Shown: positions 1 to 48,391 of the stretch, in pieces | Layout: the number at the start of each line of letters is the position of its first letter | Position numbering within the stretch: the stretch's first letter is position 1 | Virus record (IMG/VR): IMGVR_UViG_3300018080_003867 | Coordinates: 1-48,391 of that record | DNA length: 48,391 bases | Strand: one strand, 5' to 3' | DNA from: a virus | Taxonomy: Duplodnaviria; Caudoviricetes | The notes under the pieces: model-generated | The model's database searches: none | What the model saw: only the letters and a program-made list of their open reading frames with translations | What the model was told of the DNA's origin: nothing | Position numbers and translations under genes: made by a program

Positions 1-83
1 CTGAAGAAAGTATTGTGAATAGACTGAGAGCAACATTAGGTCCTGAAGTTAACTATGTTGATCAACTGAAAGTGCCAAATTAA
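1..83 (+). CDS. 3' end of an ORF truncated by the window start
   Basis: Open frame from position 3 (EESIVNRLRATLGPEVNYVDQLKVPN*) ends at TAA 81-83, 2 nt before the ATG at 86. Confidence 0.45.
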   Translation, partial: EESIVNRLRATLGPEVNYVDQLKVPN

Positions 84-85
84 CC

Positions 86-595
86 ATGTCAAAATCAGGA
101 AAAGTAGAAATTATCTCAGAAGGACTCATCAGGAAATTATTTGATGAATCCCTACAAAATAAACGTAGGCGCATTAATTACAATCTTCACAATCCAGAAG
201 ACCCGTATCAGCGGTTTATCAATGTGATCAATACTGATAGCTATATGCGTCCACATAAACATCAAACAGGCGATGATGAAACCTTTATTATCTTGCAGGG
301 AGCTTGCCTAGTATTGATTTTTGGGGACCTTGGGAACATTAAAGCTGCACACCTACTAAATACCGCAAGGGGAAATTATTGTGCGGACATTGTCGCGGGG
401 GTGTGGCATACCTTGCTGGCCCTCACAGACGGCACAGCAGTAATTGAAGCCAAGGCAGGCCCTTATGACCCTGATACTGCCAAATACTTCGCACCGTGGG
501 CGCCAGAGGAAGGCACAGAGCATAGTAAAATGTTCCTGACAGCACTCTTTCAATCTGCTGTGGTCAAGGCTTGTCTACAGACCTTTGAGTTTTAG
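86..595 (+). CDS. WbuC-family cupin fold metalloprotein
   Basis: RRRINYNLH...QRFIN...YMRPHKH...ETF...G(V)WHT...EAKAGPY...FAPWAPEE matches the WbuC pattern seen in O-antigen clusters. Confidence 0.85.
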   Translation: MSKSGKVEIISEGLIRKLFDESLQNKRRRINYNLHNPEDPYQRFINVINTDSYMRPHKHQTGDDETFIILQGACLVLIFGDLGNIKAAHLLNTARGNYCADIVAGVWHTLLALTDGTAVIEAKAGPYDPDTAKYFAPWAPEEGTEHSKMFLTALFQSAVVKACLQTFEF

Positions 596-950
596 GTTGC
601 TACCTTGATCAGGGTGTGCAATAACTAATCCGTGATTGACCTATGCCCTCTAAAACATCCCCAACACATGACCACTGGGTGCGTTTTGGGGGGCCGCTTT
701 TAGCCAAAACCCCCTTAAAAATGTTCAACTATTATCGAGCGGTAATCCAAAACCAAGGGGGTTATTTAATGTCTGATAAGGATGATTATGTAAACTTGTC
801 TACTGAAAATCAGCCTAAAGAGTAGCGCTTGCCCCCCAATAGCCGCCTAGGTAAACGCTATTAAGGAGCAAGCACTAATACAACGGGGGGTATAGGGAAA
901 CAATCCCTTAAGTCTCTATTTATGTCTCATGCGCGTTACTAAAGATCAAG

Positions 951-988
951 CAAAAAGACCCACCCTAGCGAAAGAGTAGGCCTTTTTG
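951..988 (-). terminator. Rho-independent terminator of the leftward glycan operon, possibly bidirectional
   Basis: Minus strand GGCCTACTCT-loop-AGGGTGGGTC followed by TTTTT, downstream of the ORF ending at 1052. Confidence 0.7.
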
Positions 989-1051
989 TACTGCGTGCTA
1001 GTAGCTGGGGATAGCTTGCAAAAAGATCACACACTCCTTACATAATTGCAA

Positions 1052-1651
1052 CTAAAAATCAACCCCGAACCAACCGGCGCCATTAGGATTCCATACCTGT
1101 TTCTTAAAGTTGTGGATATGATAGAAGTAAAGACCAGGCATGTAAAAGAGCTGATACCCTGCTCTACTCAGTGCGCGTGAATATCGATTATCAACCCCCA
1201 TAAGCCTTTTCTTACCCTCGTCAAAGCCCCCACAAGCTTTCCATGCAGTTTTGTTGGTGAGAATAAAAAACCCACTGAGAGCTCCAGGTAACCGATCTAC
1301 AATGGTTTCACGTAAAACACCTTTCTCTGAGACAACACTGTGCTCATAGAAAAGCTTTTTTGCATAGTTAATGTGGTCAATCACATCATGGTTCTGTGGA
1401 GGATCAGGTGCTCGTTGTTGGGGAGCTCCAATGCGGTTTGTTACGCACGTAATCCAACCCACTTTTTGCTTTTTTAGCTTGTGTATGGCATAGCAACACA
1501 TATCATACCAATAGGCATTGCAGTTATAGAGGTCCCAATCTAAAAACAAGACCCATTCAGTTGGAGCGTTTTCCATAGCCTGATTATACGCTCGTGATAA
1601 ACGTCTACCTGGCTGATATGGGATATAAACAGTTATTTCTCTTGGTTTCAT
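1052..1651 (-). CDS. Putative GT-A fold (GT2-like) glycosyltransferase
   Basis: LSRAYNQAM...WVLFLDWD (DxD), SGFFIL...W..CGGFDE...GVDNRYS. Confidence 0.75.
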   Translation of the reverse strand: MKPREITVYIPYQPGRRLSRAYNQAMENAPTEWVLFLDWDLYNCNAYWYDMCCYAIHKLKKQKVGWITCVTNRIGAPQQRAPDPPQNHDVIDHINYAKKLFYEHSVVSEKGVLRETIVDRLPGALSGFFILTNKTAWKACGGFDEGKKRLMGVDNRYSRALSRAGYQLFYMPGLYFYHIHNFKKQVWNPNGAGWFGVDF

Positions 1652-2337
1652 GCTGATTTTCTGTTTGTGCGGCTAATGGAGGCATCAATAAAGCTCAGGT
1701 CTTTGATAATGTTGCCCCCCAGATAAGTGTTAATGTGATCTACTGCTCTATTTGTCTCGAACAATAAATGCTCGAATGGAACGTTAATATATGGGATATT
1801 ATTTCTGATTAATACATCTAATGCTTGATTGTGGTAAAGCCTTGCAAGATCTGCAAATTGACCCATATAAAGCCGTTCTTTATTGCCTCTATTTCGCATG
1901 CTTTGCGCTACATCGTCATATTTCCTCAACATTACGATGATTTTGACTTGTTGCGAGTCAATACCAGCTTGGGCAATAGCTTCAATCCAAAACCGCAGAG
2001 TTAAGCAGGTCCGGGGGTCCTTCCAGCCCCATAATTGAAAATAATTATCATAATATTGAATGATGCGGACCATGCGATCCATGTAGGTTTGTTTGATTTT
2101 GGTATCATCCCAGGCCGGCGTGATAGGCTTAAAGGCTTTTACGCGATGCCCCCCCTCATGAAGCATCTTATCGTTTAATTGCCTAAACCGCTTGTTTTCA
2201 AAAAAGCCCTTGGGGTTTTCCCGCATTGGTGGGGGATAAAAATCAACATCCTCCCCCATGGTAACACCATTAGAATGCAGTAAGCCAGCTAAAGCCGAAG
2301 TGCCACTTCGGTGCATCCCAACAACAATAACAAGCAT
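1648..2337 (-). CDS. Sulfotransferase family protein
   Basis: PAPS-binding loop GMHRSGTS, plus NPKGFFE and WGWKDPR motifs. Confidence 0.85.
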   Translation of the reverse strand: MLVIVVGMHRSGTSALAGLLHSNGVTMGEDVDFYPPPMRENPKGFFENKRFRQLNDKMLHEGGHRVKAFKPITPAWDDTKIKQTYMDRMVRIIQYYDNYFQLWGWKDPRTCLTLRFWIEAIAQAGIDSQQVKIIVMLRKYDDVAQSMRNRGNKERLYMGQFADLARLYHNQALDVLIRNNIPYINVPFEHLLFETNRAVDHINTYLGGNIIKDLSFIDASISRTNRKSA

Positions 2338-2376
2338 TGTTTCATCCTTTGCAACCCCCCAAGGTTAGAGAAAATC

Positions 2377-2925
2377 CTACCGCACGTTATGCCACCACAC
2401 AAACCGACGAAACTCAAATTTGTCTTTGAAGACTTCATGCACGGCTTTGGTAACGCCAAATGACCGATTATGTCCTTTAACTCGGTAATCATGGCCCGAA
2501 AGCAACCCCCCAGATTTGATCTTAGGCAACCATGCCTGAATATCTTGCATGATGTATTCATAGGCATGATTACCGTCGATAAACACAAAATCTAATGAGT
2601 GATCTTCAATAAGCCGTGCTGCAGCTAAGCTATACTCACGTAAAAGCAGATAACGTTCTGTGTGGGGGGCCATCCTTCCTAAAAACGTTTTCATGACTTG
2701 GTTATAGTCCGCATCATGGAATTTAGCTTTATTAGGGTTTAGCGTTTTGGTTTGGTCAGGATAGTGCTCAAATGGATCAACGCAGAATAGTTTTTCGAGG
2801 TTAGGCAAGGCCTCCATTAGCCGGTAGGATGTGTCCCCCTCAAATACGCCTATTTCTGCTCCGCGTTGGTGGGGCCGTTCTTTTAGTAGATCAATTAAAA
2901 TATTCCACCGTTTGTTTTTACTCAT
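2377..2925 (-). CDS. Class I SAM-dependent methyltransferase (Methyltransf_24-like)
   Basis: GAEIGVFEG, VDPF, LDFVFIDGNHAYE, GGLLSGHDY; start placed at MSKNK (2925), overlapping the sqdB stop. Confidence 0.85.
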   Translation of the reverse strand: MSKNKRWNILIDLLKERPHQRGAEIGVFEGDTSYRLMEALPNLEKLFCVDPFEHYPDQTKTLNPNKAKFHDADYNQVMKTFLGRMAPHTERYLLLREYSLAAARLIEDHSLDFVFIDGNHAYEYIMQDIQAWLPKIKSGGLLSGHDYRVKGHNRSFGVTKAVHEVFKDKFEFRRFVWWHNVR

Positions 2926-4132
2926 AGACAACCCCGTCATAGTCAATAGGCATATCGTTGCGCCAAGTGCTTGTGCAGATTATTTTATCTAGGTTTACTC
3001 GGTCTTTATGATTATTAACCAGATCAATCAATTCCTGCAATGACTTTTTATTGAGGGTTATGGGATCTAATCCTAAATTGTGGATATTTTCCATGCACGC
3101 ACTGAGAGTGTTTTCTACAGCCTCAACCCGTGGGTTCTTATAACAGCGGATTTCGGCATCAGTGAGCCCTTGAATAAGTCTGGCGATATTCATAATGTTC
3201 AGTTGCTGTGTAGTTTGATTCCACACCTTAACCCGCTTGTCAGTTTTTGCGGGGGGGTTTTCAATGGCAAGTTGAATGCACTCGACTGTGTTTTGAATAT
3301 GCACAAAAGCCCTGGTTTGGCCTCCAGTACCGTGAACAGTTAAAGGATGGCCTACGGCACTTTGTACAATCCAACGATTCAAAACCGTTCCAAAGTCCCC
3401 ATCATAATCAAAGCGGTTTATCAATCTAGGGTCTAGGGCTGTCAGATCGGTATTTATCCCCCAAACAATGCCTTGATGCAGATCGGTTATCCGCAGGCCA
3501 TCATTTTTATGATAAAACGCAAAGAGCTGGGCGTCCAAAACTTTGGTCATATGATAAATAGACCCTGGATTAGGCGGGTAGTAGATAATAGCTGGCACTT
3601 TCTCATGTGTGATCGGATCAATCATATGACAATCAATATAGCCCTCAGGAATAGTCATTCCGGCCGTACCATAACCATAAACCCCCATAGTTCCCAAGTG
3701 CACCACATGGGCGTCTACTTGGGTTTCAACCAGTGCGTTTAGAAGGTTGTGTGTTGTGCGAATGTTGTTTTCTACAGTGTAGGCCTTATGCCGTGGGCTT
3801 TTCATTGAATAAGGAGCAGATCGTTGCTCTGCAAAGTGCACAATGGCCTGCGGCTGGATTACTCTGATTTCTTCACACAGATTAAGGTAGTCGCGGGCAA
3901 TATCTAAATAAACATGTTTGATAGACCTGCCTGTAAGCTCACTCCAGGCCGCGCAGCGTTCTTCAATTGACCTGATAGGGGTAACACTGCTCACACCTAG
4001 TTCAGTGTCCATATCGCGACGCACGAGGCTATCAATAATGGTTACATCATAGCCTAAGTTACTTAGGTGAAGTGAAGTAGGCCATCCACAAAACCCATCC
4101 CCACCTAAAACCATAATACTGCCTTTAGTCAT
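2918..4132 (-). CDS. sqdB: UDP-sulfoquinovose synthase (SqdB/SQD1/Agl3 family, extended SDR)
   Basis: GGDGFCGWPTSLHLS, HFAEQRSAPYSM, HLGTMGVYG, PGSIYHMTK, TDLHQGIVWG, RFDYDGDFGTVLNR, LTVHGTGGQTR and NPRVE are hallmark SqdB segments. Confidence 0.93.
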   Translation of the reverse strand: MTKGSIMVLGGDGFCGWPTSLHLSNLGYDVTIIDSLVRRDMDTELGVSSVTPIRSIEERCAAWSELTGRSIKHVYLDIARDYLNLCEEIRVIQPQAIVHFAEQRSAPYSMKSPRHKAYTVENNIRTTHNLLNALVETQVDAHVVHLGTMGVYGYGTAGMTIPEGYIDCHMIDPITHEKVPAIIYYPPNPGSIYHMTKVLDAQLFAFYHKNDGLRITDLHQGIVWGINTDLTALDPRLINRFDYDGDFGTVLNRWIVQSAVGHPLTVHGTGGQTRAFVHIQNTVECIQLAIENPPAKTDKRVKVWNQTTQQLNIMNIARLIQGLTDAEIRCYKNPRVEAVENTLSACMENIHNLGLDPITLNKKSLQELIDLVNNHKDRVNLDKIICTSTWRNDMPIDYDGVVYE

Positions 4133-4952
4133 GATTAGTTTCCTTTTCTACAATTTTTGCTCGAGCAAGCTCAGCGTCGAACATTTTTGCGCAATCATCT
4201 TTGGTAAGTTTGTGAACATTACCACACCACACAACGTCATTGGGTTTATTGCGACCGGGCAAGCCGTACTTTAGAGGTAGCGTTAAGGCCTCTAGCCGTT
4301 TGTCTTTCACTGCAGCTTCATAAGCAATCCAGCAACTTGTTTGCCCCCAACCAATGGGACGTTGTTTTGGTGGCATAGAGCAAGACGTTCTGATCCAATC
4401 AGAAAGCCAGTGACGGGTGTTTGGTGTGATATGCAGGGCCATCATGTCGATAGTTATACGGGCTTTAACTGGGTTGATATTTGGCCGCAATTTGAGCCCC
4501 ACATCATACCCTTTCATCTCATCAACGATATCTTTGATATTGGCACGGAACAGGGTATCAATATCAAAATGCACAATAAGTGCATCGGGTTCATCAGGGA
4601 ATTCTCGCAGCATGTTGTAGACTTTTAAAACACGATCCTCCCCTGCAATCATTAGTTTCCAAGCCCGATTTTGTTCGGTAACGTAGCCATGCTCTACTTG
4701 CTCTCGCCATTTTTTTAAAGTCTTGACAGGTATGCCACTTCGCTTGGACATAGTCTCGAGGTTATATGGTCTTTTTTTAACCTTTATTATGGGATATTGG
4801 TAATAAAGGTCCTCTTTCATTTTATCATCAATACCAATGGCATCGATGAATAAAGGAGTGTGATCATTGGCATGGTGAAAGCAAAAACTTTCGACAAAAA
4901 CTTTAGCTAGTTCGTGCATGCCTGCGGTGTAGTAGGTATGGATAACTAGCAT
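4125..4952 (-). CDS. Putative nucleotide-diphospho-sugar transferase (GT-A fold)
   Basis: IVHFDIDTLFR DxD motif, later W..W and GWGQ segments; position within the glycan operon. Confidence 0.55.
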   Translation of the reverse strand: MLVIHTYYTAGMHELAKVFVESFCFHHANDHTPLFIDAIGIDDKMKEDLYYQYPIIKVKKRPYNLETMSKRSGIPVKTLKKWREQVEHGYVTEQNRAWKLMIAGEDRVLKVYNMLREFPDEPDALIVHFDIDTLFRANIKDIVDEMKGYDVGLKLRPNINPVKARITIDMMALHITPNTRHWLSDWIRTSCSMPPKQRPIGWGQTSCWIAYEAAVKDKRLEALTLPLKYGLPGRNKPNDVVWCGNVHKLTKDDCAKMFDAELARAKIVEKETNHD

Positions 4953-4956
4953 GATG

Positions 4957-6351
4957 TTAGGCCACTACTGGGGGTAAAGGTTCAAGGGGAGCTCCAGTCA
5001 TATCTTGCCCCCATTGTTTATTTATTCCATACACAGACCAGGGCTTAGGCGCATTGACGGGTTTATCCCAAAAATCCAGTCGGTCAATGTTCAAAAACTC
5101 CTTACCTTGGCTGGCAAGATAGGCACGGCGTAGCAAGGGCTCCATTTGGTCAAGCCAGATACGATCTAGCGAGAAAAACCATTGGTCTTTCAGATTGCGC
5201 AACCGGGGGATAACCATCATGGCTATCTCGTCGAAATATTGCTCGACAGACGGGTTATAATGTACCATGCGAAAATCACCAGATTGACCGTCACGAATAC
5301 CAGGGGTTTTGTGGTTGGTGTTGATGTAAATGGCATCCCTACCCCCCATCTCTTTTAAGCACGGCAGGTTTTCATTAAGCACCAACTGACACCCGCTGAT
5401 TTTCGCCTCCTGAAACACATTGCCTACTGTTTCGCGCCAAGAGGTGAACACAAATAGGTTGGATAATTTGAATAGGTCAGCAATGGATTTTCGAGGGATA
5501 GGTTTGTGATTGTTAATGTCACACGTCCAAATGTAATCCTCATTTTCTACTAGCCCCAAGTGGTTCATCCACTGCTTTTTGCGCGCCATCTCTTCCATAC
5601 GTTTTTTACTGTTGGCATTGGCCAGGATAAGCGCTACCCGTTGCCCAGAGCGTTTGAGTGCGGCAAACATGTGGATGACCCCATCAATGCCTTTGCTGTC
5701 CATTCGCGTCGTGCAAAAGGGAAAGATCTGAACAACCTGTTTATTGGGCAGGTCCAAAATATCCGAGATCTTCCACACAATCGGGTCCATTTCATGGAAA
5801 CTACGGATATCTTTAGGATTATAGACTGGGTGACACTGCCAAGGTTCAGCGTTGTACATGCGCTGGAGCCCGGGGAGCTCAAACGAATTCAAATAGACCA
5901 AGAAAGACTTCAGCGGGATTTGGTAGCGCAAGTTTTCGGGGTACTTAGCCATGGGATCACGAGTAGTCCACGATGAATGGATCCAATGGCACCACCATGC
6001 CTTGAGCTTTTCAGCAACTTCACGCATGGCTGCAGACTGGGCTAAGAAGTTGCCTTTGCGCTGGTAGACCATATCCGCAGTTAAAACCACGTCATAGGGC
6101 TGTAAGACCTCGAGATAGGCCTTTTTAAATGTCTCAACCCGGTCTTTGAATGGAACCTCCGAGATAGGATTAGGCAGGCAATTGACTTGGTTGGGGTAAA
6201 GTGTCTCTTTGCATTTTGTGTTGACTAGAAAATCAAAGTCTACCCCATACCGTTCGAGCATGCGCGCACGTTCGTGCCACCCTACATGTAGAGCATAACT
6301 TGATTGAAAACCCCCGAAATGACTACAGATTGCAACTTTTATTTGATCCAT
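4957..6351 (-). CDS. GT-B fold (GT4-like) glycosyltransferase
   Basis: C-terminal DLFKLSNLFVFTSWRETVGNVFQEA (E-x7-E motif) and RMDSKG. Confidence 0.8.
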   Translation of the reverse strand: MDQIKVAICSHFGGFQSSYALHVGWHERARMLERYGVDFDFLVNTKCKETLYPNQVNCLPNPISEVPFKDRVETFKKAYLEVLQPYDVVLTADMVYQRKGNFLAQSAAMREVAEKLKAWWCHWIHSSWTTRDPMAKYPENLRYQIPLKSFLVYLNSFELPGLQRMYNAEPWQCHPVYNPKDIRSFHEMDPIVWKISDILDLPNKQVVQIFPFCTTRMDSKGIDGVIHMFAALKRSGQRVALILANANSKKRMEEMARKKQWMNHLGLVENEDYIWTCDINNHKPIPRKSIADLFKLSNLFVFTSWRETVGNVFQEAKISGCQLVLNENLPCLKEMGGRDAIYINTNHKTPGIRDGQSGDFRMVHYNPSVEQYFDEIAMMVIPRLRNLKDQWFFSLDRIWLDQMEPLLRRAYLASQGKEFLNIDRLDFWDKPVNAPKPWSVYGINKQWGQDMTGAPLEPLPPVVA

Positions 6352-6472
6352 TTTGAACCCTTCCCATGGTGCAGCTTATCCCATATTGATTTGATTTTTG
6401 AAAATTGGTGGGATTATAGACCAGGCAGCCTAGCTTGGAAACCACAATATTTTTGGGGATTACGAGAGAGGC

Positions 6473-6766
6473 TTAATAGCGGGTGAACCGACCGCGGGAT
6501 TGTCCTACTTCGAGTTTAACAATGTCCACCAAAAAGTAAGGTATCTTAAGAGCCTGTTCAATATCTGTGGCCGTGCTTGGAAATTCACTAAGCTCTATGT
6601 ATTCAAAATTCCAACCATATTTTATAAGTTGTGCTTTGCTGAACAACATAGCTTCATGCATATAGGGCGACCAAACCATAGGGTAAACAAATTTCAAAAA
6701 TTCAAACGTGTCACGCCTAACCAAGATGAAAGCCTCTTTTATTTGGTTATCAATGGTAGTTTCCAT
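6473..6766 (-). CDS. Hypothetical protein
   Basis: 97 aa ORF overlapping the end of the upstream ORF, co-oriented with the glycan operon. Confidence 0.55.
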   Translation of the reverse strand: METTIDNQIKEAFILVRRDTFEFLKFVYPMVWSPYMHEAMLFSKAQLIKYGWNFEYIELSEFPSTATDIEQALKIPYFLVDIVKLEVGQSRGRFTRY

Positions 6767-6938
6767 GAACCAGATCTTTCTTGAAGGCTTCTAGGAGTTC
6801 TAATGCTGTGTTCAACCGGCTTAGCCGCTCGTTTGGGTTTAATTCCATTGCTAGCAGGTGACGTATAGCATAGTCAACCTTCTCAGGCAATGGTTGAGTT
6901 CCAATTGTTTCGATTAGTTGCTTAAAGCTTTGTCCCAT
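6750..6938 (-). CDS. Hypothetical protein
   Basis: 62 aa ORF preceded by an AGGAG RBS on the minus strand. Confidence 0.6.
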   Translation of the reverse strand: MGQSFKQLIETIGTQPLPEKVDYAIRHLLAMELNPNERLSRLNTALELLEAFKKDLVHGNYH

Positions 6939-7188
6939 GTTGATCTCCTATTATATATAGGATGACTTCCCACAAATTTTGTGCAATGGTGGGGTTTATC
7001 TATTCTATGGGATACTTTTTATATACTATGCGGTAAATTCACGGTAAACTAAATAAATACAGGCAATTAGCGCGACAATATCAATCAGATGAGTATAGTA
7101 AAATCCATGGATTGTGTAGGTCAATACAGCATCGGTAAGGACTGGACTTAAAAAAACTACAGCTATGAGGAGCACTAGCCAGAATTGC

Positions 7189-7527
7189 TTAATCATTGTT
7201 CAAATACATTTTCTCAATATCTTCTAAAGCCTTAGCCAGTTCGTTTTCTACCACAGAAGTGACAAATTTCATAGCGTAAGGTAATTCTTCTTTTAAACAA
7301 GGCATGGACACCGAAATAAACACCTTGGTGGTCTCAAACTCTGCAATAGATACTGTTTCGCCCCGGCCATAGTTTACATAGCCAGGTACAATACCTTCAG
7401 GGAAAACCCGAACGTCTAAGATCTCTGCCTTGGGCGGGTGTTTGGTGGTTCCCTCCTTATCTTTAAACTGGCTTTCCCACTTAATCGTGGCACTTCGGTT
7501 TGTGGTGGTATTTTTTGCAGTCTTCAT
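7189..7527 (-). CDS. Hypothetical phage protein
   Basis: Start reassigned to MKTAKN at 7527 (AAGGA RBS upstream), which removes the overlap with the divergent ORF at 7615. Confidence 0.65.
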   Translation of the reverse strand: MKTAKNTTTNRSATIKWESQFKDKEGTTKHPPKAEILDVRVFPEGIVPGYVNYGRGETVSIAEFETTKVFISVSMPCLKEELPYAMKFVTSVVENELAKALEDIEKMYLNND

Positions 7528-7614
7528 ATAGTTATCCTTTTTGCAGTGTTCATGTCTTGCGCTATCTATCATACTATTGTATGGGATACAATCGCAATTT
7601 AGGAAGGAATCAAA

Positions 7615-7908
7615 ATGGCACACGATATCATAAGCAGAGTTCGGACTAGTAAAGTCTTTACCTATTATGCGTCTTTTAGTTTAGACTATCAGGAAAAGCT
7701 AGATCGACTGGATTCTGTGATTTGTTACTTTGATGCACAAGATGAGCAAGCGTTTGCCGATCTGGTAGCAAAGAAACTTGGTATTTGTTGCGAGTGTGCA
7801 GATAAGATACTAGATTATATTAATGATGAAACGTATTTTGAGCTCTTATTTGCTTATGTGGATTTGGTAATTGAAAGAAAGCAGCATGCAGTAAAGAGTA
7901 ACCATTAA
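7615..7908 (+). CDS. Hypothetical protein
   Basis: AGGAAGGA RBS; 97 aa with CCEC. Confidence 0.6.
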   Translation: MAHDIISRVRTSKVFTYYASFSLDYQEKLDRLDSVICYFDAQDEQAFADLVAKKLGICCECADKILDYINDETYFELLFAYVDLVIERKQHAVKSNH

Positions 7909-7923
7909 GAATAAAGAGGACTA

Positions 7924-8187
7924 ATGAGCCAAGCAAAAAACATAAAATTTTGGAAGTCCAGAGAAATTGAAACAATTCGATTCATAGAACCCGAGGATAA
8001 AATCGAACTCGAATCATTTGAGCCCCCAACCGTACCGGGGCAATGGATAAAATCAGACCGCATAGGTCCACAAAAGATTATGAACTACTCAATATGTACG
8101 GCTACTGGCAAGATAATTGTGCATTCCAACGAAACGAAGTGTTTGATTTGTGAACTATTAGAAGAGTACAAAAATAATGCATCATAG
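7924..8187 (+). CDS. Hypothetical protein
   Basis: GAGGA RBS; 87 aa. Confidence 0.6.
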   Translation: MSQAKNIKFWKSREIETIRFIEPEDKIELESFEPPTVPGQWIKSDRIGPQKIMNYSICTATGKIIVHSNETKCLICELLEEYKNNAS

Positions 8188-8236
8188 GTAACTAGAGCTA
8201 ATAACCTGGTGCAATTCGAGAAAGGATGCCCATAAA

Positions 8237-8470
8237 ATGAAATACCTTACCCTAGAGAATGAGGAAGATCTTAAATCTCATATGCAGGCATTTAGCGAAT
8301 GGATTATACAAGAACAGGTCAATGATGATCAGCTACTTCACTTATTGACCGCAAGTATTGCAGCCATAATACGACATAGCAATTGTACTATATGGGAAGT
8401 GATTGACAGAATAGAAGACCATAATGACCATATTGCTAAAAGAAGGCAGAGTGACAACAACACACCCTAA
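8237..8470 (+). CDS. Hypothetical protein
   Basis: AAGGA RBS; 77 aa. Confidence 0.6.
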   Translation: MKYLTLENEEDLKSHMQAFSEWIIQEQVNDDQLLHLLTASIAAIIRHSNCTIWEVIDRIEDHNDHIAKRRQSDNNTP

Positions 8471-8570
8471 AGTATATTGCTGTTTAATTTGTGAGATAGG
8501 ATCACAAAACTTAGTATGGGATACCTTGTGCACTATAGACAGCCCAATCTTGATGTGTTACGCATTCTGA

Positions 8571-9944
8571 ATGTTATCTAAAATTACAATTGAACCTGCT
8601 GGATTGTATTGCAAAGCCGATCCAGACCTTATTGACCCTATAGCCGAAATCCTTCAGTACGAAAAAAAGGTTAGCAAACCTTGCCAATTTGGGACCAAAA
8701 TTGTCAGAAAACCCGCATATTTTATCGATAGGCGCAATGGGAGGTTTTTATCTGGATTGCTCGAGCGGGTGACTAAACAGTTATCCGCCCAAAACATCCC
8801 TTGTGCCTTAAGCATAGGTGATTACTCTGACTGCCCTCCTGGCCCCACAGTAGCCCCAAAGCTCAAAGGCCTCACACTAAGACCAGATCAAGAAAAACTC
8901 GTCTCACAGGCCCTCAGATTTTCCCGTGGCGTGATTGTGAGTCCTACCGGTAGCGGAAAGACTATCACAGCATTAGGGATTATTAGCCAATGGCCTAACG
9001 CACGATCCCTAATCTTAGTTCACCGGCGCGATATCGTAAAACAGTTTGCGGAGCGAGCGGCTAAGCATCTACCAAATGTAGAGCTCCAGGTGATTTCAGG
9101 AGGGGGCCAGGACTTAACCGGGCAATTGGTGTGCTCAACCATTCAATCCATCGTAAAATACCCTATAAAGGATGTAATAGACAAGTTTGACATTACCATT
9201 TGTGATGAATGCCACCATGTCAGCGATAGAAAAGGCATGTATGGACAATTTATGGGACGCAATCTAGCGCCTATTAAAATTGGGTTTACCGCGACCCTAC
9301 CAACCGATAGGGAAAAGCTTTTGGCAATGGAAGGTATTTTAGGGCCGGTCATTGGGGAACTTACACTAGAGGAAGGTCAAGAGATGGGTATTATCGCCAA
9401 GCCATTTGTTACACTCATACCTATCCCATATGATCTCGATATTGGGGAGCTTAGAAAATACCGCGAAGTCTATGCAAAAGGCATCGTAACAAATAGGGCG
9501 CGCAACGCAAAGATTACGAAAACAGCCATTGAGAGGGCAAACCGCAACCTAACCTCCATTTCGCTGATCACTGAGGTTCAACACGGTCATATTTTGCTTG
9601 ATATGGCTTGCCAGCTAGGCCTGGCATCCAAGTTTGTCCAAGGGGCCACCAAAAGCCGTGACCGTGACGAGATCAAAGCCTTGCTCGATAGCAAAGCGGT
9701 AGACAACGTTATTTGCACCAATGTTTGGAAAGAAGGTATTGACATACCTACCGTAGGGACCATTATTTTGGCTGGCGGAGGTAAAAGTGCTATTGGTGTT
9801 TTGCAAGGGGTTGGTCGCGGCTTAAGAACGGCTGAAGGCAAAGACACGGCTGAAATAGTTGATTTCCTCGATCCTTACCGCTATCTGGCAGAGCATGCTA
9901 TTGCCCGGATTACAGTTTATGCTCAAAAGGGTTGGTTAAAATAA
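8571..9944 (+). CDS. Superfamily 2 DNA helicase (UvsW/DEAD-like)
   Basis: SPTGSGKT (Walker A), DECHH (motif II), FTAT (motif III), EGIDIP, QGVGRGLR (motif VI). Confidence 0.92.
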   Translation: MLSKITIEPAGLYCKADPDLIDPIAEILQYEKKVSKPCQFGTKIVRKPAYFIDRRNGRFLSGLLERVTKQLSAQNIPCALSIGDYSDCPPGPTVAPKLKGLTLRPDQEKLVSQALRFSRGVIVSPTGSGKTITALGIISQWPNARSLILVHRRDIVKQFAERAAKHLPNVELQVISGGGQDLTGQLVCSTIQSIVKYPIKDVIDKFDITICDECHHVSDRKGMYGQFMGRNLAPIKIGFTATLPTDREKLLAMEGILGPVIGELTLEEGQEMGIIAKPFVTLIPIPYDLDIGELRKYREVYAKGIVTNRARNAKITKTAIERANRNLTSISLITEVQHGHILLDMACQLGLASKFVQGATKSRDRDEIKALLDSKAVDNVICTNVWKEGIDIPTVGTIILAGGGKSAIGVLQGVGRGLRTAEGKDTAEIVDFLDPYRYLAEHAIARITVYAQKGWLK

Positions 9945-9968
9945 AAAGTATCCCATATTCTTTATTAA

Positions 9969-9997
9969 TTGCATTCGCACTCACCTAGCGATATAGT
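9969..9997 (+). promoter_or_regulatory. Sigma70-like promoter
   Basis: TTGCAT-N17-TATAGT upstream of the RBS at about 10014. Confidence 0.6.
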
Positions 9998-10027
9998 AAG
10001 CCAACATCAACAAAAGGAGTGCTATGC

Positions 10028-10186
10028 ATGGATCGAATTTCGCTAGCAGTGCTGATTTTAAGCGGGTGTATTGCAGTTTTAGGGGTATTTGCCGAAGTCC
10101 GCAGGCGTACAACTGAGAAACGCAAAACACAAGCTAGACTTAATAAGTGGTTTATAAAATACTCTTCTGAACACTCCCAACAGTAA
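10028..10186 (+). CDS. Small membrane protein (52 aa), not in the ORF track
   Basis: AAGGAG RBS; MDRISLAVLILSGCIAVLGVFAEVRRRTTEKRK..., one hydrophobic helix followed by a basic stretch. Confidence 0.6.
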   Translation: MDRISLAVLILSGCIAVLGVFAEVRRRTTEKRKTQARLNKWFIKYSSEHSQQ

Positions 10187-10198
10187 ACCTTCCTAATT

Positions 10199-11095
10199 AT
10201 GTTTGATGTACTATCCTACCTCGAATCTAGAAGTGTAGAGCATTGGACAAGCGGTAAGAACGTTGCTGAGGGATGGGTAAATATCCGCTGTTTTTATTGT
10301 GATGATTCATCTAACCACCTCGGTATAAACCTAGCTACAGGATTTCATAGTTGCTGGAGGTGTGGGCGTAAAGGGGGACCTGCAAGGCTTATTGTGGCCA
10401 TTGAGCATTGCGGCTATAAAAAGGCCTACCATATCCTTAAATCATTCGAAGGACAAGGATCGCAGGTTTATTACAAGCCGCAGACTATCTGCCCTCCTGA
10501 ATCGTTTGCTTTGCCCTCGACCACCATTGACACGTTGCCTAGTGCTCATAGAGCTTATCTTATTAGTAGAGGGTTTGATCCTGATCAATTGCAGAAAGAA
10601 TATGGTATTAAAGCAACGCTGAACATAGGGCGATATCGACACAGGATTATTATCCCGATTTATTTTGAAGGTGAGCTTGTTAACTTTGTTGCCCGAGACA
10701 TTACGGGCAACTTTGATCAGCGCTACTTGATGCCTCCGACGCATAGCGTGCTAATGCGTCGTGACCAAGTGCTTTACGACATAGATCGTTCTGGTGAATC
10801 TATCGCAATTGTAGAGGGGGTCTTTGATGCGTGGCGTATAGGCAAAGGTGCCATTGCGACGTTCGGAACACGTTTCACCGACGAGCAATGCAACATTTTA
10901 TATCGCAAGAAAGTGCAACGTGCATTCATCATTTTCGATCATGATGCGGCACTCACTCAAGGCCAGCAGATGGCGGAAAAGCTATCTCATATTATCCCAC
11001 ATGTAGAGAACTTAGTCATATCTGAAGGTGACCCTGACACATACTTCTTGAATAATCCCGAGGACTTGAATAGTATTAAATTTTTGTTGGGCTAA
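10199..11095 (+). CDS. DNA primase (Zn finger + TOPRIM)
   Basis: CFYC...CWRC zinc finger, RIIIPI, VEGVFD, FDHD, GDPD. Confidence 0.9.
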   Translation: MFDVLSYLESRSVEHWTSGKNVAEGWVNIRCFYCDDSSNHLGINLATGFHSCWRCGRKGGPARLIVAIEHCGYKKAYHILKSFEGQGSQVYYKPQTICPPESFALPSTTIDTLPSAHRAYLISRGFDPDQLQKEYGIKATLNIGRYRHRIIIPIYFEGELVNFVARDITGNFDQRYLMPPTHSVLMRRDQVLYDIDRSGESIAIVEGVFDAWRIGKGAIATFGTRFTDEQCNILYRKKVQRAFIIFDHDAALTQGQQMAEKLSHIIPHVENLVISEGDPDTYFLNNPEDLNSIKFLLG

Positions 11096-11108
11096 TCATA
11101 ATTTAATC

Positions 11109-11137
11109 TTGAGTCCTTTTGCATTCTGATATTTAAT
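11109..11137 (+). promoter_or_regulatory. Possible sigma70-like promoter
   Basis: TTGAGT-N17-TTTAAT in the gap before the 11.3 kb ORF. Confidence 0.35.
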
Positions 11138-11284
11138 AGCCTCACAATTCGACTATCTGTTTTTATTTCACAGCAACCAAAAATTGAATGTGGCTAGCGT
11201 AAGCTCTCTTTAGAGCTGCGAACAGATATTTACATCCGATGGGAAACATAGTAATGGCCAGATTATGTTATGGAAGGAGGTAAA

Positions 11285-12919
11285 GTGACACAAGCACAGC
11301 ACGTTCAACCTATCGTAAACCACCTAGAAGACATAACCTGTATTGTCGATAAAACCCAAGAATGCCTAGAAAGCCTTTCTAGAGGTGCGGGGAGCGTCAT
11401 TGTCCACAAGGACGCGAATTACGAGGTCATTAACACAGCCGCGTTAAATGACCCTAAGCTCAGCTACAAGGCAGTAGGTCTGCATTACTACATGCAAACC
11501 TTAATGGATAAAAAACACATCGGCAAAAGAGATCTCATGACTGCGCATACAGATCGCAAGGACAGCGTAACTAGTGGTATGCGGGAACTCATACGCAATA
11601 AGTACCTGTACAAGGTACGTATCACTACGGGTAGAGGCACGATAGCTGGCGTAGTCTACGTTAGCTGCGCAGTACCTACACTAATAGACGAAGTTAAACT
11701 ACAAAAGGGTATGAGTGCTAGGTATAGGGAGCTTACAGAAGTGCGAGCAGCTAGCACTATAGACTGTGATGTGTACAACAACTTGTGGGACAAGGTTAGG
11801 AAAAAAACAGCCCTAAAAAACACCGAATCCTCCCCCACGTGCGCCTCCAAAAATGCACCCAAAGGCCGAACATATAAAATCTACAAAAAGGCGAGAAAGT
11901 ATAATAAAAACAAACCACTGTCTGGTAGCCCGCCTAGTGAAGATATCCCACAAACACCAAAAAATGAGGGTTTTCAGGAAAAAGCTGAACAAAATCAGAC
12001 CACTGTCGGTAAAGGCGACCATGGTTCCTCAAAAAGACATCATACTAGTAAGCTATCGGGTAAACATACACTATCATCAGCAACTGAATTCAAAGACAAC
12101 TTTCCCTTAATCAATTCCGCTATCGCTACATCGATTAAGAAAAAGTTGTCTGGGCAATCAAGCGATTGCCATACGACTAAGCTGGAAAGCAAATTTGATA
12201 GGAACATTATGAAACCCATATTTGATACATGGAGGCAGCAAACTAAACTCCCTACTCATCATATAGACCCTACCACTAAGTTATTTATACGTACTAGAGT
12301 ATTAGTACATAAATGCCTACTTGGCAAAGGGCACCCTACTAAACACTCTGTAAGGGATATTAAAGAAGCTATAATTAACTATGGTTGGATCACCGATCAA
12401 CCGTATACTGTGTTTAGAACAAAACATCGGCCTATGGTTGTTAGCATTGACGAATTTTTTAAGTTTTCAGACTATTCTAAAAATATAATTGCGGATAAAA
12501 ATCATCCCCTACATAATGCAACGAGTTGGTTTGATGAATCAAAGAAAGGCAAGACCTATCTGATTGAGAAATACTCCGCGCGCAAAAAAGATTGCCGTCC
12601 CAAATTAACCGAATTGCTTACAGAACTGCTCTTAAAAAGTGACGTTTTGGGGTTTTCCGACGCGCACTATTTGAAAAATATTGACACCAACACATTAATC
12701 GGCGTATCAGATCAACTTTACTCATTTGTTACTGAACATGATTACATGCCTCATTGTTCTGAGGTTTACGTAAAAACTATTGAGTGTATGATCCACCTAT
12801 TAGAGGAGGATAAAGAACGTTTACAGAAAGATATTCATGTTGGGTTTATGACTAGCGAGGTTTACTGGCAACGACTTGAGCAACTTATGATTCACCGGGG
12901 GGTATTACGCACGCGATGA
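11285..12919 (+). CDS. Putative replication initiator/replisome organiser with N-terminal HTH
   Basis: NYEVINTAALNDPKLSYKAVGLHYYM...MRELIRNKYL resembles phage initiator wHTH domains; lies between primase and helicase; GTG start after GGAGG chosen. Confidence 0.55.
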   Translation: MTQAQHVQPIVNHLEDITCIVDKTQECLESLSRGAGSVIVHKDANYEVINTAALNDPKLSYKAVGLHYYMQTLMDKKHIGKRDLMTAHTDRKDSVTSGMRELIRNKYLYKVRITTGRGTIAGVVYVSCAVPTLIDEVKLQKGMSARYRELTEVRAASTIDCDVYNNLWDKVRKKTALKNTESSPTCASKNAPKGRTYKIYKKARKYNKNKPLSGSPPSEDIPQTPKNEGFQEKAEQNQTTVGKGDHGSSKRHHTSKLSGKHTLSSATEFKDNFPLINSAIATSIKKKLSGQSSDCHTTKLESKFDRNIMKPIFDTWRQQTKLPTHHIDPTTKLFIRTRVLVHKCLLGKGHPTKHSVRDIKEAIINYGWITDQPYTVFRTKHRPMVVSIDEFFKFSDYSKNIIADKNHPLHNATSWFDESKKGKTYLIEKYSARKKDCRPKLTELLTELLLKSDVLGFSDAHYLKNIDTNTLIGVSDQLYSFVTEHDYMPHCSEVYVKTIECMIHLLEEDKERLQKDIHVGFMTSEVYWQRLEQLMIHRGVLRTR

Positions 12920-12931
12920 TTTGGGGGTAAA

Positions 12932-14470
12932 ATGGCTTTGAGGCGCACACGTATTAACGCAGATATTGAAAATGAAATTCTAACAGCACTGATTACAAAT
13001 TCACAGTTTATTAGCAAAGTTTGCAAGATGTATAAGGAGGATTATTTTAGCGATTATGGGCGTATCTTGTGCAAATGGGTTTTTGATTACTGGAATACGT
13101 ATCAAGAGGCCCCAGGAAAGAATATTGATACGATTTATAGTTTTGAAAAGGAGTCTCTAAAACCAGCCATTGCAGAATCTATTGAAGCCTACCTTGAGAC
13201 TTTGAGCAACGCCTACACGGGTGACGATCTTAATGTAAATTACATGGTAGAAAAAGCTCGTGTGTACTTTAGGCGAAAAGCTTACGAACGGCTGTTTGAT
13301 ACGGGGAAAAACTTAATGTCACTTGGGCGTGTTGAAAACGCTGTCAAGGTCCTTGGGGAATTTATAGATGTTGCGGGAACAACAAACAATTGGTGTAACC
13401 CATTTGATTCATCTTACGTAACAGATTACCTTTTTGATTTGGAGGAGGCCACAAACGTACTTTTTCGTCTTAAGGGGGCGCTAGGTGATTTAGTTGGTCC
13501 TTTAGAAAGAGGCTGGCTAGTGGCTATTTTGGGACCAATGAAGCGGGGAAAGAGCTACTGGCTACAGGAGATCTTGTTTCAAGCTGCAGTCCATAAAAAG
13601 CGAGTAGCCTATATTAATTTAGAAATGTTACCTCATGGTGTGAGTGGGCGGCTTTTCTCACGATTATTAGGGGTTGGTTTATCTACCCCTGAAAGAGTAC
13701 GCTATCCTATTTTTGATTGCAGACACAATCAGCGCGATACATGCCCTGTCAGCAAATTTAGACAAAATGATATTGCTTTAGTCTCGGGTGAGGATTACAG
13801 ATTGCCGAAGTGGGACACTCCGGGCTTAGGGGATTATCGGGCATGCTCGGTATGTAGAGAAAGTGATGAGCTAAAAAGATACTACGTTCCTGAAGTATGG
13901 TACACCTGGTTTACGCCGAAAAGAGAATTCAGTAGACACTCACTGACACGAAATGTACGCCAATTTACGAGACACTATGGCGACCGTATTAGACAGCTAA
14001 CCTATCCCCCGCTATCAGCAACATTTGAAAGGATTAAACAAGATCTAGATGAACTGGAATGGTCAGAAGGTTTTATACCTGACATTGTTGTGGTGGACTA
14101 TGCTGACGTTGTCGCGCCTCCTAACGAGCATATGAATGAGTACGAGCATGCGAATATGCTGTGGCTGAAAATGAAAGCTGCGGCTATCGAGAAAAAACAA
14201 CTCTGGGTTACGGGTAGTCAGACAAATCGTCAAGGATTAGAAAAGGAACTTGTTTCACAAAAAGATACGAGTGGTAATATTCGAAAGCTAGCACATGTTG
14301 ATGTTATGCTAGCTATAAATCAAACTGAAGAAGAGAAAGAGGATTTAATAATGCGCATAACGTGCCTAGTACATAGACATAGAGAATCTAGCCAGCTACG
14401 GCAGGTTCTTATTTTATCGCAATTGGCCTTGGGTATGCCGTACATTGATTCAGAGCTCTGCACATATTAA
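12932..14470 (+). CDS. DnaB-like replicative helicase
   Basis: GPMKRGKS (Walker A), INLEM, IVVVDYAD (Walker B), TGSQTNR. Confidence 0.85.
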   Translation: MALRRTRINADIENEILTALITNSQFISKVCKMYKEDYFSDYGRILCKWVFDYWNTYQEAPGKNIDTIYSFEKESLKPAIAESIEAYLETLSNAYTGDDLNVNYMVEKARVYFRRKAYERLFDTGKNLMSLGRVENAVKVLGEFIDVAGTTNNWCNPFDSSYVTDYLFDLEEATNVLFRLKGALGDLVGPLERGWLVAILGPMKRGKSYWLQEILFQAAVHKKRVAYINLEMLPHGVSGRLFSRLLGVGLSTPERVRYPIFDCRHNQRDTCPVSKFRQNDIALVSGEDYRLPKWDTPGLGDYRACSVCRESDELKRYYVPEVWYTWFTPKREFSRHSLTRNVRQFTRHYGDRIRQLTYPPLSATFERIKQDLDELEWSEGFIPDIVVVDYADVVAPPNEHMNEYEHANMLWLKMKAAAIEKKQLWVTGSQTNRQGLEKELVSQKDTSGNIRKLAHVDVMLAINQTEEEKEDLIMRITCLVHRHRESSQLRQVLILSQLALGMPYIDSELCTY

Positions 14471-14480
14471 CCTTTTGTAA

Positions 14481-14553
14481 AAATCAAAACAGCACTGGAC
14501 AAATCGCTAGAATGTGGGATATAGGGGCGATAGCTGGGGAGCTGTTTTGATTT
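14481..14553. repeat. 13-bp perfect inverted repeat with a 47-bp spacer
   Basis: AAATCAAAACAGC (14481-14493) and GCTGTTTTGATTT (14541-14553). Confidence 0.8.
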
Positions 14554-14576
14554 AACTTATGGGATAAGAGGTTACT

Positions 14577-15368
14577 ATGTTTGTTGCGTATGAAAATATT
14601 GTTCATGGTGAGATCCGTAAGATGATTAAAGAGCTCAACCGCAGTGGGCTGCTTAAGAAACGAATCATGTTGATCCCAAAAATGACAAAAAACCAGCTAG
14701 CCACGGCATTCATTCAGGGCATCCAACAGTGCTATGATGATGGTAATCTAGACTATGTGTCAGATGAAATCTATGATTACTACCTATCCATCGTAAGGCC
14801 GGATAAGAAACAACCACAAGAGCCACAGCCAGAAGTGGCAGAGCCTCCACAGAAGCCTGAGAAACCAAAAGGTAGGGGTAAGAGGGCACCCTCCCCTACC
14901 AAAAAGGCTTCAAGCTTATCTGAGAACGCCAAAGTAGCTGCGACTAAGAAAAAAAGGGGACGCCCAAAAAAGAAGTCTGCGGTGAAAAAAACCAAACCGG
15001 TCACAAAAAAGACTAGGGGCCGCAAGAAAGTAACTAAGAAGGCAACGATTGTCAAAAAGAAATCTGCGACCCCACGGGTTAAACGCGGGCCGGGCAGGCC
15101 GCGAAAACACCCAAAAGTAAAAAAACCAGCTAGCCAGAGTATAAAACGATCTGCGGAAACTACAGGGCACACCAGAGCCGGTGTTTACGCACGTATCGTG
15201 CAAGATAAAAAACCGCGAACAAAACAAGAGATCGTGGCAGAAATGGCTAAGCTCTATAAGGGCAGTAGGCAAGAGGCTGTTTACTGGGTAGGAGGTTACA
15301 ATGGGCTGTTAATTGCCTTAGGAAAAATGGTCAAACGCGCTGATGGTATGTTTGTGTATAAGGGTTAG
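14577..15368 (+). CDS. Basic histone H1-like/AT-hook DNA-binding protein
   Basis: Lys/Arg/Pro-rich middle region with AT-hook-like KKRGRPKK and RGPGRPRKHP, flanked by globular domains. Confidence 0.65.
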   Translation: MFVAYENIVHGEIRKMIKELNRSGLLKKRIMLIPKMTKNQLATAFIQGIQQCYDDGNLDYVSDEIYDYYLSIVRPDKKQPQEPQPEVAEPPQKPEKPKGRGKRAPSPTKKASSLSENAKVAATKKKRGRPKKKSAVKKTKPVTKKTRGRKKVTKKATIVKKKSATPRVKRGPGRPRKHPKVKKPASQSIKRSAETTGHTRAGVYARIVQDKKPRTKQEIVAEMAKLYKGSRQEAVYWVGGYNGLLIALGKMVKRADGMFVYKG

Positions 15369-15481
15369 TTTAGTGAAATCAATTGGTTACAAAATAACGA
15401 CAAATAATGAAAAAAGGACTTGCGTTGATTGGGCAAGTAGGATAGTGAAGGACTTACATTTTACATCCAATCATAACAGCT

Positions 15482-15533
15482 ATTAGGCCGAACCCCAAAA
15501 AGGTTCGGCCTAATGGTTTGTGCCCTTTTTTTA
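15482..15533 (+). terminator. Strong hairpin, possible terminator
   Basis: ATTAGGCCGAACC-N7-GGTTCGGCCTAAT perfect 13-bp stem; the T-run follows about 11 nt later. Confidence 0.55.
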
Positions 15534-15561
15534 TTTCAAAACAGTTTAGCTAGGTGTTGCT

Positions 15562-16596
15562 ATGATAATTAATCGTGATGCGTTGCTGGAGGTGTGCAGC
15601 AAACTTTTGCCTATCGCCAAAACAGGAATTGATGGGGGGATTGTGTTTATGGAGGACGATATTGTAGGGTTTAATCAACATTTGTTGATAGCTATCCCCT
15701 TTAAGACGGGCATCCTAGGAGGGGCACCTACTCAGGATTTGGTAGCGATCCTTAAAAAAATGAGGCCGGGGGAAATTCAACTGGAGGCTGATTCAGAGCA
15801 GATTACTGTTAACAGTTCTGATTTGCGACTATCTCTAAAATACGATCATGATGATTACCGTATAGAGTCTATCGAAAATCTACTGCATACTGTTGATGCG
15901 TGTGATGAGTGGTTTGGTTTTGAAAGTTACGCTAGTTTTGCTAATGCACTCGATTTATGCCAGCAAAATGCTGCGAATATATTTTATAGTGCGCTAAATT
16001 ATGTTGGGCTATTTGAAAACACGATGATGGGGGGTAATGATTTTGTGATTAGCCGCTATCATAGCCCGGAGTATTTTGAAACGCGAGTATTATTAGATGT
16101 GCAGCAATGCAAAGAGATTGTCAAATACGATTTTAATCAATATGCCTGCAATGAGGACTACATGACGTTTTCGGCCCCTGACGGTAGTGTAATCATTGCA
16201 GCAAATCACCAACATATTTTTGCTGATGAAAAATACCCGGACATAGATTCTTTTTTTGATTTCCCAGGCCATAAAGTTAATCTGCCTGAAGACCTGAGCG
16301 AACACATTAATAGGGTGCAAAGTATGGCAGTAGGAAAGAGCAAAATAGAGCGTATGGTCATGATCACGTTATGTGCGGGATCAATTAAAATTAGGGCTGA
16401 AAAGGAGGTGGGCATTGCGGAAGTATTTTGTGAGGCGCCCAATCTTAAAGTCAAAGGGGAATTATCTTTTGTGATCAATCCGCTTTATTTTAGCAAAGCG
16501 TTAAAAGTATCAGATCACATAGCCATATTGGGTGAGACATGCATTAAACTAAAGCAGGGGGCATTCAGCACTTTACTAAGTATTCACAGGATGTAA
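15562..16596 (+). CDS. DNA sliding clamp (DnaN beta-like)
   Basis: N-terminal MIINRDALLEVC, KYPDIDSFF, C-terminal FVINPLYFSKAL; 344 aa; adjacent to the polymerase and clamp loader. Confidence 0.7.
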   Translation: MIINRDALLEVCSKLLPIAKTGIDGGIVFMEDDIVGFNQHLLIAIPFKTGILGGAPTQDLVAILKKMRPGEIQLEADSEQITVNSSDLRLSLKYDHDDYRIESIENLLHTVDACDEWFGFESYASFANALDLCQQNAANIFYSALNYVGLFENTMMGGNDFVISRYHSPEYFETRVLLDVQQCKEIVKYDFNQYACNEDYMTFSAPDGSVIIAANHQHIFADEKYPDIDSFFDFPGHKVNLPEDLSEHINRVQSMAVGKSKIERMVMITLCAGSIKIRAEKEVGIAEVFCEAPNLKVKGELSFVINPLYFSKALKVSDHIAILGETCIKLKQGAFSTLLSIHRM

Positions 16597-16618
16597 TATG
16601 GTGCGGTAAAGGTGATAA

Positions 16619-19306
16619 ATGGCAATTCGAGGTTTTTTTTCTGGCAAAACCCCCCGAGAAATTGTAGCTGAAATTAATAGCCCTTGTGAAAAATGCAAGC
16701 TCTATGAAGGTGTGAGTTCCCCCAAAATGGAGGCGAGCGGGGGAGGGAATAAAGGCATTTTGATTGTAGGTGAGGCGCCGGGTGTAACTGAAGATGAGCA
16801 AGGGGTTCAGTTTATAGGTGAGTCAGGTCAGTTGCTAGAAAGAGAGCTTAAAGAGTATGGGATATCGTTGCATGATGATTGCCGATTAATTAATGCGGTA
16901 AATTGCAGGCCTCCAGCTAATAGAACACCCACTTTAAAGGAAATTCAGTGCTGCAGACCAAAAGTAAACGCAGCAATAAAAGCGTTTAAGCCTAGGTTTA
17001 TCTGGCTTTTGGGAAAATCTGCAATACAGAGTTTTTATGGAGGCAGGTTTAGTCAAACAGAAGTCTTTAGGTGGGAACGGCTATGTGTTCCTGATAAGGC
17101 AACGAATGCTTGGGTGATCCCGATGTATCACCCGAGTTTCGCTTTGAGAGCTCTTTACGATGAAAACAGGCTTAGTTTTTATAGGAGGGGATTAAAGTTT
17201 GCAGCAAGCTGCTTAAAAAAAGACTCACCAAAGTTTCGTGATCCCAAACAGCACATTGAGATTTTAACCAGGTATGAGGATGTAGTAAAGTATTTAGGGG
17301 GTTTACTGCATAGGGCTAAAGCGGGAATGTTCCCCTTGGCGTTTGACTATGAAGCGAGCAGTCTTAAGCCTTACAGAAGCGCAGATCAATGTATTTGGTC
17401 TTGTGCGATGTGTAGCGATGAAAACAAGGCCTATGCGTTTCCAGTCAGCTATTCAGGTCATTTTAACCAAGATCAACAAAAGGCTATTTTGGGGTTGTTA
17501 TCCCATATAATGATGCATCCAAATATTAAAAAAGTAGCACACAATTTGCAGTTTGAGGATTTGTGGACTCGAGCTATTGTAGGCACAACGGTTAAAAACT
17601 GGCATTGGTGCACAATGAACGCTGCACATGTGTTAGATTGTCGCGAAAAATTCTGCGGATTGAAATTTCAGGCCTATATTAACTTTGGGATTGAGGGGTA
17701 TGAAAAGGAACTTACGCCCTATATGACACAAATGCATGAAGGTGCGCAGCTTAACAAATTGGATATGGTTCCCTTATCAAAATTGCTGACATACAATGCT
17801 ATTGATGCTTTAGTGACCTACTGGCTTTATTGTAAGCAGTATGGGATACTATCGCGAAAATACGACAAGCGTTTTAATGCATACCAGATTATTACCCTGC
17901 CTGGAATTCAGGCTCTAAATGATGCTACAGTGCGCGGTATTCGTATGGACACAGCCTATTATGATGACACAAAACAAGCACTGGCTGAACAACTGGCGTA
18001 TTATGAAAGACTGCTTACTAGGGGGGATGTAGCATTAGCTTTTAGAAAACTAACAAATAGGCCTTTAAAGGTTGCCAAAAAGGATTTTAGCAAAAAAGAC
18101 TTACACACTGTTATTTATGATGTGCTTAAAGTAGCCCACACTAAATTAACAGCAACCGGACAAAAAGCTCTAGACCACGAAGTTTTAGAGTCTATCGATA
18201 ACCCGTGGACCAAAAACCTAGTGCGCAGAAGAAAGCTTTATAAGCTAATCCATACCTATCTGGCACAATTTACGCGGGAAATCGATCCACAAGGTTTGAT
18301 GCATCCTTTGTTTTATTTGCACACAACGCGAACCTACCGCGGAAGTAGCGCAGATCCCAATTTCCAAAACATCCCTAACAGAGATGAGGAGGGCAAGGCC
18401 GCGACTCGGAAAGGCATCATGCCTCGTAACGGCTGGCGCATTGTAACGGCTGATTATGGTAGCCAGGAAGTTAGGGTAGCCGCTATTTTGAGTCAAGATG
18501 AAAAACTGATGTGGTATTGCTCGCAAGATGACAGCGATATGCATCTAGATATTGGTTCGCAGATTTGGGTAGTAGACCCTGATTTGATCACAAAAACGAT
18601 TCGCTTTCATATAAAGGGGGGTTTTGTTTTTGCGCAGATTTACGGAAGCTATTATCTGCCATGCGCCCAGAAACTATGGGATACATGCATTAATTTAGAG
18701 CTCAAAAACGGTACGACAATGCATGACCATTTAGTTGATATTGGTGTGCTTTCAGGGAGCAAAACCCGAAAAACCAAAATGAAGTTGCGTGGAAAATTGC
18801 AGACCACAACATACCATTTTAAGCAATTTGTTGACCATGTGCAATCTATTGAGACGTGGTTTTGGGAGCAATTTAAAGGTTTACGTGACTGGCAGAACAG
18901 GATGGTAAAGGTCTACCAAAAGCATGGTTGGGTTGAGATGCCCTTTGGTTTTCGCAGAACGGGTTTGCTAAGCAATAACAAAATTTTCAATTCTGCAGTA
19001 CAAGGAACGGCTTTTCACTTGCTAATGTGGTCTTATATTGAACTAAACAAGATGTGTAGGTCTAAGTGGGATACTGATTTAATGGGACAAATCCACGATG
19101 AAATCCTTTACGATCTAAATCCCGATGAATTGCATGATGTGCTAGACATGACTCAATATATAATGCAGGATAAGATCCGCGAACGTTTTGATTGGGTGAA
19201 TGTTCCACTAATTGTCGAACCTGAAGGAACGGACGTTGACCAGGCCTGGTATTACAAAAGACCTTTGGCACGAAATGAAAACGGCTATTGGGAGTATGTG
19301 GAGTAA
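16619..19306 (+). CDS. Family A DNA polymerase with N-terminal family-4 uracil-DNA glycosylase domain and 3'-5' exonuclease
   Basis: UDG: CEKC, GEAPG, CRPPANRTP, YHPS. Exonuclease: FDYE, AHN, YNAID. Polymerase: DPNFQNIP, ADYGSQEVR, NSAVQG, QIHDE. Confidence 0.93.
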   Translation: MAIRGFFSGKTPREIVAEINSPCEKCKLYEGVSSPKMEASGGGNKGILIVGEAPGVTEDEQGVQFIGESGQLLERELKEYGISLHDDCRLINAVNCRPPANRTPTLKEIQCCRPKVNAAIKAFKPRFIWLLGKSAIQSFYGGRFSQTEVFRWERLCVPDKATNAWVIPMYHPSFALRALYDENRLSFYRRGLKFAASCLKKDSPKFRDPKQHIEILTRYEDVVKYLGGLLHRAKAGMFPLAFDYEASSLKPYRSADQCIWSCAMCSDENKAYAFPVSYSGHFNQDQQKAILGLLSHIMMHPNIKKVAHNLQFEDLWTRAIVGTTVKNWHWCTMNAAHVLDCREKFCGLKFQAYINFGIEGYEKELTPYMTQMHEGAQLNKLDMVPLSKLLTYNAIDALVTYWLYCKQYGILSRKYDKRFNAYQIITLPGIQALNDATVRGIRMDTAYYDDTKQALAEQLAYYERLLTRGDVALAFRKLTNRPLKVAKKDFSKKDLHTVIYDVLKVAHTKLTATGQKALDHEVLESIDNPWTKNLVRRRKLYKLIHTYLAQFTREIDPQGLMHPLFYLHTTRTYRGSSADPNFQNIPNRDEEGKAATRKGIMPRNGWRIVTADYGSQEVRVAAILSQDEKLMWYCSQDDSDMHLDIGSQIWVVDPDLITKTIRFHIKGGFVFAQIYGSYYLPCAQKLWDTCINLELKNGTTMHDHLVDIGVLSGSKTRKTKMKLRGKLQTTTYHFKQFVDHVQSIETWFWEQFKGLRDWQNRMVKVYQKHGWVEMPFGFRRTGLLSNNKIFNSAVQGTAFHLLMWSYIELNKMCRSKWDTDLMGQIHDEILYDLNPDELHDVLDMTQYIMQDKIRERFDWVNVPLIVEPEGTDVDQAWYYKRPLARNENGYWEYVE

Positions 19307-19311
19307 TAAAA

Positions 19312-20241
19312 ATGGCAGACACACTAGATAAACGTTACAGGCCTCAAGTGTTTGGCGATGTAATCGGCAATGTGAGTGCATTAAAGAGCATTCAGCTAGC
19401 ACTCGAACGTCCTACTGGGTTTTATGCCTCTACACTGCTCTGTGGTCCAAGTGGATGCGGGAAAACAACGATAGCTCGCCTCATTGCCTATGAACTAGGT
19501 GCACGTTCTGATTCTGGCTTGAAAGAACTTAATATCAGTGATATGCGCGGGATTGATGCGGCTAGGATGATTATTGATATGGTTAGGGTGCCTACGTGGG
19601 GCAATGAATGCCGTGTGATTATCCTAAACGAATGCCATAAAGCTACTAAAGAGTTTCAAAACGCAATGCTTGAAATCCTAGAGGAACCACCCCAGGGCAC
19701 TTATTTTATATTGTGCACTACTGAACCCGAAAAGTTACTCAAATCGGTGAAAAATAGGTGTATGGTCTTTCCAGTCAAGAAAATCCAGACGCAATCATTG
19801 ATCCCACTACTTGCCAAAATTGCTAAAGCTGAAAAGCTAAAAATTGGATCTGATGTAATTAAGGCCATAGCCCAAAATGCCGGAGGTAGCCCACGACAGG
19901 CCTTGGTGATGTTAGATGCCATTATGGAGCTCAAAGATAAAAAAGAACAACTTGAGTTAATTGTGGGATATCATTACAATGAGAGTAATGTTTGGCAACT
20001 ATATCAGGCAGTTACCTACAAAAAGCCATGGAAAGATGTTGCTGAACTCATTAAAGGGTTAAATGCAACCAGTGCAGAGGACGTGCGTTTTGCCTTGCTT
20101 GCGCTTTTGGAGCGGGATATATTGGCGGGCAATAAGAATGCAAACCGGGCAGTCACTATGCTAGATTTTTTTGCAAGTAGTTTCCAGATGACAGGTAGGC
20201 CGGGAATTACACAAGCATGTTGGCTAGCCTTAAAAGCTTAG
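19312..20241 (+). CDS. Clamp loader AAA+ subunit (DnaX gamma/tau-like)
   Basis: YRPQVFGDVIGN, GPSGCGKTT, NAMLEILEEPP, FILCTTEPEK, GSPR; start placed at MADTLD. Confidence 0.88.
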   Translation: MADTLDKRYRPQVFGDVIGNVSALKSIQLALERPTGFYASTLLCGPSGCGKTTIARLIAYELGARSDSGLKELNISDMRGIDAARMIIDMVRVPTWGNECRVIILNECHKATKEFQNAMLEILEEPPQGTYFILCTTEPEKLLKSVKNRCMVFPVKKIQTQSLIPLLAKIAKAEKLKIGSDVIKAIAQNAGGSPRQALVMLDAIMELKDKKEQLELIVGYHYNESNVWQLYQAVTYKKPWKDVAELIKGLNATSAEDVRFALLALLERDILAGNKNANRAVTMLDFFASSFQMTGRPGITQACWLALKA

Positions 20242-20248
20242 GCGTCTA

Positions 20249-20737
20249 ATGAATCGATCACTAGCGGCAGATATTAAAATAGACAAACTAAACCTCCCTA
20301 AAGAGTGGGAGGAGCATGCGGAAATATACCGCTATTGGGCTGAAGAGTACGCTTTGAGCACTCTAGAAAGAGATCAAGCAAAAGAACAGCTCGAGCTGAT
20401 TGCTGCAGACCTTGATTTGGCAATTAGAGCCGATCCCAAAGGGTACGATTTAGATAAAATTGCTGAAAGCGGCGTTAAATCTACTATCAAAATGCAACCA
20501 GAGCACCAAGACGCCCAAGAGAAATATAACCAGGCAAAATACAAGGCAACGCGAATGCAGGCCGCAAAAGATGCTATGGAGCATAGGCGGGATGCATTGA
20601 AAAGTCTTGAAAAGCTAGCTATAGCGGGGTTTTATACGGCCAACACGGCACCACCTGAAGCTGCGGTAAAAAAATCAAAAGCGCTGCGTGAAGAGTTTGC
20701 AAAACAGCGGAAACAAAAAAGAGCGCTGGTTAAGTAA
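20249..20737 (+). CDS. Helical protein, putative UvsY-like recombination mediator
   Basis: All-helical 162 aa protein starting DIKIDKLNL..EW; located near the SSB and RecA genes. Confidence 0.5.
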   Translation: MNRSLAADIKIDKLNLPKEWEEHAEIYRYWAEEYALSTLERDQAKEQLELIAADLDLAIRADPKGYDLDKIAESGVKSTIKMQPEHQDAQEKYNQAKYKATRMQAAKDAMEHRRDALKSLEKLAIAGFYTANTAPPEAAVKKSKALREEFAKQRKQKRALVK

Positions 20738-20980
20738 ATGGATCCGTTATTTGGTCCATTAATTACCAAATTGGCCGAAATGGGAGCGGGCTACCTTGCT
20801 GCAGCATTAACCGTAGCGCTCTACATAATGGAGCGCAAGCGAAACACGGAACTAATTGATAGGCTGCATAAATTGAGTGTAGCAAGCTTAGAGGCGAATC
20901 AAGAGCATACTCAAATGTACGGATCGATTAACAAAGCCTTATCAGTGCTAGTGGATATTATCAAACGTGAGACACGATAG
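20738..20980 (+). CDS. Small membrane protein (one TM helix plus coiled coil; holin-like)
   Basis: GAGYLAAALTVALYIM followed by ERKRN and a heptad-like tail. Confidence 0.5.
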   Translation: MDPLFGPLITKLAEMGAGYLAAALTVALYIMERKRNTELIDRLHKLSVASLEANQEHTQMYGSINKALSVLVDIIKRETR

Positions 20981-21302
20981 ATTAGGGGATATATTGATTG
21001 CTTATGATGCGATCACCGATCAACAGTTATCGATTGTTCTACATGAGCAGCAAAGGTGTAATATCAGACTGGGGGATGTTTTGCGGCTAAAACAGGTAAT
21101 TAGCGAAGGTCAGCTAAAACATGCATTAGCTGTGCAAAATGACTTGCGGAGCAAAAACCGACATAAACGTGCTCTAGCACTAGCTGATATGGCTATAAAT
21201 ACATATACTCGTAAACGCGCTATTGACAAACGTAAAGAATTGCGTTCAAAAGCAGATAGAATATCAGACGAATATCCCACACTATTTAGCAAAAAAGGAT
21301 GA
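20967..21302 (+). CDS. Stand-alone MshEN-domain protein (putative c-di-GMP binder)
   Basis: Two 24-aa RLGxxL...LxxxLxxQ motifs joined by a 5-aa linker. Confidence 0.75.
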   Translation: MRHDRLGDILIAYDAITDQQLSIVLHEQQRCNIRLGDVLRLKQVISEGQLKHALAVQNDLRSKNRHKRALALADMAINTYTRKRAIDKRKELRSKADRISDEYPTLFSKKG

Positions 21303-21306
21303 AAAA

Positions 21307-22671
21307 ATGGATTCAAGGGAAGCTAGGCGCCGGGCATTTATAGCACGGCATCAAAAAAGTATACAAAAAAATGAGGGCGGGGGGCTAGGGTTTTTCAAAC
21401 AAAACCTTGAGGGGGTGAAATTCTGGAAGTGCGGCAAGGGCGACCACGAGCTTGACATCATTGAGTATGTGGCAGGTCCCAACGATCCCGATGTAAAAGA
21501 GGGGGAAATTACTCATGTGCTTGAAGTTTATGAACATCGGGATGTTGGGGACATTGAGGGTCAATCTTTTATTTGCCTCGAGAAAACATATCAAAAACCC
21601 TGTCCCATTTGTGAGTATCGAAAGCAATTGGCGAAAAGCCCGGAAGCTAGCGAGGAGGTTATTAAAGCTCTACGGCCTAACCGATACCCCCGCACGATTT
21701 ACAACGTGGTAGTTTATGACAGTGCGGCAGAGGAGGAAAAGGGCGTGCAGGTATGGCACACCTCCGCATTTTTGTTTGGCCAGCACATTGATAAACTGGC
21801 CAAGAGCTCCCCCCGCGATATCCGCAGAGGTGAGCCTGAACTTAAAATGTATTCCAGCCCTGATGAGGATGGGTATTCGATCCAATTCTCCCGAGAGGGT
21901 GATGGCATATCTACCAAATATATGGCGCACCAATTGGTACCCAGGCCTGATCCCATACCCCAGGAATACTTAGATCAAGCCCATCAGTTAGACCAACTGA
22001 TTTACATCCCTACGTATGAGGAGGTGTATGCTGCATTTTGGGGTGAGGATGCTGACAGCAAAGCGTTAGAGAGGTCTACAGGGCAAAAAAGCACACATTC
22101 AGCTAAAGAACAAACTGGCGCCAGCAGGTCTTCTCGGTCAAGCCGCAAGGCTCAGACTGAAAACAAACCCTCAACTAGGGGGCGCAGTACATCCCGCAAA
22201 ACAAAACCAGAGCCAGAAACTGATGATTTTGGCCCAGAAGACGAATTGCCTGAAAGTCTCAAATCCAAAAGTGATAATGGCGAGCACGTATGCCCGGCCG
22301 GGGGGGTTTTTGGCGAGGATGCTTACGAGCTTGAGCAGTGCGATACATGCGATTTATGGGAGCCCTGCTACAAGCTTAATCAAGATCTAGTGGCAGAAGA
22401 CGGAGCTGCACACATTGCAGATGAAGAAGAGGTGCAAGAGGACCTGCCGCCCGTAGAGGAACCTCCTAAAAGGGCGCCTAGAGCGGCTAGGAGCCGCAAG
22501 GCAGCAAGTGCCAAAACTGATGAAGGATCTAATGGCAGGCGTGCACGCAGATCGGCTACTGAAGATAATGAACGTCCTGCGCGAGCTGCGGGCAGGTCTT
22601 CACGTAGAGCAAGTCCACCAAGCCGAACACGTACGGCCGGCCGCGCAAGGGGTCGCGGCTTAGTGCGTTGA
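21307..22671 (+). CDS. gp32-like single-stranded DNA-binding protein with a long C-terminal extension
   Basis: H..., FICL....KPCPICE, YNVVV, GVQVW pattern; sits directly upstream of recA; start placed at MDSREARRR. Confidence 0.7.
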   Translation: MDSREARRRAFIARHQKSIQKNEGGGLGFFKQNLEGVKFWKCGKGDHELDIIEYVAGPNDPDVKEGEITHVLEVYEHRDVGDIEGQSFICLEKTYQKPCPICEYRKQLAKSPEASEEVIKALRPNRYPRTIYNVVVYDSAAEEEKGVQVWHTSAFLFGQHIDKLAKSSPRDIRRGEPELKMYSSPDEDGYSIQFSREGDGISTKYMAHQLVPRPDPIPQEYLDQAHQLDQLIYIPTYEEVYAAFWGEDADSKALERSTGQKSTHSAKEQTGASRSSRSSRKAQTENKPSTRGRSTSRKTKPEPETDDFGPEDELPESLKSKSDNGEHVCPAGGVFGEDAYELEQCDTCDLWEPCYKLNQDLVAEDGAAHIADEEEVQEDLPPVEEPPKRAPRAARSRKAASAKTDEGSNGRRARRSATEDNERPARAAGRSSRRASPPSRTRTAGRARGRGLVR

Positions 22672-22714
22672 TTACCCTTTCCCTGCCTATTTTATCCCAT
22701 ACTCGAGGATCTAC

Positions 22715-23833
22715 ATGCCACGCCGAAAGCTTGTTCATAATCCTAAACGGTCGGTTGAAAAGAAACAACAGCCTAGTAAAACCAAGACTTCCAAGAGACT
22801 GGCTGAAATAGATGATGCAATAAGAAATCGAAAGATAACTAAAGATGATATCATCAACACGGGGGATTTTGAACGGGGGGTAATTAGCACGGGTAGCACC
22901 TTGCTTGATCTGGCGATAAGTGCCAATAGGGTACATGGTGGGGGCATTCCTGCAGGGGTCATTCTTGAAATTTTTGGACCTAGTTCGAGCGGGAAAACGG
23001 CTGTGCTGGCAGAGATAGGGGCGAGTGTGAAGAGCAAAGGAGGTGTGGTCACGTATGATGATCCTGAGGCAAGGCTTGACACAGCCTATGCAGCAAGGTG
23101 TGGATTAAAGCTTGAGCCAGATGAATATAATAGGCCTGAAACGGTAGATCAGCTAGAAGAGGACCTTTTTAAGTGGGAACCAAAGCCATCTAAGAAAAAT
23201 ACTATTTGCGCAAGGTGTGAAGATAGCTTAGCTGCGTTTTCAACCAATGCGGAAATTATCGATGATCACAAAATGGCAGCCGCAAAGCGTGCCCAAAAAT
23301 TTCATGAACTGTTTCGGAAGCTTGCACGAAAAATAAAGGGGGAAGGTTGGATTATAGCCTGCTCGAATCAAGAGCAAGAAAGTTTTGGGGGCATGGGGGC
23401 TAAGACAACCCCGGGGGGCAATGCAATCAAGTATTATGCCTCAATTCGTATTCGAGTATCGCGGGATATCAAAGGGGGTAAGCTCAAAAAGACATGGAAA
23501 TTATCAAAATCGACTGTAGAAAAGGTTATCGGGATAAAATCGATCGCTCGAGTAATCAAAAACTCCTGTGACGATCCATTTAGAGAAGTGCCTATCTACA
23601 TCATTTTTGGGCAGGGTATTGATGATATAAGAGGTAATTTGCAGTGGTTAAAAGATACGCTTTCATTGGATGCATATGACTGTATTGACCAATCTTTTGC
23701 CAAAATTGAACCTGCGATAAGATACATTGAGCAGTACGACCTAGAAAATGAGCTTAGAGAAAAAGTAATAGAGCTCTACAACCAGATTGAAGATCATTTC
23801 AGAACGGAGCGAAAGCCGAAAGTCAGGTTTTAA
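22715..23833 (+). CDS. recA: RecA/UvsX-like recombinase
   Basis: ISTGSTLLDLAI, EIFGPSSSGKT, DSLAA, NQ, TTPGGNAIKYYASIRI, VIKN. Confidence 0.93.
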   Translation: MPRRKLVHNPKRSVEKKQQPSKTKTSKRLAEIDDAIRNRKITKDDIINTGDFERGVISTGSTLLDLAISANRVHGGGIPAGVILEIFGPSSSGKTAVLAEIGASVKSKGGVVTYDDPEARLDTAYAARCGLKLEPDEYNRPETVDQLEEDLFKWEPKPSKKNTICARCEDSLAAFSTNAEIIDDHKMAAAKRAQKFHELFRKLARKIKGEGWIIACSNQEQESFGGMGAKTTPGGNAIKYYASIRIRVSRDIKGGKLKKTWKLSKSTVEKVIGIKSIARVIKNSCDDPFREVPIYIIFGQGIDDIRGNLQWLKDTLSLDAYDCIDQSFAKIEPAIRYIEQYDLENELREKVIELYNQIEDHFRTERKPKVRF

Positions 23834-24741
23834 TGTCCAATGAACCCAGGTATGTAGTTATTGCTGATGTGCATTCGATAGGCTATGCGGTTTTTCATGC
23901 AATGGGGGAGCTTGATTATCACGGCATTCGTACTGGGGTTATTTACGGGTTTTTTTACCAACTGTTAACGCTCGCTACAAAATTCAACACATCTCAATTT
24001 GTGTTTTGTTGGGATAGTCGCAAGAGCATTCGAAAGCTGCTTTATAAGGGTTATAAACAGCGACCAAAAAACAATAGCAAGGAACTTACAACCGGGGAAG
24101 TGCTTGACCGAGAAGCCTTTTATAAACAATTAGGCGATATTCGTAAGACCTGGCTACCTAAATTAGGGTTTCATAACAATTTCTTGTATGCTGGGCTGGA
24201 GGCTGACGACACAATAGTGTTGGTGCTTAAAAACGGAGTGTATCCTAGAGAATGGATCAACACACACTGGATCATTGTCAGTACAGATCGAGATCTTTAT
24301 CAATTGCTTGCCCCAAACGTTTCGATTTACGCAAATAAAGAGCTTTTTACTTATCAAAAATTCATTCAGAAATATGGGATATACCCGAAATACTGGAATA
24401 GGGCGAAAGCTTTAGGAGGGTGTAACAGCGACACGGTAGAAGGGATCCCTGGTATAGCCGATCCTGCTAAAAGCGAAAACAGCAGAGCTCTACAGTATCT
24501 TAGGGGTGAACTCAAGGGGGCCTATCTTGAGCGAATTGAATGTGAGGAGGGTAAACGCATCTATAAACGAAATCTTAAACTGGTAACATTGCCTATTGTG
24601 AGATTTTTGCAACCTACAATGCGCTATGATACGTTCAAACTAGATGATTTTGTCGATATGTTCGACACGTTAGATTTCAGAAGTTTTTTCAAAGAGGATA
24701 CCTTTTCGAAATGGATCCATTATTTTGGGTTGAGAAAATAG
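23833..24741 (+). CDS. 5'-3' exonuclease/flap endonuclease (T4 RNase H/T5 D15-like)
   Basis: FCWDS...RK..Y..YK, LEADD, STDRDLYQL, ALGG..SDTVEGIPG. Confidence 0.9.
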   Translation: MSNEPRYVVIADVHSIGYAVFHAMGELDYHGIRTGVIYGFFYQLLTLATKFNTSQFVFCWDSRKSIRKLLYKGYKQRPKNNSKELTTGEVLDREAFYKQLGDIRKTWLPKLGFHNNFLYAGLEADDTIVLVLKNGVYPREWINTHWIIVSTDRDLYQLLAPNVSIYANKELFTYQKFIQKYGIYPKYWNRAKALGGCNSDTVEGIPGIADPAKSENSRALQYLRGELKGAYLERIECEEGKRIYKRNLKLVTLPIVRFLQPTMRYDTFKLDDFVDMFDTLDFRSFFKEDTFSKWIHYFGLRK

Positions 24742-24752
24742 CGGGCTACTTA

Positions 24753-25364
24753 ATGGGCAGCAAGACCAAAGGTAATGTGTGGGAACGTGAGTGCGCCAAA
24801 CGGTTAAGTTTATGGCTGAGTGATAACGAGCGGGATGATTTAGTGTGGCGGACTGCGAGCAGTGGGGGCCGGTTTACGCAACGAAAGAAGCGCGGACAAT
24901 CAACGTGCAACCAAGCCGGCGATCTGTGTGCAACCGATCCGAGTAGTCAGTATTTTTTTGATTACATACTGGTTGAGTGCAAAATTGGGTACACTCAAAA
25001 GAAAAACAAGAAATCAACCAGTGCTACTATTAGCGTGCTACAAGGTTTGGATAAACAAGAGGACACCAAAGACCCCCTTTTGTTGCAGTGGTGGGAAAAG
25101 GTTACAAAAGAACGGGATAATACAGGAAGGAAGCATGCTTTAATTATCTTCAAGCGTAATAAAAAAAGACCATGTGTTTTAGTAGAAAAAAGCCTAATCC
25201 TCGAACTATCGGCCTATAATGGGCAGTATCGGCATAATGTTATCTTGCTAAAATTCGATAAATATCCCATACTGACAATCTGTGATTTTGAGACATGGTT
25301 GGACTGGTGTTCACCACAATCTTTTAAAACACTGCAAAGCGCATGGTTGAAAAATACAATGTAA
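24753..25364 (+). CDS. PD-(D/E)xK Holliday junction resolvase-like nuclease
   Basis: SKTKGNVWERECAKRLSLW, RTASSGG, GDL, LVECK; start placed at MGSK. Confidence 0.75.
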   Translation: MGSKTKGNVWERECAKRLSLWLSDNERDDLVWRTASSGGRFTQRKKRGQSTCNQAGDLCATDPSSQYFFDYILVECKIGYTQKKNKKSTSATISVLQGLDKQEDTKDPLLLQWWEKVTKERDNTGRKHALIIFKRNKKRPCVLVEKSLILELSAYNGQYRHNVILLKFDKYPILTICDFETWLDWCSPQSFKTLQSAWLKNTM

Positions 25365-25915
25365 TCTATGCTGATCCTCCATGGACGTATCACAATACTG
25401 GTGTCAATGGTTCGGCAAGCTCTAAGTATCCTCAGCTAACAGATGAAGCCATCAAAACCCTACCAGTAAAGACTATTGCTGCGGAAAACGCTGCTCTTTT
25501 TTTGTGGGTTACCTTCCCAAAATTAGTAGAGGGATTATCTGTGTTGCGTTCATGGGGTTTTATGTTTAAAACTGTGGCGTTTGTTTGGGTTAAATTTAAT
25601 TTGAGGGTTAATACCCTATTCATGGGACCAGGATTTTACACTAGGGCAAACTGTGAAATATGCTTATTAGGCGTAAGGGGCCGGTTACCAAGGCTTTCGA
25701 AATCAGTGCATTCAGTCATATTTGCTAAGCGAAAAAAGCACTCTAGAAAGCCAGGAGTGACTCGAAAGAGGATAGAAAAACTTTATGGTGACCTCCCAAG
25801 AATCGAGCTTTTTGCTACCGAATCTTGCCCTGGCTGGATATCAACAGGTTTTGATGTTGATGGGGTAGATATTCGAGATTTTTTGATTGATAAGGAGTAT
25901 TGGAAGTATGGGTAA
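25343..25915 (+). CDS. MT-A70 family adenine methyltransferase
   Basis: IYADPPW, LFLWVT, FVWVK, YTRANCE, HSRKP, RIELFA. Confidence 0.92.
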   Translation: MVEKYNVIYADPPWTYHNTGVNGSASSKYPQLTDEAIKTLPVKTIAAENAALFLWVTFPKLVEGLSVLRSWGFMFKTVAFVWVKFNLRVNTLFMGPGFYTRANCEICLLGVRGRLPRLSKSVHSVIFAKRKKHSRKPGVTRKRIEKLYGDLPRIELFATESCPGWISTGFDVDGVDIRDFLIDKEYWKYG

Positions 25916-26147
25916 GGATGATATGGACAGAGCATTTGATGTTACTAGGGATTACCATGTGCCCCCAGGAAATTTAGAGAAATACACACCGAGGTCATTT
26001 GCTGATCCTATTCGCTATTATGAAAAGAGTGATGGGGAAGATCCTGGTTTTTATTTTTTTGAGGAAACCTGGTGTGATTGTCATGGTCCTTATGTACTGC
26101 TAGAAGACTGTGAGAAAGCTTTAGGAGAGTATGCCAAGAATTTATAA
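25908..26147 (+). CDS. Hypothetical protein
   Basis: AAGGAG RBS upstream of MGKDD; contains GFYFFEETW...GPY. Confidence 0.6.
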   Translation: MGKDDMDRAFDVTRDYHVPPGNLEKYTPRSFADPIRYYEKSDGEDPGFYFFEETWCDCHGPYVLLEDCEKALGEYAKNL

Positions 26148-26170
26148 CAAATGTAACAAGGTGGGGATTA

Positions 26171-27286
26171 ATGCTAAAAAAACTAACACTAGTTAATTTT
26201 AGAAGCCATAAACACACAGTAATCGAATTTTCTGAGGGGGTTAATGTTATTGTTGGCCGCGGGCAAGCGGGCAAGACGAACATAAAACGAGCTTTAGAGT
26301 GGCTATGCACTAACCGACCGAGAGGGGATAAGATGCATAGCCATTGGTGCCAAAAAGGGGATGTAACGCGGGTTGAGGTGCAGACGACAGAAGGCTATAT
26401 TATTGAGATTAGTAAAGCTGTAGGAGATAGTGTAGAGTTTAGGTTGCAATACCCTGAAGGGCGTCAAGCGCATTGGGCCAAAACCAATAGTCAGGTCCCT
26501 GATAAAGTTATCGAGGCTCTAAACGTGTGTGAGCTCAATATTCAGCATCAACTAGATCAACCGTATCTTATTACTGCAGGCACTGGGGAAGTATCGAGAG
26601 CGGTTAATCAAGCAGTAGACCTTGACCAAGCTGATCAATGGGTAACAGATATCAACAAACGGCGCAAAAACAACGCAGCGACAATTACAACCCTTGCAGG
26701 TCAGCTCGATCAAACTAAAACGCGTCTTAATGCTTACGAAGTGCTGCCAGCTACATACGATTTAATTGAGAGAGCAATGCATATCCGTAACGCGTTGGAT
26801 AAATGCAAACGTGAGTCTCAAAATCTGGACGTGATGATTACCAAAGCTGAACAAGCAAAAGTGCATTTAAACAGGCTAGCTGAGGTAAGCACTCTAGATA
26901 ATTTATTAGGAGCCGCACTAACTACACAGAGCACTTTATCAAAAATAGAGGATACGCAGCATTTGGTGGGGCAGATTTTGCAAGACATTCAGGAATCACA
27001 GCAAGTGTTAGATAACCTAACATCATGTGGGATATTAGAGCAGCTTATTGGGCGCATCGACAAAATACGAGATAGGCGCAAGGATGTAACTAAAAAAGCT
27101 GTGCTATGCGAAAAAGTGATACTAGCCGCAGACGAACTAGATCAGTGTGAGGCAGATTTAACCGAGGAAAGCGAGGTGTATGTGAACATGTTGGATGAAT
27201 TGGGTGTGTGTCCTACGTGCTTTACTCCGGTTGATGATGAGACATTAGATTATGTGATCGAGGGGCTTCGAGGTGAATCATTATGA
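26171..27286 (+). CDS. SbcC/Rad50-like ATPase, N-terminal half only
   Basis: LVNFRSH, GVNVIVGRGQAGKT (Walker A), Q-loop QHQLD, coiled coil, ends just after the CPTC zinc hook. Confidence 0.85.
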   Translation: MLKKLTLVNFRSHKHTVIEFSEGVNVIVGRGQAGKTNIKRALEWLCTNRPRGDKMHSHWCQKGDVTRVEVQTTEGYIIEISKAVGDSVEFRLQYPEGRQAHWAKTNSQVPDKVIEALNVCELNIQHQLDQPYLITAGTGEVSRAVNQAVDLDQADQWVTDINKRRKNNAATITTLAGQLDQTKTRLNAYEVLPATYDLIERAMHIRNALDKCKRESQNLDVMITKAEQAKVHLNRLAEVSTLDNLLGAALTTQSTLSKIEDTQHLVGQILQDIQESQQVLDNLTSCGILEQLIGRIDKIRDRRKDVTKKAVLCEKVILAADELDQCEADLTEESEVYVNMLDELGVCPTCFTPVDDETLDYVIEGLRGESL

Positions 27287-28254
27287 ATTTTGTACTATGT
27301 GGTGATTGTCATTTTACAAGCCAACAACCTGTATCTAGATTGGATAATGTGTTAGAGGCCAGTATTAATAAGTGGAGCTCTATTCTGCAATTTGCTTTAC
27401 AGCATGAAGCCGCAGTGCTTATTGCTGGGGATTTTTGCGATAAACCTCGAGATTGGTATTTGTTGCCGAGATTAATGTCAGTGATGGCGCAATACCGGAA
27501 GGTCAATGTCTACGCGGTTTACGGTCAACACGACATGTACATGCGGAGCGAGGGGGGGCGGGAAGCCACCAATTTAGGTGTGCTAGCCAAGGCGGGAATG
27601 ATCAAAATATTGGATAAGAAAGGGGCGTGGTTTGGAGCGGGAAAACCAGCAAAACCGTGGTGTGTCCGTGGGTGTCATTGGGGAGAAGAAATCCCCACAA
27701 TCGAGAAGGATAACTTAAGCCAGCGATATGAGCCACGGTATGCTTTAGTGATCCATGCCTCTATTGCCAAAGAAGCTGTCTATCCAGGTCATAGCTACAT
27801 TAAAGTAGGTGACCTTATTAAGATGTACCCTGAATATGAGCTTATCATGTGCGGGGACGTTCACCGGCGGTTTTTAGCTGTGGGGCCGGATAAACAGTTG
27901 ATAATCAATTCAGGGCCTATCATGCGTTTAGAGGCAAACGACTACAACATGAATCTAAACCCATCAGTGCTTTTTTACTCTACAGATACGGGCAAATATG
28001 AGTGGCATCAATTGCCTGCGGCACGTGGGCGGGATGTGCTTAGTCGCGATCATATTCAGGCAAGGGAGGACCGCAAGATGTTGCTTGACACGTTTATCGC
28101 ATCGATTGATAAATCAACCCAAATTTGCAGAACGCGAGTGGTCGATCGGGTAATTGATTGGATTAATCAAAATGAGGAGCAGTACCCAGAAGTTGCACAT
28201 CTACTAGACGACATTTGCGGATTACAAAAGGTGAGTAATGGACAATTGGGCTGA
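27283..28254 (+). CDS. SbcD/Mre11-like metallophosphoesterase nuclease
   Basis: GDCH, AGDFCD, GQHD, GDVH, NSGP motifs. Confidence 0.88.
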   Translation: MNFVLCGDCHFTSQQPVSRLDNVLEASINKWSSILQFALQHEAAVLIAGDFCDKPRDWYLLPRLMSVMAQYRKVNVYAVYGQHDMYMRSEGGREATNLGVLAKAGMIKILDKKGAWFGAGKPAKPWCVRGCHWGEEIPTIEKDNLSQRYEPRYALVIHASIAKEAVYPGHSYIKVGDLIKMYPEYELIMCGDVHRRFLAVGPDKQLIINSGPIMRLEANDYNMNLNPSVLFYSTDTGKYEWHQLPAARGRDVLSRDHIQAREDRKMLLDTFIASIDKSTQICRTRVVDRVIDWINQNEEQYPEVAHLLDDICGLQKVSNGQLG

Positions 28255-28435
28255 AATAGTAAAAGTCAAAGCCTTAACGGACAAAGCGATCTTAGTTGAG
28301 TATGAGACATTGGAGGTATGGATCGCAGATAGTTTGATCCATGATGATTCTGAGATTTATAAAAAGAGCGAAGTAGGGGAGGAAGGGATATTAGTGATCC
28401 CCAACTGGCTGGCAGAGCAAAAAGGGTTGCTTTGA
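28238..28435 (+). CDS. Small hypothetical phage protein
   Basis: TDKAILV...EVWIADSLI...LVIPNWLAEQKGL; overlaps the sbcD-like stop. Confidence 0.7.
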   Translation: MDNWAEIVKVKALTDKAILVEYETLEVWIADSLIHDDSEIYKKSEVGEEGILVIPNWLAEQKGLL

Positions 28436-28476
28436 CGTTTAAAACATACTGTAATGAGAGTCCTAGCGCGACTCTA

Positions 28477-28523
28477 GGGGCCTCACATTGACCAATGGTG
28501 GTTAGTGTGGGGCTCCTTTTTTT
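28477..28523 (+). terminator. Rho-independent terminator ending the replication operon
   Basis: 18-bp stem with GU pairs, GGGGCCTCACATTGACCA/TGGTTAGTGTGGGGCTCC, followed by T7. Confidence 0.8.
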
Positions 28524-28710
28524 GGTTGCATAAATCGAAAGGTGCGATACTCTATGGGTACAACATGCCCAAGCGTATTATGATCAAAAACCGTATGAAC
28601 CGTAGGAGACCTCCCCAGGTAGCGTTTGGTGCGCTACCTGGCCCTTAAATTTAGCAAAACTGAGAGTCTACCACGATATTAGGACTGCAGTAAATGTATA
28701 GGTTGTAAGC

Positions 28711-28746
28711 AAGCCGGGCTGGAATGATCTAGCCCGGTTTTTTATT
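28711..28746 (+). terminator. Rho-independent terminator
   Basis: GCCGGGCTGGA-loop-TCTAGCCCGGT followed by TTTTTATT. Confidence 0.8.
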
Positions 28747-28827
28747 TAAGTGCCTCTTTAACTAGGTGGGTCATCTGGGCCATGCCATTTTGGTACCCTT
28801 CGTTGTTTCCGTTTAGGAGGGTGTAAA

Positions 28828-29097
28828 GTGGCAAAACGTAACGTATCAAAATGTCAATGTGGCTGGGTGAAATCTCAGTATTTGCCTTATTGCAAAAAGT
28901 GCCAGAAAGAACGCGACGAGGCGCGCTATTTGGAGGCGAGGGCAATCGTTGCAACGGGTGTGTGTCCCGATTGTGGCGCCAAAATAAAACCAAATTTATC
29001 AATCACTGGTTGGTATCAGTGCGAGCAGTACGGTGCAGTAACGCACCGTAAAGACCCCAATAAACCATCGTGTGATTGGCAAACGTTCACTTGTTGA
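28828..29097 (+). CDS. Cys-rich putative zinc-binding protein
   Basis: AGGAGG RBS with GTG start; CQC, CKKC, CPDC and further Cys residues. Confidence 0.7.
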   Translation: MAKRNVSKCQCGWVKSQYLPYCKKCQKERDEARYLEARAIVATGVCPDCGAKIKPNLSITGWYQCEQYGAVTHRKDPNKPSCDWQTFTC

Positions 29098-29108
29098 AAG
29101 GATATAAA

Positions 29109-29309
29109 ATGACTTTAAAAGAACTAATTGCAAGAGCTGTAGAAATATTTGGAGTACATGCGTTTGATGCGAACATTATGGTGGCGTATAAATTGAATGC
29201 CATTACAGATTTGAGTAACATTGAAGATGTTTGTGCTAATGGGCGAGCTCTTCAGTTAAACAACCTTCCAGACTTTGAAGTATTGGAACGGCTTGAAAAA
29301 AACCAATAG
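29109..29309 (+). CDS. Hypothetical protein
   Basis: AAGGA RBS before MTLKEL. Confidence 0.55.
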   Translation: MTLKELIARAVEIFGVHAFDANIMVAYKLNAITDLSNIEDVCANGRALQLNNLPDFEVLERLEKNQ

Positions 29310-29411
29310 CATTCCTAAATCCATCCCACCAAAAAATGATTGATCTTCAGCCAGTTCTGGCGATAATAGACCCGTTTCATGTATTTTGATGATTGGGAGT
29401 GACTACGTATC

Positions 29412-29849
29412 GTGGCATATTGCCGATATTACAGGAAAAAACCTGATAATGTGGAGTTTAACGTGCTTTGTAGTGGGGCCGGATTATGGCCCCCATGCTT
29501 GTTTTACGAGCAATGTTTGGGATACTCCCAGGGAAAAATACAAAAACCAAAAATAGTATGGGGAACCCCGAAAGAGGCTGAAATGGAACGTTACCGAGTA
29601 GAGGCCACATTAGAGGTGATTGTATCCACATGTATTGAATTGTCAGATAGCGAACTGGAAAAGTTGGATGATAGCTGGGTACGAAAGAGGCGCTACCTGG
29701 AAGCTCTATTGCGTGATAGGTTGCATGTAGAAAGCTATGACGGCAATGGGGGCCGCGATAAGTTGATTGGGGTTGTAGGCCGCGAGAACAGCATTAGATG
29801 TGATAGCCGCTACCATCCCAAGCTAGTCAACATTCAAAAAATCATGTAG
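29412..29849 (+). CDS. Hypothetical protein (true start may be the internal MERYR)
   Basis: ORF track; co-oriented in a run of small genes. Confidence 0.5.
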   Translation: MAYCRYYRKKPDNVEFNVLCSGAGLWPPCLFYEQCLGYSQGKIQKPKIVWGTPKEAEMERYRVEATLEVIVSTCIELSDSELEKLDDSWVRKRRYLEALLRDRLHVESYDGNGGRDKLIGVVGRENSIRCDSRYHPKLVNIQKIM

Positions 29850-29857
29850 GAGGTCAA

Positions 29858-30139
29858 ATGGGTTATGTAAAGGTAAATTGGAATGGACATACGGTAACAC
29901 CCAATGAAAAAATCCTACTTGAGCATATCACAGGCAGCTATAGGCCTGCGGGTGTGGAGGCTGAGGATGTAAGACACTTATTGGGAGGCGAGCCGCTTAC
30001 GGCCCGTAGAACGCTTCACAGCTTGGCTGAAAAAAAGCTACTCAAAAAAAGGATTATCAAAAAAGCAGGAATTTGGGGTAATATGAGGACAGCCAGAAAA
30101 GTGGCTGTGTTTTATGTACCCGATCAAGAGGTATTATGA
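29858..30139 (+). CDS. Putative winged-helix DNA-binding protein
   Basis: AGGAGG RBS; TPNEKILLEHI...ARRTLHSLAEKKLLKK pattern. Confidence 0.55.
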   Translation: MGYVKVNWNGHTVTPNEKILLEHITGSYRPAGVEAEDVRHLLGGEPLTARRTLHSLAEKKLLKKRIIKKAGIWGNMRTARKVAVFYVPDQEVL

Positions 30140-30522
30140 TCTGGATAGGCGCAAAAGAACGGTTAGCAAAACGGGCAAAGCAGATCTCCAAAGGCTTTGA
30201 GCTCTGGAATATTTTCCCTAAGGATTGGCAAAAACCAGAGTATTGGTGGGAGCCCTTTAGGTTTTATTTTAGATTCGTCATAACGGCTTCAATCCCAAGA
30301 AAATGGTATCCGCATAAGTCAGATGGTTGGGGCTTATGCAGCTACTGCAGGAAAGTAACATGGATTGAGGATAGGCCTATAAACAATCGATGCAACAACT
30401 GCAGGCAGTGGATAGAGCAGGTAGAACAGGCAATGCGAGAGGAACTAAACGAACAACAACAAAAAATATGGGATACGTGCAAATGGACAAACCAAACATC
30501 CCTCTCAAATACTCCGAATTGA
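30136..30522 (+). CDS. Hypothetical protein with two CxxC motifs
   Basis: CSYC and CNNC; ATGA overlap with the upstream gene. Confidence 0.55.
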   Translation: MIWIGAKERLAKRAKQISKGFELWNIFPKDWQKPEYWWEPFRFYFRFVITASIPRKWYPHKSDGWGLCSYCRKVTWIEDRPINNRCNNCRQWIEQVEQAMREELNEQQQKIWDTCKWTNQTSLSNTPN

Positions 30523-30698
30523 CAAAAGATAAGGGATTTATTGTATCAATAGATCGTGAGGAGCGATGCATCAGTATGCTGTTTTACGAACCTCTTTGGG
30601 GCTTACGATTTACGCGAGAGGGGGCGCAAAAGCTTATCGAAACAGTCCAAGCCTACATTGAAACGCTGGACTCACTCAAATCTGATACGACAAACTGA
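30468..30698 (+). CDS. Hypothetical protein (start uncertain)
   Basis: 3' part of the 30390-30698 frame fills the gap between its neighbours. Confidence 0.45.
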   Translation: MGYVQMDKPNIPLKYSELTKDKGFIVSIDREERCISMLFYEPLWGLRFTREGAQKLIETVQAYIETLDSLKSDTTN

Positions 30699-30712
30699 GT
30701 ATCCCATAAAAA

Positions 30713-30949
30713 ATGGAAAATGAAGGAACCAATAACAAAACGTATCTTTTAGCAAAAACATGCCCAGATTGTGGAAATAAAGACCTCAGATTGAAAATTT
30801 CAGCCTCTCTAGATATTCCAAAACATTATTTTATGAAGCTAACCAAAGAGCTCATATTAGAGAATAGCGTTATTCTAGAACTCAATTGGAAAAACCACAT
30901 AATCTATTGCCCACAGTGCAATTGGTATTTAAAAATAGATATCCCATAG
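30713..30949 (+). CDS. Zinc-ribbon-like protein
   Basis: CPDC and CPQC. Confidence 0.6.
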   Translation: MENEGTNNKTYLLAKTCPDCGNKDLRLKISASLDIPKHYFMKLTKELILENSVILELNWKNHIIYCPQCNWYLKIDIP

Positions 30950-30964
30950 AAACGGAAAAACATA

Positions 30965-31198
30965 ATGCCAACACTAAAAGAATATAATTACATCTTACGA
31001 AAAGCCGAAGCCTGGGAAAAAGAATGCCATCAGACAAAAATTTGTTTATTTGCACTTGTAAAAGCCGCAGCAAGAGATGATTTACATCTAATAGGTGATA
31101 AACTTGATTTCGTTATAGTAAAGGATATTCTGGAAAAATATGGATTTGGCCAAATGTATAATGAAGCCATTAAAGTGGTAGAAAAAGAGATCCTATAA
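30965..31198 (+). CDS. Hypothetical protein
   Basis: 77 aa ORF tightly packed in the operon. Confidence 0.55.
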   Translation: MPTLKEYNYILRKAEAWEKECHQTKICLFALVKAAARDDLHLIGDKLDFVIVKDILEKYGFGQMYNEAIKVVEKEIL

Positions 31199-31213
31199 GA
31201 AAGGAAAACCAAA

Positions 31214-31498
31214 ATGAGTGATCAAAATGAAACCCTAACCAAGCAAATTGCAAGTCTAGGAGCAAAACTCACGTTTCTAGAAGCGGATATAGCTGCATTG
31301 AAAGAAATAGTCCAATCCCTGTCAGACCTAAAAGAAGATACCCAAAAAAAGCAAGAAACCATTCTAAACAAACAATTCAGGCTAGTAGAAAAAACAGTCA
31401 AAACTCTAGAAATCATCATGCAAGTATTACAAGAGGGAACACCAGAACCTGTAACCAATAACAAACGAATACCAGATGAAGATAGATTACCTGGATAA
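31214..31498 (+). CDS. Coiled-coil protein
   Basis: AAGGA RBS; heptad Leu pattern. Confidence 0.6.
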   Translation: MSDQNETLTKQIASLGAKLTFLEADIAALKEIVQSLSDLKEDTQKKQETILNKQFRLVEKTVKTLEIIMQVLQEGTPEPVTNNKRIPDEDRLPG

Positions 31499-31550
31499 CC
31501 CAAAGACCTCCCTATGAATAGTAATCCTAATACGATCTGCACCAATTTGA

Positions 31551-31642
31551 ACCAAGTAAATCTAAATTGGCACTATCTTTACCAATCTAAACTGGTGTTA
31601 TCTTTCTTTTACCAATCTAAACTGGTGTTGTCTTTCTTTTAC
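31551..31642. repeat. 30-bp tandem repeat (two near-perfect copies plus one degenerate)
   Basis: ACCAATCTAAACTGGTGTTRTCTTTCTTTT at 31581 and 31611; degenerate copy at 31551. Confidence 0.85.
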
Positions 31643-31679
31643 TCTTTTTAATGCAATGTATGGGATAAGGCTGTAAGAC

Positions 31680-32489
31680 ATGCCAAAAAAACGAGAACTT
31701 ATAGGGCGCTTGAAGACAAAACATGCTGATCCACCCCCACGTACAAAGCCTAAGGGGAAGTCCCGCAGACGTAAAGATGGTAAGATGTGTGGTGCAAAAT
31801 GCAAAGATGGTCATGCATGCACAAGTACCATTCTAGGTCCCAACGGTAGGTGCAGAATGCATGGAGGAACACGCAAAAAGGGGTACAAGCGAAAAAAGAA
31901 AGACACACTACCTGCAAAAAAGGCCTCAACTGTTCATGGTATTTATGCTGATGTAGCCCTACTTGATGATGAGTACCCGGTTTATCCAGGTATTCAGGGC
32001 ACAATAGGCACACTAGATGAAGAATTGCACATTGCGCGCATTACGCTGCGCAGAGTCTTAAAAGCCCAGCGTAACCTTGAAGCGGTACGAGCAGATCTGG
32101 CTAATGCGGCCTATGATAAAGATGAGTTTTTAAGGGTTGCGATATCCCATAAGCTGCTTACGGTAGAAGAGATAGAGGAACACAGCAATAGGTCCTATAG
32201 CGATCCAAATGACGATGACAATTACTTTGAAATTGCCAAAAGTAAAATGGTACGCAAAATTCAGGACTATAGCAAAGATATTCGCAAGTACACCGATCTG
32301 GTACGCAAGTTAGAGCAAGCACGAAAAGAACTTCTAGAGACTGAAGATTGGGGCGAGGATTTTGTAAGAAAGCTTGCGGAGGACTTAAGGCGATTTGCTG
32401 CAAATGCCGATCACATTACGATAGGCGGGGAAATCACGATGGGTAAGGGGAGCTACCCGGGAGTCAACCCAAGCTATGTCACGCAATGA
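31680..32489 (+). CDS. Putative terminase small subunit (HGGxSTG-like Cys/His domain)
   Basis: CGAKCKDGHAC...NGRCRMHGG, HGIYA, LDEELHIARITLRR; lies upstream of TerL. Confidence 0.7.
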   Translation: MPKKRELIGRLKTKHADPPPRTKPKGKSRRRKDGKMCGAKCKDGHACTSTILGPNGRCRMHGGTRKKGYKRKKKDTLPAKKASTVHGIYADVALLDDEYPVYPGIQGTIGTLDEELHIARITLRRVLKAQRNLEAVRADLANAAYDKDEFLRVAISHKLLTVEEIEEHSNRSYSDPNDDDNYFEIAKSKMVRKIQDYSKDIRKYTDLVRKLEQARKELLETEDWGEDFVRKLAEDLRRFAANADHITIGGEITMGKGSYPGVNPSYVTQ

Positions 32490-33387
32490 AAAAGTATTCC
32501 ATAAAGTTAAACCTCCAATTGGCTACTACGGAGGAAAACAGCGTATAGCTACCAAAATAATTAAATACCTGCCCAAGCACACGGTTTACGTGGAACCCTT
32601 CTGCGGAGGTGCCGCGGTATTTTTTGCAAAGCCACTACCTAAAACAACGTCCAACAACCATTACCGGGAATGTTTGAATGATGTAGATGGCAACTTGGTT
32701 AACTTTTACCAAGTTATGCAGAGTAATGAACGCAGAGCCTTATTACAGCGCATCATGCAAACCCCGTACGCAAGAAAATGCTATGAGCAAGCAAGGACAC
32801 TTAAGCAACACGATGTAGTTATATCTACTGTAGATCGCGCATGGGCGTATTACATTAATATCAACATGTCATTTGGTAATGCCTATAGTGGGGGATGGGG
32901 AGTTGATTTATACGGTAGAAATTCTGCAAAAACATGGGAAAATAGAAAAAAGAGACTATTACAAGCCGCCTATCGGTTACAGGGTGTTTATTTGGAATGC
33001 AAAGATGCACTTGACGTGATCAAACAATGGGATAGTCCTCAGACCCTGTTCTACTGCGATCCTCCTTATGTGGATACAAGGCAAGGTTATGTGCACACAT
33101 ACTCTATTGAACAGTACAAAGCGCTTATCGTCTTGTTACAGCAAATAAAGGGATCATTCATGCTATCAGGGTATAAAACTCCCCATGTCCCTCCATGGTG
33201 GCCGAAAGTAGAGTTTACTGCACGAATGAGTGCTGTAAATGGCAAACTGCGAAAAGGGATAAACACCCGCAGAACCGAATGCTTGTGGATAGTAGATCGA
33301 TCACATACTGTAAGGCCTACAATTCAAAAATTATTCGCAACGGGTAAATACGACTGTTTTAAAGGATTGCATCATGAAGAAATTTAA
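32476..33387 (+). CDS. Dam-like (D12 class) DNA adenine methyltransferase
   Basis: YYGGK, YVEPFCGGAAVFF, LNDVD, FYCDPPY. Confidence 0.92.
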   Translation: MSRNEKVFHKVKPPIGYYGGKQRIATKIIKYLPKHTVYVEPFCGGAAVFFAKPLPKTTSNNHYRECLNDVDGNLVNFYQVMQSNERRALLQRIMQTPYARKCYEQARTLKQHDVVISTVDRAWAYYININMSFGNAYSGGWGVDLYGRNSAKTWENRKKRLLQAAYRLQGVYLECKDALDVIKQWDSPQTLFYCDPPYVDTRQGYVHTYSIEQYKALIVLLQQIKGSFMLSGYKTPHVPPWWPKVEFTARMSAVNGKLRKGINTRRTECLWIVDRSHTVRPTIQKLFATGKYDCFKGLHHEEI

Positions 33388-33553
33388 GGACTGGAAACCC
33401 GGGGAATACAGAGCAAGTATCGGGATTGTTACGGATAAAGGCACAACCCTTGATTTTTATATCCCACACCTAACAAAAACCCAAGGTGAAGATCTGGTTG
33501 CATTTCTTACTGAGTTATTTCAAGAGGAATTAATAAAACCTAAAAATGGATAA
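33374..33553 (+). CDS. Small hypothetical protein (59 aa), not in the ORF track
   Basis: AAGGA RBS; MKKFKDWKPGEYRASIG...PKNG*, fills the gap between the methylase and TerL. Confidence 0.55.
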   Translation: MKKFKDWKPGEYRASIGIVTDKGTTLDFYIPHLTKTQGEDLVAFLTELFQEELIKPKNG

Positions 33554-33559
33554 ATACTC

Positions 33560-34993
33560 ATGCCTAAAGTGCGCAGATTAGTAGGTCGATTAAGCACAGA
33601 AGAAACACCTGGCCAGCTAACACCTAGGTGGTACCCGCTAAAATCTCATCCTGAACAAAACAATCTGTGGTATTCAGCCTCACGGTTTAATATGGTGCAC
33701 TCTGGGCGCCGCAGTGGCAAAACGGAGCTCATAGGCAAGCGCAAAGTAGTCCTGTGTGCCTTAAACTGCCATCGTAAAGACCTCCCCTTTTTTTATCGCC
33801 CCTGGCACGATCCACGGTTTTTTATTGCGGCGCCTACTCGAGATCAAGCAAAGCGCATCTATTGGCACGATCTAAAAGCCATGATCCCCCCGCGGTTTGT
33901 GATAGGCCGGCCAAACGAAACAGAGCTCTCAATTAAATTGGTAACCGGAGCTATGATATGCCTTCTAGGAATGGATAGGCCAGAGCGTATGGAAGGGCCT
34001 CCATGGGATGGGGGCGTGCTAGACGAATACGGCAATATGAAAAAAGAGGTGTGGTCACGGCATGTCAGAGCCTGTCTTAGTGATAGACGGGGTTGGTGTG
34101 ATTTTGTGGGCGTTCCTGAAGGCCGAAATCATTATTACGATCTAACACGTGAGGCGAAATCCCGGGCAGCGTTTGCACTCAAAAATGGAAGGTATCCAGA
34201 ATGGAATTGCTACCATTGGCGTTCTGACGAAATCTTACCCCCTGACGAAATAGAAGCCGCCAAGGGCGACCTTGACGAGCTGTCCTATAACCAAGAGTAT
34301 GGGGGTGAATTTGTCTCATTTTCAGGCCGGGCTTATTGGGTATTTGACGACAAAATAAATGTAGGACGGTTGGAATATGATCCAAATAGGCAACTGGATT
34401 TGTGCTTTGACTTTAATGTTGATCCAGGTGTTGCGGTTGTGGTTCAAGAGCAGATGATTGAGCAAAGACTAACCGGGGGGCCTCCATTATGGGGTGACAG
34501 TATTATTGGGGAGGTTTTTATCCCACAAAATAGTAATACCTTAAGAGTGGTTGACAAGCTTATCGATATGTACCCAGAGCACAAGGGGCCTATTTATTGC
34601 TATGGCGATTACACGGGGGGAGCAAGAGGTAGCGCATCGGTGCAGGGATCAGACTGGGAGCTTATTAAACGGAGGCTATGGAGCTATTATAGGCGGGATC
34701 AAATCCACATGCGGCTTAAACCGAACCCAAGAGAACGCGACCGTATAAACAGTGTAAACAGTCGGTGCAGGTCTTTAAATAAGAGTGTTAAACTCATGGT
34801 AGCACCTACTGCGGCACCCAACGTGATCAAGGATTTTGAGGGTGTGAGAGTTATCGAGGGGGGTGTGGGGGAGATAGACAAAAAGAAAGATCCTATGCTA
34901 AGCCATTTAAGTGATGCATATGGCTATCGTGTTTGGTACGAATACCCACTGAAGAAACGTTATGAACCAACAGGCCAAAAATACCATCGGTGA
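33560..34993 (+). CDS. terL: Terminase large subunit
   Basis: SGRRSGKT (Walker A), APTRDQAK, GGVLDE (Walker B), PEGRNHYY, QEYGGEF, DFNVDP, HLSDA. Confidence 0.93.
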   Translation: MPKVRRLVGRLSTEETPGQLTPRWYPLKSHPEQNNLWYSASRFNMVHSGRRSGKTELIGKRKVVLCALNCHRKDLPFFYRPWHDPRFFIAAPTRDQAKRIYWHDLKAMIPPRFVIGRPNETELSIKLVTGAMICLLGMDRPERMEGPPWDGGVLDEYGNMKKEVWSRHVRACLSDRRGWCDFVGVPEGRNHYYDLTREAKSRAAFALKNGRYPEWNCYHWRSDEILPPDEIEAAKGDLDELSYNQEYGGEFVSFSGRAYWVFDDKINVGRLEYDPNRQLDLCFDFNVDPGVAVVVQEQMIEQRLTGGPPLWGDSIIGEVFIPQNSNTLRVVDKLIDMYPEHKGPIYCYGDYTGGARGSASVQGSDWELIKRRLWSYYRRDQIHMRLKPNPRERDRINSVNSRCRSLNKSVKLMVAPTAAPNVIKDFEGVRVIEGGVGEIDKKKDPMLSHLSDAYGYRVWYEYPLKKRYEPTGQKYHR

Positions 34994-35693
34994 ACTAAAC
35001 CATAGTCTATTTTGGATGTACGAGCCTATCTTAAGAAAGATTGCGTCTAAAATACGCAGAAAAGTGCCATACGAAATAGATGAAGATGACCTATACCAAG
35101 ACGGGTGTGTTTTACTCTTATCCTTACTTGATCTGGGTAAAATAGACAAAACGCGACTATGTAGGGAATACATTTGGCAACGCATTGGGCTTACCTTACT
35201 AAAACGAGTATCCATTGCGGCAAAAAAAGACGCCATTGTCTGGCACTACTTTATTCCTCCAACACAATACAAAGTGATCGCTCTAGATAAAAGTTTAGCC
35301 ACACAATTGCTAACCACTAAGCAGTTACCTACAGCGCAAAAACAGGTTTTATACCAATTTTATTGTATGGGATACTCTACTGACGAAGTAGCAGCAAACT
35401 TGGGATTATCTAAAGCTAAAGTGCATTCGTTGCGTACAATGGCCATTGTAAAATTAAGGCATGATTACTTAATCAGCCCCAGGGATAAGCCTGTTAAGTA
35501 CCAGGCAGACGAATTTAGAGTGTGGGAACCACACAGGCCTGTAGATAAACGATGGTGCTTGACGAGGTGGGTTGTCCGGGGAAGGCAAGGTGCACGGGGT
35601 AAAGAGTATGTGAAGTTTTTTGATTCGTATAATGGAGCTTATCGGTTCTATAGGTTAGTAACTGAGAAAGGGGCCGGAGCTTATGACGGTTAA
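34962..35693 (+). CDS. Sigma70-family (FliA/WhiG-like) factor with a C-terminal extension
   Basis: Region 2-like ILRKIASKIRRKVPYEIDEDDLYQDG; region 4 HTH LPTAQKQVL...STDEVAANLGLSKAKVHSLRTMAIVKLR. Confidence 0.75.
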   Translation: MNQQAKNTIGELNHSLFWMYEPILRKIASKIRRKVPYEIDEDDLYQDGCVLLLSLLDLGKIDKTRLCREYIWQRIGLTLLKRVSIAAKKDAIVWHYFIPPTQYKVIALDKSLATQLLTTKQLPTAQKQVLYQFYCMGYSTDEVAANLGLSKAKVHSLRTMAIVKLRHDYLISPRDKPVKYQADEFRVWEPHRPVDKRWCLTRWVVRGRQGARGKEYVKFFDSYNGAYRFYRLVTEKGAGAYDG

Positions 35694-36126
35694 TGTCCTG
35701 TCAGATCCTACGGTGCAGTTTGCTGTGGAACTGGAACTCTTGCGAATAAACCAATTACCTAAAGAGAAATGGCCGCATCCCGAAGACCTAATGGCCTGTC
35801 CTTTATGCAAGGGGACGGGTAAATCCGATAGTACAAAGCAACAAACAGCATGTTTTCACTGTTTGGGTAAAGCCTGGTTACCTAGGCGTGAGACTCTGGC
35901 TCTAACTATTGCCTCGTATGGTGATGACTTGCAATTTGGGGGTCCTCATTGCAAAATGGCGTTTGAAGCCTTGGTGAATGCTTTAGTTCTTTTAAGACTG
36001 TGGACTGCGGGGGGTGAAGCTGAACGCATTGACGAACAGGCTAATGCGGAGTATTGGGCATTAGAGGGCACTTTAGATAAACCTCTTATGAAGCGAATTG
36101 AGCTGGCCTTAAGGAACTTGATTTGA
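35683..36126 (+). CDS. Protein with a DnaJ-type zinc finger
   Basis: CPLCKGTG...CFHCLGKA. Confidence 0.65.
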   Translation: MTVNVLSDPTVQFAVELELLRINQLPKEKWPHPEDLMACPLCKGTGKSDSTKQQTACFHCLGKAWLPRRETLALTIASYGDDLQFGGPHCKMAFEALVNALVLLRLWTAGGEAERIDEQANAEYWALEGTLDKPLMKRIELALRNLI

Positions 36127-36141
36127 AGACAAAGGATCACA

Positions 36142-36417
36142 ATGCAGCGTAAAAAGAAAAAACGGCGTGAACATAAACATGGAGTGCCTAAAACCAAACC
36201 CACACCAATGGAGCCCCAAGGACCAACACAACAAACCTTGACCATGATTCCCTTTTCGGTGGTTAGGGACGCTCACCAAATGCCGTTTAAGCGAGGACAG
36301 GGCATAACGCTAGCAGGATGGCAGTTTGTGATCGTCATGGCATCCAACGACGGAACGTTGGGTTTAAAACCTATTGGGCGAATTGTGCCTAGTGAGCGGC
36401 AATCTATTGAGCCTTAA
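36142..36417 (+). CDS. Hypothetical protein with a basic N-terminus
   Basis: AAGGA RBS; 91 aa. Confidence 0.6.
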   Translation: MQRKKKKRREHKHGVPKTKPTPMEPQGPTQQTLTMIPFSVVRDAHQMPFKRGQGITLAGWQFVIVMASNDGTLGLKPIGRIVPSERQSIEP

Positions 36418-36428
36418 TGTGGGATACA

Positions 36429-36662
36429 TCAAACGTTTCGCGTAATGAATTTTTCAAGCCAGTCTTTATTTGCAGGTTTGTCTAAATCTACGGCCTGAAA
36501 TTCTTGCGCCCAGCAGTTCTCAGTTGAGCACGTCTTAGAGTTTTGCAAAATCCATTTTTGGGCTTGGCCGCGGCTAATGAAAAGCAAAAGCTTGCCTCCA
36601 AAGATTAACGGTTCAGAGGTGCGACCAATAGGGCTGTACTTAATGTGTTTTATAGCGAACAT
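36429..36662 (-). CDS. Hypothetical protein
   Basis: 77 aa ORF downstream of the peptidase on the minus strand. Confidence 0.5.
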   Translation of the reverse strand: MFAIKHIKYSPIGRTSEPLIFGGKLLLFISRGQAQKWILQNSKTCSTENCWAQEFQAVDLDKPANKDWLEKFITRNV

Positions 36663-36676
36663 GAGCTAGACATAGT

Positions 36677-37198
36677 CTACCCATAGAGTTTTTGCAACAA
36701 AGCAATGTCATGAGCTGTAAAAGACACATCTGCAGGGGGGTTGGTGCCTATGGTACCTGACATAATGCTGTGGCGATTATCATCGTGGGCTAGGCCCAGA
36801 ACGTGACCTAGTTCGTGGCGCATGATGGTTAGCAAGTGATCGGCTTGCAGTGTTGCCCGGATTTTTACGCGGGCACTAAGTATCCTACCTTTTAATACAG
36901 TGTGTCCTACATGACCGTAAATAGTCTCACCTACCGTGTTTGGGATTGGGATAAAACTTTCAAGTGTGAAGTACCCCCTAGGGGTTTTTGCGGGGAGTTC
37001 CCCCAATTCCCACCGAGATCCGAGGTCTACTAAATCTCGGTTGATTAGATGGTTGAGTTCTACAGCGACCACGCGATAGGCGGCAATAACGGACTGGTCT
37101 ATGCCTGGAGCGAAAAAACACCCGATGGGGAGATCTGCTCTTTCCCACGATATGGGATAACCTGCTATTTCCATGAGAGCATTATCAGGGAAGGGCAT
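36677..37198 (-). CDS. Matrixin-like (metzincin) zinc metallopeptidase
   Basis: HELGHVLGLAH zinc motif, SIM Met-turn, DIALLQKLYG end; AGGAGG RBS. Confidence 0.9.
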   Translation of the reverse strand: MPFPDNALMEIAGYPISWERADLPIGCFFAPGIDQSVIAAYRVVAVELNHLINRDLVDLGSRWELGELPAKTPRGYFTLESFIPIPNTVGETIYGHVGHTVLKGRILSARVKIRATLQADHLLTIMRHELGHVLGLAHDDNRHSIMSGTIGTNPPADVSFTAHDIALLQKLYG

Positions 37199-37544
37199 GT
37201 ATGCCTCCTAGATATTGAAACCCCCTAGCAACACCATTGAAGCTAGGGGGTCTCTGAGAGTGGATAAAAGGGAAACCGGAGTCGATCAAAATGGCTTACA
37301 TCTAAGGGTACGAAGGCTTAAAACCTAAAGTCAACTAAAAAGACACCAAGTGTCCTATATCGTGGTTTACAATTTGTGGTGGGTATGGTACTTGCATGTC
37401 ATACTCTAGTTATTCCGCGTAGTAAGCTGCACCATGTGGGGAGGTCTGCAAATGAGGACCCTCAGGGGGTGCCTAAAATAAAACTATGGGATTTTTTAAA
37501 AATTGGTGTACGCTAGGGGGTAATCAACCAGTAAGGGGTACTAT

Positions 37545-37700
37545 ATGCCTGTGAAGGTCTGGAAATCCGACTCTTTATGGTGTGCCCAATGGGGTACGAG
37601 CGGCAAGAAATACTGCGGGAAATCCAAAACCAAAGTTGTCACTCTCGCCAAAAAGCAAGCTAAAGCAATTTACGCCTCAGGGTACAAAAAGGGGAACTAA
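37545..37700 (+). CDS. Small basic phage protein (51 aa), not in the ORF track
   Basis: MPVKVWKSDSLWCAQWGTSGKKYC...AKKQAKAIYASGYKKGN*; stop overlaps the next ATG (TAATG). Confidence 0.7.
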   Translation: MPVKVWKSDSLWCAQWGTSGKKYCGKSKTKVVTLAKKQAKAIYASGYKKGN

Positions 37701-40700
37701 TGGCCATACGTAGGCTTACCCGAGCTATTAAATCCGCTAGTCGATCATTGCGATTACCAAAGAGCAGTCAGGTAGATAATAGGCGACAAAAACGGTCGAT
37801 TGGGTATGGTCGATTAGGTTCTGAGGAAGGTGGTATTTATGACGATATGACCGTGCACTACACGTTTGATGCGGGTAGTATTTCGGGTGTTACGGTAATT
37901 GATCAAACAAATAACAATAGGGATGGCACGCTAGTAAACGCGCCTGTAACGGGGGTTGATGGTCCTGTAGCTCAGTCTATCCGATTTGATGCGGTAGGCC
38001 AGCAAATTACTGTACCATTAGCTGCGTGGCCGGGGCCTTCAGGGTCAATTAGTTTGTGGGCATTGGCCTATGATGCAACTGGTAGTACGCCAATTTTTGG
38101 AACCGATCACAGTCTTGGGGGCTTAAGTGAGTGTCGTTTTGAGACGACAATTGACGGTACGCTGCATTTCTATTGCGGGGACGGAACGGCTATTTTCCCT
38201 GCCTCCACGCATGCACAATTTACTTATGGGGAGTGGCACCACGTAGTAGTTACATGGGAGTGGGATGGTACTAAAACTACACTGTCGATGTATATTGATG
38301 GGGTAGTAAGTGATATAGCACCAAGTACAAATCTGACTGGTCCGGTAGTCACGCCGGATGTGGGGCTGGCTATTGCGCAGTACAACGCTAATTTTTACAA
38401 TGGTCGCGTTGACGACTTTAGAGTATACAGCAAGGTTTTAAAGCTAGCTGATGTTGTCGAGCTTTATGCGTTAGGTAGCACGGCACTTACGACCACAACA
38501 AGTACAACCTCGACCACCTCAACCACAACTACGTTAACGACTACCTCAACCACAACTACGTTAACGACCACCTCAACCACAACTACGTTAACGACCACAA
38601 CATCAACGACAACGACAGTAACAACGACCTCAACAACTACTACATCAGTGACCAATAGTTGGATGTTGGGCTATTGGACAATGGATAATGCCCATATTAG
38701 CGGCGTGACGTTACTAGACCAAAGCGGTGAAGGAAACAACGCAACCATGGCAAATGGACCAACGACAGGTGCAACCGGAGTTATTAACGATTCGATTAAT
38801 TTTGATGGATCTGACGATTTGGCAACAGTCGCAGACGATAGCACGCTAAATCCCAATGGCGATGATTTCTCTATTTCTGCGTGGTTTAGATCAAGCACCA
38901 ATGCTAACCAGGCTATTTTAGGCAAGGGTAATGCCTATAATTTAGTGCTGTCTAAGGAGGGCAATATTCGAGGGTCATTACTGCCAGATGATATATTGTA
39001 TCTGCCGCAGGGTGTAACTTATTTTGGTGGTTACATATACATTACGGACACAGAACGTGATTGTATTATAAAGTATAACGCTAATTATACTTATGTGTCT
39101 GAAATTGGTACTAGTGGATCAGGTAATGATCAATTTAATAGTCCTAGGGGTCTAACTAATGATGGTACCTACCTCTACGTTACAGATACCAGCAACCACC
39201 GAATAGTAAAACGGCTACTTTCTGATTTGAGTTATGTTTCTGAGATAGGATCACAAGGTTCCGGCGATGATCAATTTAATAATCCACATGGATTATCTAG
39301 CGATGGCACGTATTTATACGTCGCAGATACGACAAACAACAGAATCAAAAAACATTTACTATCGGATTTAAGCTATGTGTCTAAAATTGGTAGTGCGGGA
39401 TCAGGTAACGATGAATTTACTAATCCATGGGATGTTACTAATGATGGAACACACCTTTATGTTGCGGATTACCAAAACAATCGCATAGTAAAGCGGCTAT
39501 TATCGGATTTGAGTTATGTTTCTGAAATAGGATCGCAAGGTTCCGGCGATGATCAATTCTACAGAACTATTGGTGTTACTAATGATGGTACGTATTTGTA
39601 TGTGTCTGACTACCTGAATAATCGCATAGTAAAACGGCTATTATCAGATTTAAGTTATGATTCCAAAATCGGGTCAAGTGGTTATGGTGATGATAAATTT
39701 AATAATCAGCGTGGAATAGCTAATGATGGAACGAACCTATATGTAGTTGATTATGGAAACCACCGAATAGTCAAACGTTTGCTAGCCGATCTGAGCTACG
39801 TTAGCGAAATGGGATCGCTGAATTATGGAACGGGGGACCATCAACTAAACAATGCGAGAGGGGCAACTAGTGACGGTACTTACTTATATGTGTTAGATAC
39901 GTATAACCATAGGATCGTCAAGCGATTACTATCTGATTTATCGTACGATTCGAAAATTGGGACCAATGGATCGGGTAATGATCAATTTGGTTTTCCTCGG
40001 GGGATCACTAATGATGGTACATACCTTTACGTTGCAGATACAAGTAATTATCGTATAGTCAAACGTTTGCTTTCAGACCTATCTTATGATTCTGAAATCG
40101 GATCACAAGGTTCTGGTGACGATCAATTCGATTACCCTAGGGGACTTACTAATGATGGTACATATCTTTACGTGGTTGATTATAACAATCACCGTATAGT
40201 CAAACGTTTGCTTTCAGACCTATCTTATGATTCTGAAATCGGATCACAAGGTTCTGGTGACGATCAATTTAACTATCCTAGGGATATAACAACTGACAAC
40301 ACATACCTGTACATATCTGATTCTAATAATCATCGGATTAAGAGGCACTTATGTTCTGACTTAAGCTACGTGGATGAAATAGGATCCAGTGGCAGCGGTA
40401 ATGATCAATTTAGCACTCCTCGGGGAATTACTAACGATGGTACTTATTTCTATGTAGCAGACACAGGCAACAATCGTATCAAAAAGCATTTACTTTCTGA
40501 TCTATCCTATGACTCGAAATTAGGATCTATTGGGGTTGGTATAGATGAATTCTCGGGACTTCGTGGGATACATACTGACAATACATACCTCTATGTATTC
40601 GATTATAGTAACTACCGCATAGTCAAGCGTTTGGCTTCTGACCTATCCTATATTGACCAGCTAGGCTTCAACATCAATGCATGGTCGGATGCTGATGGAT

Positions 40701-40999
40701 ACAACGATGGACAGTGGCATCATGTTGCGTTGGTAATAGATGCTAAAGCTACAGCTACAGCGCAACTCTATATTGACGGAGCTGCGCAGACGGCTACGGA
40801 TATCTCAGATCATTGCAACAACATCACATGCGCAGACGACCTGCTTTTAGCTGTAAATGCCAATGACGAGTATTTCAACGGTAATTTAGATGATATCCGC
40901 ATCTATAACCGTGCACTGGAGGCTGCAGAGGTAACCGCACTTAAGAATCTGAGAACATTACCAACAACCACTACAACCACTACAACCACAACTACATAA
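37700..40999 (+). CDS. Large LamG + 12x NHL repeat protein with poly-Thr tracts; putative virion adhesin
   Basis: Two LamG-like domains (WHHV...YIDG...G..DD.R.Y), 12 repeats of about 47 aa (QF..P.G...DGTYLYV.D..N.RIVK), an internal Thr linker of about 50 aa and a C-terminal T11. Confidence 0.88.
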   Translation: MAIRRLTRAIKSASRSLRLPKSSQVDNRRQKRSIGYGRLGSEEGGIYDDMTVHYTFDAGSISGVTVIDQTNNNRDGTLVNAPVTGVDGPVAQSIRFDAVGQQITVPLAAWPGPSGSISLWALAYDATGSTPIFGTDHSLGGLSECRFETTIDGTLHFYCGDGTAIFPASTHAQFTYGEWHHVVVTWEWDGTKTTLSMYIDGVVSDIAPSTNLTGPVVTPDVGLAIAQYNANFYNGRVDDFRVYSKVLKLADVVELYALGSTALTTTTSTTSTTSTTTTLTTTSTTTTLTTTSTTTTLTTTTSTTTTVTTTSTTTTSVTNSWMLGYWTMDNAHISGVTLLDQSGEGNNATMANGPTTGATGVINDSINFDGSDDLATVADDSTLNPNGDDFSISAWFRSSTNANQAILGKGNAYNLVLSKEGNIRGSLLPDDILYLPQGVTYFGGYIYITDTERDCIIKYNANYTYVSEIGTSGSGNDQFNSPRGLTNDGTYLYVTDTSNHRIVKRLLSDLSYVSEIGSQGSGDDQFNNPHGLSSDGTYLYVADTTNNRIKKHLLSDLSYVSKIGSAGSGNDEFTNPWDVTNDGTHLYVADYQNNRIVKRLLSDLSYVSEIGSQGSGDDQFYRTIGVTNDGTYLYVSDYLNNRIVKRLLSDLSYDSKIGSSGYGDDKFNNQRGIANDGTNLYVVDYGNHRIVKRLLADLSYVSEMGSLNYGTGDHQLNNARGATSDGTYLYVLDTYNHRIVKRLLSDLSYDSKIGTNGSGNDQFGFPRGITNDGTYLYVADTSNYRIVKRLLSDLSYDSEIGSQGSGDDQFDYPRGLTNDGTYLYVVDYNNHRIVKRLLSDLSYDSEIGSQGSGDDQFNYPRDITTDNTYLYISDSNNHRIKRHLCSDLSYVDEIGSSGSGNDQFSTPRGITNDGTYFYVADTGNNRIKKHLLSDLSYDSKLGSIGVGIDEFSGLRGIHTDNTYLYVFDYSNYRIVKRLASDLSYIDQLGFNINAWSDADGYNDGQWHHVALVIDAKATATAQLYIDGAAQTATDISDHCNNITCADDLLLAVNANDEYFNGNLDDIRIYNRALEAAEVTALKNLRTLPTTTTTTTTTTT
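38511..38598 (+). repeat. 27-bp tandem repeat x3 encoding TSTTTTLTT
   Basis: ACCTCAACCACAACTACGTTAACGACY at 38516, 38543 and 38570. Confidence 0.9.
38996..40670 (+). repeat. Coding tandem array with a period of about 141 bp (NHL repeats)
   Basis: Includes a 77-bp identical pair at 40052-40128 and 40193-40269. Confidence 0.85.
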
Positions 41000-41013
41000 C
41001 TTTAGAGGATCTT

Positions 41014-42087
41014 ATGGGACGTATACTGATTACTGGGGGATGTGGCTTCATCGGCCACCACTTTGTTGAGCACTTTTTGAGAAACACCTCATGGGATATC
41101 GTTGTACTTGATAAGCTAACCTATGCCTCCAATGGGTTTGAACGGTTAAGGGATATCGAGGCGTATAATGATTCTCGAGTGAGTGTGTTTACCGTAGATT
41201 TGGCTACGGGTATCGAGGCACATCTAGCCCGCGAGATAGGTCCCATTGATTACATTTTGCATTTGGCTGCAGAAACTCACGTAGACCGTAGCATTGAGAA
41301 TCCTCTAGCATTTGTTTATGCCAATGTACTGGGAACCTATGGAATCCTAGAGTATGCAAAAAAGCACGTCCAATGCTACCCAGACCAGTTAAGAGCCGTG
41401 CTTTACTTTTCGACTGACGAAGTCTTTGGTCCTGCCTTAATGCCAGGGCAGTGGGTTAAGGAGGCAGATGAAGCCAAAGAAAATGGTGACTCACTAAACC
41501 TTAGGTACCTATATCAAGAATGGAACCGTTACAATTCAACAAACCCTTACTCAGCAACCAAGGCAGGGGGCGAGGAGTTAGCCCTTGCCTATACCAACAC
41601 ATATGGGATACCCCTTTTTATTACGCATACAATGAATTGTTTTGGCGAGCGGCAACACCCAGAAAAATTCATACCCTTGGTTATCCGCAAGGTGTTAGCT
41701 GGTGAGGAAGTGTTTATCCACTCAGATAAGCAAAAGACAACGAGCGGTAGACGTAGTTACATCCACTGTAGAAATGTTGCAAGTGGAGTCCACACCTTGC
41801 TCTTTAAGCATAAGCAACGCGAAAAATACAACATCGTGGGCGAGCAAGAAATTGATAATCTAGGGCTTGCAAAGCTCATTGCGGATATCATCGGCAAGCC
41901 GCTACATTACACCCTAGTGGACTTTCACAGCTCACGGCCAGGCCACGACCTAAGGTATGGGCTATGTGGGCGCAAAATGGAAAGGCTTGGTTGGAGGCCT
42001 CCTATTGAGTTTCAACACAGTCTAGAAAAAACTGTTTTATGGACCTTAGACCACCCCAAATGGTTTAAACTGCAGCCAGAAAGGTAG
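41014..42087 (+). CDS. rmlB: dTDP-glucose 4,6-dehydratase (RmlB/RfbB family)
   Basis: ITGGCGFIG, LDKLTYA, HLAAETHVDRSI, STDEVFG, PYSATK, QHPEKFIP, RPGHDLRY. Confidence 0.9.
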   Translation: MGRILITGGCGFIGHHFVEHFLRNTSWDIVVLDKLTYASNGFERLRDIEAYNDSRVSVFTVDLATGIEAHLAREIGPIDYILHLAAETHVDRSIENPLAFVYANVLGTYGILEYAKKHVQCYPDQLRAVLYFSTDEVFGPALMPGQWVKEADEAKENGDSLNLRYLYQEWNRYNSTNPYSATKAGGEELALAYTNTYGIPLFITHTMNCFGERQHPEKFIPLVIRKVLAGEEVFIHSDKQKTTSGRRSYIHCRNVASGVHTLLFKHKQREKYNIVGEQEIDNLGLAKLIADIIGKPLHYTLVDFHSSRPGHDLRYGLCGRKMERLGWRPPIEFQHSLEKTVLWTLDHPKWFKLQPER

Positions 42088-42089
42088 TT

Positions 42090-42533
42090 ATGGATATCAC
42101 CCGTGATAGGACCCTCAGCATAGGTAGCATGGTTGCTTTTTCCCTACTAAATAAACCCTATATTTGGGGAGGGGATAACCCGGTAGAGGGGTTAGATTGT
42201 AGTGGATTGGTTATTGAGATTTTAAAAAGTATGGGCGTCTTACCTGCCCAAGGTGATTGGACAGCCCAAGGGCTTTATGAGCGGTTTAAAGATAAAGAAG
42301 TAAATGAGCAGCATGTCAGAGAGGGTTGTCTGGTGTTTTGGGAGGGAATGGACGGTACTGCAAATCATGTGGAGTATGTTCTGACTTCTGAATTATCAAT
42401 CGGCGCAAGGGGAGGGGGAAGCACGATTAGGTCTCTTAAAGATGCACTAAAATATGGTGCCTATAGTAAAATTAGACCTTGGAAAGACAGGAAAGGCCGG
42501 AGCATTAAGGCTTTGGTCGATCCGTTTTTATAA
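42090..42533 (+). CDS. NlpC/P60 family cell-wall peptidase
   Basis: PYIWGG...GLDCSGLV...HVE. Confidence 0.85.
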   Translation: MDITRDRTLSIGSMVAFSLLNKPYIWGGDNPVEGLDCSGLVIEILKSMGVLPAQGDWTAQGLYERFKDKEVNEQHVREGCLVFWEGMDGTANHVEYVLTSELSIGARGGGSTIRSLKDALKYGAYSKIRPWKDRKGRSIKALVDPFL

Positions 42534-42555
42534 CCCCTAGCAAAGGAAAAGACCC

Positions 42556-42708
42556 ATGGCTAAAAAAGCAAAGAAAGCCAAAAACATCAACCTTGAAGCA
42601 CGAAAAGCCCGGTTGGCCAAAAAGGCCGCGAGGATTAAACGCAAAAAAGAAAAGGCCGCCAAGCAGGCCGCAAAGAAAAAAGCACCACCGCCAGTGCCCA
42701 AAAAATAA
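42556..42708 (+). CDS. Lys/Ala-rich histone-like peptide (50 aa), not in the ORF track
   Basis: AAGGA RBS; MAKKAKKAKNINLEARKARLAKKAARIKRKKEKAAKQAAKKKAPPPVPKK*. Confidence 0.7.
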   Translation: MAKKAKKAKNINLEARKARLAKKAARIKRKKEKAAKQAAKKKAPPPVPKK

Positions 42709-42762
42709 AGCACTGGTAGGCAGCAACACTATCCCATAACCCAACATAAAGGATTCTGATAG

Positions 42763-44391
42763 ATGCCCAACTATGACAGGTACACCATGAGCCTAGGCGA
42801 CCTTGAAGCGACTCATGAAACATACGAGAAATATCGGTTATTCTGGGATTTTCTATTGGCATCCTATGAAGGACTGCGAGCGTTAGTAGCTGGGGGTTTT
42901 GCTATCAAACGCAACGAACGCGAAAGCTACAACAATTACATGCGTAGAATAGCCGAAGCTTATGGGTTTAACTATTCAAGCAGTATTGTTGAAATCTTTA
43001 ATTTCTATCTGTTCAAAGCTCCAGCAAAACGAGACATGGGGGTCTTGTCTGAGGATAGGCAGTGGAGGCTTTTTGAACAGGATTGCAATCTTTATGGGGA
43101 TAACTTTTTAGTCTGGCTTTTAGAATCCCAACGGTGGGCCGGGGTTTTAGGTCATGTGGGCATTTTGATTGATAAGAGCTCTAGGGGGTACCAAACCGCA
43201 GAAGATGAATTAAATGCAGGGGTTTACCCCTACGTTGCTCGGTATTTTCCTCAGAATATCTTAGATTGGGAATACAAACGCGATGAAAACAATCGACCGT
43301 ACTTGAGTTACATCAAAGTGCGTGATGATGATGGGTATTATCGTATTTGGACTTCTGACTATTGGACGTGCTACCGCATATCAGAGGACTTGCAGACTAC
43401 AAAAACGACGGTTACTGATGTAGACACTGGCCAAGTGAGGGGGGGTGTTACTGTTGAAACTGGAGGCGAGCAAGCTGTTGAGAGCGATGCAAATGGGGAC
43501 AACCCATTTTATGATGCCTCTAGGGGTCGCGGTGAAATCCCGTTTGTGTGGCTCTACAATATCAAGAGCAAAACCAGACCTATTGGGGTCTCTGATATCA
43601 AGGATGTAGCCTACATTGACCGTAGTATCGTCACAAACCTGTCAGAAGGCGAGGAAGTCATAACCTATGGTGCCTTTCCGATGATGCGAAAGGCTATGGA
43701 GGAAGCCGGAGCGGGTGCACAAGGCCGCGGGGGGCAGGACGATGCGGGACCTACTGCAGTTCTGGAATTTGACCCTGAACACCCGGAAGCTAAGCCTGAC
43801 TGGCTTGAAGCTGCAGTAGCCGAGCCTATTGACGCTATTTTGCGCTGGATTGAGCGCAAGGCTTCCGAGATTTACCGAACAACTAATATAGGGGGCATGG
43901 CTGCAACCGAAATTCAGAGTCAAGCCCGGTCTGGGGTTGCCTTGAAAAGTGAATTTCAATTGCTTAATGGTAAGCTTATTTCAAAAGGCAATAATGTTGA
44001 AGAAGCTGAACTCAACATCAAAAAATACTGGTGCATGTGGCAAAACCGCCAGGAGGTATTTAGCACAATCACTGTGGAGTGGCCTGAGACGTATGATATA
44101 GCAAACCTGGCACAAGATCTAGCCAATGCACTAACCGCTAAGACTCTGGTAACCAGTAAAACCTTTGTTAGCGCTATTCAAAAGCAAGTTGCCCGGGCAA
44201 TGCTTCCTAATGCGGATAACAAGCTTTTGGCTGAAATTGATGGCGAAATTGAGGATGATGCGCAAAACCCTAAACCCCCTCCCATTGATGTGGGCCAGGT
44301 ATTGCCTGATAACAACCAAGATGAAAATGGCGATAACCCCGAAAAACAAAACATACGTGCTACTAGTACCGAAAGAGGGAATAACAAATAA
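42763..44391 (+). CDS. Portal protein (SPP1 gp6-like)
   Basis: 542 aa; NPF...GEIPFV, GVSDIKDV, SGVALK, acidic tail; position ahead of the head genes. Confidence 0.85.
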   Translation: MPNYDRYTMSLGDLEATHETYEKYRLFWDFLLASYEGLRALVAGGFAIKRNERESYNNYMRRIAEAYGFNYSSSIVEIFNFYLFKAPAKRDMGVLSEDRQWRLFEQDCNLYGDNFLVWLLESQRWAGVLGHVGILIDKSSRGYQTAEDELNAGVYPYVARYFPQNILDWEYKRDENNRPYLSYIKVRDDDGYYRIWTSDYWTCYRISEDLQTTKTTVTDVDTGQVRGGVTVETGGEQAVESDANGDNPFYDASRGRGEIPFVWLYNIKSKTRPIGVSDIKDVAYIDRSIVTNLSEGEEVITYGAFPMMRKAMEEAGAGAQGRGGQDDAGPTAVLEFDPEHPEAKPDWLEAAVAEPIDAILRWIERKASEIYRTTNIGGMAATEIQSQARSGVALKSEFQLLNGKLISKGNNVEEAELNIKKYWCMWQNRQEVFSTITVEWPETYDIANLAQDLANALTAKTLVTSKTFVSAIQKQVARAMLPNADNKLLAEIDGEIEDDAQNPKPPPIDVGQVLPDNNQDENGDNPEKQNIRATSTERGNNK

Positions 44392-45006
44392 ATGGGCAGA
44401 ATAACGCCTCTAACAAAGCATACTATTCAGTGTGGAAACCCCGCCCCTGCTAACGAACGGTTTGATTTTCCGAATTGTACTTTTTTGGGAGGTCTTTCAG
44501 ATCAACCGTTCACTGCGTTTTATGTGTGGGAAAAGTTTTTTATGAAATACCGGGGCACCCTTGCACGGTTTATTGAATTTGGGTGCGATCAAGGCAATAC
44601 AAGCGTTTATTTCAAGCTGTGGTGCATTCAAATTGGGGCTGATTATGTGGGATACGATAAACGCGATCCAAAGCTTTACGCGGATAGTCGGATTAAACGG
44701 TTGATTAACTTAAAGCAGAGCATGCGCATTGGTAATGGCTTTAAAAAGGCCAAAGAAATAAAAGAAACGATCCAGCAACCCGGGCAATCTGTGATCTTTA
44801 CAGATTGCATTGACAAGCCTTGGGAGTTTACAACCTTTGCTCCGATGCTAAAAAGAGGCGATGTTTTAGCGATCCATGATTGGGATCGGGCTATTTTTGA
44901 TGACTGGGTTAAGGATACCATGGAGGCCTTAGAACCCTACACGTTGCTATTCGAAAGAGATCGAAATAGATTGAAAACCCTTACCCGGTTTTTCCTGAAA
45001 GGCTAA
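44392..45006 (+). CDS. Putative class I SAM-dependent methyltransferase
   Basis: FIEFGCDQGNTS, VGYD, LKRGDVLAIHDW. Confidence 0.65.
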   Translation: MGRITPLTKHTIQCGNPAPANERFDFPNCTFLGGLSDQPFTAFYVWEKFFMKYRGTLARFIEFGCDQGNTSVYFKLWCIQIGADYVGYDKRDPKLYADSRIKRLINLKQSMRIGNGFKKAKEIKETIQQPGQSVIFTDCIDKPWEFTTFAPMLKRGDVLAIHDWDRAIFDDWVKDTMEALEPYTLLFERDRNRLKTLTRFFLKG

Positions 45007-45933
45007 ATGCCCCCAACCAAAGAAGAAATAGAGGCCTCCTTAGCGACGCTTACCCTTGAGCTTGATAATGCTATTGATGACACAGCCGCTATCTTGCTGA
45101 CTACCATTAGAAAGCTGGAAAGACGCATCTTAAATGCCTTTAAAGAGCTCAAAACAACGGAAGCTGGGAGGCTTCTAGGCGTCCAAGTTAATCTAAAACA
45201 GGCTCAAGAGGTCCATCGGCAGTTGGTGCAGTATTTCGAGGAGTCCTATAAGGAGGGGGTAAAATCTATTAAAGGGTTTGATGCGGTAGCCAAGGCTATC
45301 AAAGATAACTGGCTAGATGTAGACAACGCTATTGAGTATACCGGACTTGACCGGCAAATGATGCTTACCTTAAAAAAACAAAAGGTAGCCGAATTTGTGG
45401 AGTATGGCAATGCGGCACGTGAGCGCATTGCAGGGGCGATGTACGACCATGTTGTGGGCCATGGAGAGTTTTCCGAATTGGTTAGTGAAATGAGGTCTGT
45501 CTTAGGCACAGGCCTGGATAAACGTGGAAACAATATGGCGCGCTATTCAGAATTGTGGGCCAATGATTCGATCATGAATTTTCATCAAGCCGTATCCAAC
45601 GATAAAGCCAGGTCTTCAGATCTCCGTTCGTTTTTGTATTACGGTAACATCATGAAGACCTCTAGGCCGTTTTGCATTGACCGGGCAGGCAAGGTCTTTA
45701 GTCGTCAAAAGATTGATGGTTGGAATGATATGCCCTGGAAAGGCAAGCGTGGGCCAGCGTTTATCTATCGTGGGGGTTGGAATTGCAGACACCATTGGAT
45801 GCCTATCAAGCCTGAATGGTTGCCCGATGGGGAGTTAGAGGTGGGAGATTTTTTTGAAGAAAACGACATGGACATACCTAGAGGTACGACCTTACCTGAC
45901 ACTAAAAAAAGTGGGATAAAAACCAAAAAATAA
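45007..45933 (+). CDS. Minor head/head morphogenesis protein (gp7/Mu gpF-like)
   Basis: C-terminal SRPFC...RGGWNCRHHW; located between portal and scaffold. Confidence 0.8.
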   Translation: MPPTKEEIEASLATLTLELDNAIDDTAAILLTTIRKLERRILNAFKELKTTEAGRLLGVQVNLKQAQEVHRQLVQYFEESYKEGVKSIKGFDAVAKAIKDNWLDVDNAIEYTGLDRQMMLTLKKQKVAEFVEYGNAARERIAGAMYDHVVGHGEFSELVSEMRSVLGTGLDKRGNNMARYSELWANDSIMNFHQAVSNDKARSSDLRSFLYYGNIMKTSRPFCIDRAGKVFSRQKIDGWNDMPWKGKRGPAFIYRGGWNCRHHWMPIKPEWLPDGELEVGDFFEENDMDIPRGTTLPDTKKSGIKTKK

Positions 45934-46064
45934 AATCTAATAGTTGAACAAACCTAAAGGTATGGATACTATGAGGTACATATGACCAATGTGAATAGTT
46001 GTACATACGGAGTGGTAACACTCCGAGGTATCCGTGCCAGTAATGGCATTAGGAGGCGTAAGCC

Positions 46065-46949
46065 ATGAAAATGAAACCAAAAATTGAAAACGACCAAATT
46101 ATTCTCAGTGATGGGAAGCCGGTCTACGTCATGGAGGATGGAAAAGAATTTGTAGCTGACGTTCCTTCGCTTTATCAAAAAACGTTAGAGCTCAAAGGCG
46201 AGTCCAAGCGACATCGGGAAGCGAAAGAGATTGCTGAGGGCAAGGCCTCTTTTTACGCAGATCTATTTCCAGAAATGGATATGGAGGCATTAAAAGAATG
46301 GAAGCTTTCAGCAGATAGTGCTCTGGATACAGTAAAAAATCTCGAGGACAAAAAGCTGTTAGACGCTAAAAAAGTGGAGATCATAAAAAATGAACTTCGC
46401 GAAGCACACGACAAAAACCTAGCGAGCGTAAAAAAGAGTTTTGCCGAAAAGGAGTCTGAATATAAGGGATCGCTTTCTCGGAAAGACGAACAGATATTCA
46501 AACTCATGGTAGGCAATGCGTTTGCAAATAGCCGGTTTTTTGCAGGTAAAGAACCTTTAACGCTTTTACCCCCGGATGTAGCTTTAGCTGCGTTTGGGCA
46601 CAATTTCAAAGTCCGTGAGAATGAGAGCACCGGGGAGCTCCAGATTGTGGGATACCATAACGGTACTGAGATATTGAGCACGAAACCCGATAGAGTAGGG
46701 GAGATTGCAACGATTGATGAGGCAATTGAGGTGCTTATCGACCGTTACCCACAAAAAGACCGCATTATGGCTGCAGGCCGAAGTGGTAGTGGGGCTGGCG
46801 GGGGATCAAGTTTTGCGGGTAGTGGGGGCGATGAATTATCGAGGCTACAAAAACAATACAAAGACGCGAAAGCCGCGGGTGATGCGCGGCAAATGATCAC
46901 AATCCAAAACCGTATTTACAGTCTACAGCAGCAACAACGGGCATCCTAA
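46065..46949 (+). CDS. Capsid scaffolding protein
   Basis: AGGAGG RBS; GKPVYV N-terminus, coiled coil, Gly/Ser linker and terminal helices; directly upstream of the MCP. Confidence 0.75.
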   Translation: MKMKPKIENDQIILSDGKPVYVMEDGKEFVADVPSLYQKTLELKGESKRHREAKEIAEGKASFYADLFPEMDMEALKEWKLSADSALDTVKNLEDKKLLDAKKVEIIKNELREAHDKNLASVKKSFAEKESEYKGSLSRKDEQIFKLMVGNAFANSRFFAGKEPLTLLPPDVALAAFGHNFKVRENESTGELQIVGYHNGTEILSTKPDRVGEIATIDEAIEVLIDRYPQKDRIMAAGRSGSGAGGGSSFAGSGGDELSRLQKQYKDAKAAGDARQMITIQNRIYSLQQQQRAS

Positions 46950-47008
46950 AACGTATGGGATAGTTCAATGGTTGTTGCTGTAGCCAGGCACAAAAGGATA
47001 TGTAAGCA

Positions 47009-47968
47009 ATGGCAAACACGAATGCAGCAGCAACCGTTTGGAATTGTCCTAACTACACCGGGGAGCTCTACTTAATTGGAGCAAACCAAACTCCATTTTT
47101 AAACATGATCGGTGGATTGCAGGGGGGACGGGTAAAAACCGTTAGTGACTTTCAATTCCCTCTTGCTCAGCCATGGGCATTAGAAAGTGCCAGTCAGCCA
47201 GCGATTACCGAGACTGCAAGTTTGACCGCGCCAAACCCTTGGACCTATGTTCGCTCGCAAGACGTGAACACGGTGCAAATCTTTCAACGTCAGGTGTCCA
47301 TCAGTTACGCCAAACAATCGGTTATCGGCCAAATCACGGCAGACGCCACAACCAAGTTGGCCATGCTTGATCAGCAACCCGTGCAGAGTGAGTTGGACTT
47401 TCAAATTCAAGCTCATTTGCGCCAAATCGCAATCGATGCTGAATACACCTTTTTAAATGGTGCCTATCAGCAAGCGACTGCGGCTAATGTTGCGGCAAAG
47501 ACCCGTGGCATCATTACCGCATGCTCAAGTAACACGGTAAACGCAGCGAATGCTGCGCTAACCAAGGCATTGATGGATAACCTACTTCGCACCATGGCAG
47601 GCAATGGTGCAGAATTCATGAACCCGGTTTGTTTTGTGAATGCACGGCAGAAACAAAAGCTCAGTGACATTTACGGATATGCCCCCCAAGATCGCAATGT
47701 TGGCGGATACAACATCAAACAAATCGAAACGGATTTCTGCGTTTTGGGCGTGGTCTATGCACCAAGAGTGCCTACCACAACCCTGTTAATCGCAGACCTG
47801 GCTGTTTGTGAGCCTGTGTTCCTGCCTGTGCCTGAAAAGGGCGTCATGTTCTATGAAGAGCTCACCCGAGCCGGGGCCTCCAGTAGTGGGCAACTGTATG
47901 GACAGATGGGTATTAATTATGGTCCCGAAGAGTATCATGGAACAATTACGAGTCTTTCTGTAGCCTAG
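47009..47968 (+). CDS. Major capsid protein (HK97 fold)
   Basis: 319 aa; TPFLNMIG, NTVQIFQRQVSIS, DAEYTFLNG, RGII, IETDF, HGTITSL; follows the scaffold. Confidence 0.85.
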   Translation: MANTNAAATVWNCPNYTGELYLIGANQTPFLNMIGGLQGGRVKTVSDFQFPLAQPWALESASQPAITETASLTAPNPWTYVRSQDVNTVQIFQRQVSISYAKQSVIGQITADATTKLAMLDQQPVQSELDFQIQAHLRQIAIDAEYTFLNGAYQQATAANVAAKTRGIITACSSNTVNAANAALTKALMDNLLRTMAGNGAEFMNPVCFVNARQKQKLSDIYGYAPQDRNVGGYNIKQIETDFCVLGVVYAPRVPTTTLLIADLAVCEPVFLPVPEKGVMFYEELTRAGASSSGQLYGQMGINYGPEEYHGTITSLSVA

Positions 47969-48024
47969 TTTTTTAGGTTTTATGGGATATCTTTTTTTGT
48001 TCTGTGCAATAGGAGATCTGAACC

Positions 48025-48177
48025 ATGGCAGGGAAAAACAAGGCAAACAAGCGACGCGATGTTGCCGCCAGCCCGGAATTACATCCCGATTTGCGCTGGT
48101 ATCTAGACCTCCTGAACGGCAAAACCGTTGTTTGGGGTACTACCACAAGCACCACGTCAACCACTACTACCACCTAG
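48025..48177 (+). CDS. Thr-tailed small protein A (50 aa), not in the ORF track
   Basis: AGGAG RBS at 48011; MAGKNKANKRRDVAASPELHPDLRWYLDLLNGKTVVWGTTTSTTSTTTTT*. Confidence 0.85.
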   Translation: MAGKNKANKRRDVAASPELHPDLRWYLDLLNGKTVVWGTTTSTTSTTTTT

Positions 48178-48203
48178 TAGTGCCCCAAGAGGAGACCTAA
48201 CGC

Positions 48204-48391
48204 ATGGCAGGCAAAGAAAACGCAAAGAGGCGTCGGTTATTGATCAATAACCCGAGCCTTCACCCACGGCTGCGGTGGTATCTGCAGCAACTGAACAGTA
48301 AATCCGCTGTGTGGGGTACTACATCAAGTACCACCACAACCAGCACAACAACGACAACAACAACCAGCACAACAACGACAACAACAACCAG
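48204..48391 (+). CDS. Thr-tailed small protein B, paralogue of A, truncated by the window end
   Basis: AGGAG RBS at 48190; MAGKENAKRRRLLINNPSLHPRLRWYLQQLNSKSAVWGTTSSTTTTSTTTTTTTSTTTTTTT... Confidence 0.85.
   Translation, partial: MAGKENAKRRRLLINNPSLHPRLRWYLQQLNSKSAVWGTTSSTTTTSTTTTTTTSTTTTTTT
48336..48391 (+). repeat. 24-bp tandem repeat encoding TSTTTTTT, running off the window end
   Basis: ACCAGCACAACAACGACAACAACA at 48339 and 48363; a third copy begins at 48387. Confidence 0.9.

Follow-up and report, generated by a model that had tools for sequence, protein, structure and literature searches.

The nine-base word TRTGGGATA, which occurs 39 times on both strands of the 48,391-nt stretch of DNA analysed here (the window), is a real word that is selectively kept in a phage lineage and free in its orientation. 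Judging from the sequence and from structure models, we consider the chances about evenly balanced that the word is a dispersed operator of one phage DNA-binding protein, most likely the predicted winged-helix product of the ORF at 14577–15368 (ORF 14577). The window represents most of an uncultured tailed phage, with ~16 kb absent, and many of its ORFs belong to no family.

The word and its distribution in the window

The 39 copies comprise 18 of TATGGGATA, 10 of TATCCCATA, six of TGTGGGATA and five of TATCCCACA, a density of 806 per Mb. All coordinates were checked, and the list of sites in the first-pass annotation proved exact at 39 of 39 positions with none missing. The strong over-representation reported there holds against Markov backgrounds of orders 2–4 trained on the masked window, which predict 0.9–1.6 copies, and the word ranks first among 7-, 8- and 9-mers. 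Codon use had been said not to account for the coding copies; indeed, these are spread over all six frames, and 300 protein-preserving synonymous codon shuffles yield a mean of 2.4 and a maximum of seven copies as compared with the 25 observed, which rules out a codon or amino-acid artefact. With a hand-made gene set, 14 of the 39 sites are not wholly within a gene, while such positions make up 8.0% of the window (p = 1e-6); an automatic gene set gives 11 of 39 versus 7.3% (p = 8e-5). The earlier estimate of about 14 intergenic copies thus stands, and its description of sites next to stops and starts is matched by distances of 0–4 nt from a stop codon at 9949, 30700, 36418 and 46954 and of 10–12 nt from a start at 14558 and 31659.

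The word has sharp limits. No position outside the 9-mer is conserved in the flanks of the 39 sites, so the extended consensus that might have been expected was not found, and one-mismatch variants are not in excess (30 seen, 22–27 expected), which is sharper than we would expect for most transcription factors. An Rfam search of the window matched no structured RNA. Relative to transcription, 18 copies are sense, 19 antisense and two ambiguous, and one site (9949) is reversed in relatives, in agreement with the earlier proposal that the sites are not orientation-locked; since orientation is unrelated to transcription, they are not stoperators. The word is a pseudo-dyad, TAT-GGG-ATA, and a dimer could accept it in either orientation.

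Spacing is marginally more even than random (CV 0.76 versus 0.96, p = 0.056), with the closest pair 45 nt apart forming the single doublet in the window. A 30-kb early/replication stretch holds 28 of the sites, the relative G001 has 23 of 27 in the corresponding stretch, and the tail genes of the relative G003 contain no copy in 13.7 kb. Because the sites cluster early and the G003 tail module is empty, two functions put forward in the first-pass annotation, a uniform coating of the genome and a recombination or packaging signal, are left unsupported. No integrase, partition gene (ParA) or recognisable repressor was found among the 64 ORFs of the window and 31 ORFs of G003 and G001, which leaves lysogenic silencing of the stoperator type without an evident purpose.

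Conservation and promoter context of the sites

The expectation that sites would be conserved in relatives is borne out by G001, which has 65% nucleotide identity to the window and keeps 17 of 34 alignable sites, as compared with 4.7% of all 9-mers. Both noncoding (8 of 12) and coding (9 of 22) sites are kept, and where the overlapped residues are all unchanged the word persists in seven of nine cases versus 12.9%. An A/G exchange is seen at position 2 of the word, and one site is flipped in place. Elsewhere, L123 keeps six of seven sites, G004 five of six and G002 three of four.

In a scan for the word in unrelated viruses, at least 119 loci carry a doublet (40 of 64 parts scanned, about 190 expected), and among these 119 the dispersed array occurs only in G001. 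Four near-complete relatives, three of them with a gene of the ORF 14577 family, show no dispersed word beyond log10 P −6, versus −31 here; the scan used a 20% minority-strand filter that dropped the genuine 9-mer of G001 itself (4/21), and it is therefore conservative. The best capsid match among cultured relatives is 39%. Locus searches by ORF 14577, by G006-type alignment and by the D12 methyltransferase gave no further genome. Separately, L259/L236 and L193 contain four or five copies of the word, largely in tail-gene repeats. Among public runs, no RNA run is listed as containing the phage, and four DNA runs yielded low-depth, near-identical contigs with no usable polymorphism and, among the matches listed, no joint at a site.

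The 14 noncoding sites and the 25 coding sites are as follows.

6377..6385, minus strand: intergenic, ahead of a glycosylation gene cluster and ~28 nt downstream of a leftward TATAAT that is conserved; kept in G001
7006..7014, plus strand: intergenic, between small leftward genes, adjoining a conserved AT-rich −10-like stretch; kept in G001
7580..7588, plus strand: between divergent genes, inside the spacer of TTGCGA-18-TATGAT, a predicted leftward promoter; kept in G001
8515..8523, plus strand: ends 12 nt (G001: 9 nt) before the conserved promoter-like TAGACA-17-TA of the SF2 helicase gene
9949..9957, minus strand: ends 11–12 nt before a promoter-like TTG...-17/18-TATAGT
14513..14521, plus strand: doublet site 1, overlapping the −10 region and starting 11 nt past a −35-like hexamer, TRGACA
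14558..14566, plus strand: doublet site 2, adjoins the ribosome-binding site of ORF 14577
22693..22701, minus strand: separates ssb from the recA-like gene; missing from G001
30700..30708, minus strand: in the 14 nt that separate two small genes; missing from G001
31659..31667, plus strand: 12 nt before a small terminase-like gene; absent in G001
36418..36426, plus strand: between convergent genes; kept in G001 with a 2-nt offset
42730..42738, minus strand: precedes the portal gene; retained in G004, missing from G001
46954..46962, plus strand: separates the scaffold gene from the major capsid gene; retained in G002 and G004
47981..47989, plus strand: closely follows the major capsid gene; retained in G004 and, with A to G, in G002
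Coding, plus strand (15): 1617, 1790, 4788, 16856, 17840, 18675, 19962, 24373, 27026, 30467, 35366, 37151, 41602, 44646, 46646
Coding, minus strand (10): 9422, 10993, 11944, 17499, 21273, 25263, 30940, 32143, 33460, 34519

A consensus scan finds promoter look-alikes in the window at the level of shuffles (26 versus 25.4), so that it is only their conservation that backs the predicted promoters. The TATGAT at site 7580 is present in G001 too, the TTG...-17/18-TATAGT beside site 9949 is kept in three lineages while the site itself is reversed in G001 and L123 without having moved, and the TRGACA hexamer 11 nt before site 14513 is common to the window, G001 and L123. Such sites are predicted to flank conserved sigma70-like promoters. 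It appears extremely improbable that a sigma factor reads the word as a promoter element in its own right, with TRTG-G-GATA as a variant of the extended −10: the copy at 14513 does occupy the place of the relatives' TGnTATAAT before the orthologous gene, but half of the copies are antisense, 25 lie within genes, the flanks are not conserved, a −35-like hexamer stands at a fitting spacing for one site only, and one site flips without moving.

Candidate binders and alternative readings

The first-pass annotation had named several candidate binders, and the one it placed first now stands as the best by virtue of the unique doublet, while 11285–12919, 29858–30139 and a host protein are kept as rivals.

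14577..15368, plus strand: candidate binder, 263 aa; helical N-domain 1–75, K-rich disordered linker, predicted winged helix 200–261
29858..30139, plus strand: rival binder, 93-aa predicted winged helix whose look-alikes are FaeA/MarR-like; 58% identity to its G001 counterpart and no upstream site

ORF 14577 is the sole gene of 64 in the window with two sites within 130 nt upstream, its G001 orthologue is likewise the sole such gene of 61, and the doublet also precedes the L123 orthologue. In a structure model the C-terminal 60 residues form three helices and a hairpin (pLDDT about 88), with winged-helix neighbours RpoE/delta, IclR and Mrr_N at weak, generic scores (best E 0.23). Fold searches with the N-domain gave no clear match (best Z 4.8), and the protein has no Pfam, PHROG or NCBIfam match. 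Members of the family match in 24 of 39 DnaB-linked loci, some of them near-duplicates, and most carriers show no dispersed word; we flag this as a phage protein family that is widespread and lacks annotation. The putative recognition helix is near-identical in three word-bearing lineages and changed in L124, which has no copy of TRTGGGATA in 12.7 kb; this co-variation may simply reflect kinship, and a strong operon promoter, a target for any regulator, may be what the doublet marks. A replacement word in L124 was considered and rejected, as the GGGGTA excess there tracks G skew.

If ORF 14577 is the binder, the doublet would be the means by which the protein represses its own gene, and early and replication promoters would have their activity set by it. 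Repression would be expected from sites within the spacer, on top of the −10 or a short way downstream (7580, 14513, 7006, 6377), and activation or bending from those 9–12 nt upstream of the −35 (8515, 9949), while coding copies could act by looping or road-blocking.

A distant sister phage, G006, has its own word, TGDGCHCA, with 190 copies that are enriched in noncoding DNA and with T..A flanks that matter (190 versus 4–38 for other flanks). Two copies precede its ORF 14577 orthologue; however, 7 of 115 genes in G006 have two or more such sites upstream, which makes this a weak replicate of the doublet. Degenerate AG-NN-AW words in G005, G008, G013 and G014 are not enriched in noncoding DNA and may be a separate phenomenon. 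A broader reading, possible if somewhat doubtful, is that the group carries a modular chromatin-like protein beside the replicative helicase, with a conserved unclassified N-domain and an exchangeable C-terminal HTH, which in some lineages reads a private genome barcode. Were this true, the barcode, set in codons and promoters alike, would be TRTGGGATA here and TGDGCHCA in G006, and would amount to self-addressed genome organisation and control without an integrase or classical repressor.

It is unlikely that the binder is a host protein, be it a global regulator, a nucleoid protein or DnaA with a shifted box, that is recruited to promoters or titrated. A host switch would then leave sister phages with other words or none, and several relatives by major capsid protein share one degenerate AG-NN-AW word despite differing C-termini of their 14577-family proteins. 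In addition, against the DnaA consensus quoted as TTWTNCACA in one report (PMC11447400), TATCCCACA agrees at 7 of 9 positions and TATCCCATA at 6 of 9. Yet the commonest form of the word is a poorer match, and an origin-like cluster is absent; the DnaA box was rejected on this agreement of 6–7 of 9 and on the single doublet, the closest pair of sites. Enrichment in candidate hosts, which the annotation had raised, was absent from 401 genomes of one phylum, that of a Desulfovibrio MAG holding a 62% capsid relative, which may not be the phylum of the host. The highest density there is about 51 per Mb versus 806 per Mb here, and the genomes with a high ratio to control had scattered single sites among the matches listed.

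Quite unlikely, too, is the same operator array with another phage binder, either the 93-aa winged helix at 29858–30139 or, in the replication initiator-like ORF at 11270–12919, the HTH at the N-terminus. The former has winged-helix look-alikes at a feature score of 0.92 and, among 14 relatives compared, is found only in word-bearing G001; the latter matches a replication-initiation family. Neither gene, however, has a site doublet within 130 nt upstream, comparison of the window with G001 puts ORF 11270 among the least conserved genes (38% over part) although the word is unchanged, and a further phage candidate, the sigma-like ORF 34962, has no match in G001.

We regard it as very unlikely that the word is an enzyme target (for a methyltransferase, a nickase or a Chi-like signal) or a product of biased repair, as with HIP1 in cyanobacteria, with promoter proximity being secondary. 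Such a target would fit the all-or-none specificity and the use of both strands, and adenine methyltransferase genes of MT-A70 (25343) and D12 class (32476) are common to the window and G001 and were not found in the other relatives compared. The G006 word also contains GDGCHC, which we take to be a restriction-modification site, and G006 lacks GAGCTC. Against an enzyme target, mutational drive or Chi stand the uneven distribution, the empty tail module and the fixed distance to conserved promoter-like elements. The G006 array is stronger, yet no DNA methyltransferase was found in 38 unshared ORFs scanned, and its flanks matter. Finally, such enzyme families do not usually have a 9-bp target that is both contiguous and asymmetric.

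Comparison with known systems

DNA uptake sequences, HIP1 and Chi are short words that occur at ~1/kb on both strands and are written into codons, but they are evenly spread features of host chromosomes, whereas TRTGGGATA is specific to a phage lineage, uneven and without a halo of near misses. Searches by spelling and by broader topic found no description of this word in the openly accessible article text that they covered.

Rok and other H-NS-like bridging proteins prefer AT-rich DNA with loose motifs, and Rok's own DNA-binding domain is a winged helix (PMC6936261). The candidate binder, as modelled and in an alignment of its family, resembles them in having an N-terminal helical domain, a charged flexible linker and a C-terminal DNA-binding domain; its word differs in being sharp and G-cored, and neither sequence nor fold searches, whose scores were weak, linked the protein to Rok, H-NS, MvaT or Lsr2. 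A virulent T1-like phage has about 20 copies of 21-nt intergenic repeats (PMC11447400), which are likewise open in function, but which are longer, oriented with transcription and at a fixed distance from starts.

Cluster A mycobacteriophages, one of the two closest systems, have more than 20 asymmetric operators and stoperators at promoters and in short intergenic spaces, all read by one phage protein; the stoperators, 13 bp long, keep a fixed orientation relative to transcription and are the target of the two-HTH immunity repressor of these temperate phages (PMC9283540). Protein bound at a stoperator halts elongation. The window likewise has more than 20 dispersed asymmetric sites (39, of which 14 are noncoding), but with free orientation, a candidate whose predicted winged helix is single and C-terminal, and neither integrase nor partition gene found.

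In the other of the two closest systems, Cluster O mycobacteriophages, a 17-bp perfect dyad, TGTTCGGNNNCCGAACA, recurs more than 30 times per genome in near-invariant form. Short intergenic gaps hold about 40% of the copies and genes the rest; the copies are not oriented with respect to transcription, persist in relatives and crowd in the non-structural arm, and the phages lack an integrase (PMC4351075). Invariant sites, lack of orientation bias, conserved positions and a mixture of intergenic and coding copies are common to both. The Cluster O dyad, however, is known from very similar genomes, whereas here a 9-bp pseudo-dyad without conserved flanks is kept at 65% identity with turnover of sites, a candidate binder is marked by the doublet, and a sister phage has another word. 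To the question of what binds genome-wide repeats of free orientation in phages that seem not to integrate, and to what end, which Cluster O poses too, the present system adds a word conserved at much greater distance and a named 65-residue candidate binder, and the sister phage with a different word and a different helix bears on the idea that word and helix change together.

The word TRTGGGATA in the window and its relatives

The 9-mer TRTGGGATA occurs 39 times in the window, 24 times on the plus strand and 15 on the minus, as TATGGGATA (n = 28) and TGTGGGATA (n = 11), against the 0.9–1.6 copies expected under Markov models of order 2–4 on the masked sequence. Our recount showed that all coordinates listed in the first-pass annotation are exact and that none is missing. 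Its argument that codon use does not explain the copies is borne out as well: every one of the six reading frames is represented among the 25 coding copies, and synonymous shuffling that preserves every protein yields a mean of 2.4 and a maximum of 7 (300 shuffles). Enrichment at gene junctions, likewise claimed there, is seen both with a hand-made gene set (14/39 sites non-coding vs 8% of positions; ORF 7189 start set at 7530, a doubtful ORF at 47982 left out) and with the automatic one (11/39 vs 7.3%). TRTGGGATA is a sharp word. Its 50 one-mismatch variants total 30 in the window (22–27 expected) and 17 in the relative phage G001 (26–28 expected), and no conserved flanking position was found around the 39 sites.

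TRTGGGATA occurs 27 times in G001, whose aligned blocks are 65% identical to the window at the nucleotide level, and the reversed control does not occur there. Among the 34 window sites inside aligned blocks (5 lie outside), 15 are retained exactly in place and another 2 are displaced by no more than 2 nt, compared with 4.7% of all 9-mers; by class, 8/12 non-coding and 9/22 coding sites are kept. Where the overlapped residues are all unchanged, the word is retained in 7/9 cases versus 12.9% for ordinary 9-mers. The conservation in relatives that the first-pass annotation proposed to look for thus extends from G001 to G004 (5/6), G002 (3/4) and contig L123 (6/7). Several homologous sites differ by an A/G exchange at position 2, and site gain and loss are also seen. 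We consider it very probable that TRTGGGATA is a selected site; the array is real, conserved and orientation-free, and its members are probable protein-binding sites.

The highest density among 401 genomes of a candidate phylum, that of a Desulfovibrio MAG holding a capsid relative and possibly not the phage's host phylum, is ∼51 per Mb, versus 806 per Mb in the window. A scan of viral contigs for doublets of the word gave 119 loci of an estimated 190, and none of these besides G001 had a dispersed array. Therefore, the word looks lineage-private within the genomes and contigs searched.

Gene content and placement of the sites

Pfam and PHROG scans of the 64 window ORFs identify a tailed phage, with the following features.

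Leftward: a glycosylation cluster
Early: small genes
Replication genes and others: SF2 helicase, primase, initiator-like protein, DnaB, clamp, UDG-fused polymerase A, clamp loader, SSB, RecA-like protein, nucleases
Further genes: two adenine methyltransferases, terminase, portal, scaffold, capsid
2918–4132, minus: gene resembling UDP-sulfoquinovose synthase (match to NF041015 at E 6e-95, under the family cut-off)
14577–15368, plus: ORF 14577, 263 aa, candidate binder
16619–19306, plus: family A DNA polymerase with a fused N-terminal uracil-DNA glycosylase-like domain
20967–21302, plus: stand-alone MshE-type cyclic di-GMP-binding domain protein encoded among the genes of the replication operon (match to NF053729 at E 7e-14, over the cut-off), also present in G001
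29858–30139, plus: ORF 29858, 93-aa predicted winged helix
34962–35693, plus: ORF with Sigma-70 region 4, directly after the terminase gene, without a match in the 14 relatives compared

The closest cultured capsid match is 39%. Since relative G003 runs from head genes through a tail module to a gene homologous to the first one in the window, the full genome is suggested to be ∼64 kb, with ∼16 kb of tail genes absent from the window. No integrase, ParA or recognisable repressor was found in the window or in 31 more ORFs of G003 and G001, many ORFs having no family. The sulfoquinovose gene clusters with glycosyl-, sulfo- and methyltransferases in several relatives too, possibly for virion glycosylation using a sulfosugar. 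CAGCTG (0 vs 17), AGTACT (0 vs 14) and CTACGA (0 vs 11) are avoided and GAGCTC, GCCTCCA and GCGGCTA weakly enriched, likely as host restriction sites and secondary words.

The sites are unevenly distributed. The 30-kb early/replication stretch holds 28 of them, and the corresponding stretch of G001 holds 23/27; the tail genes of G003 have no copy in 13.7 kb, and 6.3 kb of G004 has one. Read against the direction of transcription, 18 sites lie in sense, 19 lie in antisense and 2 are ambiguous, in line with the earlier proposal that the word is not orientation-locked. At 9949 it is flipped in G001 and L123, still 11–12 nt ahead of a TTG...-17/18-TATAGT element retained in all three; because the word reads TAT-GGG-ATA, reversal alters the centre alone. 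Conserved non-coding sites lie 9–12 nt ahead of a −35-like hexamer (8515), inside a promoter-like spacer (7580), over a −10 region (14513) and downstream of TATAAT (6377). By their sequence, we take these neighbours to be promoter look-alikes: the promoter scan totals 26 versus 25.4 in shuffles, and conserved promoter-like elements near 15350 and 45920 have no site.

Candidate binders

The array is rather likely to be read by a phage protein, and ORF 14577 is the best candidate, held with roughly even confidence. It is the sole gene with two sites ≤130 nt upstream (14513 and 14558) among 64 in the window, as is its orthologue among 61 in G001; L123 keeps the doublet and its 11-nt distance from TRGACA. 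AlphaFold (5-sequence alignment) predicts three parts: an N-domain of helices, a basic linker that is disordered, and at the C-terminus a domain of three helices plus a hairpin. The N-domain models well (pLDDT 88) and had no clear match in fold searches. The C-terminal domain has the winged-helix neighbours RpoE/delta and IclR (E 0.23 or worse) and, at TM ∼0.7, Mrr_N and HARE-HTH clusters. Its putative recognition helix is nearly unchanged in the three word-carrying lineages and differs in locus L124, where 12.7 kb contain no TRTGGGATA.

The N-domain profile matches 24/39 loci fetched by DnaB, some of them near-duplicates, and the C-terminal HTH domains are highly variable. No strong dispersed word was found in these loci (6–21 kb each) except G001 and G006, nor in four near-complete relatives, three of which carry the gene; therefore, possession of a family member does not imply a word. 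A less likely reader would be ORF 29858, the second predicted winged helix, which among the 14 relatives compared is found in G001 only, as are the two adenine methyltransferases. As for ORF 14577, the G006 orthologue has two copies of that phage's own word, TGDGCHCA, ahead of it, an arrangement that 7 of 115 genes show; TGDGCHCA occurs 190 times in 87 kb (31/190 non-coding vs 6.8%). GAGCTC is absent from G006 (L090–L094; 0 vs 63 expected), and a 30-nt promoter-like block recurs there at 5190, 9511 and 82975. Loci L131–L164 represent a family of phage proteins that lacks annotation and is encoded near DnaB; its members have a 70-residue conserved N-domain, an acidic or basic linker and an exchangeable C-terminal HTH, and their genes are usually preceded by a TATAAT-type promoter.

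G005, G008, G009, G010, G013 and G014 have in common a degenerate both-strand word, core AG-NN-AW, enriched 3–20-fold and spelled AAGTCAAA, GTAGTAAA, TGAGGCAA or TRTAGTCA. Because one such word spans several capsid relatives with different C-termini, the evidence favours the host, or some other factor, as the source of their words. Eight type II hammerhead ribozymes exceed the Rfam threshold in one phage (L085, G005:1-20000, minus strand, 2050–14263), the core CTGATGAG being repeated in G008 and G013; Rfam finds none in the window.

Comparison with known systems

Both the candidate binder and a possible word–helix switch are directly testable in this system. The protein of ORF 14577 resembles Rok, as outlined in PMC6936261, in its predicted domain layout, and no sequence or fold link between the two was found. 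The array has its dispersal in common with Cluster A stoperators (PMC9283540) but not their lock to the direction of transcription, and T1-like repeats are described as oriented, unlike TRTGGGATA (PMC11447400). HIP1, Chi and DNA uptake sequences are likewise short words on both strands, but they belong to host chromosomes. The nearest published case is the 17-bp repeat of Cluster O mycobacteriophages, phages with no integrase, for which PMC4351075 describes an unknown binder and >30 copies that do not vary, have no fixed orientation and are in part intergenic.
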